Shown here: piece after piece, positions 1 through 64,000 of the stretch
How positions within the stretch are numbered: the first letter of the stretch is position 1
How the letters are laid out: every line of letters begins with the position of its first letter
DNA from: Candidatus Omnitrophota bacterium
GTDB lineage: Bacteria; Omnitrophota; Gorgyraeia; Velamenicoccales; JABMQK01
DNA length: 64,000 nt
Direction of reading: 5' to 3'
Assembly: GCA_028711115.1 (NCBI GenBank)
Contig: JAQTSV010000001.1
Location: 6,032 to 70,031 of the forward strand
Position numbers and translations under genes: made by a program
The notes under the pieces: generated by a model
What the model saw: the letters and a program-made list of their open reading frames with translations, nothing else
What the model was told of the DNA's origin: nothing
The model's database searches: none

Positions 1-3000
1 GCTTATTAAGAGTGAGCTAATTTCATCTCTGTTTGTCAGCGCCATATTCTCTAATTGCTGTATCTGTGCATTGATGTATTCAAATATGGCTTTTGTTCTT
101 TCGTCGCGGAGCCCGTTCTCTGTATTGAATAAAGTTATGCCTGCGCCAACAGAACCTTTTACCAAATCCAAATCTCCGCCTCTGCCTTCTCTTAACTGCG
201 CCATCAAACCTGTCTGCAATTCTATATTGCCAACGCCCGATATAATTCTTTCCACAAAGTTTCGCTGCATTCTATTGTTTAGTCTATTTTCTGAGCCAGC
301 CAACACATCTCTATCAATGCTTGCGCTATAATATGCGGCGCCTAAAATTTCTCTCAACTCTTCCATGCTGTTTGTCGCTAAATCATCTATGGCTATGGGA
401 ATAGTTTTTGTCCCTGTAACTTGCTGATAATTTTCTCTTGCTGTCTGCAGCGCCTGTTGTGCGTCCTGCCAATTAGAGAGCAATTCATTAGGAATATTTG
501 CATAGCGCGGTTCATAAGTATTATATGTAAGGCCTTGTGCCTGCCAAATATCTTTTAATTCCTGCGGTATTTCTCCGCCTTCGAATAACCTTACTCTTAC
601 TGTAGCAGCCAATAAGTCTAAGTAAGCCAGCTTGATCTCTTGTTCTTTTTCTAATTTTGCGCGTTCCAATGTGAGCAGGGCGTTAAAATAATTAAATATG
701 ACGTCATCCATCTCTTTAGATTCTTTGCCGTCTTTGGCGAAAACACCGCTCAGTGTATTCCAGGCCTCGCCGGGCGTGGCTGTGATAGAAGCGACTAATC
801 CGCCTAAGAATCCTCTGTTATTTGCATCACTGTGCTGCAGAAACGCCGACACATTAAAATGATTTTCCTGAAGTTTCTTTAATAATACCTTCCAGCCTTT
901 TTCATCTAATTTAGCCAATCTTTCTTCAAATGCCTTTAATGCTCTATCGACTTCTGGATGCTGAGCGCGATATTCTTTTTCGAATTCTCCGTTATTTAAA
1001 ATCGCCAGCGCGTCTTGTAATGTTGCGGCTTGAGGGCTTGCGTCTCGTTCTCGTTCGCTCATTATATCCACAAGCTGTTGTCTTAAACGCTCGTATGCGT
1101 CTAATTGTGCTCTTTCGTCCTGTATCTTTCTCTGGGCTTTATTTTCCTTATCTAAGTTGGTGTATAATCCTAATCTTAAAGGATTGACTGCTCTGCCGCC
1201 AAACCTGACTTCAAAATGCAAGTGCGCCTCGGTTAGGGCTGCGTTGCCTGTCCTTCCGCTCTTGGCGATTATTTCACCTTTGGTGACTTTTTTGCCTTCC
1301 ACAACTCCTTCTGCGGCATTTGACAAGTGCGCATAAACAGTTACTATGCCGTTACCATGATCAATCTTTACTGTAAAACCATATCCATCTAAATTGCCCA
1401 CAAATGAAACTGTTCCTTCTGCTGCGGCGTAGACATCCGTGCCTTCGCTGGCTCTGATATCAATACCTTCGTGGAAATTCTCCAGCTTGCTTCCCGCCGG
1501 GCGCTGCCTGAATCCGTATCTGGCAATTATGTTATTCTCTATGTCGCTGCCTGAAATCGGGAATATGGCGTCTAAATCATTCCAAGATTGTGAATAATTT
1601 CCGCTGACCGCAACTTCTTCTGACTGCTGGGTATTCCAATTAGCATCTGTCTTTGCCTGTAGCACACCATATAAATAATTGGCTGTATTTTCGTTCCATT
1701 CGCCTGTTATAGGCAGCCCATTTTCTTTTTGGAACCGCTGGATAAGCGCTTTGGTATTTTCTAAATATGCGATTAAGCTGTTGTCTTTGTTTGCGTCGTA
1801 ACCTTGGTTATCTATTACTTTATAACCTAATATATCCAAAAATTTTCTATAGAATACCGCCATTTCTTTTTCGGCAAGTTTCTCTTCGACTTTCTTTGCT
1901 GTCTGCTCATTCCATCTGCCTGTAACATCTATACCTAAATTCTTTTGCAGCTCGCTGATTATGTCTCTCATCTTGCCAGTAAACACATTATCTAATTGTG
2001 GATAACCAAAGTTTTCTCTTGCCTGAGCAACGCCAAGGACTATTAACAAGTTATAAATTCTGGAAACACGAGAATCAACGTCGCCTATGCCTAAATCTAT
2101 TGCATCCAAGCCGTACATTGTGGACCTGGCCGAGCTTACGGATAATTCGCGCTCCTTTTGTTCCTGTATTTTATATTTAGCCACTAATTCGGCTAATTTC
2201 TTTTCTCTTTCGCCTTCGCTATACTTGCTTTGCCTTATATCTTCTATTGCTCTCCTTATCTCAGTTAATTCTTTACGGATAGCTTCCTGCTCATCTGATA
2301 ATTTCTTGCGCGCTTCTTGTGTTTGGTCTTTCTCTTTATTATCTTTACCCTGGAACTCATTATCTAACCCCTGCAGGACATCTCGGTTATTGCTTAATAA
2401 TTCATTCAATGCCTCTATGACAACTTGTATGCCCACTTCCTTGCTCTTCAAATATCCCAGATGGGCATTAATTCTGTCTACTTCGAATGCGGAAAATTCC
2501 TGTGAATATTTTTCTAAAGTATTTATAAGTATATCAACATCAACCTGATAGTCATAATCTTTGGCAGCGGAAACGATATTTAATACGCTAATTACATATT
2601 CCAAATAATCGCTAAGATCTCTTGCCTGTTCAATCTTATTCAATAACTCCTTCGTAGGTAAACCCTGACCTTCCCTTATGCGCGAAATAAGCTCTGAAAG
2701 AGTTAAGTCTCTCAACTGTTTATTCCTATCTTCTGCGACAGCCCGGGAAATTGCGTATTTAATGCCTTCTAATTCTACCTTATCTTTCACTGTTTCTTCA
2801 GCTTTGCCTTGCGCAATCTTTAACTGTAAAACTAAAATGTGTAATATCTGTTCTTTTGTCTTCTTGCCTATTTCGATGCCGTTGTTATCGCCTTCGGGAA
2901 TATTAAATGCCCTTGTTAAAATAAGCAGCGCGTCCCGGATTTCCTTATCGCTGAATAACTCAACACCGGATAAATCCATACCGCCCTGAATCATCCTTAT

Positions 3001-6000
3001 AAACTGCTGCATCTTATCCTGCGATTGCTCTAATACGCCGATGCTTCTTAATGCCGCGACAAGATATTCTCTTTCGACTTCCGGCTGCTTAATTCTCTCT
3101 ATAAGATATTCGGACTGCATATTCCTTAGCTGGGTTCTTGCCTGGGAAATTTCTGCGTTTAATTTATTTACTTTATCTAGTTTTTGTTTTAACGCTTCGC
3201 TATCCTGCGGATTAACAACAGTCTTGTTTAATTGCGTTAATTCTTTCTCCTTATCGCTAATAAACTTCTTCTTTTCTGCTATTTGCCTGCTGGCATCATC
3301 TGCTGGCTCGTTTTGCTGTGGCTCTGAAACATCCAATGTTTCTCTGTTGCTGCGGTTATTATTAACCATCTCTCTAACTTTGCTTTCTAAGTTGCTAACA
3401 TCGGTGTTTGCTTTATTTTTATCTGCTAGATAGCCTTTTAATTTAACCTCCAGCTCATGAATTCTCTGTTTTTCTTCCGGCGTAACATCAACTTTTGTTA
3501 TTAATCTTATGTATTCTTCTGTCTCCGGAATATGATTTATGGCAGCTTTATTTATTTCTATTCTTGCCTTGGCAATAACTATCTTCTCATTAACCAATTC
3601 TAATAATTCCTTGATTAATTCCTTTATTTCTGCGGATGTAGGTTCTGCTGAGGTGGCGGTATAGTTATGTCTCTTTCTAAAAGCATCAAGTCCTTTTTTC
3701 ATATCTTTGTCTTGCGGCTTAGCGTCGCCTAATGCGCGCAACATAGTCAGTATTTCACCTACGTTCAGCTGCGGATTGGTTTCATTCTGCAATTTCTCTA
3801 ACCGCGCTTTTTCTTTATCCAATTCTTTAGAAATACGTTCTTGTTCTGCAATGCCTAACTCTGCCTTCAGGCGTTCAATCTGCATTTCCATATCCAATAT
3901 CTTTGCATCAGCTTTACCAGATGTGGTTTCTTCTGCCTGCGCAGACTGAAGATCAAATTCAATAACCTTCTTCATTCTCTTAATCCTTGCTTCCTCTAAA
4001 GTGATACCTTCGTGCTGCGCCGACTGGATGTCTCTTATATCGCCTTCGCCGCCAAGCAAACTATAAATCCCCTGGCTGAATATTCCCTGGCTGGCAACTG
4101 GATTCATGCCTGTGGCCAATCCGTATAATCCTTCAAAAGAACCGATAACTTCATTACCAATTCCTATGATAGAACCTTGTACGGCTGTATCGGCAGCTCC
4201 CTGCAGCGTATTCTTGCCGCCTTCGAATGCGTGGGCGATGTTACTTATGGGCTCAAAAAATTGGCCGACTTCAGGAATTTCCACAAGATAATCTGCGCTG
4301 TTTGTAATGGCGCTGATTTCCGTTCCGATTATATACATTCCGCCGAAGCTCCTCCATGACTGGCCGGCAAAGTGCAAATAAATCTTTAAATAAATATTTT
4401 TTGTGAATAATTTTATCTTCGCATAATTTCCTAAAATAAATGCCAAGCCTGCAATTACAGGTATGGCTAAAACTATGATTCCCAACACAGGAGAAATAAC
4501 CCAGGCCTTTGCAGCTAATAATGGCAGGGCGAATGTGGCTAAATTGGCGAATGTAATAATCATCGGCTTTGTCTTATATGCAAACCTTGCCTTTCTTTGC
4601 GCGTCCTTTGATTTCATCTTAATTACAATCGGCTCATCTTTATTTTCATTTAATTCATTGAGTTCCTCTAATAATTTAGTGCGTATAGCCTTAATTAATG
4701 CCGGCTTAAACCTGGACTTGATTAAACCCAGCTCGTATAAATTCTTTATTGTATCCAATACTTTCTGTTTTTCTGCCGCGTCTTTATATTCCCTGGTAAG
4801 GGCTATGTAGATATCCGTTAGCTTCATACTGAAGCCGCCTACCATTTGTTTGGCCATAGCATATTTGGCAGGAATGCCGATTACCATATAACCTAAAACA
4901 ATAAGCAGCACTCTTAAAATTTGCCCTTGTGTATGCTGTATGCCTAAATTGCTTAATAAAGTTAAATTCTCCTGGCTTAAATGCATCCAGGCAATCAAAG
5001 ATTCTTTTACGTAAAATCCTAATACGCTGCCTAATATACCGGCAAACCCTACGCCTATTGCCGCGATTAAGATTCTTGCAAAATACAATCCGATGTAACC
5101 CGATAAGACTGGGTTATTGATGATAAATTTTTCTCTTCCTGCGCCCCTTATCTTAACTCCTGACTTTACGAGCTGATCATAAGCCTCCGCTTCGTCTTTT
5201 ATCTTTTGATAAAGTGTTGCATTGAGAAGATTATGGTCGTATGGCAACGCGGCTTTTGCCTTGGTGTATTCTACGGCGATGTCGCCTGCCTTGGTATTTG
5301 CCTCCTGCCTGTCCATAAAGAAGTTCCAGAATACTGAAACTAGATATCCGCCGAACACGCTCATAAATAATCCCAGGATTATAGCTGTAAATGTTATGTT
5401 TATCGCAGGAACAGTCACTATCACGAAGGCAGATATGGCCATCCAGATGTAGGTCTCGTAGGAAGCCAAAACTTTCCTAGGTTTAAAATAATCAATTATA
5501 GAATGCCTGTTCTGATTTCTTAAATCTCTGCGTATTCTGCCAAAAGCCCAGTATTCGGCAGGCGTGAAATTGGGTTTAAAGCCTAATCTTTTCTTAAGAC
5601 TATTGGTTATATAGGCGACTTTACCTTTTGCCAGCCTTCTTACGCTCACTACATTGTGGAATAATGACCAGGCAATAATTAAACCAACAAAAGAGTATAT
5701 TGCTGTATATACAAGTGGCACTAATAATGGCGAAATTCCCCAGCCCGCAACATTCAAAGCAGGAATCATTGTAAATAAATATGTAGAAATAATGACGAGT
5801 GTCAATAAGAATGCCACAACATAGCCGGAAGATAATATTGTGCCGAGTTTGGTATTCTTTATGGAAGGAGCGTTCTTTATGGCGGGAATCTTGGAAACTA
5901 ACTTTAATATCAATGTAGCTAAAGTCGAAATTGCAGCCAAGAGTATTGCCGGATGTTCACTGAATAACGCAATTAACAATTCCATAACCAAAGCTGGGGT

Positions 6001-9000
6001 TAAATTACTAGTAAGAGGAAGTAATACTAAAATAATTACGAAAAAGATTCGTAGCGCTAATTTATGAGAAGATAAAACTGAAGATTTAGGCGTAGTCTTT
6101 GTTGAATCTGTTGTATTGTCATCGGATATCGGGCTGCTGGAAATTCCTGTCTTTTCGGCTGACAGGCCTGCCTCCTTCACCGCCCTTGTCTGACTGACAT
6201 TGCCAATGCCGGCAATTTGGCTCAAATCTTGTTTAGTCATATTAAACGCAGCAATCGGGCTGGAGGATTCTCTCTCAATGCGTTCTTCTTGCATAACTAA
6301 TCTTACCGTGTGTATCTGGCCTAATTCTAAATTTGCTTTAGCCAATCTGTCATTTATTCCCAATAGATCAAATGAAACCTCAATGACTTGAGCAATAATT
6401 CCTGTGGCGATATCGAAAACAAATGTTTCATGTCTTTTTAATAATTTTAATTCTCTCGCCCTTTCTCGCATAATCATACCAGCCGTGATCACGTTAGGAT
6501 TCAATTCAAGGCTAAACTTTCTGATTACTTCTTCAATATGCCTTAATTCTAACAGACCGCTTAAAGGAGTTGTCCAGCCTCTTACTTTATCATTCAATGG
6601 CAAGCCTTTTGACTGCTCAAAAGCTTCTCCGCACTTTGCAATGAGGGCACGGTCACTTAATTCTCCACCGATCAATTCAGCAAGTGCTGTTTCAAATGCT
6701 GGTATTGGTGAACCATCCGGCATCCTTACAATAGTATCGCTATAGTCAGCAACAGCAAGTGCCCTGGGGCTCAAATGCTTTGTTTGAGGATGTGCGTTTT
6801 GGAGTTGGCTGCGGACTAACTGTTCGCTAAATGCATCTCCTTCTACATTAACTAAGAGCTGATTTTCAAACCATTTCACCATCCTGTTATCGCCTAAAAC
6901 CCATGTTCCAGGCGCATATGCTTTTGACCCTACAGTAGCAAGAGGATTATTCGTTTCTATTATTTCTCCTGTGAATATAAACCGTTTTTGTATCGGGCTA
7001 GAGGAAATTCCAACCCCATCCAGAGACCCAGCAACAGCGGGGGTGGTGCTGTTTCTCTGCCAAGCCTCTGGATTGGTTTGTATACCTATCTCTACTTCCT
7101 TCCTGCCACGGTAGGATGAGATAGGTGACGAAGAAATTCTATATCCGGATAATATAGCTTTAAACACAAGCCACACAATCGCCTTGTTGACATCATCATA
7201 TTCATTTATACGATTAAGCCATTGTATTGCCTCATCTGATGTTTTTGTAAATACCACTATTGTTTGCGGAGTATCTTTAGAATCTAAACTACGGATAATT
7301 TCATTGTTTACAAAATCATAAACTTCAAAATTTAAATTGCGGTATCTTTGTAATTCTTCGATATAAGCGCGGCGGCTGGCTTCTCTTAATGTGTAGAATT
7401 CATTGGTGGCTTCCATAGGAACAAATATTATGGTGCGTCTTTTTGCCTGGAACATATCGGACACTATCTGCCTGAATGTCTGATAGTGGCATACGCCAAA
7501 AGCGCCGCCTGTGACAACGAAAATATCGCCGGCTTCTAACATTGTTACCTGGGCCTGGCCTTCCACTAAACCGGCCTGTGAATGATAGGCAAATGTTCCT
7601 TTTCTTGTTTCATCTTGGCGCGGATAATTTGTGCCTGCGCTTATGGAATTAAGGGCAATCCTTCTGTCAATTATTTCGCTGTAATATAACGGGTCTATAC
7701 CTTCAGCCATTTTCTCATGAATCTTTGATTCGGTATTGCCGACATGGGTAATTGCGAGCGTGGATTCAGGATTTGATCCAGCCACCAAGAACTCAATAAT
7801 GCGGTTTATGAACTGCGCATTCATACTTACTAAATCCAGAGGGCTGCTGGAGGGGGTATTGCCAACAGCCAATTTCTCTGGATAAGTTTGCTCCTCTGCA
7901 CCTGCCACGGTAGGCGAGGAGCTGGTTTGTTCATTATTTATAATTCTATATCTGATCGGGGACGAAGCCCGGGATGTTCTTTTTAATTCACGTTGCAATG
8001 GTTGATCTTTCTTGCTTAAATATGCCAATCTATTCATTATCTCCATAGCTGATATTCGACCTTGAGTCACTACTTCTAAATTGGCAACTTCCTCGTCTAC
8101 TCCGGTAAGCGCTGCGCTAAGCAGGAATCCGTTTACAAAATTTAGTTTTCTCTGCAAGTTCCACCTTCTCCATAATGTATCAGCTGCCTCTATTACCTGT
8201 TTCTTCATATTTGATGGGCTGGAGCTGGTTCTTGTCTCTTTCACATCCATAGTGCTGCTGGAGGGGGTATTGCCAGCAGCACTTGGATTTTTATATGTTG
8301 CTCTGAAAGCACCTGCCACGGTAGGCCTCAAAGCAACCTGTGAATAAAATCTATCTGTTAAATTATTATTATTGATAATTACGGGTGAGGATATTGACGT
8401 GTCTATATTTGTCTGACGACCTGGCTCCTGTTTCAGGATGGGCGATGAGCCAGCCGCCATAATCGGAGTTGGCGCCAATCCTGTGCGAAGTGTCTGGGCT
8501 AAAGAAGCAATTACAGGGCTGTGATTTATGTTAAACTGCTCATCTATTGTCAAAACTCTTTCGCTTAAAGACGTAACGGAATTTACAGTAATCGGCGAAG
8601 AAGATCTTCCTCTGCCTGTGAATCCCGTGCTTCTGGCATTTCTTCTATTATTCCTGCCAGACATTTTGATAACAACTTTGGATGCTACTCTAATAATTCC
8701 TAAAACAACTTTCACTATACCTATAATAGAAACCAGCGTGATAACTGCCAAGTGCGTTACTGCACCTTGCCTTTTCTCAAAGTTTCCATGTATTGCCCTT
8801 TGCACAAATTTTGTTTCTCCCAAAACTTTTGCCGTTAACTTTGCCCTGAAAATTTCCAAGCGGCTCAAGCCTGAATATAGTCTGTATCTTATATGACCGT
8901 CGCCAGGGATTTTTAACCTTATTTCCCGCTTGCGCGCATAAAGCCTGTAAGCAGAATACAATCCTAAGATAACAAGTGCTCCCGCTGCAAAGAACTCAGC

Positions 9001-12000
9001 TATCCTCTCGCCTATTGTCATCATCATTCTATGCCTTGCCTGACGTTCTGCCTGTTGTATTGTTTCCTGCGATTGTGTATATTCACTATGAGACTTTTCT
9101 ATTTCTCTTTTTACCAATTCAGAAATTAGTTCGCCGTTTAACAAATATCCTCTTTCTTGTAAATGCGCGGTGAGTTCATTTAATTTTTCATTCCTGTAAG
9201 CATATTGTTCCGGATTATTTCTTATATTCAATGCCTCCTGGGCAAGCAGCCTGTATGTGTCTGGTGAAACATTCTGATCAAAGATAGGTAATACCCAATC
9301 GCTTGCACCATAACCATAGAGGTATTTCTCGACATAACCTTCGCTTAGGAAGAAAGCCAATAAAGAAGCCAGTTTATAGTCAAAAACCTGGCTTTCACGC
9401 GGATTGTCGTGTTCAATAAGCCTGAAATAAACTCTCTTTCTGCCTACGATTTCTAATCTGGAATTACGTTCCGTTAAAAGCTCATAACGCAACTTATCTT
9501 GTTCTGCATTGACAATACCTTTATATAATGCCAGAAACTCCAGACGTTTCCTCATATAGTTAATAGGCTCGGCGAGCCTCTTTCCTTTTTCAGTCTTGAT
9601 ATTCTTGGTCCATTCTATGTTTCCGTTGAATCTCGCAATCGCCCTGTCCACATTTGTGGTGCCGCAGTTGTACGCGGCGATAGTGGCCAAAGCCACGTCA
9701 AATCCATTGCCGTGCAGGCTGGCATAATCCAAAGTCTTGTCGGTTAACTGAGAACCAACCAAGACTTTCCTGCTATACCTGTCCCAGAGATACCACAAAT
9801 AGCTGTAGCCGATTCTCTGGTTATATAATTTATCGGTTTCGATTCTGCCGGTTCTTCTTTCTTGTTTCTTTGCCTTTTTGGTACCGGCAATGTATTCCTG
9901 GAGAGCGGCTTTTTTCTGTTTATTATCCAGTGTATGGTTATTATAAATCATTTCTACAATATCTCTGCCGATATTATCCCTGAATACCTTCATTCTTTGT
10001 ATATCTCTCGGGATCATTGCTATTGCTTCTGCGAAACTGGCCGGGCTAAATCCTGTATTGGGATTGGCCCTTACAAGCCCTTCGGGAATATTCTCCAACA
10101 TCTTTTCTATTGCTGCTTTTTCTTCAGCACCTGCCTTTAACCAAGCCGCAGCCAAGACATAATAGAGATTTACTCCCACAAGATTTTTGTCATCAATTAT
10201 CCTGCTATTTATTCTTCTCATCGCCTTTTGTTTATTGCCCGTATTATTGTACAATTTTATTAAATCTGCGATAACCTGATTACCTATATATCCTCTATCT
10301 GTCTCTTCTTCGCCCGCAAGCGAACCTACCCTTAATAATATGTCAAACAACATATTCACCATATGGTCTACAGCGTAATGCGGTACAACCTGGGTTGTCC
10401 CCAGGGCGCCTCTATAGGAAGTCACGACCAAAATCCTTCCCCATTTATCCAGCTGGAATTGCCTGAAGGCGGATTCGATATAATTCATCGACTCGGCCAA
10501 GTGCATAAATTCTTGTGATGCACCTGTTGCCGCCACAAATCTCTCTAATTCTTTGTATGTCAGGGTCTTGGTCCATTCTTGGATATCAGAAGGAACTGCG
10601 GAGAAGGATATCTTGGATATCTGCCGGTCTAATAATTCGTCCAATTTCTTTGCATCCTGTTCGTGCTCGCCGATTAATAATCTGATGTATAATTTACCTT
10701 CTCTTTCTTCAAAATCGACGAATTCAGCCAAACCATTTTCAGTTAAAACGCTTATTAATGTATCGTAATTTTGGGATCCTATAAATTGTTTCTCATCCGT
10801 AAATCCACGCACCTCTGCGCGCAAATCTGTGGGGTTCTCAAAGAATGTCGGCTGCGATGGCTGAGGCATAGTTGCCTTATGCTCAATTTGCCTACAGCTA
10901 TTCAAAGCCATAGCCAAAACTATAACTAATAATAAACTCCTGACCAACGGTGTCTTTCTAAACACCTCTAACGGCGAGGAAGCAGTCGCGCCTTCAAATC
11001 TTGCGCGATTGTCTCGGATGTATTGTAAAGAAGGTGCGACATACGGATGACTGATTTCTTGTTCCGGCATACGCTTTAACATCTCATCTAATAATTTCAA
11101 ACTAATCTTAATAACATCCAAGCGTTCATTTTCTTTCATCAATAACTCTAAATCCCTAATCATTCCAGCCCTGAAACTATCAAGTTCTTTTCCTTTTGTG
11201 AGCTCCTCAAGATATGACTCTCTGCCAAATGCCTCTAACACAGCCAAGGCAACATCCATTCTTGTTACTGTGAACTCTAATTCTGGGTATTGAGCCTCTA
11301 CTCCGTTGCTGGCTTCTCTACAGCCCTCTCCGGCTCCGATCAAACCAACCAGGAGCGCTGTAATAAAAATATCAAGATTAAATGGCTCGACGTTTCCAAA
11401 ATCAATAATTACTGCCTCATCTGTTGACTCGTTTGTTAATATGTTCATCGGCGTAGGATCTAAAATGAATTCTGACCCTTGCAGTTCTTTTACAATGGAA
11501 GCATAAACCTTAACCGCGTGGTAAAATAGTTTTAACCATCGTTCTTTTCTATCTTTAAGTTCTTCTCCTGCTCGAGGCTGCATTAACTTATCTAATCTGG
11601 GGAACTTTATATAGGCCTCTGTCCACATACCCTCCTGCCCTTTTTCTCTTTCTATAATCAAGGAGGCAGACCTAAGGGCTGTGGGCCGAGATGAAAGTAT
11701 CATATGCCTAAGGACTTCTCTGTTTAAACTTGACCACTTCCAATCCTGCCTTCTTACCACGCTATGTCTTATTGGCTTTACTACAAATTTGTATGTGGTG
11801 ATTTTTCCATTGATAAGAGCATCGACTTCCACCAAGAATACTGTCTTAAAAGCACCTTCATCTAAAAATCTTATCCTGGAACTAACCATTTGTTCCAATG
11901 TTAACCTGACATTATGTTCAATGAAGATAGTCTTTCTGGCCAGGGCATTTTCAGCCATATGTCTCAATATATATCTCCTTGCCCGCATGTAATCTTCTTT

Positions 12001-15000
12001 GTAGGCTTCGAAACTCATTGCATCATTACCATAGAAATTGTTATATCTTTCTCTTAACTCATTTTCTAATATTTCGCCTGATGGTTCACATTCTTCAGTC
12101 CCTGGCCTAATAAATTTAATTCCCAAACCTCTTCGCATTAACTCTCTAATACTAAATCTTTCCGGGAATAAAATATCTAGTTTTTCTTGTATGGCATTTA
12201 AAGCGTCATTGGCACGTTCTACAATTGAATTAGCCTGTTCATTAGTGAGCTTACCTCTCTCTTTAAATAAATTTCTATAATAAACCAATTCGGCAAGCAC
12301 GCCTCTGGCCATAAGGAAATCAGTATTGGTTGTAAATTCCATATCTCCCAATTGTTTAATTAAACCAAGCGTATCTTCACCTGCTAGTAAATTAAAGGAT
12401 ATGCGCCGTCTCAATTCCAATGCAATATCCGCTACTGTTAATTCTCTTATCGGGCTGGAGGCGGAACCGAATATCTGTACTCCTCTATCTAATAAAGTAT
12501 AAGGTAAGGCCATAATTATCTTTGTATCGCTAAGATTTGCTGCAGTTAAAGAAGCGGCAAACGCCTCTAATGTATCTCTTCTTTCTTTAGGTTCGGCCTT
12601 CCAGTTAGCAGCAATAATAGAATTTCTTCCTTGAGTAAGAGTTATCGGCGCAGGACCTATTACTTCAGCGATTTTGGCAATACTGGTAAATGACTCGGCC
12701 TTGAGACTTGCGCCTCCAATTAAGGCACCATCAATATTGGATTGGGATAATAGCTCTTGGGCATTGGTAGGATTAACGCTGCCACCATAGAGTATTTTTA
12801 ATTCTAAAGATAATACTCTGCTGTAGCTCCTTCTTATAAAATTACGGATTGCGTAGCTTATTTCTTCAGCTTGCTGAGGATTTGCTGTCAGACCAGTGTT
12901 TATTGCCCAAATAGGTTCATAGGCAATAGCTGTTAAGTAATTTAAGGCCTCTGGTCTAATGCCCCTTAAATTCTGTTCAAGTTGAGTTAAGACATAATCT
13001 AAATGTCTCCTTTCTTCTCTGACAGCTAGGGGTTCTCCACAGCAGAGTATTATCTCAAGGCCGTCGGGGGTAAGTACGGCCATTAGTTTTTCATTAATTA
13101 ATTTATCTGAATCGCCTTCTTGTATGCGTTCGACAACGGGTTTACCTTCTGGGCTACGTAAGACTGCTTTACCTGTATCATCCTTTTTATAAATAGGTAC
13201 ACCAGCCCTTGTTTCGCTATGACCAAGGAGTGAACCAAAGACACGTATTTCTCTTAAAAGTGCTAGATTTATCTTTCCTGTATGAGCACCCACTTCAAGG
13301 CTAAAGTCCTGAGCATAGATTGTTACCGGGCTGGAGGCGGAATAAATCTGTGTAATCTGCGGTATTAAATCTGCGTAATCTGCGGTTGCAGAGACAAAAA
13401 CACCCCTGACGTTCAGATTGTCCTTGTAATCTGCGAGGGTTCTTATATTATTTTTGGTTACAGGGCTAGAAAATACGAATTCCGAGAGCCTGTTTGAGGT
13501 TGCACTCGGGGACCTTGAGATTCCGTGGCTTTTTAACACAACAGAATTTCTGTCTGACTCTTTTATCGGGCTAGAGCCAGATGTCCGAACCTGATTTTCT
13601 AATCCAGTTAAGCCTTGTCTTAGGGCTTGTGCACTACCAGCCGCCATTACGGGCAGACTCATAATGCTTAACCCTAAAGCCCTTGGCCTTATACCTATAT
13701 TTGCTGCTCTGACGTTAGCTTGCGCTAAACTTATAAGGTATACACCTTGAGCATCCCCAATGCTGACAACTATTAAATTGCCTGCATTTTGGCCTAAGTT
13801 CTTTCCAAGAGAGAACTTAGAAGACCCAACCAAATTATAGCCGTAAACATACCTAGCTGTAGTGGAGTTCTCTAATCCTAGAGCACACTTGTAAGCAGAG
13901 AGACTTACAAGCGGCGAACTCACACCAGGGCTGCGTGCGCCATGATCGTTGCCAAGGTTAGTCCTTGACATACGATCTGGAGTAAGTTCACCTATTTGCC
14001 TTGCAAAAGGATCAGAAAGGGCAATAGGTGAGGAGATACTAAGAACTGCGGGTTGAAGCGCAGGAATATTGCTTATCACAAAACTATTCGTATTCTGTGT
14101 TGGCAAAGGCAATTGCACTGGAGATGATGTGGATATAGGCACAGCAGGAACTCTTGAAACAGGTGTCTGCTGAGATTCTGCTGTATTTTGTATCGGCGAA
14201 ACTGGAGCCAATAAATTATTCTGTATGTCTCTTAAATTTTCCAAGCCGGTAGCCAGCCTATTGGCCAAAGGCGAAGACGCTGGCTTGGTTACTTGTTTTT
14301 CAATTGCCATTTCCGGCATTGGCAGTTTAATTTCAGGAATTCTCCTTGTGCTTGCGCTGCCAACACCCAAAGGAGAACTCATTCTATTAAAGGCATTGCC
14401 TGTGCCTATACCGCCGCCAATACCAACATTGTTTGAGCCAAAACCTCTGCTGCCTGCAGCAAAACCTGTTCCGGCACCAGGCGCACCAGCATTATATCCG
14501 GCTATATTTCTGTTACCTATATTAGTTAAGGTTTGCGACTTAAGCGGCGAAGAAGCTGCATCTTGGAATCCTGCTAAATCGAAGAACAACTTGTTCTCTG
14601 TTGTGACTAAATCAATAGGCTGTTCATCTCTATCAACAGATAACTCCCAATCCAATTTTCTTATTATGCCTTTTAATTCATCAAATGTGCCAATGACATT
14701 CTGTAAATTGTCATTATCTAAACCTCGTCTTCCCCCCGCTAACAAACTTAAATAACCATAAATAGAACCAAATCCACGATTAGCGATATCAACGTTTACC
14801 CAACGACCTCCATAAGTCAAAGCATTCCACAACGGATAGATTTTTTCGTAGTTTGGTAATTCTTGGACAGGTATGAGATTAGTCTGCAGCTGCATATCTT
14901 TTGCTAATTGTACTGCGCCTTTAAAGGACTGTGCGCCTCTCATGCGAGAATGCAGTAAAAGCCCTAAAGGCCGCATTACTTCAATATCATATCTGTTATA

Positions 15001-18000
15001 AATTCTCTTAATCTCTGCGAGTTTGGTTTTATTAAGAGTTTTTAAATCCGTAACCTGCAAAGGCCCGATAATCGTTTCTGTCTTTTCCACAAAAGGCCTG
15101 ATGAATTTATCAACAAATTCCCTCGCCATACCTCTGAGATTTCTGGCTTCTGCTCCGCTTATGGTCTTGGAAAGTTTATAACCTTCCGGCAGCTCTAACG
15201 GCGATGAAACAGCAACCTGTGATATTCGCTGGCTAATCCAATCCAAATCAACATCAATCAACTGATGAGATTTGGCATTCTGGGCTAATTGTATAGAATC
15301 CTGTTGAGCCAACCAGCTATCGAATATACTGATTATGCTGCTTACGTGGTCAAAGGCGCCTATAACATTACTCAAATATTTTTCTGCAAGTTTTGGATTA
15401 CTTTTCATCGTTTGTAAAAATAAAGCAATAAGACCAAAACCCCTGTTCATAATATCTATTGTGTCATATTCCGGCTGTCCGTTGGTTAACGTATTTATAA
15501 CCACCGGCGCGACTCTAGCATACTCTTCAAAGCCTGTGCCTGCTATAGCGCCATACGTCATCTGCATGCGAATTTCATCCAGAGGATCAATTACATTGCG
15601 GCGATAGTTATCGTAAATCTCGGCAATCTTATCTATATCTGGATTAGTGAAATCCATGGAACGTAAAGGTGCAATTACTAATCTGAGAGTCTCTGCTAAA
15701 TAAGGCCTTAATACTCTACCAATAAATTGTTTGGTTAAATATTTGAAATCTACGGCTTGCGGGCCGGTGATAGGAGCTTCTAGCCCAGTGGTAGGATCTT
15801 TTACTCTCTCATAACCCAGAGGCAGTACTGTTGGCAATATTGGAGATGAGGCTGTCAAAGAAGTTGTAGCTGACTGCATTGCAGGCGGCGCGCGGGTTGG
15901 AGTTATGAACATTTGTTTCATTGCACTGACACTCATTTCCTGTATCTTAACTTCTCCGATTTGCGTAAGCGGCGAACTGGCTGCTTCAGGTGCTACCGGC
16001 ACCCAAGCATTCATCGTCACATCTTCTATATTCATTCTTAACTCTTTTACATAATATTTATAAGCTGCTAATGCCCTATGCGAACCATCTAATAAAATTT
16101 GTATATGAGTCCCTGGTAATATATCCATCACTATCCTGTGATTTTTATCTCCTTTTCTTAACAACTCGACATATTCATCAACCAACGCGATTCTTCTGCC
16201 TCTGTCTGCGATACTCTTAAGCATCGGGTTAGCATCAAAAATATCTTTTAAAGACACTGCAACTTGTACCCAGTCATAATTTTTTAACCTATCAAACGTT
16301 CCATCAACACCGAATAAATCCTCGTGCTCTTTTATAATACCGTAAACCTCATCCCAATTCTTTCCTACTGGTGAAGATGCTGCGGGTTGCATAGACATTT
16401 GCTGCAACTGTTGCGCGATTGGTGAAGAAATTTCCGGCTGCCTGTATGTATTTATAACCAATTCGTGTACGGCTTCGCCTGTCTTGGGAGAATTACCAAG
16501 ATAACGCGGTGAATATGTTGCATTGGTTAATTCACTATGCAGCCTTTCAATTGTCTGAATAGTAACTGGGCTGGAGCTGGGGCCAATTATATGTATTTCT
16601 GAAGCAACATTAGCATTAACCAATGCCTGAATATCTGCTGCTCTTACGTCTTGATTAGGCGTAATCGTCAACACTCTGCCGTCGTAGGAAATAACTTTCG
16701 TATTCCTGAGAACTTCTGCAGCCGAATTCATTTGCTCAATCACCGGCGAAGAAGATTCTGGTGCCAACGCGGCTATTCTTTCTTTCGCCTGAATAAGTTT
16801 GCCTGCCGAATAGATATCCAACATCTCTGATAAAGGAACTCTGGCCAGAGCCAATGCTTCACCTCTACCCTGCCATGCCGCTGTCTGCGTTGATATCGCA
16901 GATATCGGGCTGGATGAAATATTAAATTGTGGCTGCGATAATTCCGGAGCAGCTGACGCAGCTATCGGAGAAGAGACAACATTAGCCGTCTGTTGATTTA
17001 TAGGCGAAGAAACGCCCAAGAAACTATTTAGATGAGGCGTCATTGTGGTATCGACTTTATAATGAGTACCGCGTATAGCATCGACCAACTGCTGAGACGC
17101 CATTGTCTTAACGCTATCGAAATTGACTCCTGTTAAACCTTGTAAGCGCTCATCAAGATCTTTTGTAGAATTTATTTTTGCGTTTACCATAAACTGAGCT
17201 GCCAAGTAGGTATTCAAAATATTTCTTTCGTCCTGCGAAAAACCGCCTGATAAACCGCTTGTCGTTGGGCTGGTGCTTAAAATAACCTCTAAAATATCGT
17301 GCGCGAAATTAAACTGGCTGGTTCTTGCGTCACGCATTGACTCTGGGCTAACTATTAATCTATATCCTCTGCTTGAATTCCTAGGATCAATTGGCTCAAT
17401 CAATGTACTAACACCTCTCTTAATATCTGCTGGGCTGGCAATTAATATTTCTTTTATGATATCCTCTTTGGCAAAGCGTGAAATTTCAACACCTTTATCT
17501 TTGGCAAACTTCGCAACCTGCGGCCAGATGCCTTTTATATTCTTGGTTATCTTTTTAATCAGAGTGGGCTGTTGTTTGCTAATAGCTGCCCTGATAAGAT
17601 CATTGTCATGATCGGATGCCGGTTCATCCGTATAATCAATCCTGCCGCCGTTTGTCCATTGCACAAAGTCGGCTATTTCTGAGATAAGGTCTTCTGGGGA
17701 CATGGCATTAATTTCCTGAGCAAGGCTTAAGAAAGTATCGCTTTCGTTGTTGAGCGTGCGCTCTCCGAGGTTCTGTATACGAAGACTACCTGGGTCAAAC
17801 TTTATCCTCTGCGGATGAGCCACTGCAAATTTAGTTGTTTCACGTAAACTGAAATACTGTGTGAGCATTTCATTTATGTTCCACTCTGAACGTTTAAGAC
17901 TAAGAAGCGCAAGAGGCGTATCCAGAGAGCTGGATATTGCACTTAACAAAGCTTTGTATTCTGCTTCTGTTACGCTCCCGCTTAATTTTGAAGTATCGCT

Positions 18001-21000
18001 TCCTATATATTCTGTGGCTAAGTGGATAAATTCGTGGGCGCCGTGTCCTATATTGTATTCGCCATCCAAATTGGGTGTGATGGAGAGCTTCCCATTGCCA
18101 AATTCCCTAAATGAGAAGTTCCAACCAGCATCGACATGTATTCCATCCGCTTGAACTTGTGCTCCTGTTTTGGCACCTGTCTCATTTGTTAAGCTGTATA
18201 ATCCTGCAACTATAAGCTGGGCATTAGATCCCGCTATATTTACACCAAACATTCTCTGTATTGTTTCTCTGCCTCTTTGCCCTAGGTTGTCTATTTTATA
18301 TCGCATAATTGGCTTCATGGCTTCGATTACGCTCTCTGGGGTACGAAGCTGCAATCCTTTGAGATCAGTTAATGACTTTTGATAAGCATCTATTACAGCC
18401 TGCCACTGGTCTACGCTCTTACCTAAAAATGTTCCTGGTGCTCTATCTTTATAACTGATGAACGTACCGTCTTTTGCACGGAAACCTTGTTCTTTTGCCC
18501 TCTGTTGTGCCCTCATCAATTTGCTCACCATAGAATCTGCATATCGAATTGCCTGTCCGCGGCTAAATACATGTACGCCTTCCGCTCCGCCGTAAGGGCT
18601 TAAGATTTCCTGGAATATTTCGCTAATCTGAGGGCCGACAATAGGTCCGAACATCGCGTTAAGAGGAATGAAATTCAAGCCTATCTGGATTAACTGTTCT
18701 GTAACAGTTTCTTCCACAGTGCCTGTTACCAGTAAATTTGTCAGACGCTCGGCGCCTATAATTCCTGCTGTCGCAGACCTTGGCGAAGTCTTAAATAAAG
18801 CCCTGGCGCCAAAAGTCTTTTCCATTCCCTGGCCCAATGCCTGGAATTTCAAACCAACATTCTTAATATTACCTATATCCTTAATATTGGAGAATACCGG
18901 CTCAGCAATCGGCTGCAATAAAGCCAAGGCAGCTGAGAAGTAAACATTGGTCATATCTAATTTACCCCAGGCAGAACTTACTGTCTTAGGCATTTCGTCC
19001 CATGAAGAAATTTTTGCCAGACCTGTCTTTTCATCCACGCCGAATAAACCTGCGGAATAGGCGCGACCTACAACCTTTGCTGCCAATGCCAATTTTTCCA
19101 TAAAACTTGCGCCTTGCCACAAGGATTTTCCGTCTTTATCATAAAGGAGGTCTTGATATTTTCTGGCGCTTCCCGGAATAATTTCTCCGGTCTGAGGATT
19201 AACCTCGTCTTGCCGCCAGAAAGCTCCCAGTGTGTAATTCCACAAAGACTTTTCTAAATCAGTGTAAGCAGCAGGGCTTATATATTCCCTTGTTAAGAAC
19301 GATGTGCCTTCAATAACGCCCTGCAGAGGAGCGATGACTGTCAGCAAATTCACAACTGTGCCTCTTAAGGCAAAATCCCAAACTGCTGCTTTGTAAATTG
19401 CAAGGCTGTATCCTGCGACGTTACCGGAGAATTTATTCAATACAGAAGACTTTTGTTTTTCTACTAAAGATTTATATACGGGTGAATCTTTTATTGTCTT
19501 AAAATCTACGCCGGCTTTTCTCTGTTGTGCCACATATCTATCTGCCTTCCATCCAGGAATGCCACCTATTGCAGACATAGCTAAATTTACCCAGCCTACA
19601 ATATTTAACGCCCAACCCGCTATGTTTACAGACTTACCTACATCTAAGCCACCGATTGCCACTCCGTTAAGCCCGAATCTACCACTGGAATTACCCCAAT
19701 CGCGCAATAAACTGCCGGCGTCAATCATCACCATTGATGCCGCAAAAGGATGTTCTATTCCGAATTTCTGGACTTCTGCCAAACTGACACTGCCTAATCT
19801 GTTAATCAAACTGAATGCGCCGAATCCTGCTGTGATAACGCCGCCCCATTTAAGTAAAGTGCTGGCATTTGTGCCTTTTAATTTATCCAATGTTCCTATT
19901 TTATAAGCTGCGTAACCGCCAGCCAGCATACCTACAGGGACTAAACCTGCTTGCGGTTTAATAACGCCTTGTTTATATAGGGAAGTTAAACCTAATAATC
20001 CTAATGCGATAGCACCAACTCCACCCCACTGCAATAATTCACCGATAGGAGTTTGGTCTAATTTTCCTGTATGGCCAAATATATTAACCAATGCCCCGCC
20101 GCCAACCAACTTCATAGACACACTATACCTTGCCAGCATTTTTTGTATCTGGAACATATCCATTGTCTGGCCAGGCTTAACCGATTTTGTCAAATCTAAC
20201 TTAAAGAAACTCTCGATAATATCTTTAAACGTTGCACCGTTTGTCCAATAATCTCTCGCGCCCATTTTAATTCCGCCCGAAAATCCCTCCGCCTCATGCA
20301 GCGTTCCATCTTTGTATACCTGCATAGAAGTCTTGGCGACTTTGGTTATCGCCAATATACTTGCACCCAATAATAGAGCAGCCACCAAATCACTTGTTTC
20401 GCCAACGCGTTCGTATACATATCTGCCGTTGCTGCCAATAACTGGTTCGCCATTATCCATTTTCTTTGCATAAACATCATGTTTTCTGAATAGGTATGGC
20501 CTAGTGGCATCTGCTAAATCAAACTGCTTTTTCTTAGGATCTAGCCTTGTCTCTGCCCAACCGATAAGCGGATCAAAGGTCATCTTTTTAATTCCATAGA
20601 ACAGTGCAGTTGTAGAGACTAAATCTAAACCTGTGAGTGTAGCTTTTGCGCCAAGTTTTACCAGAGAGGGTAGATTCCTAAGGCCGAACGCGCCAATTAA
20701 TCCGCCCACCATGATGTCGGTCCATATGTCATCACCCCTCTTAAGCCCGATGGCCAAACCTGAAGCCGCGCCTATTGTGCTGTATATCGCAGTATATTTC
20801 ATTTCTTGTCCAAACTTCTGCCAACCTTTTAACTGACCAGATTTCTTACCAAAAGCCCAATCTGCTTTCTTTGCAAGCCAGTTATTAGATGTTATCCCTT
20901 TTGTACCGTATGCCTGTAATGATTTATACCAAACAGCGTGGCTTGCTATTTTAGTGCCTAAGCTTAAGCCAATGCCAAAAATAACTAAGCCTGTATCAGC

Positions 21001-24000
21001 GAGAATGTTCTCAAAAATGCCAGGGTCATCGCTGCGTGTTGCTAAATAAAACATTCCTGCACCAGTGCCCATTAAGCCAACAGGTATTGCTATCTTACCT
21101 AAAGTTCCTTGTCTGGCTACCGCCTTATATAATTGTATATTTCTTGAGCCAGCCCATTTGCCTAAGCGTGTATTGGCTGCCAACTTAAAACTATTGAATA
21201 TAAAACTAAGCCCAATGGCGCCGCGTGCAACACTATCCATGCCATAGGCAAGTGATGTAATCTGTTTCTGAATCTCATCCAATCCGCCCTGGTTGCCGCC
21301 CATAACAATAGGAATCATGATATTAAAAGCTGTATTTGCCACGACTAAATTTGCAGCGCTATTATGCACCTTGTTCATAAATGGGGATCTACCAGATGCT
21401 CTTGCCTTAAATCCAGCCATCGCGCCAAAAAGGCTTCCCAATAACATTCCGTATTCTGTAGCGCCGGCTTCGGGGACTTGTCCTGCATTAACACCTTTGA
21501 GCAATTCTTTTGCCTGTTTTGCAAATGCGAATAATTCACCCACTGTTTGAGGCAGATTGGTTAATGCTCTTACAGTATAACTTCCGCTGGCAGCCTGCGT
21601 GAATGCACTGGCATATGAGAATAAGAATGCACCTACTCCTGCCCTTAAGCCGCCGACATTGCTTGTAAGATACCTTCCAACCTCAAATGCCTCTGCCATC
21701 CTGATATCATCAATATCTCTGGCCCAGCTATTATTATCTAAAAGACCAAAGATATTCCTTAAATTGCCGGCTGCAGCAATTATATTTCTTCCGGGATTAA
21801 GCAAAATACCTGCAATTCCTTTTGCGCTGCCAAGATTACCAAACAGAGAACCAGTAATCTGAACATTGCCATTCCCATCTCTCTTTACTGTAGTCAAATT
21901 ATAATCTATGTCTGCTAAAACAGTAGAAGCCAGCATAGAATAGAATGGATGTTTCACTACTGAAAATCCTGTCCAGCGTGCGCCTGCGCCCATGCCAAAA
22001 CCTGTAAGCACATTGCCGAAACTAAAACCATTAATCAAAATATTAGCACCTACGCCTATGCCACCCCAAATTGCGGTGTATTTTGTATGATAAATTAACC
22101 TACTCAAAAATGACGTTGCGGGGACATTTACACCTAACGCTTTACCTGCAATTGTTGGCCCAAATACCAAGGCATTGCGTGCAATTCCAGCGATTAACGC
22201 GCCTGTGGTGGAAGCATTTACATATCCTGAAGTAGTTCTTTCGTTACTTGGTGTGGAAAGGTGATAATAAATTGTATTTGCTGCTGCGCCTGCGCCAGCC
22301 CAACCTAAAGTATATTTTGCATGTTGCAGTGCCTGGCTTAACACTGAGGAGCCGTCGACAACTTCTTTACCTAATAATTTAGCAAGGAATTTGCCTCCGC
22401 TTTTTGGTGTTATGCTGCCGCTTACAAATCCAAAAGCAAAAGCAGTAAATGCTGTGCCAACTGAAAAATCAATCTTATCAGATACTGCAGCAGCTATGCT
22501 ATACACACCTGCGCTTATACCGCCCCTGAGGAAGCGGGCAAGCAATATTTGCGTTATTTCTGCCTTAGCTAACTGTCCTAATAATAACTTTCCAGAAATA
22601 GTTATAAGCTTACCGCCAACCCAAACATCGAGTGCGCTTAAAGCTCCCTTAAAAACTATCTCGCCGCCAGAAACTGTATAGTATTGTTCAAAATTTGTGC
22701 CTAATCTATTAGTCCATAAATTTTTTACGTCAGAAGCACCGTTTTTTACCCAGTTTTTATATGAATCTATGCCCACTAAACCTGCTGCCTGGGCAAAAAG
22801 ATGATGTTCTAAAATACCGATATTGAGGAAAGTCCCTCCTATATTTTTACCGAACCAATAACCGACTGCCGAATACCAGTGAGCGCTATTTCTATGAACC
22901 TTTCCCTCCAGGTCCGTAGTTGCAATTCCCGGTATCAGATTACTGATATATCCAGACCTGGTTACTATTTCCTTTACGCCGTGTTTATTTTCTAAAACTA
23001 ATTCTCCGAATTCGCTGATAGCGGAGATTTTGATATCAGGGTTGCTTAATGCTTTATTCAAATTATCTATTGTTGATGTATCGATTCCTTCTCGTGGAAT
23101 AGCCCCTCTGGACAACAATCCTTCTTCTTTAATCTGGTCTTTGTATTTTGCAGCCACGGCGCCTTGCTCGTCAAACACAGAGCCTTTGTCATCAAACATT
23201 AACTTATTGCCTTCTGCCCTGAGCCTGAATTTTTCTACTACCGGTATTTCGCCGTTATAAACATTTGTCCTTGTGCCTACGAGCTGCTGTCCTTCGGGAA
23301 TAGTCAATTGTGCATTAATTAAGTTAACAGTTACAAAGCCATTTAACGGGAAGTCCATCTTGAGTTTGCCATTATTGTATAAAACCATGTCATTGGTAAG
23401 AGAGAAAACATCGGCGATAGTTGCATCATCGCTAAAAGGAGAACCTCCGGGCCTGCCTTCCCGGCCTTGGCCTTGCTGCTCGGAGAAATATTCTTTAAAT
23501 GTGTTGATCGGTGAAGGATTGATAATACCTTGGCCTTCTCCATTTACATTTGCCATAAAATAGCTTGAAGAGAGCCAAGTCTGATTACGAAAATCTGTGG
23601 TGGATAAAGAAACCTTGAAATCTTTTGGTTCTTTGATAATCTTTGCGTTCTCTATCGGCTGTTGAGTAATATGAGATGTAACTTCTAACCTGCCTACAGT
23701 ATCACCGGGCAATAAGTATTCTCCGTTAAATAGCTGCCCTATATAATTCTTGGGCGAGAGAACATAGGAATTATAATCCTGGGTCAGTGTTCCTTCGCCT
23801 TCGAATTTAAATTCCGTATTATTTTTTACGCCTATAAATTGATATGCCTTATTTGACCAAATCCCGTATTGGCCGGTATAGCCATATTTTCCGATGCCTG
23901 TGATTGTGGGTGCGTTGGCATAGGCATGGCTTTTGCTTACATCGATAAAACCTGTGTTATCGGATACGTAAGCCCTGCCGCCAGCATCAATAAGGTATGC

Positions 24001-27000
24001 CCCCTGGAAAATGCCGGAGAATTCTTCATTGTCTCCGCTCAATTTCAGAGGCTTTCCAGATTCATTAGAATAACTAAGAGGCGTTCCGGCTCCTATTAAA
24101 CCAAGGTGTTCTAAAGTAACCTTGTGCTCTTCCTGCCATTCCTTTCCCGGTCCTCCTAAAATCGTAACCAAACTCGCTACGCCCGGCATACCCCAAGCAG
24201 AAGTAGCTGCATTGCTAAGAGGAGACAAAGCGAGAGCTTCTCTATATATATTGGCTCTGCCTTTATTTACAATTTGATTATCTTCTACATTGAGACCATA
24301 ATAAGCGATCTGTGTTCTGTCTTTGTTGTCCTTCCATACTGATTCGGAATTACCTTGCAGTGTTTCAATACCGCCTCTGCCCGAAGATGTTCCGCCTGCG
24401 TTTATCGGTATTTCTACAGGATATTTATTTCCTTGAGAGAAATCTGGATTTGCAAAAGAGAATATTAATCTATTCGCTTCTGCACTATAGAAACTCTTCT
24501 CAGGGGCAAAATCAAACGTGGAGATAATTTCATGGCCTGCCTGATTTACACCAGCAATGCCATAGAGTTTAGAAACTCTTATGGATGCCGAGGATTGTGC
24601 ATTACCTATATTATAAGTATGTTGGTTGAGCTTAATATCCTGGACATACTCTGCAGCATAAGGCGCTCCTCTCTCTACGCTTGCATAAGAGGCGTCAAAA
24701 ATAACATTGGGGGCATAATACACTCCTGCCTGGCCGCCTGTTTCTTTCTTTACGCTTGTATATACACCAAAGGGATAAGAAAATTCTCCGTTTACTAAAG
24801 CAACGTCTCTGCCATTAACAGGATGAATATCAATTTCTGCACCGGGAGCATAATCCCTTAGTCCTTCTCCCAATCCCGTATCAAACCAGACTTCATCTTT
24901 TGTTATATACTTATTGGGAATATTGAATAAGTCTTCGCCTAAACCTAAAAATCTTAACACAGTCTGGTTGACAGAATATTCGTTGAGTATGGGTGTTTGT
25001 ATATTTGTCTTTTGTGTGGCGTGTTCTCCGAATTCGCCGATCTCTACAGTAACTCCTTGTTCTTGTCTGGGTTTCGTATTTGCACTCTGCGACGCAGCTG
25101 AACCTGTGTTTCCAGAAATAGCAAATCCTAACCAACCGAAGTAATTATTCATTTCCGGAGAACCGACAATATATGGATTGCTGCCTTTGGTAACAAGTTT
25201 TACATTATCATACCTGGCTAACAGCTGTTCGCCGGATTTAAATACCTGTTTTCCGCGGTTGCCGTCTACTGTGAAATCTATGCTTAAATTAGAATCAAAA
25301 TCTGTGATGCCTGCACTTTTAGCAAGCTTTCTTCCCCAATTCAGTATTGCATTTCTTAAGCCATCATCTAATGACGCTCCATTTACTATCTCATTCCTGG
25401 CTCTTTTTATCTCTTGCGGTATCTTGAATTCATCTCCAAACCTATTTAATGCGTCTTGCTCTGAAAGAATTAAGACTGATTTAACAAATTCATAGGCCTT
25501 GGCGAAATTATCTACGATGAGTTCGTTATTGCGATAAATATAATCCTTGCTTATACCTTTGTTAGCAGCTGTTACCATTCCTTTGTTATTAATAATGTTG
25601 AAATCCTGGGGATGGTCTCTCTGCAAAACAAATGATAAAACTTTGCTGGGATTTGTATTTTCAACATTGACTTTCCAGATGCGCGATAATATTCCGAGAT
25701 TATCTACGGCGAAATGTTCGGTGAAAAATTCGTTAGGCACACCTCTTCCTTGCGGCGCAATTAACATTCTTGTGCCAACGGAGACATCATCGACCAAGAA
25801 TCCCTGATTCAAGTGCAAGGCGTTATTGTCTTGTAATTTTATCTTTCCCCATTCCTCTTTAGAGAAAACTTCGTTTGTAGCACTAGGATTATTATTTAAA
25901 AGGTTACCTATTGTAGTGGGAGAAAGCACTGCATCGTCAAAAACTGTTTTACCTGTACTGGTGTCCAGTTTTATAACTTCATTTAAAAGGGATATGTCTG
26001 CCGGGGATACTCCTCTATCTTTCTTTGCAAAAATATCCAGTTCACTTGAGCCTGTTTCGCCATACTGCATTCTCTCGGTAGGGACATTTGTTACCAGGGC
26101 GTAGTCGGGTTTTATTTTCTTCTGTCCGTCAAAATCTAATTCTTTCCCGCCTTTACTATAGGCAACTATTCCTCGCTGATTGGCAATCCCTGCTCCTGAC
26201 GGCGTAGGTGCGCCTTGAGATCCCAGAGGGAATAAAGATTGTGTCTCCCAGAGCCCGACTCCATCTGCCATTACCTTATAAGTATTGTATTCTGTATTGC
26301 CAAGCGTCCTGGAAGATATGCCTTTTACTTTTCCTAAACTTAAGTCCGCAATTCCTTCTTTAATGCCGTTTGCGCCGTTTACTGCCGAACCCATCACTCC
26401 CGTATATACATCGGAAGTATTTTCAACATTGGCAGGAATATATAATTGAATATCTCCGATGGTGTTAATTCCAAACCGTCCTTCTATACCCTGGCTGGCG
26501 ATGAGCCGGGAGACTATCTCTCCTTCATTGTCATAACCCCAGCTTATCTTGCGATAAGTCTCATCTTCTCTGCCTGTAAATTTACCTTTGCCGACTAGGC
26601 CCCAGCCTTCAACGCCGCCGGGATTGGCCCTGCCAAAAATAATTTCAGCGCCTTGTTCCAAACCATTCAGATAGAGCATATCGATACTGTTTGTCTTGGA
26701 GTGCTGGAATGTATCTGTTCCTGGTGTTACAAAAATGGCTTTGTTGTCGATATTTTCTTTGGCGGTGAAACGAGAGAACCATCCGTAATTTTCTATGAAA
26801 CTCTGGCCTGCTAAAATAAATTCTAAGTTTCCTTCAGCTCTGAATACATTGCCTGCGTCATAAAGACCAAGGTTCGTGGTAGAAAGATATCCTGAACCCT
26901 GCATAGGATTGGAAGCAGCAGGAGCTGTGCCTTCGGATGAACCTGCCGCGACTGTTCCTTGTTTATGGTCAAGGGAAACTGATTGAGAATCAAAAATTTC

Positions 27001-30000
27001 AGGTTTCAGGGAGGCGATTGTAGAAGAGATATAGTGCGTGCCTTGTGCTGTAGTAGCTATGGTAAATGATGGCCTTGTGCCTCTGTCAATCCTTTCGGTA
27101 ATATCTTTTCCTTTAAAATCCTGGCGGATATACGCGCCTTGCAAAGGAGCATAACCTAATGGACCAACTTCATAATGTAGCCTATCTCCCCTATCTGTAA
27201 CTTTGGCGCTAACAGCATATCCCCGGACATCTATGCCTGTTGCTGTGAAATAATTACCATTATCTATATTAAGCAACTCATTAAAGAAATTATCTAATTT
27301 ATTATCTTTCTTTAAATCAGCGTATGTCCTTCCTTTGTCTAATCCGTATTTGCTTAACAGGCCGACTATAGCCTGGTTACCTTTACCTATATTAGTTAAT
27401 GTGGCGAGGTCTTCTACTTTTAATTTTATTCCATCTGAAGTAAGAATTAATTCTAAAGGACTATTAACATCCACATTTACATCCGCCACTGTCAGTGTTC
27501 TCGTACCTTCATTGGTGCCTGCGGATGTTGCAATAACATCAGAAGCCAGTCTCGCATCTCTTATGCCGACCGGGGAATTGGTTTCATTGAATGCAATGCC
27601 GCCCAGATCGTTGCCAAGTTTAGACCATGTTTCTGCACCAACTACTCCGTCTGCCTTCAGGCCATTGGCTTTCTGAAAATCTATTACAGCCTGCCTGGAC
27701 ATCGGCCCAAACCTACCGTCAATCTCGCCATTATAATAACCGGCATTCTTTAAGGCGGTCTGTATCTGTTTGGCGGTCGGCTGCATAACAACATTAAATC
27801 CTTCTATCAAATTACCGCTATTGTTTATACCCAGAGGAATCAATCTTGACTCAGGCGTATATTGAATTGCCGCCATTTCAAATTGATTATCATTATTATT
27901 TGCTAAATAGAGTCTGTAATTTCCTTCCCAGTTAAGAACTCCTTCTTGACGCTTTGCGTTAAACCTTGCTGTGGCACCTGCGGTGTTTGTAGGACGATTA
28001 TTAATTATGGCGATGCTGTCTCCTGACTCTAATTCAATTACAGGAGCATCTTGCCCTACTAATTTATAATGAGTGTCTCCGGCATAAAGTAAATTTGAAG
28101 GAGGCCTGCTGGTCTGCATTGTCTGGCCAGCCGCATTTGTTGCCCGTGCTCTTCCTTCAGGAGTGGTATCTATCACTTCTCTTGCGGCATCTGCATTGGC
28201 TATCCTATTTGTAATCTGCCATCCGCCTAAATTGCCTGGGGTGCTGTCTGCCCAGCCATTTAAAGAAGTACTGAGATCACTATTTATCAAAAGTCCCGGC
28301 TCAAAAGGCTTTAATCCTGATTCCTTATTTCTCTCATTAATTGCTTCTAAGGTTTGTCCTTGAGGCGGAATGGAAGAAACTTTAGTTACCTCTAGCGACG
28401 GAACTGTTAATTCCTCAGCGGAATCAACATTACCGGATTCAAGTACTAAGATCTTTCTGGTGCTGGGAGTGATAATTACAGCTTGCAAACCTTCGGCATT
28501 TTCTCCCACTGCCTGTCTTTTATCAGAAGTTGTTACTGTAAATGCGCCTAATCGCTGTCCTGCCTGCGTCTTAAAGTAATCCAGCTGTTGAATAATTTGT
28601 CCAACCTTGCCAATGGAATTACGCATTACCTGCGGAGTTATGCTTATAATCTTTCCCTCATCATCTCTCTGAATCTGTAAATCTACTTTATTAAGGTATA
28701 CATCTCCTGAAAAACCATCTCCTGTTGATCCCTGGACTAGATACAGAGGCTGATAGCTGTGGCCTTGGTTATCGCCAGTAAAAAGCTGAATCACAGTAGA
28801 ATCGTAAGAACCAATACCTGTTCCACCGAGAATGTTCGCATATGCGTTTATGGGTTCGCGGAAAGCCAAAGGAAAATCTTCTACAGTGAGATTCTTACCC
28901 TGTCCTATTCTGCCCGGTTCTATCCTGCTATAGAGTGATTCTAAATCAAGATCTTTGAGGTCGTCTTTTTTGCCGAATATTCTTACGTCTGTATTAGACA
29001 CTACTCTTGGTTCTGGACTTGTATTATATGTTTTTTCAACCTCTCTTATCTTCTCGCTTTCTGACTTTTCATAAACCTGGGGTTTATTCGTCCTATAATT
29101 TAGAGTCGTTACAAAAGGACTGTTGTCTAAAGAAGGCGAGATAAAAGCCATGCCTCTTTTATTCAACCATTCTTCATATTGGTATTTAGCAATATTAACT
29201 TCGTTGACTTCAGCAAAATGCGTGGTGGCTACATATGATCCACTATCGTCCCATGTGCCTTGTTCTGGATTATATACTGAAACTATATTCTGGGCTCCGC
29301 CTAAGTTTCTTCTGGATTTAACTACGATATCTTCCCGAGTAGCTACGACCTTTCGTTCTTTCTCTGTTGCTATGGCTGCTGTGGCTGTGCTGCCGGGATA
29401 TGCTGCTGATTTCAGTGTTTGTTCTATTTGTCTCTGCGTAATCTGTTCTGTATTATGCTGTGCAGTTTCAACATCTATATCATTGCCATTGACCAGCCAT
29501 GACTGCATAGTTCTGGCTCTTGCTGCATTAGAGCCTGAAGCAGGAGAGGTAACTGTAAAACCAAAAATATCTATGCTTTCAATATTATTCACGTGGCCTG
29601 TAGCTGTAGCTTTTGTGGTTTTCTTATCCAATAGTTCTATGACTTGGCCAGTGCTCTGGACATTAAGAACACCCGGGGCATAAAGCGCACGCTGATTATC
29701 GGGTGACACAACTTGAGGAGCGTTTTGTGGAAGATTCTCTTGGCTTGTTTTCTCAGTCTGCTTAAAATCCGTCTTGACCATTAATTGCGATACGGCTTCC
29801 TGAGGAATCATATTCTGCGCCCCGCCATTTTCGAAATCCAACAGGTAAGAAACTGTGCTGCCCTGATTTATCTGCCATACATTATCTTTACCTTCAACTT
29901 TGGATATGCGAGCTAAATTCCAAGCCGGCTGAAGCGGAATGCCTGATGCCGCAGCGCCACTATTATTATAAAGGTAGCTTAATGCCTGACTAAAACTGAA

Positions 30001-32991: not shown

Positions 32992-32998
32992 GTTTTAT

Positions 32999-33889
32999 TT
33001 ACCTTAATCCTCCCAAGCCTCCGGTAGTGACAAATTGCAATAATACCGGTCCTCCCACAATTACGGCCACCACAGGCAGAATAAAGAATATCAAAGGTAT
33101 GAGCATCTTCATGGGTGCCTGCAGGGCTATCCTTTCCGCGCGTCTGAAAAACCTCTCGCGTACATCGTCTGAAAGGACGCTCAATGCCTGGGCAATAGGA
33201 ATACCCATTCTGTCGGCCTGAATGAGCGTGCGGCAAAATGCTGTGACATCAGGAAGGCTTAAGCGTTTTGCCATATCCGCAAGTGCGTCCCTGCGAGACT
33301 TTCCTACTTTTATTTCGTGTAATACCAAACTAAGCTCCTCTGTAAATGCATTAGCAAAAGATTTATCTACAATCCATCTGGCTGCGGCAATGAAATCCAG
33401 GCCTGCATCCACGCACAACGATAATAAATCCACCGTATCCGGAAGCGTCCGGATTATTTTTGACCTTCTATCCTGTACTTTAAAATTCAGCCAAATGTCC
33501 GGTGCGATAAAACCCACTATAGGCAGTATTATTAATGGCGCCACATCGCCGCTTCTTATGAACAGAAAAGTCAAAAACAAAAAGAAGAATGCCAATAATT
33601 CTTTTATGGCCAGGAAGTGCTCCGGCATCATAAATAACCTGGCTGCAAACATTTTCTCTTCCATTTTATTTCTCTTAAAAAATTTATTAACCAGCATATA
33701 GTTAACCGGCACGAAGAAATCCAGCATCGTGCCAAAGAAAGATTTTTTATTCTTGGTGCTGTATGCGTCCACCTTCAGTCTCCGTTGAATTGCCGTCTTT
33801 AATTCATAGGAGGTAAGCATTACAATCAAAACATTTGCCAGCAGTACGATTATCGCTATAAATAGAATTATCTGTGCAATTATCTCCAT
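32999..33889 (-). CDS. tadC: Tad pilus assembly inner-membrane platform protein TadC (T2SS-F family)
   Basis: 296-aa ORF. LPDTVDLLSLCVDAGLDF..LHEIKVGKSRRDALADMAKRL..FCRTLIQADRMGIPIAQAL..FILPVVAVIVGGPVLL is a typical TadC/GspF-type domain with flanking TM helices. Confidence 0.85.
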   Translation of the reverse strand: MEIIAQIILFIAIIVLLANVLIVMLTSYELKTAIQRRLKVDAYSTKNKKSFFGTMLDFFVPVNYMLVNKFFKRNKMEEKMFAARLFMMPEHFLAIKELLAFFFLFLTFLFIRSGDVAPLIILPIVGFIAPDIWLNFKVQDRRSKIIRTLPDTVDLLSLCVDAGLDFIAAARWIVDKSFANAFTEELSLVLHEIKVGKSRRDALADMAKRLSLPDVTAFCRTLIQADRMGIPIAQALSVLSDDVRERFFRRAERIALQAPMKMLIPLIFFILPVVAVIVGGPVLLQFVTTGGLGGLR

Positions 33890-33897
33890 ATCCTCTC

Positions 33898-34782
33898 CTA
33901 TAAATTCACCCTGCCGAACATCCTGATTAAAAATACGCCTACGATTTCCGAAATCACCGCGTACAGCAAAAGCCCCCTGCCCATAGGATTCGACAGCATA
34001 ATATCAAAGTAGTGCGGGTTAAAAGAATAAACCATTATCGTAAACACAATGGGCAAAAGTGACATAACCACGCCCTGAATCTTTCCCTGCATGCTCAGTG
34101 TCTTGACATTATCCGAGAGTTTAAGTTTTGCCCTGATAGTATTAATCAGGGTGCCGAACAATTGCGTAATATCGCCGCCGGTTTCTCTGGCCACCAGTAT
34201 CGCAGTGGTAAGTAAATTCAATTCTTCCGAAGGCATACGTTTGTTTAATCTGTCAAAAGATTCTTCCAAAGACATACCCATTTTATTCTCTCTTAAGATA
34301 ATGCCGAACTCCTGGCTGATGGGCGCAGGCAATTCCTCGACAAGCGCTTCAATCGCCTGCAGCAAGCTCAATCCTCCCTTAAGGCAGCTGGAAAGTATCA
34401 TCAGCCCGTCGCTAATCTGGGCATGAAATTTTTGCTTCCGGCCGACTATCATTCTCTTAAAAACAATACTAGGGATAAGAAAACCGATGGCCAGACCCAG
34501 CAATGCGCCGATGACATAGCTACCGAACACTCTCCCGAAAAATACGGCAGATACCAATGTGCAAATTGTGGGAGAAAGGGTATTAAACAGAACCAGTTTT
34601 TTGGCATCGATAAACAGCATCATCTCTTTTAAATTCATCTTCTGCTCTTCAATTTTGCGTGAGCGCCAACCAGAAAAAACCTTGAGCGCCACAGATGTAA
34701 ATTGCACGCCCTGGCTGGCAAGAACATAAATCGCACCTGCGATCAAGATGAAAACTACAAATTTTAAAATATCTGATGCCAT
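33898..34782 (-). CDS. tadB: Tad pilus assembly inner-membrane platform protein TadB (T2SS-F family)
   Basis: 294-aa ORF. LSSCLKGGLSLLQAIEALVEELPAPISQEFGIILRENKMGMSLEESFDRLNKRMPSEELNLLTTAILVARETGGDI, with TM helices at both ends. Confidence 0.85.
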   Translation of the reverse strand: MASDILKFVVFILIAGAIYVLASQGVQFTSVALKVFSGWRSRKIEEQKMNLKEMMLFIDAKKLVLFNTLSPTICTLVSAVFFGRVFGSYVIGALLGLAIGFLIPSIVFKRMIVGRKQKFHAQISDGLMILSSCLKGGLSLLQAIEALVEELPAPISQEFGIILRENKMGMSLEESFDRLNKRMPSEELNLLTTAILVARETGGDITQLFGTLINTIRAKLKLSDNVKTLSMQGKIQGVVMSLLPIVFTIMVYSFNPHYFDIMLSNPMGRGLLLYAVISEIVGVFLIRMFGRVNL

Positions 34783-34783
34783 C

Positions 34784-35017
34784 TTAGTTCTCCGTTACCG
34801 TTGTGACAGATGGTTCGTATTGTCTGCCCTGGCCGAATGTATCAGCTGTACTACGGAAGCTGCCGCATATCGCACGCCTTAAATAAAACTGCATAGCCAT
34901 GAGCGCTGCCACTATTATGGCGATAAGCACAACATACTCCAAAGTAGAGGCTGCTGTTTTTCTGCTCAAGCCAAAGGTTTTAAAATTCGTTTTAGTTCTA
35001 CAGTTTATTTTTTTCAT
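34784..35017 (-). CDS. flp: Flp-type pilin paralogue
   Basis: 77 aa. The leader is followed by AASTLEYVVLIAIIVAALMAMQFYLRR (Flp x-x-x-x-E-Y plus hydrophobic helix). There are 1-nt gaps to both neighbouring genes. Confidence 0.75.
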   Translation of the reverse strand: MKKINCRTKTNFKTFGLSRKTAASTLEYVVLIAIIVAALMAMQFYLRRAICGSFRSTADTFGQGRQYEPSVTTVTEN

Positions 35018-35018
35018 C

Positions 35019-37517
35019 TTAATTCCCCGGAACTAATCTTACACTATTTGGATTTTGATCAAAAGCTGCATGCGCTGTTCTTTCTATAACGCCTGTCTTC
35101 CATAAACCCAAAACACCAACCTGTTTCTCGCTGGGGTCTGTACGTCTTACCCTTACCCAAGTAGTGCTTCCATCGTCATTATAGTTTTCCAGCTGGAAAC
35201 AAGTTTTATAAGATAAATCTCCCCAGCCACTGCTCTGCCTGAATGAACGTATAGAGGGGATTTTAAAATTTGCTGGTAGCTGGATCTGTACGCTGTGTTG
35301 TCCACGGCTATCAACCCAGGTGTAAGACACAGGATTTATCCCGCCAAATTCTTGAGAAACATTTAGATTGGCATATGCTTGATCAATATCATTATATAAA
35401 GTTTGTATATCCACCTTAAAAGCCTCTAGTCTATCTATCATATAGTGGATTTCTGCCTCCGCAACTGCAAATTCATCTTCCATGTCCGCATCTATTGAGG
35501 TTTTACAGGGCGCATTAATAATTCCTTCTGCACCATAAGTACAATCCGGAAGATTATTTCTAATGCTCTGAATCACATACAGCCAACTGTATAATCCCTC
35601 TTGGAATCCTGTATCTGGGACACCGTCTAAAATCATATCGAAGAGCGCATAATAAGGGCCTTCGCTGGCTGGCGCGGTTTGGGCTGGATCATAAAACCAG
35701 TCCATCCAAAAACCCCACGAAGAAGCAATGGCCTCGAGGTCCTGCTGCTGGATAGCGTCTACTGTCCGCGTAAATTCTTTAAAAGTATCCATAGTATAAT
35801 CTACCTCGTCATAACCAAAATCCGGCATGGGACTGCAACTTTCGTCTTCACAATTTTCGTTACTATTAACCCAGTTATTCCATTGTTCCAAAGTTGGCCC
35901 TGGCTGCCAGAAAGAAACATCTATTCCGTGATTTTCTAATGTACTGAACAATTCTACAATCGGACCTGGATTAGCAGCGCAATCCAATTCCCCGCGATTA
36001 AGAAAGGCCATGGCATCATTCTTTAAAAATGTGTTGAACACAGGCATAGCCCCATTGTTGTCCTGATCCCAAAATCTCTTAATCCCTTCAAATATGGTGC
36101 CCAAGGATTGTTTAAGCTCGAATATCCTTCTGTCCCACCAAAATTGAAAGCGAGGAACGCTTTCCTGCGTATCGCCGTCACCGTCAGAATCACAGGGGTC
36201 GCCGCCCGTTACTGGCCCACTGCCACAATCAACAACTAAATCAGAAGGTGTCATATTGGGGTCATCTACAAGCTGTGACAATGCGGTTAAAAATGTGCCT
36301 TCTCTGTATGCATCTCTGTCCCCGAGGCTGTTTATAGAATTTACAAAAGAGCTAATGGCTTTACTCAAATCATTTTGCATCTTCTGAAGATCGCGATAGG
36401 AACCATAACCCGAAGCAGCCATATTCAGGGCTTCTCCTACTGTCAACGCTCCTTTTGAACCTGTTAACAATACCTCTCCTCCTATACTTGATATGGCGTT
36501 TGATACTGAACTAAGTCCCATCAAATCTAAACCCTGCCCTGGCAGGCTAGCTACCCAGCCTATTGCTGAATCAACGGCGTGGACAGCTGCTTGTATTCCG
36601 CCCCAAATCTGAGTACCTAGACCCGGCGTGGATGCGGGTGCTGCTGGTACTGCTGCTGGTGCTGCTGCTGGTGCTGCTGGGGCTCCGCCGCCCGCTGTTC
36701 CCCCAGCTGCGCCGCCTGCTGCTGCTGTGGTTATTGTGGCGCCTCCTGTTGCTGTTACTGTTGCTGTTACTCCTGCCGATGTGGCTACTGTTGCGGTTGC
36801 TCCTGCTGGCAATGCTATTGTTGCTGTGGTACCTGCTGCTACCGTCATTGTTGATGTGGTCCCTGCTGCTGTGGTTATTGTTACTGTTACATCTCCTCCC
36901 GCCGCTGCCACTGATACTGTTGATGCTGTATCTGCTGCTGCTGTTACTGTTGCGGTTCCTCCTCCTTCTACCGTTGCCATTGCTGGTGCAGCAGGGATAG
37001 CTACTCCTGCTGCTGCGCCAATAGCTGCGCCAATACAAGCGCCCATTAAAACAGTATTCCAAAAAGCTTTACTGCCGGCTATGGTCATACCCTGAATGGC
37101 TGCGCCGGTGGCAGCACCTATGGCCCCGGCTAAAGCACCGATAGCCACCAAAGCTAAAGGGGTTCCTATTCCTAAAGTTAATATCGATACGACTACAGCT
37201 GCAATCGCGAACAGCGCTGCTAATACCACCGCCACCCAACCCTGCTGATAACACTTCTTGGTCTGGTTGCCCAGCGACTCATATAGCTGGCGTGACCGAG
37301 TACTTAGCTGAGAAGCAAGCTGAAGCACAGATGCGTCTGCCACATTAGTAATAGCCGTTGTCTTAACTGCCACTTCACCAATATTTACAGTAATCAGTAT
37401 AAGCACCAATACAATCACCATTATTAAAATAAGCAGTGTAGCAATCTGGCCGCTTACACCTCTGCCAGTTTGAGAAAATATATTTACAAGGCCGACACTG
37501 CGTCTGTGCAACATCAT
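35019..37517 (-). CDS. TadG-like large pseudopilin/pilus-associated protein with TM-rich and Ala/Thr/Gly/Val low-complexity regions
   Basis: ORF 35019..37724. The likely start is Met70 (37517), downstream of the stop of the preceding gene. GVSGQIATLLILIMVIVLVLILITVNIGEVAVKTTAITNVADASVLQLAS matches the TadE/G-like N-terminus. A large globular C-terminal part follows. Confidence 0.65.
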   Translation of the reverse strand: MMLHRRSVGLVNIFSQTGRGVSGQIATLLILIMVIVLVLILITVNIGEVAVKTTAITNVADASVLQLASQLSTRSRQLYESLGNQTKKCYQQGWVAVVLAALFAIAAVVVSILTLGIGTPLALVAIGALAGAIGAATGAAIQGMTIAGSKAFWNTVLMGACIGAAIGAAAGVAIPAAPAMATVEGGGTATVTAAADTASTVSVAAAGGDVTVTITTAAGTTSTMTVAAGTTATIALPAGATATVATSAGVTATVTATGGATITTAAAGGAAGGTAGGGAPAAPAAAPAAVPAAPASTPGLGTQIWGGIQAAVHAVDSAIGWVASLPGQGLDLMGLSSVSNAISSIGGEVLLTGSKGALTVGEALNMAASGYGSYRDLQKMQNDLSKAISSFVNSINSLGDRDAYREGTFLTALSQLVDDPNMTPSDLVVDCGSGPVTGGDPCDSDGDGDTQESVPRFQFWWDRRIFELKQSLGTIFEGIKRFWDQDNNGAMPVFNTFLKNDAMAFLNRGELDCAANPGPIVELFSTLENHGIDVSFWQPGPTLEQWNNWVNSNENCEDESCSPMPDFGYDEVDYTMDTFKEFTRTVDAIQQQDLEAIASSWGFWMDWFYDPAQTAPASEGPYYALFDMILDGVPDTGFQEGLYSWLYVIQSIRNNLPDCTYGAEGIINAPCKTSIDADMEDEFAVAEAEIHYMIDRLEAFKVDIQTLYNDIDQAYANLNVSQEFGGINPVSYTWVDSRGQHSVQIQLPANFKIPSIRSFRQSSGWGDLSYKTCFQLENYNDDGSTTWVRVRRTDPSEKQVGVLGLWKTGVIERTAHAAFDQNPNSVRLVPGN

Positions 37518-37560
37518 CTGCAAAAATCTGCGAATATTTTTTGCAATAATTCTGCCAGAC

Positions 37561-37830
37561 TTAGTGAGATTCGCCAAAGATATCAAGTTTCGGATAATTT
37601 GATTCATTGATATACACCCCCTCGTTACCTGCAGCAATACTGCCGGCTGCAACTCTTGTTGATTCGTAATCTTCCTGGCGATGTGCCAGTCTTTCTGTAA
37701 ACCATATGAACATATATATAGCACCGGATAATAATACCGTCAGGCAAATAAATGCCAGGGTTATCTCCAGAGTTGCCTGAGCCCTTTTTGATTTATGCTG
37801 CCTGTCTGTTTTTACTGACCTGTCTGCCAT
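37561..37830 (-). CDS. TadE-like pseudopilin
   Basis: 89 aa. KRAQATLEITLAFICLTVLLSGAIYMFIWF is a TadE-type N-terminal helix. Confidence 0.6.
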   Translation of the reverse strand: MADRSVKTDRQHKSKRAQATLEITLAFICLTVLLSGAIYMFIWFTERLAHRQEDYESTRVAAGSIAAGNEGVYINESNYPKLDIFGESH

Positions 37831-38948
37831 GTCTTACTTCCTTGTTCTGACCTTGTGGTTGAATATTCTTCAGTCCGCACACTTGCCGCTGGCTGCGCAA
37901 TACCAGTCGTCTGATCCAAATGATCATTATATAAAATCGCCCTGGTTGTGGTCGTATTCCAATAAATATCGTCGGTGGTTGCAATGCCTGAGGCGCCTTC
38001 TGTCTTTCTCATCTCTAAATCTGTATTTACCTGTTGAGTATATTCGGGCTGAATGCCCATAGCCTGCACAGGCCTGCCTGAACCAGGAAAAGCGAATAGT
38101 TGCTCTATATGAGGAAAACTCCAGGTATCATTCTGTTCATAAAGACCGGCGTAACCATTGTGGTATCCTCCCGGCAGAGAAAATGGGGCGCCGTTGTGAT
38201 ACAAATCATAAAGATACCAAGGGACAAGCACTTCTTTAGCGCAAACTGAACTACAAGGAGTTGTATCGCCGGGTTTCTTTCCTCTCTCGCATTCCTGTGT
38301 GCAAAAATCCTGGTCCACAATCAAACGCGCCTGTCTTATGGCGTTATTATAATCCACTATCTCTCCTTCACAATAATCTACAACTGTTATAGTTCTGTTG
38401 CTACCCTGACAACCATCACCACTACACCATCCCCTGACATTGCCATATATTAAACCATATTTATCTCTTAAATATCTGTATTCATCTCCATTTTCCGGAA
38501 TATGTATATACTCGTCTCTTAATCCTGCTGTGGCTAAGGCGCGTTCCTGAGTGACTACCTGACCGTTTACTTTTCCCTGAAATTGCATAACCAGCTTGGG
38601 CAGACCATCGTAATCAGCTGCTGTGGCGTCTGCATTAGAGTCACGGGTGACGCTGGCTGATGCCATAAACGGGCTTACCTGGCCTACGCCAAACGGACTG
38701 GAAGGATCAGGAATGTGCCTGTCTTTGACAAGCACATATGTAGCTGAACCGTATGGCTGGCCACCGTTATCATTCTTAAAAGCCAGCTCCTGCGCTTTAC
38801 GAAATGCCTCCATCTGAGCCTGTTGCTGGAAATTGTATCTTAAACCGTATGCAACCAGAACGCCCAAAAGGAGCAGAATTAATGAACCGAAAATAGACAG
38901 CTCAAGCAGCGCCTGACCATTTTTAGTTTTTATATTTTTTATCATCAT
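37812..38948 (-). CDS. Large TadE-like protein with a Cys-rich extracellular domain
   Basis: 378 aa. KNGQALLELSIFGSLILLLLGVLVAYGL is a TadE-like N-terminus. A Cys cluster follows: WCSGDGCQGS..DYCEGE..DFCTQECERGKKPGDTTPCSSVCAKE. Confidence 0.6.
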   Translation of the reverse strand: MMIKNIKTKNGQALLELSIFGSLILLLLGVLVAYGLRYNFQQQAQMEAFRKAQELAFKNDNGGQPYGSATYVLVKDRHIPDPSSPFGVGQVSPFMASASVTRDSNADATAADYDGLPKLVMQFQGKVNGQVVTQERALATAGLRDEYIHIPENGDEYRYLRDKYGLIYGNVRGWCSGDGCQGSNRTITVVDYCEGEIVDYNNAIRQARLIVDQDFCTQECERGKKPGDTTPCSSVCAKEVLVPWYLYDLYHNGAPFSLPGGYHNGYAGLYEQNDTWSFPHIEQLFAFPGSGRPVQAMGIQPEYTQQVNTDLEMRKTEGASGIATTDDIYWNTTTTRAILYNDHLDQTTGIAQPAASVRTEEYSTTRSEQGSKTWQTGQ

Positions 38949-39355
38949 TAAAAAGCCCCTACTGTTTCTGTGCCGGTTCTTGATTGTTCATCCATATTTG
39001 TGGTGACTATGGTTGTGGCATTGACTCTATTAGCTGTTCTGTCTACATCGACAAGAGAAGTGCTGGTAATATCGCTACTGGTTGTAATTGTAAAATCAGA
39101 TTCTGTCGCGCCTGGCTCATACTGGCTGCCGATACTGTCAGCTGACTCGCGTATTTTTCCCTGAATACCGCGCTTAAGATAACTCTGCATTGCAATTAAA
39201 GCCACAATGATAACCACAATCACAAAAGCATATTCAATTACAGACGACTGACCAATTATGTTTTTAAAAAGATTTTTTAAAGATTTAAAATGAGGACAAT
39301 TTTTATCGCCCTGTTTTATATTCATATTACCGATTGTTTTATTCTGTTTGTTCAT
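38948..39355 (-). CDS. flp: Flp-type pilin paralogue (long, 135 aa from Met9)
   Basis: GQSSVIEYAFVIVVIIVALIAMQSYLKRGIQGKIRESADSIGSQYEP. The ATG at 39355 lies 2 nt after the upstream stop; the track start at 39379 would overlap the upstream gene. Confidence 0.7.
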   Translation of the reverse strand: MNKQNKTIGNMNIKQGDKNCPHFKSLKNLFKNIIGQSSVIEYAFVIVVIIVALIAMQSYLKRGIQGKIRESADSIGSQYEPGATESDFTITTSSDITSTSLVDVDRTANRVNATTIVTTNMDEQSRTGTETVGAF

Positions 39356-39357
39356 AA

Positions 39358-39732
39358 TTATAACTCGTGGTCCTGCCACGAAGTACTCACTCCTGTGTTA
39401 TCAGAATCCTGATTAAATGTGGATGTCACTTTGGAACTGTCGCCCGCGCCTTCCTCTTGAATTCTCATGCTTGCCTGCGACGTAGAACGCATCGCGATAT
39501 TCTGCGACATTGCTCTCTCCGCATTTGTCTCCATATATTCCTGGTTGCCTAATTGATCGGCGCTGTATTTAATCACTGACTGAATTCCCCGTTTCATATA
39601 AATTTGCATGGCAAGTAGGGCCGCAGACACTACAGCTATTAACAGTGCGTATTCTGCAATGCTTTGGCCCATTGTCTTTTTTGAGTCCTTAGTTTTGAGT
39701 TTTAAGTTTATCTTTATCATTCCTCTTGCCAT
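39358..39732 (-). CDS. flp: Flp-type pilin paralogue (124 aa)
   Basis: TMGQSIAEYALLIAVVSAALLAMQIYMKRGIQSVIKYSADQLGNQ. Confidence 0.75.
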   Translation of the reverse strand: MARGMIKINLKLKTKDSKKTMGQSIAEYALLIAVVSAALLAMQIYMKRGIQSVIKYSADQLGNQEYMETNAERAMSQNIAMRSTSQASMRIQEEGAGDSSKVTSTFNQDSDNTGVSTSWQDHEL

Positions 39733-39786
39733 TTCTGCCCTGTTATTTATGACTTATATAATATAGGCAGAAAATTCATTGCCCTC

Positions 39787-40113
39787 CTAATTTGTAGTAT
39801 TGTACTCATCTTCAAAGTTACCCATAGTTTCTGAACCTGTGCGCTGCTGCCAGGAATCCTCATACTTTGTAGTTGTCGTCCAGGCGTCCTGTGCTTCAGT
39901 TGTGTTTGAAAACGACTCGGTCCTATAATTGTATGTGGTATGGTCTGGAGAAAACTGATCTCCGATCTGATCCGCGGAATCCCTCATCCTACCCTGTATA
40001 CCGCGTTTCAAATATGCCTGTATAGCAATAAGGGCCATAATTACCACCACCACGAGTATTGCATACTCCAAGGTGCTTTGGCCTCTCTTTTTTGTCCTTA
40101 ATAAACGCATCAT
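39787..40113 (-). CDS. flp: Flp-type pilin paralogue (108 aa)
   Basis: MMRLLRTKKRGQSTLEYAILVVVVIMALIAIQAYLKRGIQGRMRDSADQIGDQFSP. Confidence 0.8.
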   Translation of the reverse strand: MMRLLRTKKRGQSTLEYAILVVVVIMALIAIQAYLKRGIQGRMRDSADQIGDQFSPDHTTYNYRTESFSNTTEAQDAWTTTTKYEDSWQQRTGSETMGNFEDEYNTTN

Positions 40114-40152
40114 TTATTCACCCCCTAACTTAAGTAGTTAGTTTTAGTTTGA

Positions 40153-40506
40153 CTAATCATTACCCTCTGACCAGTTGCCATATGTAATTTGACCTGTCCT
40201 GGCTGTATATTCATTTGTGATATCCCGCGTAATTTGACCACCCTTTTCCATGGCCTCAGATCTATCTGACCTGGATGCTGTGGACATGTTGGACTCCATA
40301 TAATATGGCTCATACTGAGATTGGGTAAATATGCCTTCACCTGTCTCATTGCCAATTGTCATACTATAATCCATTGCATCCTTTATGCGCGCCTGCATGC
40401 CACGACGCACATAAATCTGCATGGCTATGGCTGCCGCCACGATAACGCCGATTAATATTGCGTACTCTGCTGTATTTTGAGCTCTTTTATTTAGAAATCG
40501 TATCAT
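40153..40506 (-). CDS. flp: Flp-type pilin paralogue (117 aa)
   Basis: MIRFLNKRAQNTAEYAILIGVIVAAAIAMQIYVRRGMQARIKDAMD. Confidence 0.8.
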   Translation of the reverse strand: MIRFLNKRAQNTAEYAILIGVIVAAAIAMQIYVRRGMQARIKDAMDYSMTIGNETGEGIFTQSQYEPYYMESNMSTASRSDRSEAMEKGGQITRDITNEYTARTGQITYGNWSEGND

Positions 40507-40544
40507 CTTATGTCACCCCCATTTCACAATTATATAAATTTAAT

Positions 40545-40745
40545 TTAATTAGTGAAACCAAAACCTACCTTATTGCCGAAATAATCTGCGCCTCTCTCAA
40601 TGCTTGCTCCTGCCTGGTTGTAAGTCCTATTTACTGCCGGCTTAATAATGCTAACGGCTGCAAAAATAATTGCTGCTGCAATTGCTGTAAAAACGATAAC
40701 GTATTCGACGGTGCTTTGTCCGCGTCTGCCTCTCACTTTCTCCAT
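40545..40745 (-). CDS. flp: Flp-type pilin paralogue (66 aa)
   Basis: MEKVRGRRGQSTVEYVIVFTAIAAAIIFAAVSIIKPAVNRTY. Confidence 0.8.
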   Translation of the reverse strand: MEKVRGRRGQSTVEYVIVFTAIAAAIIFAAVSIIKPAVNRTYNQAGASIERGADYFGNKVGFGFTN

Positions 40746-40804
40746 CCTCCTTCACCCCCTTCCTGTTCTTTATTTTTTATAAAGAATGAATAAATCCGAT
40801 ACGG

Positions 40805-41041
40805 CTACCAGCTATAGGCATTGGCTACAAAATCCTCTGCCACGTGATTTATCGCCACCGATGTACTTTCAAATAACCTGTTTACAGACGGCCTTATAAA
40901 CGTAGTGGCCGCAAAAATTATCACCATTACTATCACAGAAAACATCACCACATACTCTATAATCATCTGGCCTTTATCCCTAGTGATTAGAGCCATCGTA
41001 TTAAACCATATACTCAAGATTGTTTTATTTAGCGTATTCAT
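40805..41041 (-). CDS. flp: Flp-type pilin paralogue (78 aa from the ATG at 41041)
   Basis: DKGQMIIEYVVMFSVIVMVIIFAATTFIRPSVNRLF. The ATG at 41041 lies 1 nt after the stop of the upstream unlisted flp gene. The start is uncertain (an alternative is Met16 of this ORF). Confidence 0.7.
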   Translation of the reverse strand: MNTLNKTILSIWFNTMALITRDKGQMIIEYVVMFSVIVMVIIFAATTFIRPSVNRLFESTSVAINHVAEDFVANAYSW

Positions 41042-41042
41042 T

Positions 41043-41213
41043 TTAGTTTGTCTCATTAATCTCTGCATTAACTTGGCCCTCTACAGTCTTAAGGTTGGCC
41101 TGAATCGCCCTTCTCACATAGAGAGACATAGCTATAAGCGCTGCGCTTACCACCGCGACCAAAACCGCATATTCCATTATGGACTGACCTCTTTTTCTGA
41201 AAAAATTAGCCAT
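41043..41213 (-). CDS. flp: Flp-type pilin, 56 aa (below the ORF-track length cut-off, so not listed)
   Basis: Hand translation gives MANFFRKRGQSIMEYAVLVAVVSAALIAMSLYVRRAIQANLKTVEGQVNAEINETN*. The ATG at 41213 is 2 nt after the upstream stop (41216-41218), and the TAA is at 41045-41043. Confidence 0.8.
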   Translation of the reverse strand: MANFFRKRGQSIMEYAVLVAVVSAALIAMSLYVRRAIQANLKTVEGQVNAEINETN

Positions 41214-41215
41214 GG

Positions 41216-41494
41216 TCAATTGCTCCCTGGGTTAACTATTCTCTGGATTGCCGCATCGCGCATATTGCCCAAGCTTCTCCGCACACTTGGGAAAAATGCA
41301 GAAATACTAATCACTGTCAAAGCAGCCACAATAGTAAACAGAATAAAATATTCTATGATAACCTGGCCTGCGTTTTGTCTTAAAGATTTTGTTAAGGAAT
41401 GAAAAGGTGAGGATCTATGTAAGATAATATATATACTTCTTAAACACTTTTTAAAACTTATTCTTAATTCTGGAGTTATAAAGTTCATTTTCAT
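41216..41494 (-). CDS. flp: Flp-type pilin paralogue with an unusually long leader (start uncertain)
   Basis: ..LRQNAGQVIIEYFILFTIVAALTVISISAFFPSVRRSLGNM. It is tightly coupled to the next flp gene. Confidence 0.6.
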   Translation of the reverse strand: MKMNFITPELRISFKKCLRSIYIILHRSSPFHSLTKSLRQNAGQVIIEYFILFTIVAALTVISISAFFPSVRRSLGNMRDAAIQRIVNPGSN

Positions 41495-41667
41495 CTTTTT
41501 TTTGTGAGCAATAAAAAAACCGAGTTGTCTATTTCCTTATCGGATTTCGGCAGCCCGGCCATACAAACTCTACAACTACAGACTTCTGTTTTGTACCCGT
41601 GGCTTTGCTTTCCAACATATTTTGATTACTTTGGATTGCCCTTTCGTTTCCGACCCTTTGCACTACA

Positions 41668-41697
41668 AATATAACATATATATAATATATATGTCAA
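41668..41697 (-). promoter_or_regulatory. Candidate sigma70-type promoter for the flp array
   Basis: On the minus strand: TTGACA (41697-41692), an 18-nt spacer, then TATATT (41673-41668). It sits in a 320-bp AT-rich intergenic region ~170 nt upstream of the first flp ORF. Many -10-like hexamers occur here. Confidence 0.35.
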
Positions 41698-41813
41698 GGG
41701 TAAAAATTAAATTTTAGCAAGCGCTTTCTTCAATAAACACATAAGGTTACGAAATATTGGTAAAAATTAGTTGTGAGGCGCAAATTCTATTATAATCTAG
41801 CGAGGAAATAACC

Positions 41814-43358
41814 CTATCCCGAAAAGCAAAATAATTTACCCTGGCTGTCTTTTATCCCTGCTTCATTGAGCCGATGGCAAATATATTGTATGTCCGTATC
41901 TTTACATAACTTATTGTCAATAATGAGTTTATGTGATATAAAATCCCTGCTCTTTTTGATTACGGCCTTCTGCTTTAAAAAGGTTTCTTTTATTCTAAGT
42001 TCATTCCAGCTGCGGCACTCGTCGGAGAGGAACCTCTGCTGAAAATTATGAAACATAATTTTACCCAGCATTTCCAGGATTGCATCTAATGAGCTCGACG
42101 AGCTTTGCTCATTGGAAAGATCTGAATTAAAAAAATATGTGCTTTTTAATTCCTGTCCTTTTATCTTTTTTGTAAAGTCTTTATGGCGTTCTTCCGGAGC
42201 AAACCAATGGTATAACCATTTGTACGACAAATAGTTATGGATAATATCCCGGGGAATATTGGTAAGGATCCCTATCCTTGCCGCTGCCAAAGGACTATTT
42301 TTTAAGATAATTGCTGTTAGCTTAACTTCTTGTGGCACAAGATGTTGCGGTATATTTATTTCTTCAATTTGGTAGTAATATTCTAGGCCAACCTCCGGCC
42401 AAATAAACTTTTGTTTTGCAGGTTTCCTTTCAAACTCTGACATCATCTCTGACTGCCAGGGCCAGAATCCCATAAGAAAAAGAATCTTGTCCGAACCGGA
42501 AATCGGCTTATAATCTACGATCTCATTCTGCATGTTAATAAGCTCAATTTGTTTTATTCTCTTTGAAGTTTCCTGCGCCTCAAAGGCCAGGATAAAATTC
42601 AACACCTCCGACGAGAGAATGCTGGTTTCCTGTATATTGAAAATAGAAAATACGGTTTTATTATCAATAAACTCTTTTACATAACTACTTGCATTGTAAT
42701 ATGTTGTGATAAACTCTCTGTTTATCGTAGGTGTGTGCCAAAGGGCTTGTGAGCTTGCGTCTATGAAAAAACTACTGTCATCTCTGAGGTGAAATCTGAA
42801 ACCAGAAATAGGCGCGAGGCGCTGTTTAAGTTCTATAACTACTCCATTTGCAAAGAGTTGCGAATTTTGCATCACATTCAAAATCTGTCTGTATACTGCC
42901 TTGGCAGGCCTTTTACCCACCAATTGCCACACATTTGTATTGTCGTAACTATCTGCAGTAATTATATTTGTATCATATATCATCTTAAAAAAAATAAGTG
43001 CCTGAAGCACATTTTCCACATCCTCCAGGAAAGTTTTTGAAATCAGCGGCGAGATATTCAATAAAACCCTGGCTGCTGTTTTAGAAATATTCAGACGGTG
43101 ATCAACTGCCCGCAGCATAGAAAAACCACCATTTTCTATCTCTCCTTCTGTGGCTATGGGATGCTTAGATTTCCGGCCCACCGGGCTGGTTAATTCTTCT
43201 TTTATTAATATATTATTTACGGAAGACTTAGATAGGGCAATCCCGAATTTTTTGCTGGTGATTAAAGCCAGATTTCTGCAGCTAATATCAGGATCTTTCT
43301 GCTTATTGCTGATGATAAATCGGGTTACTTCTGGTTTAAGCTTATATATATTAGGCAT
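41814..43358 (-). CDS. Hypothetical 514-aa protein with a possible N-terminal HTH
   Basis: A long ORF flanked by AT-rich intergenic regions. The N-terminus PEVTRFIISNKQKDPDISCRNLALITSKKFGIALSKSSVNNILIKE looks HTH-like. I recognise no other motif. Confidence 0.6.
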   Translation of the reverse strand: MPNIYKLKPEVTRFIISNKQKDPDISCRNLALITSKKFGIALSKSSVNNILIKEELTSPVGRKSKHPIATEGEIENGGFSMLRAVDHRLNISKTAARVLLNISPLISKTFLEDVENVLQALIFFKMIYDTNIITADSYDNTNVWQLVGKRPAKAVYRQILNVMQNSQLFANGVVIELKQRLAPISGFRFHLRDDSSFFIDASSQALWHTPTINREFITTYYNASSYVKEFIDNKTVFSIFNIQETSILSSEVLNFILAFEAQETSKRIKQIELINMQNEIVDYKPISGSDKILFLMGFWPWQSEMMSEFERKPAKQKFIWPEVGLEYYYQIEEINIPQHLVPQEVKLTAIILKNSPLAAARIGILTNIPRDIIHNYLSYKWLYHWFAPEERHKDFTKKIKGQELKSTYFFNSDLSNEQSSSSSLDAILEMLGKIMFHNFQQRFLSDECRSWNELRIKETFLKQKAVIKKSRDFISHKLIIDNKLCKDTDIQYICHRLNEAGIKDSQGKLFCFSG

Positions 43359-43520
43359 AATCTATATTGGACATTTCTCCTATATAATATTAACATATTA
43401 AACAGTTTATGTCAATATGAAATGTAAAATGGACAATTATTATGGGTTGATAGTTGGTAAATTGGCTGGAATATCAGAAAATTGTAGCGATTTTACTTAT
43501 TATTTTTAATATAAATGTAA

Positions 43521-43877
43521 CTATGTTTCTGCTATTTCTATTGTATCTTTTAAAGCGGTGTTTGTCCTGGCTAAAGTGCCTGCGGGTAGTTCTATAACAA
43601 GGTGCCCCCTGAACCACGAACCCTGGAGTCTAAGCGGCGGCAAAAACACAGCCATGGCTACAACTTTACCGCTCTTATCCAGAAATGCCACATCTATACT
43701 AAAGCGCATAAAAAATGTGTGGATTGAATTGCAGGGCTTGATTACCAGGCCTTCTCCCGCAGCCAAGTTGTCTCTGCCTAAAAGGCCTCTGAGGCGTTTC
43801 AAAAACGTCTCTGCCATTTCTGCCTTGTCTGCCAGGATTGTATTTTTAGTCCTGTTTATAATTCTGACATTGCCCAT
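43521..43877 (-). CDS. DUF192-family small protein
   Basis: 118 aa. GLVIKPCNSIHTFFMRFSIDVAFLDKSGKVV..VIELPAG is the typical DUF192 (COG1430) pattern. Confidence 0.65.
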   Translation of the reverse strand: MGNVRIINRTKNTILADKAEMAETFLKRLRGLLGRDNLAAGEGLVIKPCNSIHTFFMRFSIDVAFLDKSGKVVAMAVFLPPLRLQGSWFRGHLVIELPAGTLARTNTALKDTIEIAET

Positions 43878-44039
43878 TATTTCAGAGTTTCTTACTTTCC
43901 TTAATCAGGCTTTGAATAAATAATAAGTCGGCGATTTGTTAATAACAATTTTATTATAATAGAAGAAACAAAGATGTCAACTCATTCGTATGCCAACCAA
44001 TCAATGCCGAGATTTGTCCGCTACGGAAGGGTGGAAATT

Positions 44040-44717
44040 TTATTTTCCATTCTTTAATTTCTCGGGATGGTGCCTTACGACTTCTGCCTGGACCATATAG
44101 ATTACATCCTCTGCGATATTTGTAGCATGATCACATATGCGCTCTAAAAAACGAGCTATTAACAACAACTGAACAGCTCTTGGCGCAGTAGTTCCATCTT
44201 TAACCATGTAATCTTCGATAAGCTCTTTTTGTATTTCATTGCGGAGCTGATCTGCTTCGGAATCGGATGATAAGACTTTTTTAGCTAAGACAATATCGCC
44301 TTTGACAAATGCATCTATGGACATCTTTACCATATTCTGCACAACAGCTGTTAACTTGGGTATGTCGACCAAAGGCTTTAAAAGTGGTTTGTCTACTACT
44401 TCAAGCGTACGTTGTGCTATATCTACGGCTATGTCCGCTATTCTTTCCAATTCGGCATTTATCTTCATACCGGTTGTAATAAAACGCAGGTCGCCAGCCA
44501 TAGGCTGATAGAGCGCTATTAAATCAATGCACTTTTCATCTACAACTAATTCCAATTTATCAATGTTGGAATCATTTTCTATAACGCTCCTGGCCATTTC
44601 CTTATCGCGATTCTTCAGCGCTTCCACAGATTTAAAGATGGCCTCTTCTGCTAAAGCACCCATCCTTAAGATATCTTTATTCAATTCTTTCAGTTCTTGA
44701 TCAACATGCCTTTCCAT
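44040..44717 (-). CDS. phoU: Phosphate-signalling regulator PhoU
   Basis: 225 aa with two PhoU repeats (..ELERIADIAVDIAQ.., ..FLERICDHATNIAEDVIY..), directly downstream of pstB. Confidence 0.9.
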   Translation of the reverse strand: MERHVDQELKELNKDILRMGALAEEAIFKSVEALKNRDKEMARSVIENDSNIDKLELVVDEKCIDLIALYQPMAGDLRFITTGMKINAELERIADIAVDIAQRTLEVVDKPLLKPLVDIPKLTAVVQNMVKMSIDAFVKGDIVLAKKVLSSDSEADQLRNEIQKELIEDYMVKDGTTAPRAVQLLLIARFLERICDHATNIAEDVIYMVQAEVVRHHPEKLKNGK

Positions 44718-44789
44718 ATTTAACCTTCTTTCTTTTTTTGTGTTTATTATACCCGGCCATATCGGATTGGCCGGCGTGTCATTTCTCTT

Positions 44790-45551
44790 CTATCCGAATC
44801 TTCCGGTAATGTAAGCCTCTGTTTTGGGATCTTTGGGCTTGGTGAAAATATCCTGCGTCTTGCCAAATTCTATTAGCTCACCCATTAAAAAGAATGCCGT
44901 ATAATCAGAAACCCTTGCTGCCTGTTGCATATTGTGCGTAACGATTACAATAGTGTATTCTTTTTTTAACTCCGTAATGAGTTCTTCTATTTTTGCGGTT
45001 GATATGGGGTCAAGGCTTGCGCATGGTTCATCAAACAAAATCACTTTAGACTCAACCGCAAGGCTTCTGGCAATGCATAATCTCTGCTGCTGGCCGCCGG
45101 AAAGCTTAAGTGCGCTATCACAAAGCCTGTCTTTTACTTCCAGCCACAACGCTGCTTTCTTCAACGACCACTCAACTTTTTCTTCGATAAACGATCTATC
45201 TTTAATCCCGTTTACCTTAAGGCCGTAGCTGATATTATCAAAAATGCTTTTGGGAAAAGGATTTGGTTTCTGAAAGACCATCCCCACCTGCCTTCTAATT
45301 TCAACGGCATCAACAAAAGGGTCAAAAATGTCCATGCCGTCGAGATATATCTTACCACTAAGTGCAGTATTAGGCACCAGTTCATTCATGCGGTTTAATA
45401 ACCTGATGAATGTTGACTTGCCGCATCCTGAAGGACCGATTATTGCCGTAACCTGATTCTTATAGATATCGAGATTTATATTTTTTAACGCTTGGGTCTT
45501 TCCGTAAAAGAAATCCACATTTTCTGACTTGATTTTTATTCCGCTATCCAT
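44790..45551 (-). CDS. pstB: Phosphate ABC transporter ATP-binding protein PstB
   Basis: Walker [10 protein letters not shown], signature [16 protein letters not shown], Walker B ILFDEP; PstB-typical ends. Confidence 0.93.
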
Positions 45552-46392
45552 AAATGCCTCTCTGTCTTTGTCGTATAAAAATAGCTATTCCTGAAATCGC
45601 CAGCACCATAAATAAAAGTATAAGGCTGCATCCGTAGGCGATTGCCGTCTGTTGATCGGGATGGGTGCCTTCGGTCATTAGCGCATAGATATGATACGGC
45701 AGCGCCATCACTTCGGAAAAAACTGATTTAGGATATCCGCGGGTATAAAAAGCTGCTGCCGTAAAAAGAATCGGCGCGGTCTCACCAGCAACTCTACCTA
45801 TGCTTAAGATAACACCAGTTAAAATCCCGGGCAGTGCCGTAGGCAAAACTATATTCTTTATTGTTTCCCATCTGGTTGCGCCAAGGGAAAACGACGCTTC
45901 TCTTATCGACTGGGGAACCGCCAATAATGCTTCCTGCGCGGAAGAAATTATTAAAGGAAGGGTTAAAATACCTAAGGTTAGGCTTCCTGAAAGTATTGAT
46001 ACGCCGAAGCCAAAGAATTTGACAAAAACCGCCAAACCAAAAAGTCCGAATACCACCGAAGGCACTCCTGCCAAATTATTAATACTTATTCTGATAAGAT
46101 TAACTATAAAACCTTTGGGAGAATATTCGCATAAATAAATCGCGCAGGCTATCCCTAAAGGCAAAGCAAAAAGTATCGCGCCTAAAGTCAAATAGAATGT
46201 GCCTACAATAGCTGGAGCAACCCCGCCCTGCGTCATACCTAATCTTGGCCCCTGGGTTAAAAATTCCCAAGAGATAACCTTAAAACCTCTTACGCTGATA
46301 AAATATATAATTGAGCCTAAAAAAAACAGGGTTGTAAGTATGCAAAGGAATAACGCAAAAAAACCCAAATTTTGAATAATATTTTTTTTCAT
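45544..46392 (-). CDS. pstA: Phosphate ABC transporter permease PstA
   Basis: 282-aa polytopic permease with EAA-like loop [17 protein letters not shown], in the pstSCAB order. Confidence 0.88.
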
Positions 46393-47264
46393 CCGCTTAA
46401 TCCTAATTTTATCCTGAAACGCCTGCTAATTATTTCAGCGATAATATTAAAAACAAATGTGGTCAGAAATAAAATAAGCGCAATGGCGAATAAGGCATGG
46501 TAATGCAAACCTCCCATGGGCGCTTCTCCCATTTCCGCAGCAATTGCTGCTGTCATGGGCCGCACCGGCTCTAAAAACGAATGCGGAATCACAGCTGCCC
46601 CTCCGGCAACCATCAAAACCGTCATGGTTTCACCTATGGCACGGCTCATACCTAAAATTATAGCCGTTGAGATTCCCGAGCCTGCTGCCGGTATTACCAC
46701 CTGTGTCAGAGTCTGCCACCTGTTTGCCCCTACAGCAAAGGACGCCTCGCGGAATGATTTCGGAACATAATTAAGCGCATCATCAGCAAAACTGCAGACC
46801 GTAGGTATTGCCATCACTCCTAAAACTAAACTTGCATTCAAAGCAGTCAAGCCAGTAGGAAGATGGAATAAAATCTGTAGTAACGGCGTAAGTATCACCA
46901 TTCCGAAGAAACCATACACTACAGAAGGAATGCTCGCCAATAGTTCGATTAAAGGTTTAAGTATTGCCCTTTGCTTATATCCGGCCAGCTCATGCAGATA
47001 AAGTGCGCTTCCCACGCCTAAAGGCACACAGACAAGTATTGCACCAAATGTTACCCATATAGAAGCCAATATCAAAGGTAAAATTCCAAACTCAGGAGTT
47101 GAGTAGGTAGGATACCAGGCCTTTCCTAAAATAAATTCCAATAGCTTAACTTTCTGAAAAATAGGCAGTGCCTCTTTAAAAAGAACGATTACAATACCTA
47201 TTAAAAATATCAAAGAAGTAAATGCCAAAACCGTAAAAATCCATTTATATAATTTTTCTTTCAT
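46389..47264 (-). CDS. pstC: Phosphate ABC transporter permease PstC
   Basis: 291-aa polytopic permease with SFREASFAVGANRWQTL; 4-nt overlap with pstA. Confidence 0.88.
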   Translation of the reverse strand: MKEKLYKWIFTVLAFTSLIFLIGIVIVLFKEALPIFQKVKLLEFILGKAWYPTYSTPEFGILPLILASIWVTFGAILVCVPLGVGSALYLHELAGYKQRAILKPLIELLASIPSVVYGFFGMVILTPLLQILFHLPTGLTALNASLVLGVMAIPTVCSFADDALNYVPKSFREASFAVGANRWQTLTQVVIPAAGSGISTAIILGMSRAIGETMTVLMVAGGAAVIPHSFLEPVRPMTAAIAAEMGEAPMGGLHYHALFAIALILFLTTFVFNIIAEIISRRFRIKLGLSG

Positions 47265-47311
47265 ATCATTTTTCTGTTACGCCCAGCGCTTATCGGAATT
47301 GCGTGGGTGTT

Positions 47312-47360
47312 GCGCATTCTGCGCTAAAGGAGACCGCGGCAGAGCCTTGCCCTGCCACGG
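47312..47360 (-). promoter_or_regulatory. Intercistronic stem-loops between pstS and pstC
   Basis: GCGCA-TTC-TGCGC (47312-47324) and CCGCGGCAG-N9-CTGCCACGG (47334-47360, one mismatch). No U-tract, so more likely an mRNA-stability or attenuation element than a full terminator. Confidence 0.35.
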
Positions 47361-47390
47361 TTTGAGGGTAATGGGTAAACGCTTTATTTT

Positions 47391-48203
47391 TTACCTTAAC
47401 CCTACAAATCCTTCTTCTTCAACTAATTTCTGGCCTTCCGGGCTCAAGATATAATCGATAAACTGCTTAGCCAAACCTTTCGGCACTCCATTGGTATACA
47501 TGAATAAGGGTCTGCCGATAGAGTACGTGCCGGTAAGCACAGTTTCTTTGGACGCCTTTACACCGTCAACATCAACTGCTTTAACTGAAGATGAGACATA
47601 ACCCAATCCAACGTAACCGATTGCTCCAGGTGTCCTGGAGACAGTTGAGGCTACTGCCTGATTAGAAGCCTGCAATAAGGCGTCGGGGCGCACCTTTTCT
47701 CCCTTCAATACCAATTCTCCGAATGCTTCAAAGGTTCCACTTGAACTATCGCGTGAGATAACCACAATCTTCTCATCAGAACCACCAACATCTTTCCAAT
47801 TGGAAATCTTTCCCGTAAAAATGTCCTTGATTTGCTTTTTGGTCATTGCCCTGATATTATTTGAAGGATTCACGATAACGCAAATTCCGTCCATTGCAAT
47901 TACATTTGCTTTTGCATCTACGCCATTACCAGCAGCTTTCTCATATTCCGTATCCTTCATTGCGCGAGAAGCATCAGCAATATTACAGTTTTTATCAATT
48001 AAAGAAGCAATGCCCACTCCTGAGCCGCCGCCGCGGACTGATATATCGGCTCCGGGGTTACTATTCATGAATACCTCGGCTGCCTTCTGTGCAATTGGCA
48101 ACACTGTAGTTGATCCTTCCACTACAATTTTTTCCGCATAACAGGGAATCTCCAGGCCAAGTATCACTACCGCTAGAATCAATGCTTTGCTTAAAACTTT
48201 CAT
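47391..48203 (-). CDS. pstS: Phosphate-binding protein PstS
   Basis: The ATG at 48203 is preceded by AAGGAGGATAAAGAA. It gives MKVLSKALILAVVILGLEIPCYA (signal peptide), then GSTTVLPIAQ..SVRGGGSGVG..ISRDSSSGT, which are PstS/PBP motifs. The track start at 48290 is an upstream extension. Confidence 0.9.
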   Translation of the reverse strand: MKVLSKALILAVVILGLEIPCYAEKIVVEGSTTVLPIAQKAAEVFMNSNPGADISVRGGGSGVGIASLIDKNCNIADASRAMKDTEYEKAAGNGVDAKANVIAMDGICVIVNPSNNIRAMTKKQIKDIFTGKISNWKDVGGSDEKIVVISRDSSSGTFEAFGELVLKGEKVRPDALLQASNQAVASTVSRTPGAIGYVGLGYVSSSVKAVDVDGVKASKETVLTGTYSIGRPLFMYTNGVPKGLAKQFIDYILSPEGQKLVEEEGFVGLR

Positions 48204-48271
48204 TTCTTTATCCTCCTTGTGTACAGACACAACACCGGTACAATTCCAATTAGCGCCGGGTGTCATTTTTG

Positions 48272-49597
48272 TTAGAATTTCACATTCCAATCCACCTGAA
48301 TCACCGATGCCGGCTTAGACTGTTGTGAGCCAAAATTACCTTTTAGCTGCCAACCATAATAATAATCCAATCCTAACCACGTATTTTTACCCAGACCCCA
48401 ATCAAACATCAATTCGTGCGATCTCATGCCGGTTTTTCCGCCGTAACGGTCGGAATCAGGTAAAATATCGAGAATTGCATCTCTTCCCAACATGGCATAA
48501 TTGTATCTAACCTGCCAATCTGCCCATTTCTCAATCTTCTCGGCGCCGAATTTTAGACCCACCATATAACCGGTGTTGTCCTGTTTCACCGACGACGAAA
48601 CATTATCCACAAATTCCCCAAACAGCGCCAGATATGGAAGGCTTAGACCCAATTTCTTGAATGGTTCCTTAATTGTCAACTCAACTGCAGGGATAATATT
48701 CTGATAACCATAAAGTAGTTTGCCTGAAGTACTGCTGGTGGTATTAGAATTCGTCCCAGTCGTACCATCTAAAGTCAAATCTTTAACATTGGCAGCATCA
48801 TAATAGGAGACGGCCGTTTTTAAAGAAACTGTATCTGTGAACTGGCTAGTAATACCGGCCTGCATAATGCCCATAATTGGGTCTTCGCCTTCATCGCTGT
48901 ACTCGTCAATAATGAAAATCCCCGGAGTCAGAAATAAGTCAATCTTTGAGTTGAGTTTCTTGGTAAGTTTGACTGCTGCTCCTTCTGGATTTATATCAGT
49001 ATCCCAAATCAAATCCCCCGGTTCCCAAAGCGGATTTTTGAATTTTCCTCCTATAATCGTAGCCCAAGAAACAGGAGAATACTGGACAAATGCATAGTCC
49101 AGCGTAACTGGATGTTTGGAAAAACCGTTCCCCAGGCTCTGGTTTGTAGAGCGTGCCTGGTCTTTATCTATAGTGCTGGCATCATCTTTACCGGTTGCCA
49201 AGCCAACACCAACCAGAATCTTATCGTTTACCTTTGATTCAAGGCCGAGTCTTAAACGTATACGAGCCTGGTTTCTGTTATTTGTCGTAGTTGTTCCTGA
49301 GCCGCTTGCCAGTGTTTTTGCATGATCCAATTGATAACGCAGCCTGAAATCACCTTTTAATTTGGTATTCTGTACCCAACTAGGCAAAGAAGAGTAGGTA
49401 CCTTTGGCAATTTCTTTTTTAACCTGTTCTTTTGTTTCTGTACCGATTTGCTGTGCTTCACCGGGAGTTAAAATACCTTTCTCAACTAGTTTCTGGAGCA
49501 AAATGTCTACTTCTCCTGCGCAAGATAAACGCGGCCCTGTTGCGAAACTAAAACTAATAAATCCGACTAATAAAATTGCTAATACAAGCTTCTTCAT
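48272..49597 (-). CDS. Outer-membrane porin, putative phosphate-selective (start ambiguous)
   Basis: The ATG at 49597 is preceded by AAAGGAGGAAAGAAAA. It gives MKKLVLAILLVGFISFSFA (signal peptide) and then a beta-strand-rich sequence ending ..VIQVDWNVKF (aromatic C-terminus). It is adjacent to pstS. The in-frame upstream extension to the GTG at 49804 also has a good SD (GGAGGTGGAGT). Confidence 0.7.
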   Translation of the reverse strand: MKKLVLAILLVGFISFSFATGPRLSCAGEVDILLQKLVEKGILTPGEAQQIGTETKEQVKKEIAKGTYSSLPSWVQNTKLKGDFRLRYQLDHAKTLASGSGTTTTNNRNQARIRLRLGLESKVNDKILVGVGLATGKDDASTIDKDQARSTNQSLGNGFSKHPVTLDYAFVQYSPVSWATIIGGKFKNPLWEPGDLIWDTDINPEGAAVKLTKKLNSKIDLFLTPGIFIIDEYSDEGEDPIMGIMQAGITSQFTDTVSLKTAVSYYDAANVKDLTLDGTTGTNSNTTSSTSGKLLYGYQNIIPAVELTIKEPFKKLGLSLPYLALFGEFVDNVSSSVKQDNTGYMVGLKFGAEKIEKWADWQVRYNYAMLGRDAILDILPDSDRYGGKTGMRSHELMFDWGLGKNTWLGLDYYYGWQLKGNFGSQQSKPASVIQVDWNVKF

Positions 49598-49800
49598 TTT
49601 TCTTTCCTCCTTTTCTAATGGAATGCTATAGAATTTACTAATTCGGCATGCATTTGTTTTTATTCTTTCATTTACACCTCCTTCATCGGACTTGGTTTCA
49701 AAAATCTGGCTGTAATAATCAATAATCCTTTCTGCTTCCTGGTCAGCCATTCTGTTGAAAAAGTTTTTTATTGAATTGATTATTTTCTTGAAGACTTTTT

Positions 49801-50001
49801 TCACACTCCACCTCCTACAAGCTCACAATCTTTCTCTTTGATATCGATATATTCGTGTCTAATATTAAAGCTAAATAACGGACAAAGCTCATAAAGAGCC
49901 AAGCAGCAATTTTCTCTTTCAAAAACCGAAGGAACCATTAAACCATCGTTAAAACGGTTGCATGTTGCGTATTTGCTTTTTGAACTCAAACAAGGACACA
50001 T
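49801..50001 (-). CDS. Small Cys-rich hypothetical protein (66 aa)
   Basis: The ATG at 50001 is preceded by AAAAAAGGAGAATAAAGCA (strong SD). It has 7 Cys (MCPC..C..CC..C..C). The stop overlaps the GTG at 49804 (GTGTGA), which suggests translational coupling. Confidence 0.45.
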   Translation of the reverse strand: MCPCLSSKSKYATCNRFNDGLMVPSVFERENCCLALYELCPLFSFNIRHEYIDIKEKDCELVGGGV

Positions 50002-50213
50002 TGCTTTATTCTCCTTTTTTGTATGTTTGTGTATCGAATTTATTCAAACTGCTGACAGAAATCATCCATGATCTTTAATTCGTCATGGATGACTCTATTC
50101 AGGTAATCCATTATCTTTCTTGCGAAGTTTTCTATAATTTTCGGCATAATATTTTATTCTTTTCTTTCCACGTTAAGCCTACAATAAGAATGTTACGAAA
50201 TCCTTAAAGGGAA

Positions 50214-50230
50214 GTGAACTTTTTGTGAAC
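50214..50230 (-). promoter_or_regulatory. Pho-box-like direct repeat upstream of the porin-pstSCAB-phoU cluster
   Basis: The minus strand reads TTCACA-AAAAG-TTCAC(T). These are two hexamers at an 11-bp period, as for OmpR/PhoB-family binding sites (compare the Bacillus PhoP TT[ATC]ACA repeats). Confidence 0.4.
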
Positions 50231-50269
50231 TCTTTTCCCGCCTCTTGCGGGATCCCGGATCTATTAAAA

Positions 50270-50977
50270 TTATACGTGCGGGAATGGTTCAAATTTATAC
50301 CCTTCCCCTTTTATTGTTTTGATGAATTGTGGATCTTCGGGGTCTTTTTCTATCTTTTCTCTGAGGTGGCTTATGTGTACATCGACATTGCCGTACTCAA
50401 CGATATTGTCCTGGCCCCAAACCGCATCCAGGATTTCACTGTGGCTTAAAATCCTGCCCGGATTATTAACAAAAAACTCTAAGATGCCTTTTTCTTTTTC
50501 CGTAAGGAGCATTTCCTGGTTGTTGCGTTTCACCAATGAGCCTTCCAAATCAATCTCCGAAGAACCAGCTCTGATTCTTTTGGCTGTATTGGATCTGGAT
50601 TCAATCCTGACCAGGACACGCTTAATTCTCACTACCAGCTCTCTTGGACTAAAGGGTTTAGTGATATAATCATCTATTCCCAGGTAAAAGCCTTTGAGTT
50701 TATCGTCGACCTCGGAAAGAGCGCTGAGCATAATAATAGGTATATGTCTTGTGCGTGTATTTTGCTTTAAGCGCCGGCATACTTCCCAACCGTCAATTCT
50801 TGGCAGCATGATATCGAGAATAATTAAGGAGGGCTTTTCGTTCTCGCAGATTTCCAGCGCTTCAATACCGCTTTTTGCGGAAATAACATCATAACCGGCT
50901 ATCGACAGATTAAAGGCAAGCAGCTTCACCAGTTCCTTTTCATCGTCGACGACTAAAATCTTTTTTTTTGCGATCAT
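50270..50977 (-). CDS. OmpR/PhoB-family response regulator (second copy)
   Basis: From Met13: MIAKKKILVVDDEKELVKLL..LIILDIMLPRIDGWEV..DDYITKPFSPRELV, plus a winged-helix C-terminus ..IKTIKGEGYKF. Confidence 0.88.
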   Translation of the reverse strand: MIAKKKILVVDDEKELVKLLAFNLSIAGYDVISAKSGIEALEICENEKPSLIILDIMLPRIDGWEVCRRLKQNTRTRHIPIIMLSALSEVDDKLKGFYLGIDDYITKPFSPRELVVRIKRVLVRIESRSNTAKRIRAGSSEIDLEGSLVKRNNQEMLLTEKEKGILEFFVNNPGRILSHSEILDAVWGQDNIVEYGNVDVHISHLREKIEKDPEDPQFIKTIKGEGYKFEPFPHV

Positions 50978-51042
50978 ATACTCTCCTTTTTCATCTTCAA
51001 AGAAAGTATACAAACCTAAGGTTACAATATCATTAAGACAGT

Positions 51043-51065
51043 GTGACTTTTTTGTGAATTGTTAC
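51043..51065 (-). promoter_or_regulatory. Pho-box-like repeats upstream of the second response regulator
   Basis: The minus strand reads GTAACA-A-TTCACA-AAAAAG-TCACAC, ~70 nt upstream of the ATG at 50977. It is the same TTCACA half-site as at 50214-50230. Confidence 0.35.
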
Positions 51066-51102
51066 AGGATAACTTTTGGGGAAAAAGGACTGCGAAAGGC
51101 TG

Positions 51103-52875
51103 TTAAGCCAGAGGAATGGTAAAACTAAAAGTGGAGCCAAGTCCTAGTTCTGATTTTACCCAGACTTGGCCGCCATGGGCGGATACAATGTGTTTAACAA
51201 TGGATAAACCAAGCCCTGTGCCGCCAAGCTCGCGGGAGCGGGCTTTGTCTACACGGTAGAATCGTTCAAATATTCGCGGAATGTCTTTTTCTGAAATGCC
51301 AATTCCGGTATCTGAAATGTCAATTTGTAAAGCATCACCTACCACCTTGGCAGAAATGGTTGCAGAACCTCCTTCGGATGAATATTTTATGGCATTATCT
51401 AAAAGATTAATCATAACTTGTGAAAATCTTGTTTCATCAGCCTTAATTTTTGGTAAACCCTGGGCGAGATTAATTTTCAGCGCGATTGATTTTGCCCTGG
51501 CTTGATTTTCGATAACAGTTACTGCACGCTTAATTACCGAAACAGTATCAAGCGAGACAAGGCTCATCTTCATCTTACCGGATTCTATCTTGGATAAATC
51601 CAAAAGGTCATTGATTAAATTAGCAAGGCGGTTTGAGTCCTGATAAATAATGCTTATAAATTCTTTGGCGTTATCTTTGTCTTTCAGCGCGCCCTCTAGA
51701 AGCGTTTCCGCATAGCCTTTTATGCTGGATATGGGAGTACGCAACTCATGGGAAACATTGGCGACAAAATCCTGCCTTATCTGCTCAAGCCGTCTTAATT
51801 GAGTAATATCATGGAAGACTAATATCGCGCCTTCAAGCCTGTTATTGCGCATAATCGGCACGCCGTTTACTCTGAGAATCTTTTCTTCTGGTATATTGAC
51901 AGTGATTTCTTCAGTTGCAAGATGCTGTTTTCCTTTAAGAATTCTATCCACCATTTCTCCTACTGCGGTGTTTCTGATAACTTCAAGCGGCTTTTTCCCT
52001 TCGGGATTAGTATCAACGAAGAATATTTTCCTTAGGGAAGGATTCATGAGGATAATTTTTTCCTTGTCATCGGTCACTATTACTCCCTCAAACATGCTTG
52101 ACAGAACAAGATCTAGTTTTGCCCGTTCGGAATTGATCTTTTCTATCTTGTCTTTTATCTCCTCGGACATTAAATTTAAAGATTGCGCAAGTTCACCAAT
52201 CTCATCCCTTGAGCGAATGGAGGCCTTCTTGGAAAAATCTCCTTGCGCCATGGCTTTAGCAATAGTTGACATCTCGCTAAGTGGCCGCGATACAAACACG
52301 GAAACCAAAAAGGTTAAGCCTAAACTCAATAGCAGGATGCCAATAATACTTATTCCCACTACCCTGTGCATTCTTGCTTCAAGTAGCCCTATATCATGCA
52401 GTGGCACTGAGAATCTTAACACCCCTTTATCATTTCCCTTCCCAAAAGGAATAGCCATATAAAGCATATCTGTTTTAATAGTGTAACTGAAACGCCTACT
52501 TACTCCGAAACCTTTTACAAGGGCATCTTTGACTTCTAATCTACCTGCATGATTCTCAACAGCAAGTAACTGCTCTCTTGTTAAATCTGCATCACCCAGC
52601 ACCTTTCCGTCAAGAGCGATAATGGTCACGCGCAGCCCAAGAGCATTACCTATATTCAGCGCAAGCTCCTGAAAGTCCATGAGTCCTGTTTTATCTTTCA
52701 GATGATTTTCTAACAGGTTTTTGCCGAGGAGAAGCTCGTGTTTAATATTGTTCTCGAGGTTATTTTCAACGTAGGATTTAAGGTGGGAATCCAGATAAAA
52801 ATATCCAGCTGAAATGGCAAGAATAACTACAAAACAAAAAATAAAGGTAAGTTTCCAGTGAAGTTTAATCTTCAT
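51103..52875 (-). CDS. phoR: Sensor histidine kinase, PhoR-like (TM-HAMP-PAS-HisKA-HATPase)
   Basis: The ATG at 52875 (MKIKLHWKLTFIFCFVVILAI) overlaps the phoB stop by 11 nt. The H-box is FVANVSHELRTPISSIKGYAETL; N, G1 and G2 boxes are DNAIKYS, DTGIGI and GGTGLGLSIVKH. The track start at 52995 is an upstream extension into phoB. Confidence 0.85.
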   Translation of the reverse strand: MKIKLHWKLTFIFCFVVILAISAGYFYLDSHLKSYVENNLENNIKHELLLGKNLLENHLKDKTGLMDFQELALNIGNALGLRVTIIALDGKVLGDADLTREQLLAVENHAGRLEVKDALVKGFGVSRRFSYTIKTDMLYMAIPFGKGNDKGVLRFSVPLHDIGLLEARMHRVVGISIIGILLLSLGLTFLVSVFVSRPLSEMSTIAKAMAQGDFSKKASIRSRDEIGELAQSLNLMSEEIKDKIEKINSERAKLDLVLSSMFEGVIVTDDKEKIILMNPSLRKIFFVDTNPEGKKPLEVIRNTAVGEMVDRILKGKQHLATEEITVNIPEEKILRVNGVPIMRNNRLEGAILVFHDITQLRRLEQIRQDFVANVSHELRTPISSIKGYAETLLEGALKDKDNAKEFISIIYQDSNRLANLINDLLDLSKIESGKMKMSLVSLDTVSVIKRAVTVIENQARAKSIALKINLAQGLPKIKADETRFSQVMINLLDNAIKYSSEGGSATISAKVVGDALQIDISDTGIGISEKDIPRIFERFYRVDKARSRELGGTGLGLSIVKHIVSAHGGQVWVKSELGLGSTFSFTIPLA

Positions 52876-53560
52876 CTTCTTCTTTAAATCTATAGCCCAA
52901 ACCACGCACTGTCTCGATTTGATCTCCCATCTTACCAAGTTTCTCCCTAAGGCGTTTGATGTGGGTGTCAACTGTCCGGGTAAATACATCTGCATTCATA
53001 TCCCAAACATCTGAAAGCAGCCGCTCTCGTGATTGGATACGCCCGTTTCTTTCAATCAGTGTGACTAAAAGTTTGAATTCTATAGGCGTAAGTTCAACTT
53101 CTTTATTATTTACTGTAACCTGGTGCTTCGGCACATTTATAACGAGGTTTCCTCTTTCAATAATATCTTTTGAAGATTCTTCCTGTTTGCCTCTTTTTAA
53201 AATTGCTTTTATACGCAGAACCAATTCCCTTGGGCTGAAAGGTTTTACTACGTAATCATCAGCGCCAAGCTCTAAACCAACAATTCTATCTACTTCTTCG
53301 CCTTTAGCGGTCAGCATTATGATAGGAATATTTTTAAGCTTGGGGTCCTGCTTAATCAAACGGCAAACTTCAAATCCATCCGTCTTAGGAAGCATGATAT
53401 CCAATATAATTAAGTCCGCGCCTTGTTTGGTTAAAATACGCAGCGCTTCTTCTCCGTCGTCCACAGCCGTACAATCATAACCGGCTTTCTCTGCATTGTA
53501 TTTTACAAGCTTTGATATGTGTTTATCGTCTTCGATTATAAGTATTTGTTCTTTTGGCAT
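52865..53560 (-). CDS. phoB: OmpR/PhoB-family response regulator, PhoB-like
   Basis: MPKEQILIIEDDKHISKLV..LIILDIMLPKTDGFEV..DDYVVKPFSPRELV, plus a winged helix ..IETVRGLGYRF. It is paired with the PhoR-like kinase. Confidence 0.88.
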   Translation of the reverse strand: MPKEQILIIEDDKHISKLVKYNAEKAGYDCTAVDDGEEALRILTKQGADLIILDIMLPKTDGFEVCRLIKQDPKLKNIPIIMLTAKGEEVDRIVGLELGADDYVVKPFSPRELVLRIKAILKRGKQEESSKDIIERGNLVINVPKHQVTVNNKEVELTPIEFKLLVTLIERNGRIQSRERLLSDVWDMNADVFTRTVDTHIKRLREKLGKMGDQIETVRGLGYRFKEEDED

Positions 53561-53791
53561 TTATACCTCACTTAACACGCCTATTTTACCACCTTCTGAA
53601 AAAATCTCAACATAATACAGGTCCTCCATAGGCGGCATTTCATATTGCAGCTGAATAAAAACGATTATGGCCACGTTTTGATCATAGCCGTTAAACTTTT
53701 CAGATACTCTAGGAGAAATATATTGCTGAGGCGGTAAAAATAAAAGCCTGGAGCGCTTATCAGGGCTTGAAGATTTCGCGGGGTAGCTCAA
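53561..53791 (-). CDS. Possible small ORF between cpaF and phoB (doubtful)
   Basis: 76-aa ORF whose stop abuts the phoB ATG and whose 5' end overlaps the cpaF 3' end by 32 nt. No recognisable motif. Confidence 0.2.
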   Translation of the reverse strand: MSYPAKSSSPDKRSRLLFLPPQQYISPRVSEKFNGYDQNVAIIVFIQLQYEMPPMEDLYYVEIFSEGGKIGVLSEV

Positions 53792-55925
53792 CGCCTCTGG
53801 TGACTATATCATCATAAAAGGTAGGAATTATTCCTGTGGCCTGAAAATGCCCGATTACTTTATTGTTATTATTCCTGTCAATACCGGTCTGCTTAAAAAC
53901 AAAGAGGTCTTTTAGGTTAATATGCGTGTCATCCAGCATACCTACGACTTCGCTTATCTGGATAACCTTGCGCGTGCCGTCAGGTAAACGTGCGGTATGC
54001 ACAATCAAATCCACTGCCGAGGCAATCATCTCGCGGATTGCCCTCAAAGGAAGCTCAACCCCGCTCATTAAAATCATGGAATCCAGCCGGGTTAACACAT
54101 CCTGGGTAGAATTGGCATGCACAGTGGTCATAGAACCGTCGTGGCCTGTATTCATTGCCTGCAACATATCCAAGACTTCGCCGCCGCGGCACTCGCCTAC
54201 GATAATTCTGTCGGGCCGCATCCTCAGGGTATTTCTGAATAAATCCCTGACCGTAATGGCGCCTTTACCTTCTATGTTGTGCGGACGGGACTCCAGTCTT
54301 ATCCAGTGCTCCTGTGTAAGCCTGAGTTCTGCGGCGTCTTCAATGGTAATAATACGCTCTGTGCTGGGCACAAACTCCGAAAGAATATTTAAAAATGTGG
54401 TTTTACCTGAACCGGTTCCTCCGGAGACAATCAGGTTTATCCTGGATATAACACAGGCCTTCAGGAACTCCGCCATATTACCATCGAGACTTCCGAAGCG
54501 GCTAATCAAGTCCGCAATGGTATAGTGCTCCCGGGAGAATTTTCTGATAGTAAGCACCGGGCCTGATAGGGCCAAAGGAGGAATAATAGCGTTGACACGC
54601 GAACCGTCAGGAAGCCGGGAATCCACCATGGGCACAGATTCATCCAAACGCCTTCCCAAAGGAGCAATAATCCTTTCAATAATAATACGCACCTGGTCAT
54701 TAGAGATGAATTTCTTTGTGGTCATTTCTAACCTGCCGTGCCGCTCTATATATACCTGGTCCTTGCCATTAACCATTATGTCCGTTATATCGTTATCCTT
54801 TAGGAAATCTTCCAATGGGCCTAAGGCCAGGGCCTCGTCGCAAATTTCTTTTACAATGCGCTCCCTTACTTCAAAAGATGATAAAAACGCACCTGTTTCT
54901 TCTGATAATAAATTAGTCACAATCTTGTCTGCCTTCTCCCTTAATTCCTTGGCCTTCTGTGAATTGGTGATAATCTCCAGATCTAAGCGCTTGAGATCCA
55001 GCTCTTCGATTAATCTCTGATGGATATGCCGTTTTAACTTGATAACCTCGTCTTCCTCGGTAAGTACATCCATCTTTTTTTCCAATTCCGTAAGGCCCAT
55101 AGTATCCCAGAATGTCCCGGCGCCGGGCATCTTCTCTTTGGATTGTGCCCGCATCTGTTTTAACTCCTGGTGCTCAATATAAATGTCATTTCTCTTGATT
55201 AATACCTGGGCTAATTTTTTTATGGACTGGCTTACTCTGCAGGCAGGGCTGTCAATTACCACAGGAATGCCTCTGTTTAGGGCCAGGCCCACTATCTTTC
55301 CTTCGCTGGGTATGTGCGCCAGGACTTCATAAGGCAGAGCCAGACTTATCTCCTGCATAGAGAGCGCGGACTTACTTTCCGAACGGTTCAAGACCAGCTT
55401 GACCATATTCAAAGGAAAGTGCAACGACTGCAATACATCCAGTCCCCAGCGTGTCTCATAGACAGAGATAATATCCGGAGTGACCACAAACAAAATAAGG
55501 TTGGAACAGTTAAAGGCAGCGATTAGGCTGTCTGTAAAGGCCTTGCCGCCATCCAGGATAATAAAATCGTATTGCTCTATAAGCATGTTCATCACCATAT
55601 CCACGCGCTCAATTATAATGTGCGATGCCTGCTTGGGGCGGGTAACTGCCGGCAGGAAATCTATGCCTGCGGAAGGAACCAAAGTGATATAATTCTTAAT
55701 ATTGCCTAATTCCTTAATCTTGTCTATAATCGCGGAGATGTCGTACATAGAATACTGCGCTGTGACATCTATCATGCGCGACATATCCTGCGCGGCCTGC
55801 AAATCAAAATCCACAAGAATGACTTTTTTGCCTTCCTGTGCCAAAGACACGGCCAGGTTTACAGCCATAAAAGTCTTTCCTACGCCGCCCTTGGTGCTAA
55901 ACAGAGAAATCAGGTTTGCCTTCAT
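53760..55925 (-). CDS. cpaF: Fusion protein: N-terminal ParA/MinD-type (CpaE/TadZ-like) domain plus C-terminal CpaF/TadA secretion ATPase
   Basis: The N-terminus has the deviant Walker A LFSTKGGVGKTFMAVNLA..VILVDFDLQ. The C-terminus has VDSRLPDGSRVNAIIPPLA..SGGTGSGKTTFLN..IITIEDAAEL..RMRPDRIIVGECRGGE..AMNTGHDGSMTTVHAN. Confidence 0.88.
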   Translation of the reverse strand: MKANLISLFSTKGGVGKTFMAVNLAVSLAQEGKKVILVDFDLQAAQDMSRMIDVTAQYSMYDISAIIDKIKELGNIKNYITLVPSAGIDFLPAVTRPKQASHIIIERVDMVMNMLIEQYDFIILDGGKAFTDSLIAAFNCSNLILFVVTPDIISVYETRWGLDVLQSLHFPLNMVKLVLNRSESKSALSMQEISLALPYEVLAHIPSEGKIVGLALNRGIPVVIDSPACRVSQSIKKLAQVLIKRNDIYIEHQELKQMRAQSKEKMPGAGTFWDTMGLTELEKKMDVLTEEDEVIKLKRHIHQRLIEELDLKRLDLEIITNSQKAKELREKADKIVTNLLSEETGAFLSSFEVRERIVKEICDEALALGPLEDFLKDNDITDIMVNGKDQVYIERHGRLEMTTKKFISNDQVRIIIERIIAPLGRRLDESVPMVDSRLPDGSRVNAIIPPLALSGPVLTIRKFSREHYTIADLISRFGSLDGNMAEFLKACVISRINLIVSGGTGSGKTTFLNILSEFVPSTERIITIEDAAELRLTQEHWIRLESRPHNIEGKGAITVRDLFRNTLRMRPDRIIVGECRGGEVLDMLQAMNTGHDGSMTTVHANSTQDVLTRLDSMILMSGVELPLRAIREMIASAVDLIVHTARLPDGTRKVIQISEVVGMLDDTHINLKDLFVFKQTGIDRNNNNKVIGHFQATGIIPTFYDDIVTRGVELPREIFKP

Positions 55926-55968
55926 CTACAACCTCGCTAAGATATGTTTTTAACTACAGTTATCCGGT

Positions 55969-57624
55969 TTAATTATCTGCCTTGAAAACCAAAGGAATAT
56001 CAATCCACAGTTCCTTGAGCTTCAACTGCGACGGAAAAGCAGGAAACGGAGAAAGTTTTTTTACATTGTGTTCTGCCGTATCGTCTAAAGACTGATTTCC
56101 TGATGACTGCATAATAACCACGCCTAGGAGTTTTCCGTCGGGCAACAGGTGCAGGCTTAATTTTACCGTCCCTCCGATCCCTTTATTTTTTAGTTCCTGC
56201 GGATAATTTATATTGGAATTTATGATATTTTGTATTAATGTCGAGTAAACAAAAACCGGGTCATCATCGGCTATGGGCCGCGCCTCTATTGGCTCGACAT
56301 CCTGCCTTTTGGATAAATTCTGCGTGAGCGCCGGCACCTTAACTACGGCTTCAGAACTGGCCGGTATTTCATTCAAAGACTTGTTTCTTAGAATCGTAGG
56401 AGAGAGAGTGATAACTATTTCCGTATCCTCCTGGCTCAAATCCTTGCTGCGGAAAAACAGACCCATCAGAGGTATGCGCGCCAAGAATGGAACCTGCGTC
56501 CTATTGTCGGCCCTTGCTGATTTTATCAATCCTGCCAAAAATACTGTCTGGCCGCTTAATAAAGACAGTTCTGTCTGCACGCTTCTCTCTGTAAGACCAG
56601 GCGTGGAAACACCAGAGTTAAGCGTTATTGCATTGGAAGTATCAATATCTGTAATCTTGACTTCTAGATTCACCGATATCTCATCATTTTCTTTAACTAC
56701 AGGTTTTACATTTAAGCTTATGCCGTACTCCTTCATTTCTATATTGTAACCCGTGGAGACGCCGCCTGTGCCACTTGTAGTTGTGCTGCTGGTAATAATG
56801 GGCCTTTCGCCGCCTACTAATAATTTTGCCTCTTTACCGCTTAGGCAGACGAGTTTAGGCCGGGAAAGTGTACGCGCCCTATTGTCCTGCTTAAGCAAAT
56901 TTAATGTAGCGGCCAACTCATCTGCTCTCCAGGATTTTAGGATGTGCAGCGTACGCGCAGGGTTGAGCAACCCGCTGGGAAAACCGCTGGTATTGGGTTC
57001 GTTAAAAGCGATACTGGTATTCCAGGTAAACCCCAGATTATCCAGGTCTGTCTTAGCAATCTCTAAGACTTCCACGTCTATCTCTACAGTAGGAATGTCA
57101 TCTTTATATTCCACCAGATTGACTATTTTATCTTTTACCAATTCTAATTTGCTTTCTAAAGAATCTTTCTGGGAAGCAGGGACTTCTCCCAAGATAAAAA
57201 TTTTTCTTTCTTTATCGCCGATTTGCGTAGCCAGCCTGTCGAAACCGGCAGCCTTCAATAAAACATCCACCCTTTCCTTTATTTTATCTAGATCTTCCTT
57301 GAATATTTTTACGGCGTATATGTGTTGGCCGTAATTATCCACGACGGTAAGCTGGGTTTCGCCTTCGGCTAATCCCGACAGCAAAAGTTCCTTTTCGCCT
57401 GCGCTTGCCACATCGAGTAAGTTGGGATTACCAATTTTAACCTGTTTGGGATTGCTGACGCTTAAGGTTTGTGTCTCTCCGATAATAACTTTAATCTCAT
57501 CGGAATAATCTGCAGCTTCTGCCTTGATATCCGCGAAAAAAAGACAAAACAAGATAAAACAAGCCACGCCAGAAATAAGAGTCTTTATCTGCTTTGCGCT
57601 ATTATTGGTATGTTTGATTTTCAT
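55969..57624 (-). CDS. cpaC: Tad secretin CpaC/RcpA with a C-terminal TonB-C-like domain
   Basis: Signal peptide, then N-domains. The secretin core is RTLSRPKLVCLSGKEAKLLVGGE..GISLNVKPVV..TELSLLSGQTVFLAGLI..VPFLARIPLMGLFFRS. The last ~90 aa (55969-56240) read YPQELKNKGIGGTVKLSLHLLPDGKLLGVVIMQSSGNQSLDDTAEHNVKKLSPFP, a TonB C-terminal pattern. Confidence 0.85.
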   Translation of the reverse strand: MKIKHTNNSAKQIKTLISGVACFILFCLFFADIKAEAADYSDEIKVIIGETQTLSVSNPKQVKIGNPNLLDVASAGEKELLLSGLAEGETQLTVVDNYGQHIYAVKIFKEDLDKIKERVDVLLKAAGFDRLATQIGDKERKIFILGEVPASQKDSLESKLELVKDKIVNLVEYKDDIPTVEIDVEVLEIAKTDLDNLGFTWNTSIAFNEPNTSGFPSGLLNPARTLHILKSWRADELAATLNLLKQDNRARTLSRPKLVCLSGKEAKLLVGGERPIITSSTTTSGTGGVSTGYNIEMKEYGISLNVKPVVKENDEISVNLEVKITDIDTSNAITLNSGVSTPGLTERSVQTELSLLSGQTVFLAGLIKSARADNRTQVPFLARIPLMGLFFRSKDLSQEDTEIVITLSPTILRNKSLNEIPASSEAVVKVPALTQNLSKRQDVEPIEARPIADDDPVFVYSTLIQNIINSNINYPQELKNKGIGGTVKLSLHLLPDGKLLGVVIMQSSGNQSLDDTAEHNVKKLSPFPAFPSQLKLKELWIDIPLVFKADN

Positions 57625-57625
57625 T

Positions 57626-58489
57626 CTATTTTTTGAGTTCTATCTGTTCTTTTTTTGCGCCTTTATAAATCTCTAAAGTAGGGGCTGGCGGAGGCGGTGG
57701 CGCCACAGGCTGCTCCACGACCTGCGGTTCTTCCTTTTTCTTTTCTTGCTGGGGCTGTTGCATAAGTTGCTGACCTAAGTTACTGATGATATACTGCCAA
57801 AGGGCATTGGCCTCAATAGGTGGAACAGATTCGATGGCTGTATCCAGGGGCTGCCTTAAAATAAATCTTAACGCCCCTTGTGTCATAGCATAAGACAGAA
57901 TTGCTGATTCCTGTGGTGTCAGCGCCAAAATAAACACCAAGCTTCCGGAACTATCTCTGTTAACCCCCATTACCAGAATTTTCTGAAACAAGGTAACGCT
58001 GACATTTTCCGTGACAGCTTTGCCGTCGACATTCTGCGTATAAGGAAACCCGCCGATAATATCAATATAATCTCCTGCCTTGACTTCGCCGGCCACAGCC
58101 ATAAGCGGTTCTATTTTAATTGTAAAAGCCCTTTTGCCGGTCGGTAACCGCACAGCCAGGCTGTCTTCGGTTTTACGAATAGTAGTAAGCATAGTAGACA
58201 AAACCTGCCCGTCTTTATGTATGTCTGTCACGGCTATTTTACCAAAAGCCGCATTGGGATTCTGCAGAACGTCTGGCTGCATATACTGGACGGGGAACTT
58301 GACCTGTCTGAGCATATTCGGCTGGATAGTGGCGCCTTTGGGGATATCCTGGCCTGCCACTACGATGGTCGTCTCTTGAAGTTGAATTTTGTATTTCTGT
58401 TTTTCGCGATTTAAATAAGTATTAATCATTACCACTGCCAAAAGAGACATGACCACAGCGATAATGATGCTCAATAACCTTTTATTCAT
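57626..58489 (-). CDS. cpaB: Flp pilus assembly protein CpaB/RcpC
   Basis: An N-terminal TM helix, a SAF-like TTIVVAGQDIPKGATIQPNMLRQVKFP, then RAFTIKIEPLMAVAGEVKAGDYIDIIG and a Pro-rich tail. 1-nt gap to cpaC. Confidence 0.8.
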   Translation of the reverse strand: MNKRLLSIIIAVVMSLLAVVMINTYLNREKQKYKIQLQETTIVVAGQDIPKGATIQPNMLRQVKFPVQYMQPDVLQNPNAAFGKIAVTDIHKDGQVLSTMLTTIRKTEDSLAVRLPTGKRAFTIKIEPLMAVAGEVKAGDYIDIIGGFPYTQNVDGKAVTENVSVTLFQKILVMGVNRDSSGSLVFILALTPQESAILSYAMTQGALRFILRQPLDTAIESVPPIEANALWQYIISNLGQQLMQQPQQEKKKEEPQVVEQPVAPPPPPAPTLEIYKGAKKEQIELKK

Positions 58490-58616
58490 AAATTATAAAC
58501 GTCCGTGCTTACGAATTTATAGATAATTCCCTTGCCGAAATAGAAAATTACTGAAAAATTATCTTGCCTCGCCTATGCAAAAGAACAACAAATTAAATTT
58601 CAGATAAATCCGATGC

Positions 58617-59543
58617 CTACTTCAGCAGTTCTTCTTTTATCTCTACCGTGGAATCTCTCTTGAGTTTATCCACAAGCTCCTGGATGCGCTGTTGCTGCTT
58701 CAGCGGCAATAGGCTATTTTTAACCTGATCCCATACCTCTGTGAGAGGCTTTATCTTAGGAGCCTTGACTTCTTCTACTTTTATTATATAAAATCCCTTC
58801 GGGCCTTTGAATATGCTGCTTATCTGGCCGGCGTCCAAAGCAAATGCCACTTCGTCGAATTTCTTATAATCTTCCCCTAATTGGCCTTTCTTAATAAAGC
58901 CTATGTCTCCGCCCTTATTCTTGCTGTCGCTGACGGATTTATCTCTGGCCAAAGTGGCAAAATCCTGACCCTGTAATATGGCGATATTAATCTCCTTGGC
59001 TGCATCTTCGCTGGGCACTACGATCTCGCGCACATGCCTTTCTTCCGGTTCGGAAAGCTGTTCTTTGTATTGATTATAAAATACCTCTATCTCCTGAGGA
59101 TCGACGGCAATATTCTCTGTGACATCGATAACCAGCTGTCTCACTGCCAAACCCCTTAAATAACCGTCGGCTAAATCCTGGATTTCTTTCCTCACGGGAA
59201 TGCCCCTGGATCTTGCCTCCTGGTATAACAACTCCTGATTAATCATCTCGTCCAATAAACTCTTCTTCATCTCAGGAGTATTTATCTTGATTTCTGGTGA
59301 GAGCGCCTCAAGATTTTTGATATTCTGCTCTAATTCCTCCAAAGTAATCACCTTATCGTTTACCTTGGCCAATACTGTGCCTTGCGGCTTCTGCGCCGGT
59401 GCGGCCGGAGCGGCTTGTGTTGCTGCCTGATGCTTTACGGTTACTGCTGGTGCACTGCTTTTAAAAATTTTTTCAATCTGGTCACAACCCATAATAAAAC
59501 CTGCTGCCAAAATCACGGCCACTAGAAAAATACCTTTTTTCAT
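58617..59543 (-). CDS. Parvulin-type peptidyl-prolyl isomerase lipoprotein (PrsA/SurA-like)
   Basis: The signal is MKKGIFLVAVILAAGFIMGC (lipobox). The PpiC domain is HVREIVV..AKEINIAILQGQDFATLARDKSVSDSKNKGGDIGFIKKGQL..FDEVAFALDAGQISSIFKGPKGFYIIKVEE. Confidence 0.8.
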   Translation of the reverse strand: MKKGIFLVAVILAAGFIMGCDQIEKIFKSSAPAVTVKHQAATQAAPAAPAQKPQGTVLAKVNDKVITLEELEQNIKNLEALSPEIKINTPEMKKSLLDEMINQELLYQEARSRGIPVRKEIQDLADGYLRGLAVRQLVIDVTENIAVDPQEIEVFYNQYKEQLSEPEERHVREIVVPSEDAAKEINIAILQGQDFATLARDKSVSDSKNKGGDIGFIKKGQLGEDYKKFDEVAFALDAGQISSIFKGPKGFYIIKVEEVKAPKIKPLTEVWDQVKNSLLPLKQQQRIQELVDKLKRDSTVEIKEELLK

Positions 59544-59793
59544 TTCTGTCTCCTTTCTCTAAAACCTGTCTTCCTTGCCTATATCTTAAACTAGGCGTGG
59601 TGGCTGATTTTAAAATATCTTTTTATTAACAACCTTATAACACACTTGGACTTATAAATCAAGAAAAATTAATATCGACGGCAATTTTTCAACACTATAT
59701 AAGCAATAAATAATAAAAACTGCGCGCTTAACAATATGGAAATCTGCTTTTTCTTCTGCTAAGATATAGGCGGGATAACCGTTATCATATAAG

Positions 59794-59871
59794 TGGTAGC
59801 CCCAACCGGATTTGAACCGGTGTCTTATGGCTGAGAACCACATGTCCTGGACCAGGCTAGACGATGGGGCC
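59794..59871 (-). tRNA. tRNA-Glu (anticodon CUC), CCA encoded
   Basis: The minus strand folds as a 78-nt cloverleaf: GGCCCCA TC GTCT AGCCTGGTCCA GGAC A TGTGG TTCTCAG CCATA AGAC ACCGG TTCAAAT CCGGT TGGGGCT A CCA. The D arm resembles E. coli tRNA-Glu (GUCU...GGAC), and the T-loop is TTCAAAT. Confidence 0.85.
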
Positions 59872-60062
59872 ACAGATATAAATTTCTTTCGAGGAATTTT
59901 AACAAATTTCTCCCCTCTAAGCAAGGAAAATTATTGACACTGTCATAAAATTAAGTTATCCTTAAATTGAATTGTGCAAACTTTATACAAGCTTCATTAT
60001 TCTTTTATGAACTTTTTATCCCGGCATAATCTAAATCTTTGGCTCAAATAAAACTTTAAACA

Positions 60063-61280
60063 TTGATGACCACAAACACATATATCGGCGTAGGATTCAG
60101 CAGCCACGCCGACCCTTTAGAAGCAGCAAAAATAGCTTCCTCCCAGGCTAAAAAACAGATCCACCAAAAAAAACCCAACCTAATCATAGTTTTTAGCTCA
60201 GTCCACTTCCAAGGCAGAAAACTCTTGGAAGGTATATGTTATATATTTGGCGAAAATACAAACATTTTGGGCTGCACAGGATCCGGCGTAATTACCGAAG
60301 CCGGCGTCTTGAAATACGGCGTGGCAATAATGGCTATAACCTCTACGAAAATAAAATTTGGTATAGGTGCTGTGCCGCAAATAAATAAAGACCATCCCCG
60401 TGAATCCGGAGAACAATTTGCCCGTTCGGCATTAAAAAACCTCGGCGCACATACCAAAGGCATAGGCCTCATATTTTCCGACGGACTTATAGAAAAAGGC
60501 TCAGAGCTCTTGGACGGAGTCAAAGAAATTCTGGGGCGCAGTTTCCCCATAATCGGCGGTTCGGCAGCGGATAACCTGCATTTCTCCAAAACTTACCAAT
60601 ACTATAATAAAGATACCTTGAATAATGCGCTCATCGGTACTATACTTTCAGGTGAAGGTATTTTTGGTTACGGACTAAAACACGGCTGGAGACCTTTAGG
60701 CAGACCCCATATAGTCACACAATCCAGCGGCAATATCATCCAAAAGATCGAAGATGGCCCGGCCATAGAAATTTATAAAGATTATTTTAAAAAGACCCTG
60801 GAGGAGATAAAATCCCTACTCATACAAATAAGCGTCTTGTATCCTCTGGGAATTTATCTCTCCGAAGAAGAAGAGTATTTATTGCGTAATGTCATGCATA
60901 TTAACCCCGACGGAGGAATTGTCTGCCAGGGTGATGTCCACGAAGGCAGCCAAGTAAGAATAATGCTGGGCACAAAAGAAACCGCCCTGGAAGCTGCGCA
61001 GCAGGCAGCCCTGGAGGCAAAAAACCCGTTCAAACACACTCCTGCCCTCGGGGCGATTGTTTTTGAATCTGTATCGCGCATCAATCTGCTCGGCCACAGG
61101 GCAAATGAAGAAATAAATATCGTAAAAAATACCCTGGGAGAGAATATCCCCTTTATCGGTGTGTGCACTTTCGGCGAACAGGCGCCTCTAAAATCCCTGG
61201 AGTATCGCGGCGAATCGCATTTTCATAATGAAGCCATCGCTATTCTAACCATAGGAGAACGCCATGCCCTGGCTGAATGA
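60063..61280 (+). CDS. FIST-domain (FIST_N + FIST_C) sensor protein
   Basis: 405 aa. ..NLIIVFSSVHF..ILGCTGSGVI..GIGLIFSDGL..PIIGGSAADN.. and a C-terminal ..FIGVCTFGEQAP.. follow the FIST N/C pattern. Its end overlaps the kinase start by 17 nt. Confidence 0.7.
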   Translation: MMTTNTYIGVGFSSHADPLEAAKIASSQAKKQIHQKKPNLIIVFSSVHFQGRKLLEGICYIFGENTNILGCTGSGVITEAGVLKYGVAIMAITSTKIKFGIGAVPQINKDHPRESGEQFARSALKNLGAHTKGIGLIFSDGLIEKGSELLDGVKEILGRSFPIIGGSAADNLHFSKTYQYYNKDTLNNALIGTILSGEGIFGYGLKHGWRPLGRPHIVTQSSGNIIQKIEDGPAIEIYKDYFKKTLEEIKSLLIQISVLYPLGIYLSEEEEYLLRNVMHINPDGGIVCQGDVHEGSQVRIMLGTKETALEAAQQAALEAKNPFKHTPALGAIVFESVSRINLLGHRANEEINIVKNTLGENIPFIGVCTFGEQAPLKSLEYRGESHFHNEAIAILTIGERHALAE

Positions 61281-62811
61281 TTTATTGCAACAAAATGCTA
61301 GGTTAGCAGAGGATATCTTTTATGTAATGGAGCCGTTTCTTTTTCTCGTCGTAATAGCACTAGCGGTGTTTGTACTTTTAAAGAATAAACAAATAAAGAA
61401 ACTCCAGAATTCCCTGCGGGACCTGCAAAGGACTTATCAGGATTTGGATAACCAGGCCAAGCTAATCATAAAAACCGACCTGGAACTGCATAAAACCCAG
61501 AGCGAACTGGATAAAAAAATGTCCGGCCTTTATACTCTGCAAAAAATATCCCGCATATTAAGCACCACCCTGGATGAAAATGAGATATTTACAAAAATTA
61601 CGGCAGAACACATAAGCGAACTGGGATTTGATAAGGCCATGGCTTTTATAACGAGCCCGAGACAATCCTCATCGCCGAATATCATCCCAAATATCAAATC
61701 AAAAATTGGCTATAACGACAAAGACATAGAAGAAATATTTAATAATAAACTGACAAAAGAAATTTTTGACCCTGTAATAAATCATAGCCACGTCATCTCA
61801 AGCCTGGACGCAAAAATTCACCCTAAAGAACTAAGCTCGATTGTAAAAATACTTAAGATACACTCTTTTGTCTGTGCGCCCATCTCCACAAAAGAGGGCA
61901 TAATCGGCGCACTTTTTGTAGGCAGCGAATCCATGTTTTCTCCCATAACCCTGGGCGATAAAGAAATTATCTCCATACTGGCTACCCAGATCGGACAATC
62001 CATAGAAAACGCAAAACTGTTTGAAGAGACGTGGCGTTCGCACCAGGAATTAGAGATAAAGGTAAAAGAACGCACCAAAGAATTAAGCCGCGCACTGGAA
62101 GAAATAAATATCGTCACCAAAAGAAAGAGCGATTTTGTCTCGGCCGTCTCCCACGAACTGCGCACTCCGCTGACTTCCATCAAAGGATATGCTTCGTTAT
62201 TGAGCGCTGGGAAATTGGGCGAGATATCCGCGCCTGTCAAGGAAAGGCTGGAAAAAATAAATAAACATTCGGACAACCTCTCTAACCTCATCACCAATCT
62301 CCTGGACATATCCCGCATAGAAGCAGGCAGAATAGAGATGAAAATAGAAGATGTCAATTTACGCGAAATACTGGATACGCTGGCAGATTTATTCGCACCG
62401 CAATTCAAAGAAAAACAGATAGAATTCCGCAGGGATTTACCCGACGGATTAAATACGATACCCGCGGACAGGGGCCAGCTCCAGCGTGTATTCATAAACC
62501 TCGTCAGCAACGCCTTTAAATTTACCCCTGAAAAAGGGAAAATAACCGTACGGGCAAAAAGAATAGATAATTCTGTGCAGATTGATGTGGAAGACACCGG
62601 CGCAGGCATCAAAAAAGAAAACCTGAACAAAATATTTGAAGAGTTCTACCGCGAAGACAATGAAATAAACCAAAATGTAAAAGGCACAGGGCTTGGCCTT
62701 TCTCTGGTAAAATATATAATTGAGGCGCACAAAGGAAAAATTTGGGCAAATAGTGAATTAAACCGGGGCAGTACTTTCAGTTTTATACTGCCTCTTACAA
62801 GGAGCCAATAA
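61264..62811 (+). CDS. Sensor histidine kinase (TM, coiled coil, GAF, HisKA, HATPase)
   Basis: The H-box is FVSAVSHELRTPLTSIKGYASLL. The ATPase boxes are SNAFKFT, DTGAGI and GTGLGLSLVKY. The central region is GAF-like. Confidence 0.88.
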   Translation: MPWLNDLLQQNARLAEDIFYVMEPFLFLVVIALAVFVLLKNKQIKKLQNSLRDLQRTYQDLDNQAKLIIKTDLELHKTQSELDKKMSGLYTLQKISRILSTTLDENEIFTKITAEHISELGFDKAMAFITSPRQSSSPNIIPNIKSKIGYNDKDIEEIFNNKLTKEIFDPVINHSHVISSLDAKIHPKELSSIVKILKIHSFVCAPISTKEGIIGALFVGSESMFSPITLGDKEIISILATQIGQSIENAKLFEETWRSHQELEIKVKERTKELSRALEEINIVTKRKSDFVSAVSHELRTPLTSIKGYASLLSAGKLGEISAPVKERLEKINKHSDNLSNLITNLLDISRIEAGRIEMKIEDVNLREILDTLADLFAPQFKEKQIEFRRDLPDGLNTIPADRGQLQRVFINLVSNAFKFTPEKGKITVRAKRIDNSVQIDVEDTGAGIKKENLNKIFEEFYREDNEINQNVKGTGLGLSLVKYIIEAHKGKIWANSELNRGSTFSFILPLTRSQ

Positions 62812-63561
62812 ATGAAGAAAAAAATCTTAGTGGTAGACGATGAGCAGGATATAAGGGAAATTATCAAAATCACGCTTACCGACGATGGTTTCGAAGTCAT
62901 AGAGGCAGGCGACGGAAGAACCGCCATTGAATTGGCCAAAAAAGAAAAACCGGATTTAATCACCATGGATGTGATTATGCCCAACATCGACGGCCTTACG
63001 GCAGCAAAAATAATCAAAGAAGACCCCGAGACAAAAGACATACCCATAGTCATACTTTCTGTGTTGAGCCAGGATAAAAACAAATACGTACAGGGAATCT
63101 CGGATTATATCTCCAAACCGTTCAGCCCGGAAGAATTAATGTCAAAGATAAAGGGTGCGATTGAAAAATCCGGCCTATCATCGCGTAATCTGAAAAATAT
63201 CCTTGTTGTCGACGATGAACCTGATGTAATCGATATCGTGACAATCTCTCTCAAAGAAAAGGGATTTAATATGATCAGCGCAAATAACGGTCTGGAAGCA
63301 CTGGAAAGGCTGAAAACATTTATGCCCAATCTTATTATCGTAGACATAAATATGCCGCTGATGAATGGTTTTGAATTAATTAAACACTTAAAGAAAGAAC
63401 CACGATTTAATAATGTGCCCATAGTGGTTTTAACCGGAACTTATCTTTCCAAACAGGACAAAGAACACGGCCTGACCCTGGGCGCCAGCAAATATCTCAC
63501 CAAACCATTCACCATAGAAACACTGGTAAAAGATATTGAGGACATGCTATGCCAAAGTTAA
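62812..63561 (+). CDS. Response regulator with two tandem receiver (REC) domains and no output domain
   Basis: REC1 is KKILVVDDEQD..LITMDVIMPNIDG..ISKPFSPEEL. REC2 is KNILVVDDEPD..LIIVDINMPLMNG..LTKPFTIETL. Confidence 0.88.
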   Translation: MKKKILVVDDEQDIREIIKITLTDDGFEVIEAGDGRTAIELAKKEKPDLITMDVIMPNIDGLTAAKIIKEDPETKDIPIVILSVLSQDKNKYVQGISDYISKPFSPEELMSKIKGAIEKSGLSSRNLKNILVVDDEPDVIDIVTISLKEKGFNMISANNGLEALERLKTFMPNLIIVDINMPLMNGFELIKHLKKEPRFNNVPIVVLTGTYLSKQDKEHGLTLGASKYLTKPFTIETLVKDIEDMLCQS

Positions 63562-64000
63562 AGATTTTGGTTGTGGATGATGATCCGGATATCCGTGATG
63601 TGCTGAAAATCACACTCACCGAGGAAGGATATGAAGTGATAGAGGCCCCCGATGGCCAGGAAGGCTTAAAACTTGCCCAGACAAAAAGCCCTGACCTGGT
63701 TATTGTAGACTTCAAGATGCCCAAGCTCGACGGACGCCAGGTCTGCAAAGAACTGAAAAAAGATATCCTCTTAAGCCATATGCCTATAATCATGCTCACC
63801 GGCAAAAGCGATGTTTCCGACAAGGTAGGCGGAATTTATGCCGGGGCAGATGATTATATTGTAAAGCCGTTTGAGCCGCAGGAATTAATCGCCAGAATCA
63901 GTATGACTATCCGCAGGGCCAAGCATGACCTCGAGGCAAATCCTCTTACGCGGCTGCCGGGGAATGTCTCCATCTTAAATGAAATCCAAAAAAGAATCGA
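63549..64000 (+). CDS. Response regulator (REC) with the start of a GGDEF-like output domain; truncated by the right window edge
   Basis: Hand translation from the ATG at 63549 gives MPKLKILVVDDDPDIRDVL..LVIVDFKMPKLDG..DDYIVKPFEPQEL..EANPLTRLPGNVSILNEIQKRI. The xPLTxLPxN segment is the usual beginning of GGDEF domains. The ORF is open to the window end, so it is not in the track. Confidence 0.75.
   Translation, partial: MPKLKILVVDDDPDIRDVLKITLTEEGYEVIEAPDGQEGLKLAQTKSPDLVIVDFKMPKLDGRQVCKELKKDILLSHMPIIMLTGKSDVSDKVGGIYAGADDYIVKPFEPQELIARISMTIRRAKHDLEANPLTRLPGNVSILNEIQKRI

Follow-up and report, generated by a model that had tools for sequence, protein, structure and literature searches.

The Tad locus and the open frame that ends it

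The DNA analysed here (the window, 64,000 nucleotides of a Candidatus Omnitrophota contig) carries the genes of a Tad/Flp pilus and, at its left edge, one very large open frame; the features given with coordinates below lie on the minus strand and are numbered by window position. One part of the pilus set (53760..58489) encodes, by Pfam, a TadZ/ParA-like domain fused to TadA (T2SSE), an RcpA/CpaC secretin with a C-terminal TonB_C domain, and RcpC/CpaB. Nearer to the open frame we found a promoter-like site (41697-41668; TTGACA-18-TATATT, 11 of 12 matches, with TG) and a c-di-GMP-I riboswitch aptamer (41650-41546), which at 36.6 bits lies marginally above the RF01051 gathering threshold of 35 and for which a related-model alignment was also made. 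Both are upstream of the first gene in a run of small Flp/pseudopilin-like genes (39358..41494), recognised by weak PF04021 matches and by N-terminal sequences that are class III signal peptides of the G-x4-EY type. TadB-like (33898-34782) and TadC-like (32999-33889) genes, each with a PF00482 (T2SSF) match, come next, with 7 nt between the TadC-like stop and the ATG of the giant frame.

No strong terminator was found between the promoter-like site or riboswitch and the giant ORF. The giant gene is the last of a minus-strand run that comprises the promoter-like site, the c-di-GMP-I riboswitch, the flp-like genes, tadB and tadC; such a riboswitch ahead of a predicted flp-tadBC-giant operon is apparently unreported. 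TadA, TadB/TadC, a secretin, RcpC/CpaB and Flp pilins are all present, and the locus shares TadB, TadC, TadZ-TadA, RcpA/CpaC, RcpC/CpaB and Flp-like pilins with the Tad/Flp (type IVc) systems of predatory bacteria. It differs from them in that a pst-phoU-porin-phoBR block divides the locus, TadZ is fused to TadA, the secretin carries TonB_C and the giant gene follows tadC. None of the window ORFs scanned was recognised as a prepilin peptidase.

A stop map of the giant frame agrees with what a sequence-only reading of this DNA had described, namely a 33-kb minus-strand ORF of 10,997 codons cut by the window edge. The frame is open over 1-32994, the first reverse-complement stop (with the plus strand read in triplets phased 1-3) is at 32995-32997, and the first ATG past it is the CAT at 32989-32991, from which 10,997 codons (1..32991) are translated without a stop. 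At 32,994 nt the open frame compares with 2,718 nt for the runner-up in the window, and the remaining two minus-strand frames of the same stretch contain 926 and 865 stops. The claim that this is not a chance frame and is protein-like throughout is also borne out: (i) the probability of its being open by chance, computed from base composition, is ~1e-328; (ii) its codon usage correlates with that of the neighbouring genes at r = 0.87 in frame, as against 0.35 and 0.21 off frame; (iii) codon usage is even across thirds of the ORF and (iv) in-frame Pfam domains span aa 186 to aa 10,604. Its absence from the ORF track is explained by the ORF lister, which skips frames that run past an end. Codon reassignment as the cause of the open frame was considered and rejected, since the neighbouring genes do end, as had been stated, in all three standard stops (TAA, n=14; TAG, n=10; TGA, n=4).

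With regard to the start, the database product has 12,939 residues and begins at Met16 (record positions 2..38818). Homologues have MISQ(A/T)RTKTGGFKTW at the N-terminus, and one of them carries Ile in place of Met16, so the ATG at 32991, which had been proposed from the letters alone, is favoured over the database start at 32946. The leftward extension that had been recommended was taken from the gene table of the source record; in MAG record GCA_028714715.1 the frame remains open for 5,872 further bases, up to the contig end. The gene therefore comprises no fewer than 12,954 codons (38,862 nt or more), of which 1,957 or more codons lie beyond the window, and its C-terminus is still missing. 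Over window 22,999-43,889, which includes the 5' 10 kb of the ORF, three per-run assemblies show 100% identity, and two of them carry its first 4,822 codons; the 3' two thirds are seen in a single MAG record. TadC, TadA and PstB are common to three NCBI MAGs, named Candidatus Omnitrophota bacterium. Apart from two duplications of old date (29% and 47% identity), internal repetition is confined to two very short tandem repeats, and the absence of recent repeats rules out collapsed ones. Window 1-32991 is the beginning of a real Candidatus Omnitrophota gene.

Domains along the giant protein

The protein begins with a Sec-type signal peptide (aa 1-35; 32887..32991), identified by reading the sequence and by a hydropathy peak at aa 18-36. 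It has a basic n-region, a VIALILVVTF core and AWA followed by VDYDW, all conserved in homologues P0001-P0006, and we infer that it is cleaved. A Peptidase C39 domain follows (aa ~120-275; 32167..32634), with PF03412 scoring 29.3 bits (cut-off 22) at aa 186-275 in a match that covers profile positions 42-128 only. The catalytic Cys, His and Asp are all represented, the candidate triad being Cys131 (TCGAYS), His236 (EPHTVLV) and Asp252 (VDND), and those homologues that extend over TCGAYSLYNL and DEPHTVLV...VDND show both to be conserved. The N-terminal homologues are Omnitrophota proteins annotated as 'C39 domain-containing' and partial. C39 peptidases are known to cut after the Gly-Gly of a double-glycine leader, not after Ser-Ser-Pro; the SSP motif described below is unlike such sites.

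After the C39 domain come ~3,000 family-dark residues with one peptidoglycan-binding domain among them (PG_binding_1, aa 1740-1792; 27616..27774; PF01471, E 3.6e-19). A Gly/Ala/Ser-rich region (aa 3401-4560; 19312..22791), delimited by a Kyte-Doolittle scan and by composition, is moderately hydrophobic with ~13 weak hydrophobic segments and has no family match in Pfam or NCBIfam. A regex search located the sole HExxH motif of the protein, HEFIH at aa 4986-4990 (18022..18036); as it has no family match, a protease role for it is speculative. Nine of the 10 dark pieces tested (9,724 residues) had no family match in Pfam at E <= 1 or in NCBIfam.

The centre of the protein is a string of modules (aa 5328-8955; 6127..17010) that includes a triosephosphate isomerase module (aa 6553-6847; 12451..13335; PF00121, E 1.3e-52, profile positions 46-244 only). 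It retains every catalytic residue (Asn/Lys, His and Glu), in the motifs NWK (6796-6798), GHSETR (6590) and YEPIWAI (6691). In its native order the module aligns with TIM residues 62-255; if its last 57 residues are moved to the front, residues 2-255 align. The barrel is thus a circular permutant, in which beta1-alpha1-beta2 come last, at the C-terminal end, and the canonical beta1 to alpha8 order is not kept. It also has a 27-residue insertion after GHSETR and is preceded by a relic N-terminal TIM fragment (aa 6508-6552; 13336-13470). A homologue search with the module returned ordinary stand-alone TIMs at ~40% identity and no giant relatives, and a permuted TIM within a giant protein is apparently new to the literature.

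Two further modules in the string are less certain. One (10981..12456) was placed by kinase-like motifs, K7072 in FVVKPIR, D7178-x4-N7183 in LDPTPMN and D7197 in IIDFGN. It found no support in Pfam, NCBIfam, a PDB sequence search (one weak irrelevant match) or a fold search, where a single-sequence AlphaFold2 model had a pLDDT of 46 and the Foldseek matches were not significant. The other (aa 7338-8130; 8602..10980), placed by PF01464, hydropathy and motifs, scores 14 bits against a cut-off of 21.3 (E 0.038). It begins with a lipoprotein-like signal (RKTPLVRSLLLVIVLAMALNSC), carries ES (7506-7507) and AYNCG (7773) ~270 residues apart and has no SSP motif inside it; judged by these motifs, it may work like an SLT lytic transglycosylase. 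A word-based homologue search with aa 6846-8960 returned nothing at E <= 1e-5.

Beyond the string lies a conserved polytopic membrane block (aa 8975-9640; 4072..6069) of ~10 strong hydrophobic segments, with the motifs VFWNFFMDR, GLYFARILIA, RVLLIVLG, GGMYIIGTEISAIT and AHAFEGG. This is the sole internal region for which an exhaustive search returned homologues (alignment A1); the six loci that carry it are all from Omnitrophota, and their frames, of 2,725-6,990 codons, are all fully open. A scan of a metagenome collection found one of the six again (L009) and nothing else, a scan of viral contigs gave no match, and an AlphaFold2 model of the block from the 6-sequence alignment had a pLDDT of 50. 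Over the whole translation, a hydropathy scan with a 19-residue Kyte-Doolittle window counts 24 hydrophobic segments at >= 1.6 and 38 at >= 1.3. A highly charged region (aa 9641-10300; 2092..4071; E+K+Q+R fraction 0.27-0.36), with no family match in Pfam or NCBIfam, is probably a coiled coil, judging by this composition. It is followed by two PG_binding_1 repeats (aa ~10320-10440; 1672..2034; PF01471, E 7.1e-11, two stretches) and by a Peptidase M23 domain (aa 10506-10604; 1180..1476; PF01551, E 3.4e-31) with both zinc motifs, HEGID (HxxxD) at 10507 and HLHFE (HxH) at 10590. The five modules named in the sequence-only reading have therefore fared unequally; C39, TIM and M23 are recovered by Pfam, the SLT match is weak and the kinase-like module consists of motifs.

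The SSP motif and the RAPP and RAPG cores

The module string contains 32 copies of a [S/A/V/I]-S-S-P-[I/L/V] motif, which was spotted by eye before being tested. The expected number is 1.9, and 200 shuffles never gave more than 6. All 32 lie within aa 5328-8952, with none elsewhere in the 10,997 residues, and at 30 of them the residue after SSP is I, L or V. Many of the intervals between sites span just 12-60 residues. The sites draw on both families of Ser codons and on every Pro codon, and this variety is indicative of selection at the peptide level. A DNA-level origin through recombination or an RNA signal was ruled out on the same grounds, given that the flanking bases are also without information. 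The motif is rare in the proteins of neighbouring genes.

The sites coincide with module ends. The permuted TIM barrel is bracketed exactly by two of them, which shows a housekeeping enzyme fold re-cut to fit between two junction motifs. Likewise, two paralogous modules (aa 5715-5928 and 5929-6146; 14554..15849), identified by self-BLAST and global alignment and ~29% identical, each have an SSP[IL] site at their start and at their end. The motif also recurs in homologues with 25-36% identity across the shared block: one locus (L012, protein P0127) has 14 sites, every one of them upstream of the conserved block, and in L009 the sites sit between Methyltransf_31, GNAT and HATPase_c_2 domains. 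In L005, L006, L008 and L010 the motif is missing or no more frequent than background. SSP[ILV] is, on this evidence, a module-junction marker that recurs between Pfam domains of distant homologues and seems not to have been reported. Such sites could be used to split giant proteins into modules for structure prediction, and they provide concrete candidate junctions for neo-terminus searches in proteomes. Searches of the dark pieces against Pfam and NCBIfam identified no protease of matching specificity.

A second motif was found within the frame. RAPP is a proven ribosome-arrest core; it is refractory to EF-P, and bacterial proteomes show strong exclusion of it (PMC10951233, PMC7897499, PMC12992588), which places it among the tetrapeptides that bacteria avoid most. 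The giant protein contains one RAPP (aa 5700-5703, in ITPTRAPPAMQ; 15883..15894) and, by regex, one RAPG (aa 4850-4853; 18433..18444), the latter an arrest core of the ApcA type (PMC10951233). In the sequences of the giant-protein family (53,067 aa) RAPP occurs 11 times against 0.32 expected, a ~35-fold excess, and single-substitution variants are enriched at most ~5-fold, with the exception of RAMP (2 observed versus 0.15). RAPG is not enriched in the same set. Motifs of the form (Q/P)(P/T)RAPP occur about once per 4,800 residues of the family, and this excess of RAPP has apparently gone unreported. In several family members RAPP lies 70-80 residues past one membrane segment and 22-46 before the next; in the present protein RAPP and RAPG are both ~1,500 residues away from any strong hydrophobic segment.

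The R-A-P-P/R-A-P-G core is shared with ApdA, ApdP, ApcA and SecM (PMC10951233, PMC7897499, PMC12992588). The arrest peptides known so far are secreted or membrane proteins of small size that have the motif near the C-terminus and are encoded upstream of a regulated gene (PMC12992588). In the giant ORFs, unlike in these, RAPP is buried deep inside, and stalling is predicted from the motif; here the core is found midway along an ORF of over 12,950 codons rather than close to the C-terminus of a small protein. Should the excess prove to be phylum-wide, an arrest core would for the first time be seen in use within long ORFs instead of in small leader peptides, and this would bear on the question of how a protein that needs many minutes of synthesis is translated and exported.

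A working model, its alternatives and related giants

We favor the possibility, to which we would assign a probability of roughly three in four, that this real Omnitrophota gene encodes a Tad-linked wall-attack protein in which SSP sites serve processing and RAPP serves pausing. Like other Omnitrophota giants, the protein would be made along with the Tad-like apparatus, be anchored in the cell membrane, and serve contact with another cell and attack on that cell's wall. Our grounds for suggesting a cell-wall role are the three PG_binding_1 domains, the SLT-like module and M23. SSP[ILV] would provide recognition sites at module junctions, most likely for proteolytic processing that releases or loosens modules as in a polyprotein, and RAPP and RAPG would be elongation pause points that couple translation of the long ORF to export or membrane insertion. 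We infer these roles in processing and translational pausing from the motifs. A bolder version, in which the giant is a polyprotein with its own punctuation, an SSP junction code for cutting or handover together with RAPP arrest checkpoints at which elongation of an ORF of more than 13,000 codons would await export or insertion, strikes us as rather unlikely as it stands.

MARTX toxins offer a parallel. They are type I secreted proteins of 3,500-5,300 aa that consist of a string of effector modules, and an internal InsP6-activated cysteine protease (CPD) cuts them after Leu at short conserved inter-module sites. MARTX toxins and the giant protein are unrelated in sequence and are alike in being very large, secreted or membrane-active bacterial proteins built from a row of modules. 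Unlike in MARTX, cleavage of the giant protein is hypothetical, the motif is SSP[ILV] and the sole recognised cysteine peptidase is C39.

The alternative that competes best with the processing and pausing model is that the protein stays intact as a giant membrane-anchored coat or adhesin, in which SSP[ILV] is a structural linker or domain cap and RAPP has no translational effect. Published views regard such proteins as extracellular coats or adhesins, intervals as short as many of those between SSP sites look more like linkers than released products, and both the lack of a matching protease in our family scans and the missing motif in several homologues are consistent with this idea. However, a generic linker would not be expected to hold S-S-P plus I/L/V at 30 of 32 sites while using both Ser codon families, nor to recur at so low a shared-block identity. 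Furthermore, RAPP is selected against on account of ribosome stalling, so that a ~35-fold excess is hard to regard as neutral. We consider an intact coat or adhesin possible but somewhat unlikely.

It could also be that the SSP[ILV] sites are modification sequons, for instance for O-glycosylation or for proline-directed Ser phosphorylation by the embedded kinase-like module, and not cleavage sites. Ser-Ser-Pro is a plausible context for modification of Ser, related giants commonly carry glycosyltransferase domains (L012 has a GT5 domain in its SSP-rich ORF) and the kinase-like module sits within the SSP region. On the other hand, Pfam found no glycosyltransferase in the 10,997 residues, the kinase assignment is without family or fold support, and the coincidence of the sites with module ends would be left unexplained, which makes modification an improbable reading. 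That the long ORF is an artefact, whether through chimeric joining or collapse during assembly or because errors removed the stops of a run of separate genes, is scarcely credible: the contig does come from a MAG, and in L012 the equivalent content is divided into consecutive ORFs of 4,280+, 2,376, 158 and 3,911+ residues, but there are 0 stops in 10,997 codons as against at least 865 in other frames, codon usage is even and no repeat is collapsible, three other assemblies agree over the 5' 10 kb (two of them with the first 4,822 codons) and all six related loci are fully open too.

As a giant ORF, the gene adds one example to a phenomenon documented in hundreds of Omnitrophota genomes; what it contributes beyond that is the pair of sequence signals, the SSP[ILV] motif and the RAPP excess. 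With 32,991 nt of window sequence, extended to at least 38,862 nt by the record, it exceeds the 20 kb that defines an Omnitrophota giant ORF (Seymour et al. 2023, PMC10066038), and as an Omnitrophota protein of at least 10,000 aa with PF03412 it belongs to the C39-architecture class of Nielsen & Lui (2026, bioRxiv 10.64898/2026.06.07.730766). The same catalogue lists 916 proteins that reach 10,000 aa, the largest of them with 147,155 aa, so the earlier ranking of the ORF among the largest in bacteria does not hold within its phylum. Nor can its domain mix be called undescribed; C39, SLT and TIM domains are explicit in the Omnitrophota giants of West-Roberts et al. (2023, bioRxiv 10.1101/2023.11.21.568195), the last two as less common domains of Archaeovorins. 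The locus, where TadB/TadC-like genes adjoin the giant frame, fits the published association, also named in the sequence-only reading, of giant ORFs with type II secretion/Tad loci and cell-wall attack in Omnitrophota.

The protein shares with Archaeovorin-type, C39-headed giants its Omnitrophota origin, an ORF of more than 20 kb, an N-terminal signal peptide and C39 domain, numerous hydrophobic segments, SLT-like and TIM modules, mostly unannotated sequence and proximity to T2SS/Tad genes, with TadB/C (GspF-like) and Flp genes directly upstream. The Archaeovorin study set consists of genes of more than 90,000 bp with SecA_DEAD near the C-terminus (bioRxiv 10.1101/2023.11.21.568195); the present gene has at least 38.9 kb to the contig end, and at least 12,954 aa are seen as against more than 30,000 aa. 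Among the 10,997 residues we found no match to SecA_DEAD or SecA preprotein-binding, at least 1,957 C-terminal residues lying outside the window, and no HEAT domain; nor did Pfam or NCBIfam detect in the window the Archaeovorin set of glycosyltransferase, methyltransferase, glycosyl hydrolase, SAM-methylase and NUDIX domains, of which set the peptidases (C39 and M23) alone were found. West-Roberts et al. (2023, bioRxiv 10.1101/2023.11.21.568195) raise cleavage of giant proteins only as a possibility, with cleavage points unknown. We found no mention of a junction motif, RAPP enrichment or a permuted TIM in West-Roberts 2023, Seymour 2023 or Nielsen & Lui 2026, with term searches covering the first and the last of these. 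A further difference from West-Roberts et al. 2023 is the M23 peptidase, which is present here and unmentioned there.

An open frame of a described kind

The giant gene is a real gene of an already described Omnitrophota kind and stands at the end of a Tad-like operon. When the + strand is split into triplets from position 1 on, no reverse-complement stop occurs before window 32995-32997, so that the minus-strand frame is open to 32994, that is, for 32,994 nt; the second-longest open frame of the window is 2,718 nt. The CAT at 32989-32991 is the first ATG of this frame, and translation from it gives 10,997 stop-free residues (aa numbers count from its Met), a run whose probability by chance is ~1e-328 from base composition; the remaining two minus-strand frames have 926 and 865 stops over the same stretch. 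This stop map agrees with the sequence-only reading, which had described an uninterrupted minus-strand ORF with its ATG at 32991 and had seen no need for codon reassignment. On the latter point, neighbouring genes use all three stop codons (TAA 14, TAG 10, TGA 4) and the standard code therefore applies. The ORF is missing from the ORF list because the listing leaves out frames that run off an end.

As evidence of coding, we found that: (i) the codon usage of the ORF and of 18 neighbouring genes was correlated in frame (r = 0.87), versus 0.35 and 0.21 in the shifted frames; (ii) the same correlation for thirds of the ORF was 0.81, 0.84 and 0.87; (iii) GC1 exceeded GC2, and GC2 exceeded GC3, in most 1,000-codon blocks; (iv) in-frame Pfam domains span aa 186 to aa 10,604 and (v) the ORF contains no recent, collapsible repeats, just two tiny tandem repeats and two old duplications (29% and 47% identity). 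Cys is nearly missing from the window protein (about 0.1% of 10,997 residues), and no PPP run occurs over the same 10,997 residues.

The expected leftward extension of the frame exists. An exact match of the TadC-like protein puts the window on contig JAQTLW010000001.1 of NCBI assembly GCA_028714715.1 (1,549,695 bp; window position x is record position x + 5872), and per the gene call in that record the frame stays open through the 5,872 nt left of the window. The gene as called has 12,939 residues from Met16 (record positions 2..38818) and runs off the start of the contig, so the ORF is still incomplete, at no fewer than 12,954 codons from Met1. Three per-run Logan assemblies were 100% identical to the window over 22,999-43,889, with the first 4,822 codons of the ORF present in two of the three, and identical copies of TadC, TadA and PstB are present in three NCBI MAGs with the name Candidatus Omnitrophota/Omnitrophica bacterium, on contigs of up to 1,566,446 bp. 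The public call begins at window 32946 (Met16). Given that the start MISQ(A/T)RTKTGGFKTW is kept in homologues and that one N-terminal homologue (P0006) has Ile in place of Met16, the ATG at 32991 is better supported and is probably the true start.

A search with the first 1,200 residues matched six partial proteins at 39-61% identity; five of these contain PF03412, and the database name of four is 'cysteine peptidase family C39 domain-containing protein [Candidatus Omnitrophica/Omnitrophota]'. West-Roberts et al. 2023 (10.1101/2023.11.21.568195) describe giants that begin with a signal peptide and C39, have numerous membrane helices, carry SLT, SecA_DEAD and glycolytic domains (TIM among them) and are encoded next to T2SS genes. 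Nielsen & Lui 2026 (10.64898/2026.06.07.730766) catalogue 916 proteins of at least 10,000 aa, including a 24-protein C39 architecture cluster, and report T2SS/Tad genes, including paired GspF-like genes, flanking 13 of the 14 largest giants. The sequence-only reading was largely right in proposing a real Omnitrophota giant gene in a Tad context with C39, TIM and M23 domains (all three matched by Pfam) but overstated novelty and rank: placed by it among the largest bacterial ORFs, the frame is not among the largest of its kind given these 916 proteins, and C39, SLT and TIM, part of a domain mix it did not know to be described, are already in the 2023 preprint. Apparently new, and testable, are the SSP motif at module junctions, the excess of RAPP, the circular permutation of TIM and the c-di-GMP-I riboswitch.

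The Tad-like operon and its surroundings

Between position 1 and about 41,700 everything is encoded on the minus strand, and gaps are short. The region's best promoter-like site (41668-41697, minus strand) is sigma-70-like, with 11/12 matches with TG, and just downstream of it, directly upstream of the first flp-like gene, lies a c-di-GMP-I riboswitch aptamer (41546-41650, minus strand; RF01051, 36.6 bits against a gathering threshold of 35). There follow on the same strand flp-like/pseudopilin-like genes, three unassigned proteins, TadB-like and TadC-like genes and the giant gene, whose ATG comes 7 nt after the TadC-like stop. It may be that c-di-GMP controls the entire pilin-tadBC-giant operon.

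Further upstream are DUF192, phoU-pstBACS, a porin, PhoB/PhoR-like regulators, a TadZ-TadA fusion, a secretin, RcpC/CpaB and a SurA-like PPIase. The claim that the giant ORF adjoins Tad-like secretion genes therefore holds, with TadB-/TadC-like genes directly upstream and TadA, secretin and RcpC/CpaB in the window. The ATPase is a fusion of TadZ/CpaE-like (ParA/MinD family) and TadA/CpaF (T2SSE) parts (721 residues; 53760-55925, minus strand). The RcpA/CpaC-type secretin (55969-57624, minus strand) has a C-terminal TonB_C (PF03544, E 2e-14), an unusual fusion for a Tad secretin. A phosphate-uptake block (44040-53560, minus strand; PhoU, PstB, PstA, PstC, PstS, Porin_5, two OmpR-type regulators and a PAS-HAMP histidine kinase) splits the Tad-like locus into two halves.

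Modules and the SSP[ILV] junction motif

The protein opens with a predicted signal peptide that is kept in homologues (aa 1-35; basic n-region, hydrophobic core, AWA then VDYDW) and a C39 peptidase (aa about 120-275; PF03412, 29.3 bits against a cut-off of 22) in which Cys131, His236 and Asp252 are conserved. A family-dark stretch (aa 276-3400), with PG_binding_1 at aa 1740-1792 as its sole family match, leads into a region that by hydropathy and composition is Gly/Ala/Ser-rich with weak hydrophobic segments (aa 3401-4560). The sole HExxH motif of the window protein is at aa 4986. An SSP-punctuated module string (aa 5328-8955) is followed by a membrane block of about ten strong hydrophobic segments (aa 8975-9640), a region highly charged in composition (aa 9641-10300), two PG_binding_1 repeats (aa about 10320-10440; Pfam) and an M23 peptidase (aa 10506-10604; Pfam) with HxxxD and HxH present. 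Predicted peptidoglycan-binding and peptidoglycan-cleaving domains are found at both ends. Two further proposals fared less well. For SLT, the ES and AYNCG motifs are in place ~270 residues apart but the PF01464 match is weak and under threshold (E 0.038); the 'kinase-like' module has the motifs K7072, D7178-x4-N7183 and D7197-F-G, yet searches of Pfam, NCBIfam and PDB sequences did not support it, and neither did a usable structure model.

The modules of the central string are separated by a conserved pentapeptide. The tripeptide SSP was seen 32 times in the window protein against 1.9 expected (maximum 6 in 200 shuffles); every site falls within aa 5328-8952, Ile, Leu or Val comes next in 30/32, and the preceding residue is usually Ser or Ala. 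The 29 other window proteins (9,295 residues) hold three SSP, without the I/L/V pattern after them. SSP is written with Ser codons from either family and with any of the four Pro codons, and its flanking bases are uninformative; selection therefore acts at the level of the peptide and not of the DNA. SSP[ILV] sites coincide with module ends: (i) the TIM module (SSP to SSP, aa 6556-6845) is bracketed exactly by two SSP sites; (ii) SSP[IL] stands at both the start and the end of each of two paralogous modules (214 and 218 residues; 29% identity) and (iii) the longest SSP-free interval, aa 7338-8131, is a module reaching from a lipoprotein-like signal to past two hydrophobic segments. That signal, RKTPLVRSLLLVIVLAMALNSC (aa 7343-7366; window 10894-10917, minus strand), lies immediately past the SSP site at aa 7338, at the beginning of the SLT-like module, which looks as if it once was, or still is, an independently exported protein.

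An exhaustive HMMER search with the membrane block returned four homologues, and an alignment-based genome scan with these yielded six Omnitrophota loci, all open over the full fetched length (2,725-6,990 codons). In locus L012, the homologue P0127 (36% identity in the block) has 14 SSP sites, all upstream of the block, while the stretch of about 2,300 residues that follows the block has none; the ORF following P0127 has 6 in 715 residues. Locus L009 (25% identity in the block) has six SSP[ILV] sites upstream of the block, four of which separate Methyltransf_31 (2228-2349), an unassigned 154-residue piece, and GNAT (2552-2651) plus HATPase_c_2 (2727-2844). Loci L005, L006, L008 and L010 have no such sites, or background numbers of them, and the motif is therefore lineage-variable.

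We prefer, tentatively and with a probability of about 0.35-0.4, the hypothesis that SSP[ILV] sites are recognised by a protease. The Gly-Gly specificity of C39 peptidases does not match SSP, however, and no other fitting protease was found in the window protein. Alternatively, the sites might be targets of a modifying enzyme, or they might be purely structural. With regard to protease recognition, West-Roberts et al. 2023 (10.1101/2023.11.21.568195) raise cleavage of giants as a mere possibility and describe module-wise analysis as blocked by the lack of known cleavage points. Term searches in the two giant-gene preprints (2023 and 2026) turned up no linkers, junction motifs or identified cleavage sites; for Seymour et al. 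the terms covered giant ORFs and Tad. The NCBI name of the block homologue P0130, CPBP family glutamic-type intramembrane protease, points to a protease embedded in a related giant; the window protein has no EExxxR CPBP motif. P0130 (locus L010, a Candidatus Omnitrophota MAG) carries the membrane block twice.

Permuted TIM, arrest cores and proposed working

The Pfam match of the TIM module is limited to profile positions 46-244, and beta1-alpha1-beta2 with the catalytic NWK is placed at the C-terminal end. Once the last 57 residues were moved to the front, residues 2-255 of ordinary TIMs could be aligned with the module (identity about 37-39%). The catalytic His (GHSETR) and Glu (YEPIWAI) are in place, so that all catalytic residues are kept, and a 27-residue insertion follows GHSETR. 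A degenerate N-terminal TIM fragment lies just upstream (aa 6508-6552; module and relic together aa 6508-6847, window 12451-13470, minus strand), which suggests that the permutation arose by duplication. In the database, the TIMs most similar to the module (about 40% identity) are normal enzymes that stand alone.

When 4-mers were scanned without bias across the giant-protein family, RAPP showed the highest enrichment of all tetrapeptides lying outside the aligned membrane block, with 13 occurrences in 8/12 sequences against 0.33 expected, or 11 against 0.32 in 53,067 residues once duplicated sequences were removed. The variants xAPP, RxPP, RAxP and RAPx were at most about 5-fold enriched with counts of 1-3, the exception being RAMP (2 versus 0.15), and (Q/P)(P/T) often precedes RAPP. 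Carriers are the window protein, with one RAPP (aa 5700; window 15883-15894, minus strand) and one RAPG (aa 4850; window 18433-18444, minus strand), and related loci L005, L006, L007, L009, L010 and L012; neighbouring proteins of the window have neither tetrapeptide. RAPP is a ribosome-arrest core that is refractory to EF-P; bacterial proteomes strongly exclude it, and 186,182 of 168,430,932 proteins contain it (PMC12992588). In several relatives it lies 70-80 residues past one membrane segment and 22-46 before the next; in the window protein it is about 1,500 residues away from any strong hydrophobic segment. We hypothesise that RAPP and RAPG may slow elongation until upstream parts are exported.

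In the working that we propose, the giant protein would be co-expressed with the Tad apparatus, possibly under c-di-GMP control, would be anchored in the membrane and would take part in attachment to the cell wall of a host or prey and in its opening. That the modules can do without covalent linkage is shown by L012 (JGI 3300033149, Ga0366834_1016563; 1-23290), which has several consecutive large ORFs with equivalent content. There the homologous protein ends in a stop (P0127 has an artificial called start, since its frame continues without a stop to the contig end) and is followed by ORFs of 2,376 aa (Glucan_synthase), 158 aa and 3,911+ aa (GT5, HPr, GNAT), so that content fused elsewhere can be split.

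Follow-up and report, generated by a model that had tools for sequence, protein, structure and literature searches.

Genes of more than 90 kb in Omnitrophota encode the Archaeovorins, giant proteins with an N-terminal signal peptide and a C39 domain, a set of further domains (glycosyltransferase, methyltransferase, glycoside hydrolase, NUDIX, and SecA-like), and a conserved T2SS/Tad-like locus upstream (West-Roberts et al. 2023, bioRxiv 10.1101/2023.11.21.568195). The protein class, the upstream locus, and the idea that such proteins degrade walls are already published. M23 goes unmentioned in the main texts of that study, of Seymour et al. 2023 (PMC10066038), and of a 2026 Omnitrophota preprint.

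M23 (LytM-type) domains occur in proteins of several kinds. The M23B DD-endopeptidases and carboxypeptidases of diderm bacteria (Neisseria NMB0315/NGO1686, Campylobacter Pgp3, Helicobacter Csd3, Vibrio ShyA, and E. coli MepM) are periplasmic enzymes of 250-450 aa, with accessory LysM, OapA, or Csd3-N domains. EnvC, NlpD, and DipM are degenerate LytM factors, in which the LytM fold comes after a long helical region in a protein associated with the membrane. In phage tape measure and internal proteins, an M23 or SLT domain provides a wall hydrolase in cis within a machine that crosses murein. The M23 domain considered here differs from the diderm M23B enzymes in its setting: it lies about 10,500 residues into its protein and is paired with PG_binding_1-type domains. 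Together with the two such domains that precede it, it makes up a single module within a giant multi-pass membrane protein, at least 12,939 aa long.

The giant gene and its neighborhood

The window, the whole stretch of 64,000 nucleotides that was analyzed, contains on its minus strand a frame of 10,998 codons without stops (32994-1) that runs off the end of the window. In the NCBI gene call (MAG GCA_028714715.1), the protein has 12,939 aa and ends at the contig edge. The gene extends at least 1,957 codons past window position 1 and is visible over 38.8 kb or more; since the end of the contig cuts it, the length of the protein is a lower bound only. A relative's giant protein has at least 3,930 more residues. 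Residues are numbered here from the codon at 32994 (NCBI numbers are 16 lower). Besides the start chosen by NCBI, an ATG at 32991 could serve, and the distance from the T2SSF genes to the giant gene is accordingly 52 bases (ATG 32946) or 7 bases (ATG 32991). The features of the protein and of the adjacent genes are collected in Table 1.

Table 1. Positions in the window of features of the giant protein and of neighboring genes
Feature	Window position	Strand	Residues	Remarks
M23 (LytM-type) catalytic domain	1165-1533	-	~10,488-10,610	Pfam core 1180-1476
Linker, second PG-binding domain to M23	1510-1656	-	10,447-10,495	61% identical to P0121
Second PG_binding_1-like domain	1657-1857	-	~10,380-10,446	
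First PG_binding_1-like domain	1870-2079	-	~10,306-10,375	
Charged linker	2095-4017	-	~9,660-10,300	Pro/Gly-poor
Cluster of ~10 TM helices	4429-6057	-	8,980-9,522	Last hydrophobic segments before the M23 module
SLT-like region	9505-10494	-	~7,501-7,830	Lytic transglycosylase motifs; ~200-residue insert
Internal lipoprotein-signal- or TM-helix-like segment, RSLLLVIVLAMALNSC	10894-10950	-		~135 residues upstream of the SLT-like motifs
N-terminal PG_binding_1 domain	27616-27774	-	1741-1793	Third copy in the protein; E=3e-19
Peptidase_C39-like domain	32167-32436	-	187-276	E=4.7e-7
Giant ORF, in-window part	1-32946	-		NCBI start ATG 32946
Two T2SSF (TadB/TadC / GspF-type) platform genes	32999-34782	-		Directly upstream of the giant gene
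Four small pilin-like genes	38948-40506	-		Weak, sub-threshold Flp or class III signal peptide matches
ParA-type + T2SSE fusion ATPase	53760-55925	-		Tad/T2SS-like locus (53760-59543)
Secretin	55969-57624	-		Tad/T2SS-like locus
RcpC/CpaB	57626-58489	-		Tad/T2SS-like locus
Rotamase_2 PPIase	58617-59543	-		Tad/T2SS-like locus

The likeness to the Archaeovorins takes several forms. The protein comes from the same phylum, has a C39-like domain (candidate catalytic Cys in TCGAYSL, residue 132) preceded by a signal-peptide-like N-terminus, many TM helices, an embedded triosephosphate isomerase (TIM) domain, and an SLT-like region. The likeness extends upstream, to Rotamase_2, RcpC, secretin, GspE, GspF, and class-III-signal genes, and this gene set agrees with the published upstream locus of Omnitrophota giant genes. 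The best matches to the ParA-type/T2SSE ATPase are from Omnitrophota MAGs, and neighboring proteins carry the annotation Candidatus Omnitrophota. The window also encodes a porin and a TonB_C domain, which together with the secretin indicate a diderm cell. Strict classification of the protein as an Archaeovorin was nonetheless rejected, since it lacks the defining set of domains: at E<=0.01, the 10,998 in-window residues yielded none of the glycosyltransferase, methyltransferase, glycoside hydrolase, NUDIX, or SecA domains, nor was the set found in the 4,288 residues that follow M23 in the relative P0121. What is visible of the gene before the contig stops, 38.8 kb or more, is well below the more than 90 kb of Archaeovorin genes.

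Between the cluster of TM helices (called by a crude hydropathy heuristic) and the module lies the charged linker of ~640 residues, which has no hydrophobic segment and shows heptad periodicity only in patches. The linker is probably helical and tethers the PG-binding/M23 module to the TM cluster. Behind the module, the relatives have a TM-free C-terminal region of at least 3,700 further residues.

The M23 domain and its companions

The module is encoded at window positions 1165-2079 on the minus strand. The earlier note had seen here, at 1180-1980, a catalytically intact M23 endopeptidase beyond residue 10,400 of the protein, and had named the lack of a Peptidase_M23 HMM hit as grounds for refuting it. 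That refutation fails: the domain, which starts at about residue 10,488, matches the Pfam profile Peptidase_M23 (PF01551) over positions 2-96 of 96 with 108.2 bits (cut-off 28.7, E=2.5e-31). It is this score, not the motifs, that decides the identity of the domain, since the motif triad by itself recurs in 16 of 2000 shuffles of the giant protein. The best sequence matches in the PDB (E=9e-21) are M23 enzymes in which the catalytic residues all align. The diderm M23B enzymes, rather than those of the Gly-Gly lysostaphin type, are closest in both sequence (30-37% identity over the domain) and structure, and share with it the full M23 fold, HxxxD, HxH, and the third catalytic His. The domain stays below every NCBIfam equivalog cut-off. 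In a model of the module built by AlphaFold2 with an alignment, the mean pLDDT is 83, and above 95 in the M23 core (a single-sequence model, unusable at pLDDT 41, was superseded by this one). M23/LytM domains make up all of the top 50 Foldseek matches in the PDB, whose target TM-scores reach 0.83. There is hardly any room for doubt that the M23 domain is real.

The active site keeps all five of its catalytic or zinc-binding residues. The HEGID motif provides H10508 (1471-1473) and D10512 (1459-1461), whose codons were confirmed in the DNA (gtg and atc on the plus strand). VYAHLS provides H10556 (1327-1329), which we take to be the counterpart of LytM H260, and HLH provides H10591 (1222-1224) and H10593 (1216-1218). 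The zinc ligands (H10508, D10512, and H10593) align with their equivalents in solved, active M23 enzymes. Both catalytic histidines are kept as well: H10591, the first His of HxH, and H10556, in an invariant column. In an alignment of 74 sequences, all five residues fall in invariant or near-invariant columns. Full-length profile match, aligned residues, and modeled fold thus bear out the claim of an intact domain, and to judge from its sequence, the domain is probably active on murein.

Of the two PG-binding-like repeats described earlier, both turned out to be real, each a whole unit of ~65-70 residues. The first begins near 2079, so that it starts ~100 bases outside the span first proposed (residues 10,339-10,605). 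Over the two stretches, Pfam PG_binding_1 (PF01471) gives a total of 41.2 bits (cut-off 23), and the counterpart of the first domain in the relative P0122 matches profile positions 4-52 of 57. Both units are helical in the AlphaFold2 model, with pLDDT about 80-90. Two PG_binding_1-like domains therefore precede M23, and they are predicted from such similarity to bind murein.

An exhaustive HMMER search found three giant Omnitrophota relatives (P0121, P0122, and P0123) with a collinear PGB-PGB-M23 module, which NCBI already labels "peptidoglycan DD-metalloendopeptidase family protein". Scanning GTDB genome contigs and JGI metagenome contigs with the final 1,100 in-window residues turned up no relative, and a word-indexed homologue search with the module returned only ordinary M23 proteins of 250-450 aa. 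On the contig of a relative, the giant gene looked like three separate genes, but the gaps are N runs from scaffolding, and collinearity with the giant protein begins at residue 5,669; an origin by gene fusion was considered and rejected for this reason. The catalytic residues of the module are intact in two of the three relatives (P0121 and P0122), and these two and the giant protein retain the five positions at 39-61% overall identity. Conservation was gauged by identity per segment rather than by dN/dS, since saturation of synonymous sites is to be expected at 58% protein identity. Relative to P0121, identity reaches its peak in the M23 core (M23 77.5%, first PG-binding domain 75.7%, overall 57.9%, upstream linker 50.6%). 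In P0123, the module is kept, but HxxxD has become NxxxN, HxH has become YxH, and a loop carries a deletion; the loss of the zinc ligands there implies that catalysis is not required throughout the family.

Further upstream, the SLT-like region has motifs in the order found in lytic transglycosylases: IES, SYRGALGTTQVVPHYA, and AAYNCG (ES / SxxGAxGxxQxxP / AYNxG). The Glu of IES is E7507. None of 2000 shuffles reproduced the first two, with a pattern that was picked after viewing the sequence. The Pfam SLT profile (PF01464, cut-off 21.3) scores 15.0 bits on the native region and 20.8 bits once the insert is spliced out. PDB sequences gave no match with or without the insert, the word-indexed search gave no homologue, and PHROGs gave marginal matches only. 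By its motifs, then, the region is a candidate lytic transglycosylase. What had been called an SLT module survives as motifs in the right order, with a profile score below threshold and neither PDB match nor homologue. For this reason the complete toolkit for breaching walls that was claimed for the protein is only plausible.

Where the module may act

The module may act on the producer's own wall, a reading to which we give somewhat less than an even chance; over the wall of a prey, it is the target toward which we lean slightly. The two PG-binding domains would hold the module on murein, where M23 would hydrolyze peptide cross-links or stems. This would take place in the producer's periplasm, between the cluster of inner-membrane helices and the long C-terminal region. 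On the sacculus, the module might anchor the base of an exported C-terminal region and clear a local opening for that region, or the adjacent pilus-like machine, to pass the wall. Dedicated hydrolases of other trans-envelope machines (T3SS, T4SS, and flagella) act in this way, and the likeness to the module is one of analogy. The lean has several grounds. The nearest characterized homologues work on the sacculus of the cell that makes them. A tether links the module to inner-membrane helices, after which no more follow, and in P0122 only ~90 residues separate a signal-anchor or lipoprotein-like helix from the start of the first PG-binding domain. Also, published work on Omnitrophota reports that peptidoglycan synthesis is complete and that the sole cultured relative preys on an archaeon, which has no murein. 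Several points go the other way: the ~640-residue linker is longer than a periplasmic enzyme should require, a transglycosylase-like region combined with M23 resembles offensive toolkits, the zinc ligands are lost in P0123, the C-terminus of the giant protein is cut off, and the charge of the loops between the helices points to the cytoplasm.

Another possibility is that the module, shown on the cell surface or delivered from it, perhaps by way of the adjacent secretin-containing machine, attacks the murein of a bacterial host or prey where the cells touch, with the SLT-like region as its partner. This is the published hypothesis for Omnitrophota giant proteins: prey adhesion and wall digestion have been proposed for those with such an upstream locus, a giant protein is enriched in attached cells of V. 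archaeovorus, and the Tad systems of Omnitrophota group with those of predators. The intact active site and three PG-binding domains would suit such a role, and the long linker could give the module its reach. M23 is found too in phage lysis and tape measure proteins; in PHROGs, the domain matches endolysin and tape measure families, among others, and one of its PDB matches is a cyanophage "internal protein", although the context of the giant gene is not that of a phage and the similarity is confined to the M23 domain. However, from its place behind inner-membrane helices the module could reach such a target only through the wall and outer membrane of the producer itself, the sequence beside it showed neither a secretion signal nor a cleavage signal, and the SLT-like region scores below threshold. 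The nearest enzymes are housekeeping endopeptidases, and the known prey of the cultured relative is free of murein. We hold an offensive role to be somewhat less likely than action on the producer's own wall.

Perhaps the module lies on the cytoplasmic side of the membrane. In a 10-helix model of the giant protein, alternate loops hold 33 versus 2 Lys+Arg, and by the positive-inside rule the positively charged flank after the last helix, hence the module, would be cytoplasmic in the giant protein and in P0121. Applied to the TIM domain and the SLT-like region, the rule yields plausible placements, inside and outside, respectively. The module could then be a relic cut off from murein, accreted and drifting, or a cargo active only after a step of export or release, and odd or unreliable localizations have also been reported in published work on Omnitrophota giant proteins. 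Against this, PG_binding_1 and M23 domains that have been characterized function outside the cytoplasm, and the conservation of the catalytic residues and the peak of identity in M23 speak against drift. Furthermore, the charge bias is reversed in P0122, putting its module on the exported side, and the helices were called from hydropathy. We judge a latent or relic module in the cytoplasm quite improbable. Least probable of all, we think, is a LytM-type factor in the manner of EnvC, NlpD, or DipM, mainly a platform that binds or activates other hydrolases, or an anchor in the wall, for which catalysis is dispensable. Membrane association, a long helical region, and then a LytM domain do recall EnvC-FtsX, the LytM domains of EnvC and DipM are among the best structural matches, and P0123 is comparably degenerate, its module still kept. 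Yet the five catalytic positions that the known degenerate factors lack are kept in the giant protein, P0121, and P0122, conservation peaks in the M23 core, and there is no sign of an FtsEX-type partner. Placing the domain among the degenerate factors was rejected, the active site being intact.

A bolder reading, which strikes us as very doubtful, makes the giant envelope protein and its Tad-like machine a single-chain murein breacher, directed against bacterial rather than archaeal hosts. The chain would pass back and forth across the inner membrane, leaving TIM inside and placing the SLT-like region in the periplasm. A non-Sec route, such as the adjacent secretin system, would export the PG-binding/M23 head together with the more than 4,000 residues that follow it, despite their cytoplasmic type of charge signature. 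If this were so, the type of host could be read from whether a giant protein has the M23 module and whether that module is degenerate.

Significance for Omnitrophota

What the module adds to the known class of giant proteins is modest, and the gain is incremental. It bears, however, on proteins that are mostly unannotated and whose proposed part in wall digestion rests on few recognizable domains. Few parts of such a protein lend themselves to biochemical test; a conserved and intact endopeptidase of murein type, joined to PG-binding domains, is among them, as a fragment of ~330 residues. Because murein belongs to bacteria, the module suggests either bacterial hosts or remodeling of the producer's own wall, whereas the prey of the cultured relative is archaeal.

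The M23 module and its relatives

Near the window edge, the giant minus-strand protein carries a complete M23 active site together with PG-binding domains. Both are conserved in relatives, and both are parts of a membrane protein whose gene neighbours those of a Tad/T2SS-like machine. An earlier note had claimed an intact M23 endopeptidase at this place and proposed a profile search. That search gave a Peptidase_M23 match of 108.2 bits (E=2.5e-31; Pfam cut-off 28.7) over profile positions 2-96 of 96. The full catalytic set is present: H10508 and D10512 (HEGID), H10556 (YAHLS), and H10591 and H10593 (HLH), with the His and Asp codons verified directly in the DNA. These residues align with those of solved M23 enzymes in a search of PDB sequences (top match 3slu, E=9e-21); in an alignment of 74 sequences, their columns are invariant or nearly so. 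Since the motif triad also appeared in 16 of 2000 shuffles of the giant protein, it is the profile score, not the motifs, that bears the weight. An alignment-based structure model of the module has a mean pLDDT of 83 (above 95 in the M23 core), and its top 50 matches in a Foldseek search of the PDB all fall on M23/LytM domains. On all these counts the claim holds. The two PG-binding-like repeats are likewise present (a PG_binding_1 match in two stretches, 41.2 bits, cut-off 23), but each is a complete PG_binding_1-like unit, and the first begins slightly outside the span originally assigned to them. The protein has a third PG_binding_1 domain, of canonical type, some 8,500 residues upstream of the module; no recognisable catalytic domain adjoins it.

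An indexed homologue search with the module returned only ordinary M23 proteins of 250-450 aa, 45-55% identical over the catalytic domain alone. An exhaustive search added three long proteins with similarity in the flanks too, all partial and all from Omnitrophota: P0121 (7,087 aa, 61% identity), P0122 (4,162 aa) and P0123 (2,475 aa; MFC1709912.1). In NCBI they are listed as 'peptidoglycan DD-metalloendopeptidase family protein' or as 'M23 family metallopeptidase'. The order of two PG-binding domains followed by M23 is collinear in 4/4 proteins, the window protein included, and every M23 catalytic residue is kept in P0121 and P0122. In P0123 (residues ~256-344) the motifs read NTGIN and YIH (HxxxD to NxxxN, HxH to YxH), a loop is deleted and the match falls to only 36 bits, with the module still whole. 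Judging by its sequence, the module of P0123 is a degenerate form, akin to LytM factors, in a member of this giant-protein family. The window protein and P0121 share 77.5% identity across M23 and 75.7% across the first PG-binding domain, above the overall 57.9% (50.6% in the upstream linker), which fits functional constraint.

P0121 stays open for 3,930 residues past the equivalent of the window edge, and a Pfam search of the 4,288 residues after its M23 yielded no domain. The possibility that its upstream region consists of separate genes was rejected, as the breaks are scaffold-gap artefacts and the proteins are collinear from residue 5,669 onward. HEAT repeats (HEAT_2, E=5e-9) occur between transmembrane segments at residues 911-965 of P0121 (GCA_028717585.1, JAQUNN010000001.1); the window protein has no equivalent Pfam match at E<=0.01.

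The giant gene and its surroundings

The minus strand holds a single stop-free frame of 10,998 codons, open at the window edge, with ATG 32991 and ATG 32946 (the NCBI start) as start candidates; the plus strand has only short ORFs. NCBI's call in a 1.55 Mb contig, which contains an exact match to the neighbouring 296-aa protein (GCA_028714715.1, JAQTLW010000001.1, where window position w is w+5872 and window 1 is 5873) is 12,939 aa, the length of a truncated call and not of the full protein. Because the call reaches exactly record position 1, the gene either is truncated there by the end of the contig or, given a circular chromosome, wraps around. The same neighbouring proteins also lie on a 1,566,446-base contig of another assembly. 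They carry the name 'Candidatus Omnitrophota bacterium' in three assemblies, and the best full-length GTDB-genome matches of the locus ATPase are Omnitrophota MAGs (56% and 52% identity). Cysteine is nearly absent from the frame (11 of 10,998 residues, 0.1%).

Features of the giant frame and the neighbouring locus (residues numbered from the codon at 32994; NCBI numbering is 16 lower)
Feature	Window position	Strand	Residues	Remark
Giant frame	1-32994	-	1-10,998	open at window edge
Span first assigned to the M23 module	1180-1980	-	10,339-10,605
Peptidase_M23	1180-1476	-
First PG_binding_1-like unit	starts ~2079	-
Dense hydrophobic cluster		-	8,980-9,522
SLT-like region		-	~7,501-7,830	~200-residue insert
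Lipoprotein-signal-like segment	10894-10950	-	7,349-7,367	RSLLLVIVLAMALNSC
IIAANWK	~12580-12610			beta-1-like
Triosephosphate isomerase	12670-13359	-	6,546-6,775	Pfam E=5.7e-53
Third PG_binding_1	27616-27774	-	1741-1793	E=3e-19
C39-like domain	32167-32436	-	187-276	profile positions 42-128 only
Cys of TCGAYSL	32599-32601	-	132	~55 residues upstream of C39 match
Two T2SSF genes	upstream of giant gene	same as giant gene		end 52 bases before NCBI start, 7 before ATG 32991
Small genes	upstream of giant gene	same as giant gene		weak Flp or class III signal peptide matches
514-aa ORF	41814-43358	-		HTH_Tnp_Tc3_2, E=0.0035
Phosphate regulon	44040-53560	-		between secretin/ATPase and pilin/platform halves of the Tad-like locus
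Two OmpR-type response regulator genes	50270-51013, 52865-53560	-		within phosphate regulon
Rotamase_2 PPIase, RcpC/CpaB, secretin, ParA-type + T2SSE fusion ATPase	upstream of giant gene	same as giant gene

Upstream of giant genes in Omnitrophota, West-Roberts et al. 2023 (bioRxiv 10.1101/2023.11.21.568195) describe a conserved set of gspD, gspE, gspF, rcpC, Rotamase_2 and class III signal peptide genes, which is the set found here. Inserted in this set, the phosphate regulon comprises the two regulators, a sensor histidine kinase, a Porin_5 porin, PstS, two permeases, PstB and PhoU. The 514-aa ORF between phosphate and pilin-like genes, whose transposase HTH match is weak and below the cut-off, might mark a rearrangement point.

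Among the other domains, the C39-like one lies behind a signal-peptide-like N-terminus. The upstream TCGAYSL resembles the catalytic-Cys segment absent from the match, so the domain may be catalytically complete. The triosephosphate isomerase domain (best PDB match E=7e-39) conserves its catalytic His ('GHSETR') and Glu ('AYEPIWAINTG') motifs and lacks the first 45 profile positions; IIAANWK just past its C-terminus points to either circular permutation or an additional, partial unit. West-Roberts et al. 2023 list C39, triosephosphate isomerase and SLT for Omnitrophota giant proteins, the isomerase with no mention of permutation. M23 goes unmentioned in the main texts of that paper, of Seymour et al. 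2023 (PMC10066038) and of a 2026 Omnitrophota preprint. The module is part of a giant Omnitrophota protein of the kind already published in association with Tad loci, and automated annotation already names the relatives of the module as M23 or DD-metalloendopeptidase proteins. Classification as an Archaeovorin in the strict sense was rejected because the defining domains are absent (in the 10,998 in-window residues, Pfam gave no match to glycosyltransferase, methyltransferase, glycoside hydrolase, NUDIX or SecA domains). The definition also includes a 90 kb gene cut-off; the visible part of the gene, cut by the contig end, is far below that size.

An SLT module is plausible. In the sole candidate region, 'IES', 'SYRGALGTTQVVPHYA' and 'AAYNCG' follow the order of family-1 lytic transglycosylases, and the first two motifs occurred in 0 of 2000 shuffles, with a pattern defined after inspection of the sequence. 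The Pfam SLT score is 15.0 bits (20.8 with the insert spliced out; cut-off 21.3), and searches gave no PDB sequence match, no homologue in the indexed search and only marginal PHROGs matches. About 135 residues upstream lies a lipoprotein-signal-like segment with a positive flank, a hydrophobic core and 'ALNSC', its Cys being one of the 11 in the frame. Such a segment would suit a membrane-bound transglycosylase and may be the relic of a fused gene for one. With the SLT part below its cut-off, the 'complete cell-wall-breaching toolkit' of the earlier note exceeds the evidence.

Where and on what the module may act

Hydropathy indicates a signal-like N-terminal segment, a few isolated candidates and the dense cluster, with no hydrophobic segment after it up to the window edge, nor after the module in the relatives. 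A charged linker of some 640 residues joins the cluster to the module; it contains little Pro or Gly, and its heptad periodicity is patchy. In a ten-helix model, Lys+Arg number 33 versus 2 in alternate loops, and the flank past the last helix carries 5 Lys+Arg and is free of acidic residues. By the positive-inside rule, a crude heuristic, the module would be cytoplasmic. The same logic puts the SLT-like region outside and the isomerase inside, both sensible placements. P0121 shares the bias; in P0122 the bias at the last helix, which resembles a signal anchor, is opposite. Published work also reports unreliable localisations for Omnitrophota giant proteins (West-Roberts et al. 2023). A module confined to the cytoplasm, or surviving as a relic, is less likely, the relic reading having to face conserved catalytic residues. 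Also less likely is a non-catalytic role like that of LytM factors, for which P0123 offers a model within the family and against which stands the complete site of the window protein.

The M23 domain would hydrolyse murein peptide links. Among characterised enzymes its nearest relatives are NMB0315/NGO1686, Pgp3, Csd3, ShyA and MepM, which makes a DD-endopeptidase probable; lysostaphin-type enzymes match far more weakly. The domain perhaps acts on the sacculus of the producer itself, at the base of a long exported C-terminal region. Towards this we lean slightly and tentatively, because the module has a tether to the inner membrane (a short one in P0122), the nearest enzymes are housekeeping endopeptidases, Omnitrophota synthesise their own peptidoglycan, and the sole cultured relative preys on an archaeon, which has no murein. 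The published reading, an attack on prey, is a strong rival that we hold to be somewhat unlikely. The M23 module is well suited to biochemical study, and knowledge of its substrate would help to tell which hosts are exploited by this lineage.

Follow-up and report, generated by a model that had tools for sequence, protein, structure and literature searches.

A recurrent Ser-Ser-Pro-aliphatic motif at the module junctions of a giant Omnitrophota protein, a candidate processing site

What is a four-residue peptide motif doing when it recurs some thirty times within a single section of one protein and nowhere else around it? The question is raised by a 64,000-nucleotide window (the whole stretch of DNA analysed) of Candidatus Omnitrophota, in which a minus-strand open reading frame starts with an ATG at 32991 and runs off the left window end (<1). 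The host of the motif is a giant, membrane-anchored, multi-enzyme protein with the following layout.

1..32991, minus strand: giant ORF, at least 10,998 aa, start ATG 32991
N-terminus of the giant ORF, minus strand: signal/anchor
aa 186-275, minus strand: Peptidase_C39
~aa 1740 and ~aa 10410, minus strand: PG_binding_1
aa 6546-6776, minus strand: TIM domain
6127..17010, minus strand: motif-bearing central section, aa 5329-8953, with 30/30 SSP[ILV] copies
aa 8972-9525, minus strand: multi-TM block
~aa 10507-10605, minus strand: Peptidase_M23

SSP was found to be the commonest tripeptide of the whole protein and SSPI the commonest tetrapeptide. The ORF holds 32 SSP tripeptides in one frame, and in 30 of them the next residue is I, L or V. 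SSP[ILV] is absent from the 5,328 aa that precede the central section and from the 2,045 aa that follow, as it is from the remaining minus-strand frames and the neighbouring genes. Expected counts were 0.42 upon shuffling of the whole protein, 0.25 upon shuffling of the region and 0.38-0.74 upon local shuffling in blocks of 10-50 aa, the highest count in any of 2000 shuffles being 6. The recurrence described in the earlier note, which had counted at least ~30 copies by eye, is thus real and far beyond chance. All coordinates of the note were correct, and its four exact examples were recovered on the minus strand (SSSPI at 6253-6267, ASSPI at 12448-12462, ASSPV at 13324-13338 and SSSPI at 16903-16917); the 28 positions it had given as approximate are the remaining SSP tripeptides, two of which are not canonical. 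The individual copies, all on the minus strand, are as follows, P0001, P0002, P0003 and L002 (L002b, L002c) denoting sequences of relatives.

16999..17010, minus: SSPI, aa 5329, V at -1; conserved in P0001 (aa 601)
16963..16974, minus: SSPI, aa 5341; conserved in P0001 (614)
16903..16914, minus: SSPI, aa 5361; counterpart P0001 639 (SSPL)
16741..16752, minus: SSPV, aa 5415; counterpart P0001 676 (SSPL)
16564..16575, minus: SSPV, aa 5474; counterpart P0001 699
16417..16428, minus: SSPI, aa 5523; counterpart P0001 741
16366..16377, minus: SSPV, aa 5540; counterpart P0001 764; opens a 133-aa module
15967..15978, minus: SSPL, aa 5673; counterpart P0002 132
15838..15849, minus: SSPI, aa 5716; N-border of duplicated module copy 1; counterparts P0002 174, P0003 494
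15196..15207, minus: SSPL, aa 5930; between duplicated copies 1 and 2; counterparts P0002 387, P0003 695
14542..14553, minus: SSPL, aa 6148; C-border of duplicated module copy 2; counterpart P0002 591
14368..14379, minus: SSPL, aa 6206; Gly-rich low-complexity linker
14266..14277, minus: SSPL, aa 6240; linker; SSAL in aligned P0002 (turnover)
14116..14127, minus: SSPV, aa 6290; Pro-rich linker
14023..14034, minus: SSPI, aa 6321; linker; SSYI in aligned P0002 (turnover)
13909..13920, minus: SSPL, aa 6359; counterpart P0002 968, in conserved RSPGVSSPLVS
13564..13575, minus: SSPI, aa 6474
13459..13470, minus: SSPV, aa 6509; upstream of the permuted TIM unit
13324..13335, minus: SSPV, aa 6554; borders the permuted TIM unit on its N-side; in TIM this position is the alpha2-beta3 loop
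12448..12459, minus: SSPI, aa 6846; C-border of the TIM unit
10969..10980, minus: SSPL, aa 7339; an internal signal-like segment follows directly
8590..8601, minus: SSPI, aa 8132; 21 aa past hydrophobic segment 8077-8105 and its Arg-rich flank
8437..8448, minus: SSPI, aa 8183
8380..8391, minus: SSPV, aa 8202; counterpart L002c 80; opens a repeated linker cassette
7954..7965, minus: SSPI, aa 8344; opens the second copy of the linker cassette
7837..7848, minus: SSPL, aa 8383; N-border of the best-conserved module; counterpart L002c 147
7120..7131, minus: SSPI, aa 8622; C-border of the best-conserved module; GYRISSSPIS identical in L002c 389
6991..7002, minus: SSPI, aa 8665; N-border of a 246-aa module
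6253..6264, minus: SSPI, aa 8911; C-border of the 246-aa module
6127..6138, minus: SSPI, aa 8953; last copy, 20 aa upstream of the multi-TM block
8212..8223, minus: SSPS, non-canonical, aa 8258
7909..7920, minus: SSPT, non-canonical, aa 8359, followed by VAG, part of a P[TA]VAG mini-motif

The motif takes the form [S/A/V/I/G]-S-S-P-[I/L/V(/M)], with a small or aliphatic residue and never a charged or polar one at -1. Its Ser-Ser is strict, TSP, STP, SAP and ASP followed by ILVM being absent from the whole giant protein, and the four-residue core stands between uninformative flanks with a mild enrichment of disorder-promoting residues (z ~2).

At the DNA level, the copies had been described as often near-identical. 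This holds for a minority, seven of the 30 sharing the 13-mer ATCGGGCTGGAGG with at most two mismatches (two occurrences are exact); in general it does not, since 20 different 9-nt encodings are used. No tandem-repeat structure was found in the DNA. Compared with the gene as a whole, the motif over-uses the codons CCG for Pro and TCG/AGC for the second Ser. Across 17 orthologous motif pairs, whose surroundings are only 34-49% identical, 18 of 51 S/S/P codons differ and all 18 changes are synonymous, including TCN<->AGY switches. Both the diversity of encodings and the synonymous-only changes indicate that the motif acts as a peptide signal and not as a DNA signal.

The orthologous pairs come from three Omnitrophota relatives (34-68% identity) with 8, 8 and 22 motif copies, sequence relatives of the giant protein being very few. 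In them SSP is followed by ILVM in 8/8, 8/8 and 22/23 cases, where 0.07-0.17 copies would be expected for the three protein fragments. Positions turn over between relatives (SSPL/SSAL, SSPI/SSYI, VSPI/SSPL). Relatives differ in their modules, and the points of change lie at or near motifs. Homology to P0002 starts at its motif 132, corresponding to aa 5673, with differing modules upstream; further breakpoints in module content lie within ~17 aa after P0002 591 and within ~25 aa after P0003 695, and downstream of motif 591 P0002 has an extra insert, which is ~155 aa long. The recovered stretch of L002 is without the TIM, kinase-like and SLT-like units and still bears 22 motifs. Clan-CD-like and JAB-like modules were seen in relatives by eye only.

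Several units are delimited by the motif, as had been proposed for the TIM module, a unit labelled kinase-like and the duplicated modules, all of which have copies at their borders.

12460..13323, minus strand: permuted TIM unit, motif-bounded, aa 6558-6845
10981..12447, minus strand: unit labelled kinase-like in the earlier note, aa 6850-7338, 489 aa
10891..10968, minus strand: signal-like segment EVFRKTPLVRSLLLVIVLAMALNSCR, aa 7343-7368
7132..7836, minus strand: best-conserved module, aa 8387-8621, 65-68% identical to L002

Between SSPV 6554 and SSPI 6846 lies exactly one complete, circularly permuted TIM barrel, in the order beta3-alpha8 (aa 6559-6776) and then beta1-alpha2 (aa 6790-6843, with AANWK); the latter is the sole match of the giant protein to an HMM of the TIM N-terminus (E 2.9e-7). 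FGSA-SSPI at aa 6846 is homologous to IYSA-SSPV at aa 6554. Upstream of the unit only aa 6545-6557 still match a TIM profile, and the stretch around SSPV 6509 may be a decayed TIM N-terminal segment. The AF2 model of the unit is confident for beta3-alpha8 only, the C-terminal quarter having a pLDDT of 33-63. Each of the duplicated modules (5721-5955 and 5932-6166) has a motif at its start and end, and the best-conserved module (single-sequence AF2 pLDDT 39) is bounded by SSPL and SSSPIS in both the giant protein and L002. The label kinase-like derives from motifs seen by eye (GAF...VVK, LDPTPMN, IIDFG); Pfam, NCBIfam and PDB sequence searches gave no support for it. The segment EVFRKTPLVRSLLLVIVLAMALNSCR, with its basic n-region, h-region and lipobox-like LNSC, resembles a lipoprotein signal peptide and is followed by 790 motif-free aa with a weak SLT match. 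Five of nine first-hydrophobic segments in motif zones are preceded by a motif no more than 25 aa away, a basic n-region separating the two (binomial P ~0.016), the five motifs being 7339 and 8953 of the giant protein, L002b 8 and 1227, and P0003 863. HMM searches gave no support for Tat-like or lipobox-like readings of the internal segments. Enrichment over shuffles, position at borders and conservation in homologous giant genes together bear out the proposal of a non-random, selected punctuation. Strong purifying selection acts on this short linear peptide motif, which marks the junctions of cassette-like modules.

We infer that a single factor reads all the copies. The interpretation we tentatively prefer, with a probability of about 0.35, is that the motif is a processing site of a bacterial polyprotein; it is favoured modestly over Ser modification and a hinge. 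An endopeptidase would cut the central section at the motif, most simply right after the aliphatic residue, so that P4-P1 would be S-S-P-[ILV]. Ala-Ala-Pro-Val/Leu are classic substrates of elastase-like and subtilisin-like serine peptidases, with small P4/P3, Pro at P2 and an aliphatic P1, and MARTX toxins have a cysteine protease domain that chooses Leu at P1. By such cuts self-contained units, the permuted TIM barrel among them (TIM normally works as a dimer), would be set free, spacers of ~40 aa with a motif at each end would be discarded, and export-signal-like segments would come to lie at new N-termini, with which units could then cross the membrane on their own. Points for processing are the enrichment in one 3.6-k aa section, selection on the peptide, the module borders, the breakpoints and the signal-adjacent copies. 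As to the protease, Pfam and NCBIfam found no peptidase in the giant protein besides C39 and M23, and none in the neighbourhood. C39 peptidases cleave behind Gly-Gly, M23 enzymes are endopeptidases of peptidoglycan, and both domains lie in other parts of the chain; neither fits the suggestion that a resident peptidase does the cutting. Against processing, several copies stand only 12-50 aa from one another in low-complexity linkers, with turnover between relatives, which is more typical of modification or multivalent docking than of polyproteins with one cut per linker. Ser-Ser without Ala or Thr is also unusual for protease subsites that need merely small residues, and internal signal-like segments can serve as signal anchors, needing no upstream cut.

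The strict Ser-Ser suggests that a hydroxyl or the exact side chain matters, and with it a modification sequon, in which one Ser would be phosphorylated, for example by a proline-directed kinase with specificity for Ser (a possible candidate being the kinase-like unit, aa 6850-7338), or O-glycosylated, regulating or protecting the inter-module linkers. We consider this doubtful. Clusters in low-complexity linkers with mildly disorder-prone flanks fit, as does turnover, since phospho- and glyco-site clusters typically change position at kept density, and density is kept here. The unit with its by-eye kinase motifs sits mid-region, and glycosyltransferase domains are reported to be common in Omnitrophota giant proteins. 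However, that unit found no support in the sequence searches and is absent from the L002 stretch with its 22 motifs, and domain searches found no glycosyltransferase domain in the giant protein. Motif linkers upstream of N-in signals are probably cytoplasmic, which argues against periplasmic O-oligosaccharyltransferases. Modification also leaves motifs at both module ends, at swap breakpoints and upstream of signal-like segments unexplained.

Short linear motifs that are bound as an extended strand typically have a strict core in uninformative flanks. Each copy could accordingly dock one partner domain (a chaperone, a targeting or secretion factor, a scaffold) that neither cuts nor modifies but recruits one set of machinery to each border between modules, whether the chain is nascent or mature. 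Multivalency, turnover in linkers, the copies immediately upstream of export-signal-like segments and the SecA-like domains reported in this class of giant proteins agree with docking. It is nevertheless unlikely, as no candidate binding domain was identified and docking does not explain why only one 3.6-k aa section should need the motif.

It is distinctly improbable that the motif is structural punctuation without a partner, in which Ser-Ser-Pro breaks a helix or strand and N-caps, the aliphatic residue starts the next element, and module folding is insulated. Helix starts favour Ser at the N-cap and Pro at N1, helix-like sequence follows many copies (SSPIAQQLQQM, SSPLDLVSMNAQFINRIIEF, SSPIRELTVADIALELRRR), and in AF2 models the motif is coil, passing immediately into helix (low confidence) or strand. 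Caps are degenerate, though (S/T/D/N, then P/E/...), whereas S-S-P is invariable in more than 60 copies from four sequences, where T/D/N variants are absent and all codon changes synonymous, and copies inside long low-complexity stretches have nothing to cap.

That the motif has no peptide function, being a by-product of DNA-level repeats or recombination scars, local composition or chance, draws on the shared 13-mer and the codon bias but is effectively refuted by the 20 encodings without tandem repeats, the shuffle expectation of at most 0.74 and the synonymous-only codon changes in diverged surroundings.

Among known systems, MARTX toxins of Vibrio, whose inter-effector linkers are cut by an internal cysteine protease domain (peptidase C80), are likewise very large bacterial multi-module proteins with cassette-like modules that vary between strains and linkers with a minimal aliphatic P1 site, in MARTX Leu followed by a small residue in unstructured linkers. 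Cutting in MARTX releases modules as independent proteins, whereas processing here is a proposal; domain searches detected no C80 domain in the giant protein, the motif, with its S-S-P ahead of the aliphatic residue, is the longer and stricter of the two and its copies are often in pairs or clusters, and the host, an Omnitrophota bacterium, is free-living or epibiotic and does not produce a toxin that acts in the eukaryotic cytosol. The P97/P102 adhesins of Mycoplasma hyopneumoniae, processed endoproteolytically at S/T-X-F|X-D/E, and the giant adhesin LapA, cut by LapG at a T-A-A-G site, are large bacterial surface proteins cut at a short recurring or dedicated motif in flexible regions, as is proposed here; their motifs differ, their cuts occur on the cell surface or in the periplasm, and LapA has one site against thirty. 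Viral polyproteins (3C, Q|G; Mpro, LQ|S/A/G) share a short consensus repeated at every junction of functional, sequence-unrelated units in one long translation product, but encode their protease within and have one site per junction, unlike the spacers here, which are flanked by sites on both sides. Proline-directed Ser/Thr phosphorylation clusters and Ser-preferring PglL-type O-glycosylation of Ser/Ala/Pro-rich linkers share Ser followed by or near Pro, flexible linkers, clustered copies and position turnover; they tolerate Thr and/or Ala around the acceptor and have no fixed aliphatic residue after Pro, in contrast to the strict motif here, for which domain searches of the giant protein detected no matching kinase or glycosyltransferase family.

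Giant proteins of Omnitrophota have themselves been described ('Archaeovorins', C39-bearing and multi-enzyme classes; West-Roberts et al. 2023 bioRxiv, 10.1101/2023.11.21.568195; 2026 bioRxiv, 10.64898/2026.06.07.730766). In common with them are the phylum, the ORF length of more than 10 k aa, the C39 peptidase at the N-terminus, the PG-binding domains and the weak SLT-like match, as well as a domain of a glycolytic enzyme (TIM), many TM segments and very few sequence relatives. Neither paper describes the junction motif, the permuted TIM or the cassette borders, and neither has the words 'SSP', 'linker' or 'polyprotein' ('motif' occurs once, in a reference title of one of them). Both describe domain content, suspect cleavage and state its points to be unknown; the motif therefore makes the cleavage question testable and is the first concrete candidate for a site of cutting, modification or docking in such giant bacterial proteins.

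Scanning of the full translation of the giant protein, which is encoded on the minus strand from window position 32991 to beyond base 1, revealed 32 SSP tripeptides, all within aa 5329-8953 (window 6127-17010). In 30 of these the next residue is I (15), L (8) or V (7), the remaining two being SSPS and SSPT. The recurring motif, SSP[ILV], is thereby confirmed; at least ~30 copies had been estimated by eye, and each position reported for them matches one of the 32 tripeptides. Across the entire giant protein, SSP leads all tripeptides in frequency and SSPI all tetrapeptides, and no motif copies were found in neighbouring genes or in the other minus-strand frames. Shuffling gave an expectation of 0.42 copies for the whole protein, 0.25 for the region and 0.38-0.74 for blocks of 10-50 residues, and the highest count in any shuffle was 6. 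The excess over composition-matched shuffles, which the earlier note had proposed as a check, is thus evident (30 versus at most 0.74 expected), and chance or composition as the origin of the motif was ruled out by both global and local shuffles. The derived logo is [S9 A9 V4 I3 G2 M T F]-S-S-P-[I/L/V], with the residue at -1 never charged in the 30 copies; outside this core, the flanks carry no conservation and are mildly richer in disorder-promoting residues (z about 2). The strictness of the core is reflected by the variants TSP, STP, SAP and ASP followed by I, L, V or M, of which there are 0 occurrences in 10,998 residues.

The copies were described as often encoded by near-identical DNA, but this is true of only a minority: 20 distinct 9-nt encodings are found among the 30 copies, with TCN and AGY serine codons mixed, and the 13-mer ATCGGGCTGGAGG occurs exactly twice, with 7 of the 30 copies within up to 2 mismatches of it. 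Comparison of 17 orthologous motif pairs revealed 18 of 51 Ser/Ser/Pro codons to differ, all synonymously, several by TCN-AGY switches, for which two nucleotide changes are needed, while the sequence around these pairs is only 34-49% identical. Since the codon changes are synonymous only while the surroundings diverge, we regard these alignments as direct evidence for purifying selection on the motif peptide. The diversity of the codons and their purely synonymous divergence rule out a repeat or element at the DNA level, as does the lack of tandem-repeat structure in the motif region, where one unrelated 23-nt duplication is the sole exception. This duplication (95% match; window 13343-13386, minus-strand coding, aa about 6536-6551) lies just upstream of SSPV 6554 and presents the same DNA in two frames (TADYADLI / PQITQIY). 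Twenty-three nt shift the reading frame, and a compensating indel is therefore required; were the duplication removed, the upstream frame would run into a stop ~20 codons on, right where the triosephosphate isomerase (TIM) unit begins.

The ORF harbouring the motif comprises 10,998 stop-free codons from the ATG at 32991 and is still open at base 1, the window edge. The following features were assigned to its product by Pfam or by a hydrophobicity scan:

N-terminus, minus strand: signal/anchor (hydrophobicity scan)
aa 186-275, minus strand: N-terminal Peptidase_C39 (Pfam, E 8.7e-7)
about aa 1740 and about aa 10410, minus strand: PG_binding_1 (Pfam)
aa 4201-4220, minus strand: weak TM candidate (hydrophobicity scan)
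aa 6546-6776, minus strand: triosephosphate isomerase (Pfam, E 9e-53)
aa 7348-7368, minus strand: signal-anchor-like segment (hydrophobicity scan)
aa 7998-8015 and 8077-8105, minus strand: hydrophobic segments (hydrophobicity scan)
aa 8972-9525, minus strand: block of about ten TM helices (hydrophobicity scan)
about aa 10507-10605, minus strand: Peptidase_M23 (Pfam, E 3.7e-31)

A lytic transglycosylase (SLT) match is weak (E 0.038), and HEAT and GT domains were not found in the part encoded within the window (aa 1-10,998). By its size (at least 10,000 aa), its Candidatus Omnitrophota origin and its combination of C39, cell-wall-binding/lytic and glycolytic enzyme domains with membrane anchoring by at least 10 TM-like segments, the protein falls within the C39-bearing, multi-enzyme class of Omnitrophota giant proteins, and its predicted architecture matches that of published Omnitrophota giant proteins in the C39 domain, the weak SLT-like match and the glycolytic enzyme domains. 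Cysteine is extremely depleted in the ORF (window 1-32991), with 11 of 10,998 residues (0.1%); one of the 11 is the predicted C39 nucleophile (aa 132), and another (aa 8502) is conserved within the best-conserved module. The giant gene lies at the end of a Tad-pilus operon, its start 5 nt past two tadB/tadC-like genes (window 32999-34782). The Tad-pilus gene set (window 32999-34782 and 53760-58489), which includes a cpaB/rcpC-like gene, a gene for a TonB_C-domain secretin and one for a CpaE-CpaF fusion ATPase, is interrupted by pst phosphate transporter, phoU, phoBR and porin genes. For the CpaF-like protein encoded nearby, NCBI holds identical entries that come from Candidatus Omnitrophota MAGs; exact look-up of a 901-aa neighbour protein returned no record.

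The motif had been proposed to bracket the TIM and the duplicated modules, and this was borne out, the TIM unit lying between SSPV 6554 and SSPI 6846 and the duplicates beginning and ending at motifs. The modules and the spacer element described below are located as follows:

window 12460-13323 (aa 6558-6845), minus strand: predicted circularly permuted TIM
window 15208-15837 and 14554-15195, minus strand: tandem-duplicated 215-aa module
window 8311-8325, 7900-7914 and 7027-7041, minus strand: copies of the mini-motif P[TA]VAG
about 9257-9271 of L002, the stretch around a homologous fragment: further copy of P[TA]VAG

Searching with an HMM of the TIM N-terminus (the first ~58 residues, from 96 ordinary TIMs) gave a single match in the giant protein, at aa 6790-6843 ('RNSIIAANWK...', E 2.9e-7), directly following the TIM C-terminus, and Pfam and PDB alignments concur. 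Based on these matches, the stretch from SSPV 6554 to SSPI 6846 is predicted to be exactly one complete circularly permuted TIM barrel, with beta3-alpha8 followed by beta1-alpha2. The full (beta/alpha)8 sequence is present in permuted order, with the catalytic His and Glu in the first part (GHSETR, YEPIWAINTG) and with Asn/Lys confined to 'AANWK' further downstream; both motifs that bound the unit ('IYSA-SSPV', 'FGSA-SSPI') lie in the same loop of the ancestral fold. AF2 modelling with 120 TIM homologues gave confident pLDDT values of 80-98 for beta3-alpha8 and uninformative ones of 33-63 over the final 70 residues, where the alignment lacked depth. The model neither supports nor contradicts barrel closure by beta1-alpha2. 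Upstream of the unit, a decayed N-terminal TIM segment may be preserved in aa 6509-6553, although within this region only aa 6545-6557 still match the TIM profile; such a segment would fit a duplication-and-trimming route to the permutation. TIM normally works as a free dimer, and we know of no natural permuted TIM.

The duplicated 215-aa modules (aa 5721-5955 and 5932-6166; ~29% identity) carry a motif at both ends of each and are conserved in the homologous fragments P0002 (49%) and P0003 (34%), with no family or structure matches. The best-conserved stretch in comparison with L002 is aa 8387-8621 (65-68% identity), bounded by SSPL and 'GYRISSSPIS' in both genomes; an AF2 model of this module on its own was unusable (pLDDT 39). 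PDB sequence searches with the non-TIM modules gave no matches. The same short consensus bounds the TIM unit, the duplicated modules and the best-conserved module, as would be expected of polyprotein processing sites between units that fold independently. Within the C-terminal part of the motif region, ~240-aa modules alternate with ~40-aa spacers that have a motif at each end and share P[TA]VAG (3 copies here and 1 in L002 versus 0.02 expected). As P[TA]VAG sits 10-30 residues after an SSP[ILV] copy, the spacers resemble a recurring cassette that begins and ends with an SSP motif. The 'kinase-like' unit (aa 6850-7338) gave no hits in Pfam, NCBIfam or PDB sequence searches and may be a very divergent kinase fold; kinase-like motifs seen by eye are LDEGAFKTV, KFVVKP, ILDPTPMNIL and VIIDFGN (window 11380-11877, minus strand, aa about 7040-7205).

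Homologues were searched with aa 5250-6449/6500 as the query, once by word index against 5.8 billion proteins and once by complete HMMER comparison with 1.84 billion representatives. Both protein searches recovered only three metagenomic fragments (P0001, P0002 and P0003), the latter two from Omnitrophota MAGs; scanning of genome-contig and metagenome-contig collections gave no homologues, and neither did a 2,155-aa query from the giant protein. Conservation in homologous giant genes, suggested earlier as a check, was found in all three relatives: P0001 and P0003 contain 8 copies each, with every SSP in both followed by I, L, V or M, and L002 (GCA_028717585.1, the 13.1-kb stretch around P0002) contains 22 copies among 23 SSP, while 0.07-0.17 copies are expected for each of the three protein fragments. 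Within the low-complexity linkers (aa 6206-6321), positions turn over (SSPL/SSAL, SSPI/SSYI, VSPI/SSPL) with density retained.

Module content varies among the relatives, and homology breakpoints lie at or near motifs. The module upstream of motif 132 in P0002 (ours 5673) differs, with homology beginning at that motif; P0002 has 155 extra aa from ~17 aa past its motif 591 (ours 6148), and in P0003, past its motif 695, two other modules follow and homology ends within ~25 aa. L002 is without the TIM, 'kinase-like' and SLT-like units and has HEAT-containing units between its motifs. SSP[ILV] is, hence, a strictly defined, peptide-selected short linear motif marking the borders of exchangeable modules.

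In GCA_028717585.1, three called genes suggested that genes might naturally be split at motifs; this was rejected, the gaps being two scaffolding artefacts in the homologous giant ORF:

L002 3100-3199: run of 100 N
L002 7251-7350: run of 100 N

As the three-gene annotation is due solely to these gaps, public gene calls for giant proteins can mislead on gene boundaries. A peptidase M24 lies beside the motif zone in P0001; it was undetectable in the window and was dropped as a neighbour of the motif zone here. By eye, a peptidase-like 'VIIFGAHS...IVLIGCSTG' (P0003 aa 340-400; about 1081-1264 of L003, the stretch around P0003), with a His-Cys spacing of 42 residues as in clan CD, and a JAB/MPN-like 'GVLHLHP...PTVED' (P0002 aa 20-45; L002 about 75-150) were seen just upstream of the respective first SSP motif. 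Neither candidate was supported by Pfam or PDB, the only hit being a weak one to DUF4347 (E 0.09).

Several motifs are followed by segments resembling export signals. After SSPL 7339, the sequence EVFRKTPLVRSLLLVIVLAMALNSC contains a basic n-region, an h-region and a lipobox-like LNSC:

window 10891-10968 (aa 7343-7368), minus strand: internal lipoprotein-signal-like segment (RK..R, LLLVIVLAMAL, NSC)

The ~790 residues past this segment are motif-free and include the weak SLT match. An SSPL in L002 is followed by DITRRLFFKTLFIVASILVFDRLGFAQA, which by eye is a twin-arginine-like signal with an AQA site, and a second L002 SSPL by SRKTSLTLKR and a 27-residue hydrophobic segment; similar segments follow the motifs at P0003 863 and at our 8953. 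These five segments begin 1-23 aa past a motif. Considering first-hydrophobic segments in motif zones, 5 of 9 have a motif within 25 residues upstream versus ~1.7 expected (P about 0.016, a small sample). The Tat reading (called gene L002b) and the lipoprotein reading, both made by eye, gave no Pfam or NCBIfam hits. As support for processing, these segments are suggestive only; internal signal anchors can function uncut, and the charge flanks of the hydrophobic segments, checked for a contradiction to a single-chain topology, were balanced. The arrangement implies that the motif-bearing linkers upstream of such segments would face the cytoplasm.

The functional-linker interpretation of the earlier note is supported in part: the motif is non-random, selected as a peptide and placed at module borders. 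The leading hypothesis, to which we assign a probability of about 0.35, is that the motif would be a putative processing site and the motif section a polyprotein. It is favoured as the sole reading that would jointly explain why self-contained units have a motif on either side, why the new termini of the permuted TIM coincide exactly with motifs, and the occurrence of disposable double-ended spacers, of cassette exchange at motifs and of export-signal-like sequences starting right after a motif. The putative cut site would read as P4-P1 = S-S-P-[ILV], with small P4/P3, Pro at P2 and an aliphatic P1. This pattern is shared with AAPV and AAPL, on which serine peptidases of the elastase-like and subtilisin-like kinds classically act, and Leu is also the P1 residue chosen by the MARTX cysteine protease domain. 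Against processing, no protease of matching specificity was found in the part of the giant protein within the window or among its neighbours. C39 and M23, the only peptidases found there, have the wrong specificity and lie elsewhere in the chain, and cleavage by a resident peptidase, as had been considered, is disfavoured. Strict Ser-Ser is also odd for subsites needing merely small residues, and the clustered, turning-over linker copies look more like modification or docking sites.

A wider version of the processing reading, doubtful as a whole, is that Omnitrophota giant genes would, at least in part, represent operons joined in a single ORF, with a true bacterial polyprotein as their product. 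A dedicated protease would cut the chain at the S-S-P-[ILV] junction code into dozens of separate enzymes, some exported by Sec, Tat or lipoprotein signals of their own that the cut uncovers, and code-flanked cassettes would be freely swapped between lineages.

The best-placed alternative, unlikely in our estimate, is modification of the motif serines, for which the clustered linker copies and their turnover speak. With regard to S/T-P phosphorylation, every copy has Ser-Pro and no copy has Thr-Pro, and the 'kinase-like' unit is without a family hit. A docking site would account for the same clustering and turnover and ranks next in probability, whereas a role as a pure hinge or N-cap is improbable. 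Chance or a DNA artefact is excluded by the shuffles, the 20 encodings and the synonymous-only divergence.

Omnitrophota giant genes, with 10,000 to >100,000 codons, are a recent, unexplained discovery; the 2026 catalogue counts 5,761 proteins of at least 10 k aa from this phylum. With the motif, it becomes directly testable whether such genes yield a single working chain or one that is cut into pieces. A strict four-residue border code allows rational division of giant proteins into units for structure and function prediction, gives exact peptides to seek in metaproteomes (semi-specific termini, +80 or sugar mass shifts) and provides a handle for the cognate enzyme via phylogenetic profiling. 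Confirmation of cutting would establish a parallel in cells to the polyprotein expression of viruses, and with it a new bacterial mechanism for stoichiometric co-expression and cassette exchange.

Two papers on giant proteins describe domain content and suspect proteolysis (10.1101/2023.11.21.568195; 10.64898/2026.06.07.730766), the former stating that the cleavage points are unknown and that this blocked even structure prediction. In both texts, 'SSP', 'linker' and 'polyprotein' are absent, and 'motif' occurs in a reference title only. Known sites were compared with the logo. The C39 double-glycine leader site was rejected, the logo having no Gly-Gly and G at -1 in 2 of 30 copies. For signal peptidase I, the register [SAVIG]-S-S|P fits small residues at -3/-1 but puts Pro at +1, which blocks the enzyme. 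The Bacteroidota O-glycosylation sequon D-(S/T)-(A/I/L/V/M/T) was rejected, since the -1 residue is never charged and the pre-Ser residues are S, A, V, I, G, M, T and F. Close analogies are MARTX toxins, with cassette modules and linker cuts after Leu, Mycoplasma adhesins and LapA, with motif-directed processing, and viral polyprotein junctions. We do not assign the giant protein to any of these families: the defining protease is missing and the motif differs. We conclude that the kind is known, namely junction motifs of multi-module or polyprotein chains, and that the setting is new.

What the first reader, a model, noticed from the sequence alone, without database searches (positions are those of the whole stretch)
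11330..11960. Protein-kinase-like domain inside the giant protein
The kinase subdomain motifs occur in the right order and spacing: glycine-loop-like DEGAFKTVF, Lys in YKFVVKP, Glu in NREVLRHM, catalytic-loop-like ILDPTPMNIL, and DFG in VIIDFGN. A kinase-like module between TIM and SLT modules in a presumably exported protein is unexpected. It could phosphorylate small molecules or lipids (Kdo-, aminoglycoside- or ABC1-like kinases) or be a pseudokinase scaffold.
Basis: partly seen in the sequence, partly recalled or inferred. Interest (0 to 1): 0.6.

Follow-up and report, generated by a model that had tools for sequence, protein, structure and literature searches.

The report
Divergent protein-kinase-like module in giant protein
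A stretch of about 300 residues inside a giant bacterial protein of more than 11,000 residues (probably from Omnitrophota) is a real but extremely divergent relative of Hanks-type (eukaryotic-like) protein kinases that keeps its catalytic residues, so it is a new small branch of a well-known enzyme superfamily rather than a new kind of thing.

Summary
All five motifs are on the minus strand at the stated coordinates, inside one stop-free frame of at least 10,997 codons (window 32991 down past 1).

No Pfam, NCBIfam, PHROG, PADLOC or PDB sequence search recognises the region. AlphaFold2 failed twice (pLDDT 41 and 38).

A search of 1.84 billion representative proteins found one homologue (E 9e-7), a module in another giant protein, with more canonical motifs (IGEGAW, AIKP, DPKPANIMI, DLG). 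A profile of the two sequences matches a profile of 83 eukaryotic-like protein kinases (ePK): hhalign probability 96.9%, E 1.6e-10. The Gly-loop, Lys, Glu, catalytic Asp, Asn and DFG all align in register. Shuffled, reversed and tiling controls are clean. ABC1, APH and Kdo/LPS-kinase comparisons are far weaker.

It is therefore a new, tiny, divergent ePK-like family, probably able to transfer phosphate.

"Exported" is doubtful for this segment. A signal-anchor/lipobox-like stretch separates it from an SLT-like region. The homologue lies beside RelA/SpoT, methyltransferase and PRTase domains, with no membrane segment between them.

Substrate, activity and topology remain inferred. Interest is moderate.

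The parts
11095..12009 (-). Kinase-like module as a whole (ORF-frame aa 6996-7300). It comprises an N-terminal helical extension of about 45 aa, the N-lobe, the catalytic core and a helical C-terminal part.
   Evidence: It is the only region shared with the other giant protein P0001 (BLASTP aa 6996-7247 vs 4186-4468, E 5e-12; phmmer E 9e-7 over 1.84 billion representatives). The alignment is A1.
11212..11874 (-). Core that aligns to eukaryotic-like protein kinase domains (aa 7041-7261, matching PknB residues 14-216).
   Evidence: hhalign against the 83-sequence ePK profile: probability 96.9%, E 1.6e-10, 190 columns. Against the 4-sequence reference profile: 93.2%, E 2.9e-7.
11836..11862 (-). 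Degenerate glycine-rich loop DEGAFKTVF. Only G7047 (= PknB G20) is kept; D7045 replaces G18 and A7048 replaces G21. The homologue has GEGAWK.
   Evidence: Residue map from the hhalign alignment. G is invariant across all 38 sequences of the MAFFT alignment A4.
11776..11778 (-). Codon of K7073 in FVVKP, the beta3 'VAIK' lysine equivalent (= PknB K40).
   Evidence: Invariant in the homologue, which reads AIKP.
11716..11718 (-). Codon of E7093 in NREVLRH, the alphaC glutamate equivalent (= PknB E59).
   Evidence: Invariant in the homologue, which reads KREMLRH.
11443..11466 (-). Catalytic loop ILDPTPMN. D7179 = PknB D138 (catalytic base) and N7184 = N143 (Mg ligand). T7181 replaces the Ser/Thr-kinase Lys. 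The His and Arg of HRD are I and L.
   Evidence: The homologue reads LEDPKPANIMI, against PknB HRDVKPANIMI. D, P and N are invariant in A4.
11395..11403 (-). DFG motif (D7198-F-G), the Mg-binding aspartate.
   Evidence: The homologue has DLG.
11281..11289 (-). YPE (aa 7236-7238), a possible equivalent of the APE motif that ends the activation segment.
   Evidence: YPEL is conserved in both family members. MAFFT aligns its P-E with the APE of all 36 kinases. hhalign places APE ten residues earlier, so the assignment is uncertain.
10894..10950 (-). Hydrophobic signal-anchor, or lipoprotein-signal-like segment, directly after the module: FRKTPLVR / SLLLVIVLAMAL / NSC (aa 7349-7367).
   Evidence: Kyte-Doolittle 19-residue mean of 1.93. 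The sequence was read directly. The n-region/h-region/Cys layout is my reading and has not been tested.
9661..10482 (-). SLT-like (lytic transglycosylase) region downstream of the hydrophobic segment, with motifs YIESAF (aa 7505), GTTQV (aa 7532) and AAYNCG (aa 7773).
   Evidence: Weak Pfam SLT hit, E 0.03 and 14.3 bits, below the 21.3-bit cut-off. The motifs were read in the sequence.
12670..13359 (-). Triosephosphate-isomerase domain upstream of the module (aa 6546-6775).
   Evidence: Pfam TIM, E 3e-53 to 3e-56. NCBIfam TIM models match but below their equivalog cut-offs.
1..32991 (-). The giant ORF that contains everything above. It has at least 10,997 codons from the ATG at 32991, and its 3' end lies beyond window position 1.
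   Evidence: Other domains:
- N-terminal signal-peptide-like segment
- Peptidase_C39 (aa 187-276)
- PG_binding_1 (aa 1741-1793 and about 10410)
- Peptidase_M23 (aa 10507-10605)
.

Best explanation
Window 11095-12009 (minus strand) encodes a real protein-kinase-like domain. It is a very divergent relative of Hanks-type (eukaryotic-like) Ser/Thr protein kinases, and it forms a discrete module inside a giant, membrane-associated protein of more than 11,000 aa from a probable Omnitrophota genome.

Shown here:
- The module is homologous to ePK domains at the profile level.
- Its Gly-loop glycine, beta3 Lys (K7073), alphaC Glu (E7093), catalytic Asp (D7179), Asn (N7184) and DFG (D7198) align in register with those of PknB, PKA, CDK2 and ERK2.
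- All of these residues are conserved in the only homologue found.
- That homologue is likewise a module in an otherwise unrelated giant protein.

Inferred:
- The domain binds ATP-Mg through K7073/E7093, N7184 and D7198 and transfers the gamma-phosphate to a hydroxyl group with D7179 as base.
- Because its nearest relatives are protein kinases, the likeliest substrate is Ser/Thr of a protein: the giant protein itself or a partner.
- It lacks the HRD Arg (a 'non-RD' kinase), so it would not need activation-loop phosphorylation.
- It faces the cytoplasm and is tethered by the hydrophobic segment at aa 7349-7367 to an SLT-like, peptidoglycan-directed region on the other side of the membrane. This local layout recalls PknB-type receptor kinases (kinase, then transmembrane segment, then wall-binding ectodomain).
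For: - Motifs are present and ordered.
- phmmer over 1.84 billion representatives finds one relative, P0001, at E 9e-7. It has more canonical motifs: IGEGAWKMSF, VVFKAIKP, REMLRHQ, LEDPKPANIMI, FVDLGE.
- All catalytic positions are invariant at 28% overall identity.
- hhalign of the two-sequence profile:
  - against PknB alone: 61.7%, E 7.7e-5 (the PknB sequence was verified against PDB 5u94/1mru)
  - against 4 ePKs: 93.2%, E 2.9e-7, 156 columns
  - against 83 ePKs: 96.9%, E 1.6e-10, 190 columns
- Controls:
  - shuffled columns reach at most 23.6 against the real score of 74.0, and the reversed alignment scores 15.7
  - the giant's sequence alone gives 79.3%
  - in a tiling of both giants only module-containing windows score
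  - an ePK HMM run over both whole giants reports only this region
- An independent MAFFT alignment with 36 kinases puts G, D, P, N and the DFG Asp in invariant columns.
- Residue map.
- Cytoplasmic placement:
  - P0001 has hydrophobic segments only at aa 1275-1411
  - its kinase module (aa 4184-4520) shares one transmembrane-free stretch with AprA-type methyltransferase, PRTase and RelA_SpoT domains
  - in the window, a signal-anchor-like segment separates the module from the SLT-like region
Against: - No Pfam, NCBIfam, PHROG, PADLOC or PDB sequence match to any kinase family for the window sequence. A profile of the two sequences also finds nothing in PDB.
- Both AlphaFold2 runs gave unusable models (pLDDT 40.9 and 37.8), and Foldseek on the first gave nothing significant. 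The bilobal fold is therefore not shown structurally.
- The Gly-loop keeps one of three glycines. The HRD His and Arg are absent. The catalytic-loop Lys is Thr in the window protein.
- The C-lobe hallmarks (alphaF Asp, alphaH-alphaI Arg) are not recovered, and the APE assignment differs between aligners.
- The family has only two known members, so conservation statistics are thin.
- Topology is unresolved. The only strong hydrophobic segment between the N-terminal signal peptide and the module is aa 4202-4220, and there are several weak ones at aa 3500-4800.
- No activity data exist.
Confidence: 0.72

Rival explanations
1. It has the kinase fold but is a pseudokinase, or a nucleotide-binding scaffold or switch, with no phosphotransfer. 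It would hold neighbouring modules of the giant protein together or sense ATP/ADP.
For: - The Gly-loop is degenerate (DEGAFK).
- HRD is replaced by ILD.
- The catalytic-loop Lys is Thr.
- Divergence from every kinase family is extreme.
- The C-lobe substrate-binding hallmarks are not recovered.
Against: All five residues normally lost in pseudokinases (beta3 Lys, alphaC Glu, catalytic Asp, Asn, DFG Asp) are kept in both members despite 28% identity. That pattern argues for selection on catalysis. Non-RD kinases, and kinases with reduced Gly-loops, can be active (established knowledge of the family).
Confidence: 0.17
2. It is a small-molecule (sugar, lipid or antibiotic) kinase of the ABC1/UbiB, APH or Kdo/LPS-kinase type. 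It might work with the adjacent TIM domain on phosphosugars.
For: - The catalytic loop D-P-x-P-x-N-I resembles the ABC1 signature D-x-H-P-G-N-I.
- Pfam ABC1 is the best kinase family for the homologue's module (E 0.11, 12 bits, below cut-off).
- hhalign to UbiB-family profiles aligns the catalytic loop and DFG in register.
- A glycolytic TIM domain lies about 270 aa upstream.
- Sugar-metabolism and kinase/phosphotransferase clusters are described in other Omnitrophota giant proteins (10.64898/2026.06.07.730766).
Against: Profile-profile scores are far lower than for ePKs. ABC1: 1.1% and 7.2%. SrkA 0.2%, NPTII 0.3%, WaaP 0.0%, WaaY 0.8%, against 61.7-96.9% for ePKs. There are no Pfam hits to APH, Kdo, RIO or choline-kinase models. 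The comparison profiles for these families were shallow, so this is not a strong exclusion of small-molecule substrates as such.
Confidence: 0.1
3. It is a chance constellation of short motifs in a long, fast-evolving protein, with no kinase fold.
For: No curated HMM or PDB sequence hit. AlphaFold2 does not fold it. The individual motifs are short.
Against: - hhalign E 1.6e-10 over 190 columns.
- Shuffle, reversal and tiling controls are clean.
- The only homologue in 1.84 billion representatives conserves exactly the catalytic positions and carries the near-canonical DPKPANIMI.
Confidence: 0.05

Closest known systems
Hanks-type / eukaryotic-like Ser/Thr protein kinases (Pfam Pkinase PF00069), e.g. 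M. tuberculosis PknB
   Same: - Profile-level homology over about 190 columns (96.9%).
- Gly-loop glycine, VAIK Lys, alphaC Glu, catalytic Asp, Asn and DFG are all in register.
- The homologue's catalytic loop DPKPANIMI is 8/9 identical to PknB DVKPANIMI.
- The local order is kinase, then hydrophobic segment, then a peptidoglycan-related region. This parallels PknB's kinase, transmembrane segment and PASTA domains (architecture read; PknB architecture from established knowledge).
   Different: - It falls below every Pfam/NCBIfam threshold.
- Only one of three Gly-loop glycines is kept.
- There is no HRD His or Arg.
- Thr replaces the catalytic-loop Lys.
- The alphaF Asp and alphaH-alphaI Arg are not recovered.
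- It is embedded in the middle of a protein of more than 11,000 aa rather than at the N-terminus of a receptor kinase.
- The ectodomain is SLT-like, not PASTA.
ABC1/UbiB (ADCK) atypical kinase-like family (PF03109)
   Same: - D-P-x-P-x-N-I catalytic-loop signature.
- A helical N-terminal extension before beta1.
- A membrane segment C-terminal to the domain, as in E. coli UbiB.
- A weak Pfam hit for the homologue (E 0.11).
- The catalytic loop and DFG align in register.
   Different: hhalign probability is only 1-7%, and only about 45-70 columns align. The N-lobe does not align. As a positive control, the same ABC1 profile matches the ePK profile at 98.8%. The module is therefore not closer to ABC1 than to ePKs.
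Giant multi-domain membrane proteins of Omnitrophota ('Archaeovorin'-type; West-Roberts et al. 2023 preprint 10.1101/2023.11.21.568195; 2026 preprint 10.64898/2026.06.07.730766)
   Same: - The host protein has more than 10,000 aa.
- It has an N-terminal signal peptide followed by a C39 peptidase domain.
- It carries TIM and peptidoglycan-directed domains and many hydrophobic segments.
- It lies directly downstream of a T2SS/Tad-like locus (T2SSF x2, CpaF-like ATPase, secretin, RcpC), as those papers describe.
- The closest CpaF homologues are in Ca. Omnitrophota MAGs.
   Different: Neither preprint's main text mentions a protein-kinase (Pkinase) domain in these proteins. No SecA_DEAD domain was found in the part of the protein that lies in the window.

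Membership tests
Protein-kinase-like (PKL) superfamily / ePK (Pkinase PF00069) | Match to the curated family HMM above the gathering threshold | tested here: not met
   No Pkinase or PK_Tyr_Ser-Thr hit at E<=10 for the window module or for the homologue. NCBIfam also returns nothing.
Protein-kinase-like (PKL) superfamily / ePK (Pkinase PF00069) | Statistically supported homology to kinase domains (profile-profile) | tested here: met
   hhalign gives 93.2% (E 2.9e-7) and 96.9% (E 1.6e-10, 190 columns).
Protein-kinase-like (PKL) superfamily / ePK (Pkinase PF00069) | Glycine-rich loop GxGxxG | tested here: inconclusive
   The window protein has D-E-G-A-F-K: only the middle Gly (= PknB G20) is kept. 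The homologue has G-E-G-A-W-K.
Protein-kinase-like (PKL) superfamily / ePK (Pkinase PF00069) | beta3 Lys (VAIK) and alphaC Glu | tested here: met
   K7073 = PknB K40 and E7093 = PknB E59. Both are invariant in the homologue.
Protein-kinase-like (PKL) superfamily / ePK (Pkinase PF00069) | Catalytic loop HRDxKxxN: catalytic Asp and Mg-binding Asn | tested here: met
   D7179 = D138 and N7184 = N143. Both are invariant in all 38 aligned sequences. The His, Arg and Lys of the loop are not kept (I, L and T respectively).
Protein-kinase-like (PKL) superfamily / ePK (Pkinase PF00069) | DFG motif | tested here: met
   D7198-F-G aligns to PknB D156-F-G. The homologue has DLG.
Protein-kinase-like (PKL) superfamily / ePK (Pkinase PF00069) | ePK-specific C-lobe: APE motif, alphaF Asp, alphaH-alphaI Arg | tested here: inconclusive
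   The conserved YPE (aa 7236-7238) aligns with APE in MAFFT but not in hhalign. The alphaF Asp and the Arg are not recovered in either alignment.
Protein-kinase-like (PKL) superfamily / ePK (Pkinase PF00069) | Two-lobed kinase fold | tested here: inconclusive
   AlphaFold2 with the two-sequence alignment gave pLDDT 40.9 and 37.8. Foldseek against PDB gave no hit with E<=0.001.
Protein-kinase-like (PKL) superfamily / ePK (Pkinase PF00069) | ATP binding and phosphotransfer activity | not testable with these tools
   This needs biochemistry.
ABC1/UbiB (PF03109) | Family HMM or profile match covering the N-lobe and catalytic core | tested here: not met
   Pfam gives nothing for the window module. 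For the homologue it gives E 0.11, 12 bits, against a cut-off of 22.9. hhalign gives 1.1% and 7.2%, covering the catalytic loop and DFG only.
Aminoglycoside/APH-type kinases (PF01636) | Family HMM or profile match | tested here: not met
   No Pfam hit. These were single-sequence targets only.
Kdo / LPS-core heptose kinases (PF06293) | Family HMM or profile match | tested here: not met
   No Pfam hit. hhalign against E. coli WaaP gives 0.0% and against WaaY 0.8%.
RIO kinases (PF01163) | Family HMM match | tested here: not met
   No Pfam hit at E<=10. No profile-profile test was run.
Omnitrophota giant proteins (host protein) | More than 10,000 aa, an N-terminal signal peptide plus C39 peptidase, many transmembrane segments, and an upstream T2SS/Tad-like locus | tested here: met
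   The features are as described in 10.1101/2023.11.21.568195. The phylum is only inferred, from the best CpaF homologues (56% and 52% identity to Ca. Omnitrophota MAGs).
Omnitrophota giant proteins (host protein) | Divergent SecA_DEAD helicase domain (present in most full-length examples) | tested here: not met
   Not found by Pfam in aa 1-10,998. The C-terminal remainder, up to about 1,950 aa by the contig offset, lies outside the window and was not examined.

The most novel reading that the evidence does not exclude
The kinase module, the signal-anchor segment and the SLT-like region form a self-contained transmembrane signalling unit inside the giant protein. It would work like a receptor kinase that couples cleavage or binding of prey or own peptidoglycan outside the membrane to phosphorylation inside, and so controls the predatory or attachment machinery.

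A variant reading is that the lipobox-like Cys (aa 7367) marks a processing site. In that case the giant ORF is a polyprotein that releases a cytoplasmic kinase-bearing piece and a lipoprotein lytic transglycosylase.

The alternative placement is also not excluded: TIM and the kinase are truly exported and act in the prey.
Probability: 0.15. Interest if true: 0.65.

Novelty: new variant of a known kind. Interest (0 to 1): 0.4.

Why it matters
- **Annotation gap.** Giant Omnitrophota proteins are largely unannotated, and their mode of action in predation or parasitism is unknown. A conserved, probably active kinase module that standard annotation (Pfam, NCBIfam) and AlphaFold2 with a two-sequence alignment (the only homologues available) both miss shows that regulatory, signalling-type enzymes hide in the 'dark' stretches of these proteins.
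- **Topology.** The module gives a concrete handle on the disputed topology. A kinase and a TIM domain make sense only where ATP and triose phosphates are available. This bears on the open question, raised in the 2023 preprint, of whether glycolytic-type domains in these proteins are really extracellular.
- **Kinome.** It adds a tiny outlier family to the bacterial kinome: two members among 1.84 billion representative proteins at E<0.001.
- **Limits.** The enzyme superfamily itself is very well known, and nothing here is experimentally supported.

Tried and rejected
- **Family and sequence searches.** Pfam and NCBIfam scans of the module at E<=10 and E<=1 gave no kinase family. PHROGs and PADLOC gave nothing. 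PDB sequence searches found no kinase, whether run with the module, its core, the homologue's core or the two-sequence profile.
- **Homologue searches.** The search for homologous proteins found nothing with the module or with alignment A1. It may not index such long proteins, because it missed P0001 itself. The search for related loci with A1 found no relative in genome contigs or metagenome contigs. The back-translated patterns were too specific to find 30%-identical relatives, so this is a weak negative.
- **Structure.** AlphaFold2 was run on aa 6950-7300 and on aa 7039-7300, each with the two-sequence alignment, and gave pLDDT 40.9 and 37.8. It would in any case have been partly circular.
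- **ABC1 as closest family.** I considered this first, because of the D-P-x-P-x-N-I loop and the Pfam hint, and rejected it after hhalign.
- **Other checks.** There are no internal paralogues of the module in either giant protein, no internal repeats in the giant, and no other similarity between the two giants. Searches for the assembly accession and for Omnitrophota + giant protein + protein kinase found no paper. Searchable supplements did not list Pkinase.
Full report
**1. What is there**

The finding lies on the minus strand, inside a single stop-free frame. The frame starts just after a stop at window 32995-32997 and runs past window position 1: 10,998 codons, with the first ATG at 32991. 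I number residues by position in this frame, so the ATG is residue 2.

- DEGAFKTVF, aa 7045
- YKFVVKP, aa 7068
- NREVLRHM, aa 7091
- ILDPTPMNIL, aa 7177
- VIIDFGN, aa 7195

These map to window 11862-11392.

**2. The host protein and its origin**

An exact-sequence look-up of a neighbouring gene places the window on contig JAQTLW010000001.1 (1.55 Mb) of assembly GCA_028714715.1. The closest relatives of that gene among species-representative genomes are two Candidatus Omnitrophota MAGs, at 56% and 52% identity. The phylum is therefore an inference.

The giant protein contains:
- an N-terminal signal-peptide-like segment
- a Peptidase_C39 domain at aa 187-276
- PG_binding_1 at aa 1741-1793 and about aa 10410
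- a triosephosphate isomerase domain at aa 6546-6775 (E 3e-53)
- Peptidase_M23 at aa 10507-10605
- a cluster of strongly hydrophobic segments at aa 8973-9521

It lies immediately downstream of, and co-oriented with, a Tad/T2SS-like locus: two T2SSF genes, a CpaF-like ATPase, a secretin and RcpC.

This is the picture described for giant Omnitrophota genes. They have C39 near the N-terminal signal peptide, TIM and other glycolytic-type domains, many transmembrane helices and a conserved upstream secretion locus (10.1101/2023.11.21.568195; 10.64898/2026.06.07.730766). Neither text mentions a protein-kinase domain.

**3. Direct tests of the kinase idea fail at the sequence-HMM and structure level**

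- Pfam holds Pkinase, APH, ABC1, RIO1 and Kdo models. It gave no kinase hit for the module even at E<=10.
- NCBIfam, PHROGs and PADLOC gave nothing.
- PDB sequence searches gave nothing relevant.
- AlphaFold2 was run twice with the only alignment I could legitimately supply (two sequences). It gave pLDDT 40.9 and 37.8.

**4. One homologue, and what it shows**

An exhaustive phmmer search of 1.84 billion representative proteins found a single relative with E<0.001. This is P0001: 6,192 aa, E 9e-7, 31% identity over the matched stretch. It is an incomplete giant protein on contig JACOUC010000061.1 of assembly GCA_016178055.1.

The two giants share nothing except this module (BLASTP aa 6996-7247 vs 4186-4468, E 5e-12, with no other hit). 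The module is therefore a discrete, shuffled domain.

The P0001 copy is more canonical: IGEGAWKMSF, VVFKAIKP, REMLRHQ, LEDPKPANIMI and FVDLGE. Its catalytic loop matches M. tuberculosis PknB (HRDVKPANIMI) at 8 of 9 positions.

**5. Profile-profile comparison settles the homology**

hhalign of the two-sequence profile (A1) gave:

| Target | Probability | E-value | Aligned columns |
|---|---|---|---|
| PknB alone (sequence verified identical to PDB 5u94/1mru) | 61.7% | 7.7e-5 | 43 |
| PknB + PKA + CDK2 + ERK2 | 93.2% | 2.9e-7 | 156 |
| 83-sequence ePK profile (those four plus 79 kinase domains from viral contigs) | 96.9% | 1.6e-10 | 190 |

The third alignment pairs giant aa 7041-7261 with PknB residues 14-216.

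The residue map is:

| Giant protein | PknB | Role |
|---|---|---|
| G7047 | G20 | Gly-rich loop |
| K7073 | K40 | beta3 Lys |
| E7093 | E59 | alphaC Glu |
| D7179 | D138 | catalytic Asp |
| T7181 | K140 | catalytic-loop Lys position |
| N7184 | N143 | Mg-binding Asn |
| D7198-F-G | D156-F-G | DFG |

The HRD His and Arg are Ile and Leu in the giant protein.

Controls:
- 100 column-shuffled versions of A1 score 14.4 +/- 2.5 (maximum 23.6, maximum probability 3.7%), against 74.0 for the real alignment. The reversed alignment scores 15.7.
- The window sequence alone still gives 79.3%.
- An ePK HMM run over both entire giants reports only this region in each.
- In a tiling of both giants into 95 windows of 350 aa, the two windows holding the module score 79.5% and 68.7%, and partly overlapping windows score 30%, 13% and 10%. 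The best unrelated window scores 4.2%.
- An independent MAFFT alignment with 36 kinases puts the loop Gly, the catalytic Asp, Pro and Asn, and the DFG Asp in invariant columns. It also aligns a conserved YPE (aa 7236-7238) with the APE motif. hhalign places APE elsewhere, so I treat that point as open.

**6. Which kinase family?**

| Comparison | hhalign probability |
|---|---|
| Enterobacterial UbiB alignment | 1.1% |
| ABC1 profile broadened with eight viral relatives | 7.2% (catalytic loop and DFG only) |
| E. coli SrkA (APH family), single sequence | 0.2% |
| APH(3')-IIa, single sequence | 0.3% |
| WaaP, single sequence | 0.0% |
| WaaY, single sequence | 0.8% |
| UbiB, single sequence | 0.8% |
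| PknB, single sequence | 61.7% |
| ERK2, single sequence | 76.7% |
| CDK2, single sequence | 2.4% |
| PKA, single sequence | 0.3% |

As a positive control, the broadened ABC1 profile matches the ePK profile at 98.8%. The only Pfam hint is ABC1 for the P0001 module, at E 0.11 and below cut-off.

My reading is that this is an outlier family of the protein-kinase-like superfamily whose nearest tested relatives are Hanks-type ePKs. It is not a member of Pkinase, ABC1, APH, Kdo or RIO by their own HMM criteria. The non-ePK comparison profiles were shallow, so the ranking is indicative rather than final.

**7. Active or not?**

Both members keep the beta3 Lys, the alphaC Glu, the catalytic Asp, the Asn and the DFG Asp. 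These are the residues usually lost in pseudokinases. The departures are:
- a reduced Gly-loop (one glycine in the window protein, two in P0001)
- no HRD His or Arg
- Thr for the catalytic-loop Lys, in the window protein only

By what is established for the superfamily, these are compatible with an active non-RD kinase, but they weaken the case. I rate catalytic competence as more likely than not. This is inferred, not shown.

**8. Where is it in the cell?**

Two observations argue that this segment is cytoplasmic.

First, in P0001 the only hydrophobic segments are at aa 1275-1411. The kinase module (aa 4184-4520) lies in one uninterrupted soluble stretch with other domains:
- an AprA-type SAM methyltransferase
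- a phosphoribosyltransferase
- a RelA/SpoT domain

All of these enzymes need cytoplasmic cofactors.

Second, in the window the module is followed about 50-80 residues later by FRKTPLVR-SLLLVIVLAMAL-NSC (aa 7342-7367). This has the layout of a signal anchor or lipoprotein signal: a positive n-region, a 12-residue hydrophobic core and a Cys. After it comes a region with lytic-transglycosylase motifs: IESAF at aa 7506, GTTQV at aa 7532 and AAYNCG at aa 7773. Pfam SLT matches at E 0.03, below cut-off.

A wall-cleaving region must be outside the membrane, so the kinase would be inside.

The weak point is the count of membrane crossings upstream. Between the N-terminal signal peptide and the TIM domain there is one fair candidate (aa 4202-4220) and several weak, glycine-rich ones at aa 3500-4800. 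The 2023 preprint itself notes that transmembrane predictions for these proteins are unreliable, and that an overlooked helix may explain 'extracellular' glycolytic domains.

**9. Mechanistic proposal**

Shown: the module is an ePK-like domain with an intact catalytic residue set.

Inferred:
- It does so on the cytoplasmic face.
- It is tethered to a peptidoglycan-directed region on the other face.

This is the same logic as PknB-type receptor kinases (kinase, transmembrane segment, wall-binding ectodomain), here embedded in a polyprotein-like giant.

Rivals are a pseudokinase scaffold, a small-molecule kinase cooperating with TIM, and chance. The exported-effector reading is kept as part of the novel case.

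**10. Novelty and score**

The protein-kinase-like superfamily and bacterial Hanks-type kinases are very well known, and giant Omnitrophota proteins with many enzyme domains have been described. What is new is a specific, very small and very divergent kinase-like family. Standard annotation misses it, and AlphaFold2 could not fold it from the two-sequence alignment available. It sits in two unrelated giant proteins and has a suggestive kinase / anchor / SLT-like layout. I class it as a new variant of a known kind and score interest 0.4.

Noticed in passing
window 10894-10950 (-), aa 7349-7367: An internal segment with the layout of a lipoprotein signal peptide sits in the middle of the giant ORF, between the kinase module and the SLT-like region. 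It reads FRKTPLVR (positive), SLLLVIVLAMAL (12 hydrophobic residues), N-S-C. It could be a signal anchor, a relic of a gene fusion, or a processing/lipidation site.
   Followed up: partly
window 9661-10482 (-), aa 7505-7778: The lytic-transglycosylase motifs IESAF, GTTQV and AAYNCG are spread over about 270 aa, with a large insertion between the second and third. Pfam SLT matches only at E 0.03, below cut-off. This is probably a very divergent SLT domain.
   Followed up: partly
window 12670-13359 (-), aa 6546-6775: A triosephosphate-isomerase domain (Pfam E 3e-53) lies inside the giant protein. The match starts at profile position 45-46 of 245, so the N-terminal strand that carries the catalytic Lys/Asn may be missing or divergent. 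NCBIfam TIM equivalog cut-offs are not reached.
   Followed up: no
window 32999-59543 (-): A Tad/T2SS-like locus lies directly upstream of the giant gene and is co-oriented with it. It includes two T2SSF genes (32999-34782), a 721-aa ParA/CpaF-fusion ATPase (53760-55925), a secretin with TonB-like domains (55969-57624) and RcpC. The last T2SSF gene ends 8 bases before the giant gene's ATG. This matches the conserved locus described for Omnitrophota giant genes.
   Followed up: partly
window 18600-22500 (-), aa ~3500-4800: There is a run of about nine weakly hydrophobic, glycine-rich segments (Kyte-Doolittle 1.4-1.9), for example aa 3510, 3880, 3968, 4003, 4094, 4202, 4320, 4458 and 4768. There is no Pfam match here. 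Whether these cross the membrane decides the topology of the TIM and kinase segment.
   Followed up: no
window 4432-6078 (-), aa 8973-9521: A cluster of eight or nine strongly hydrophobic segments looks like a polytopic membrane domain, with no Pfam match. A weak GNAT (Acetyltransf_3) hit, E 0.03-0.05, lies at about aa 8583-8658.
   Followed up: no
window 32167-32436 (-), aa 187-276: A Peptidase_C39 domain (E 4e-7) lies about 150 aa after the N-terminal signal-peptide-like segment (MISQTRTKTGGFKTWMKVIALILVVTFAPEQVAWA). This matches what is reported for other giant Omnitrophota proteins.
   Followed up: no
window 44040-52995 (-) and 60063-62811 (+): Neighbouring genes include a PstS-like phosphate-binding protein (47391-48290), a Porin_5 protein (48272-49804), a HAMP-PAS histidine kinase (51103-52995) with a response regulator (52865-53560), and a FIST-domain protein followed by a second histidine kinase (60063-62811). 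Three large ORFs (35019-37724, 37812-38948 and 41814-43358) have no Pfam match.
   Followed up: no
locus L002 (P0001, contig JACOUC010000061.1): The other giant protein carrying the kinase-like module combines AprA-type methyltransferase, PRTase, cysteine-dioxygenase-like cupin and RelA/SpoT domains in one TM-free stretch of about 4,800 aa after a small cluster of hydrophobic segments. Its N-terminus is cut by the contig end. Its taxonomy was not determined.
   Followed up: partly
The search for homologous proteins: The word-indexed protein search did not return P0001, even when P0001's own module was part of the query alignment. Very long proteins may be under-represented there, so 'no homologue' from that tool is a weak negative for domains of giant proteins.
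   Followed up: no
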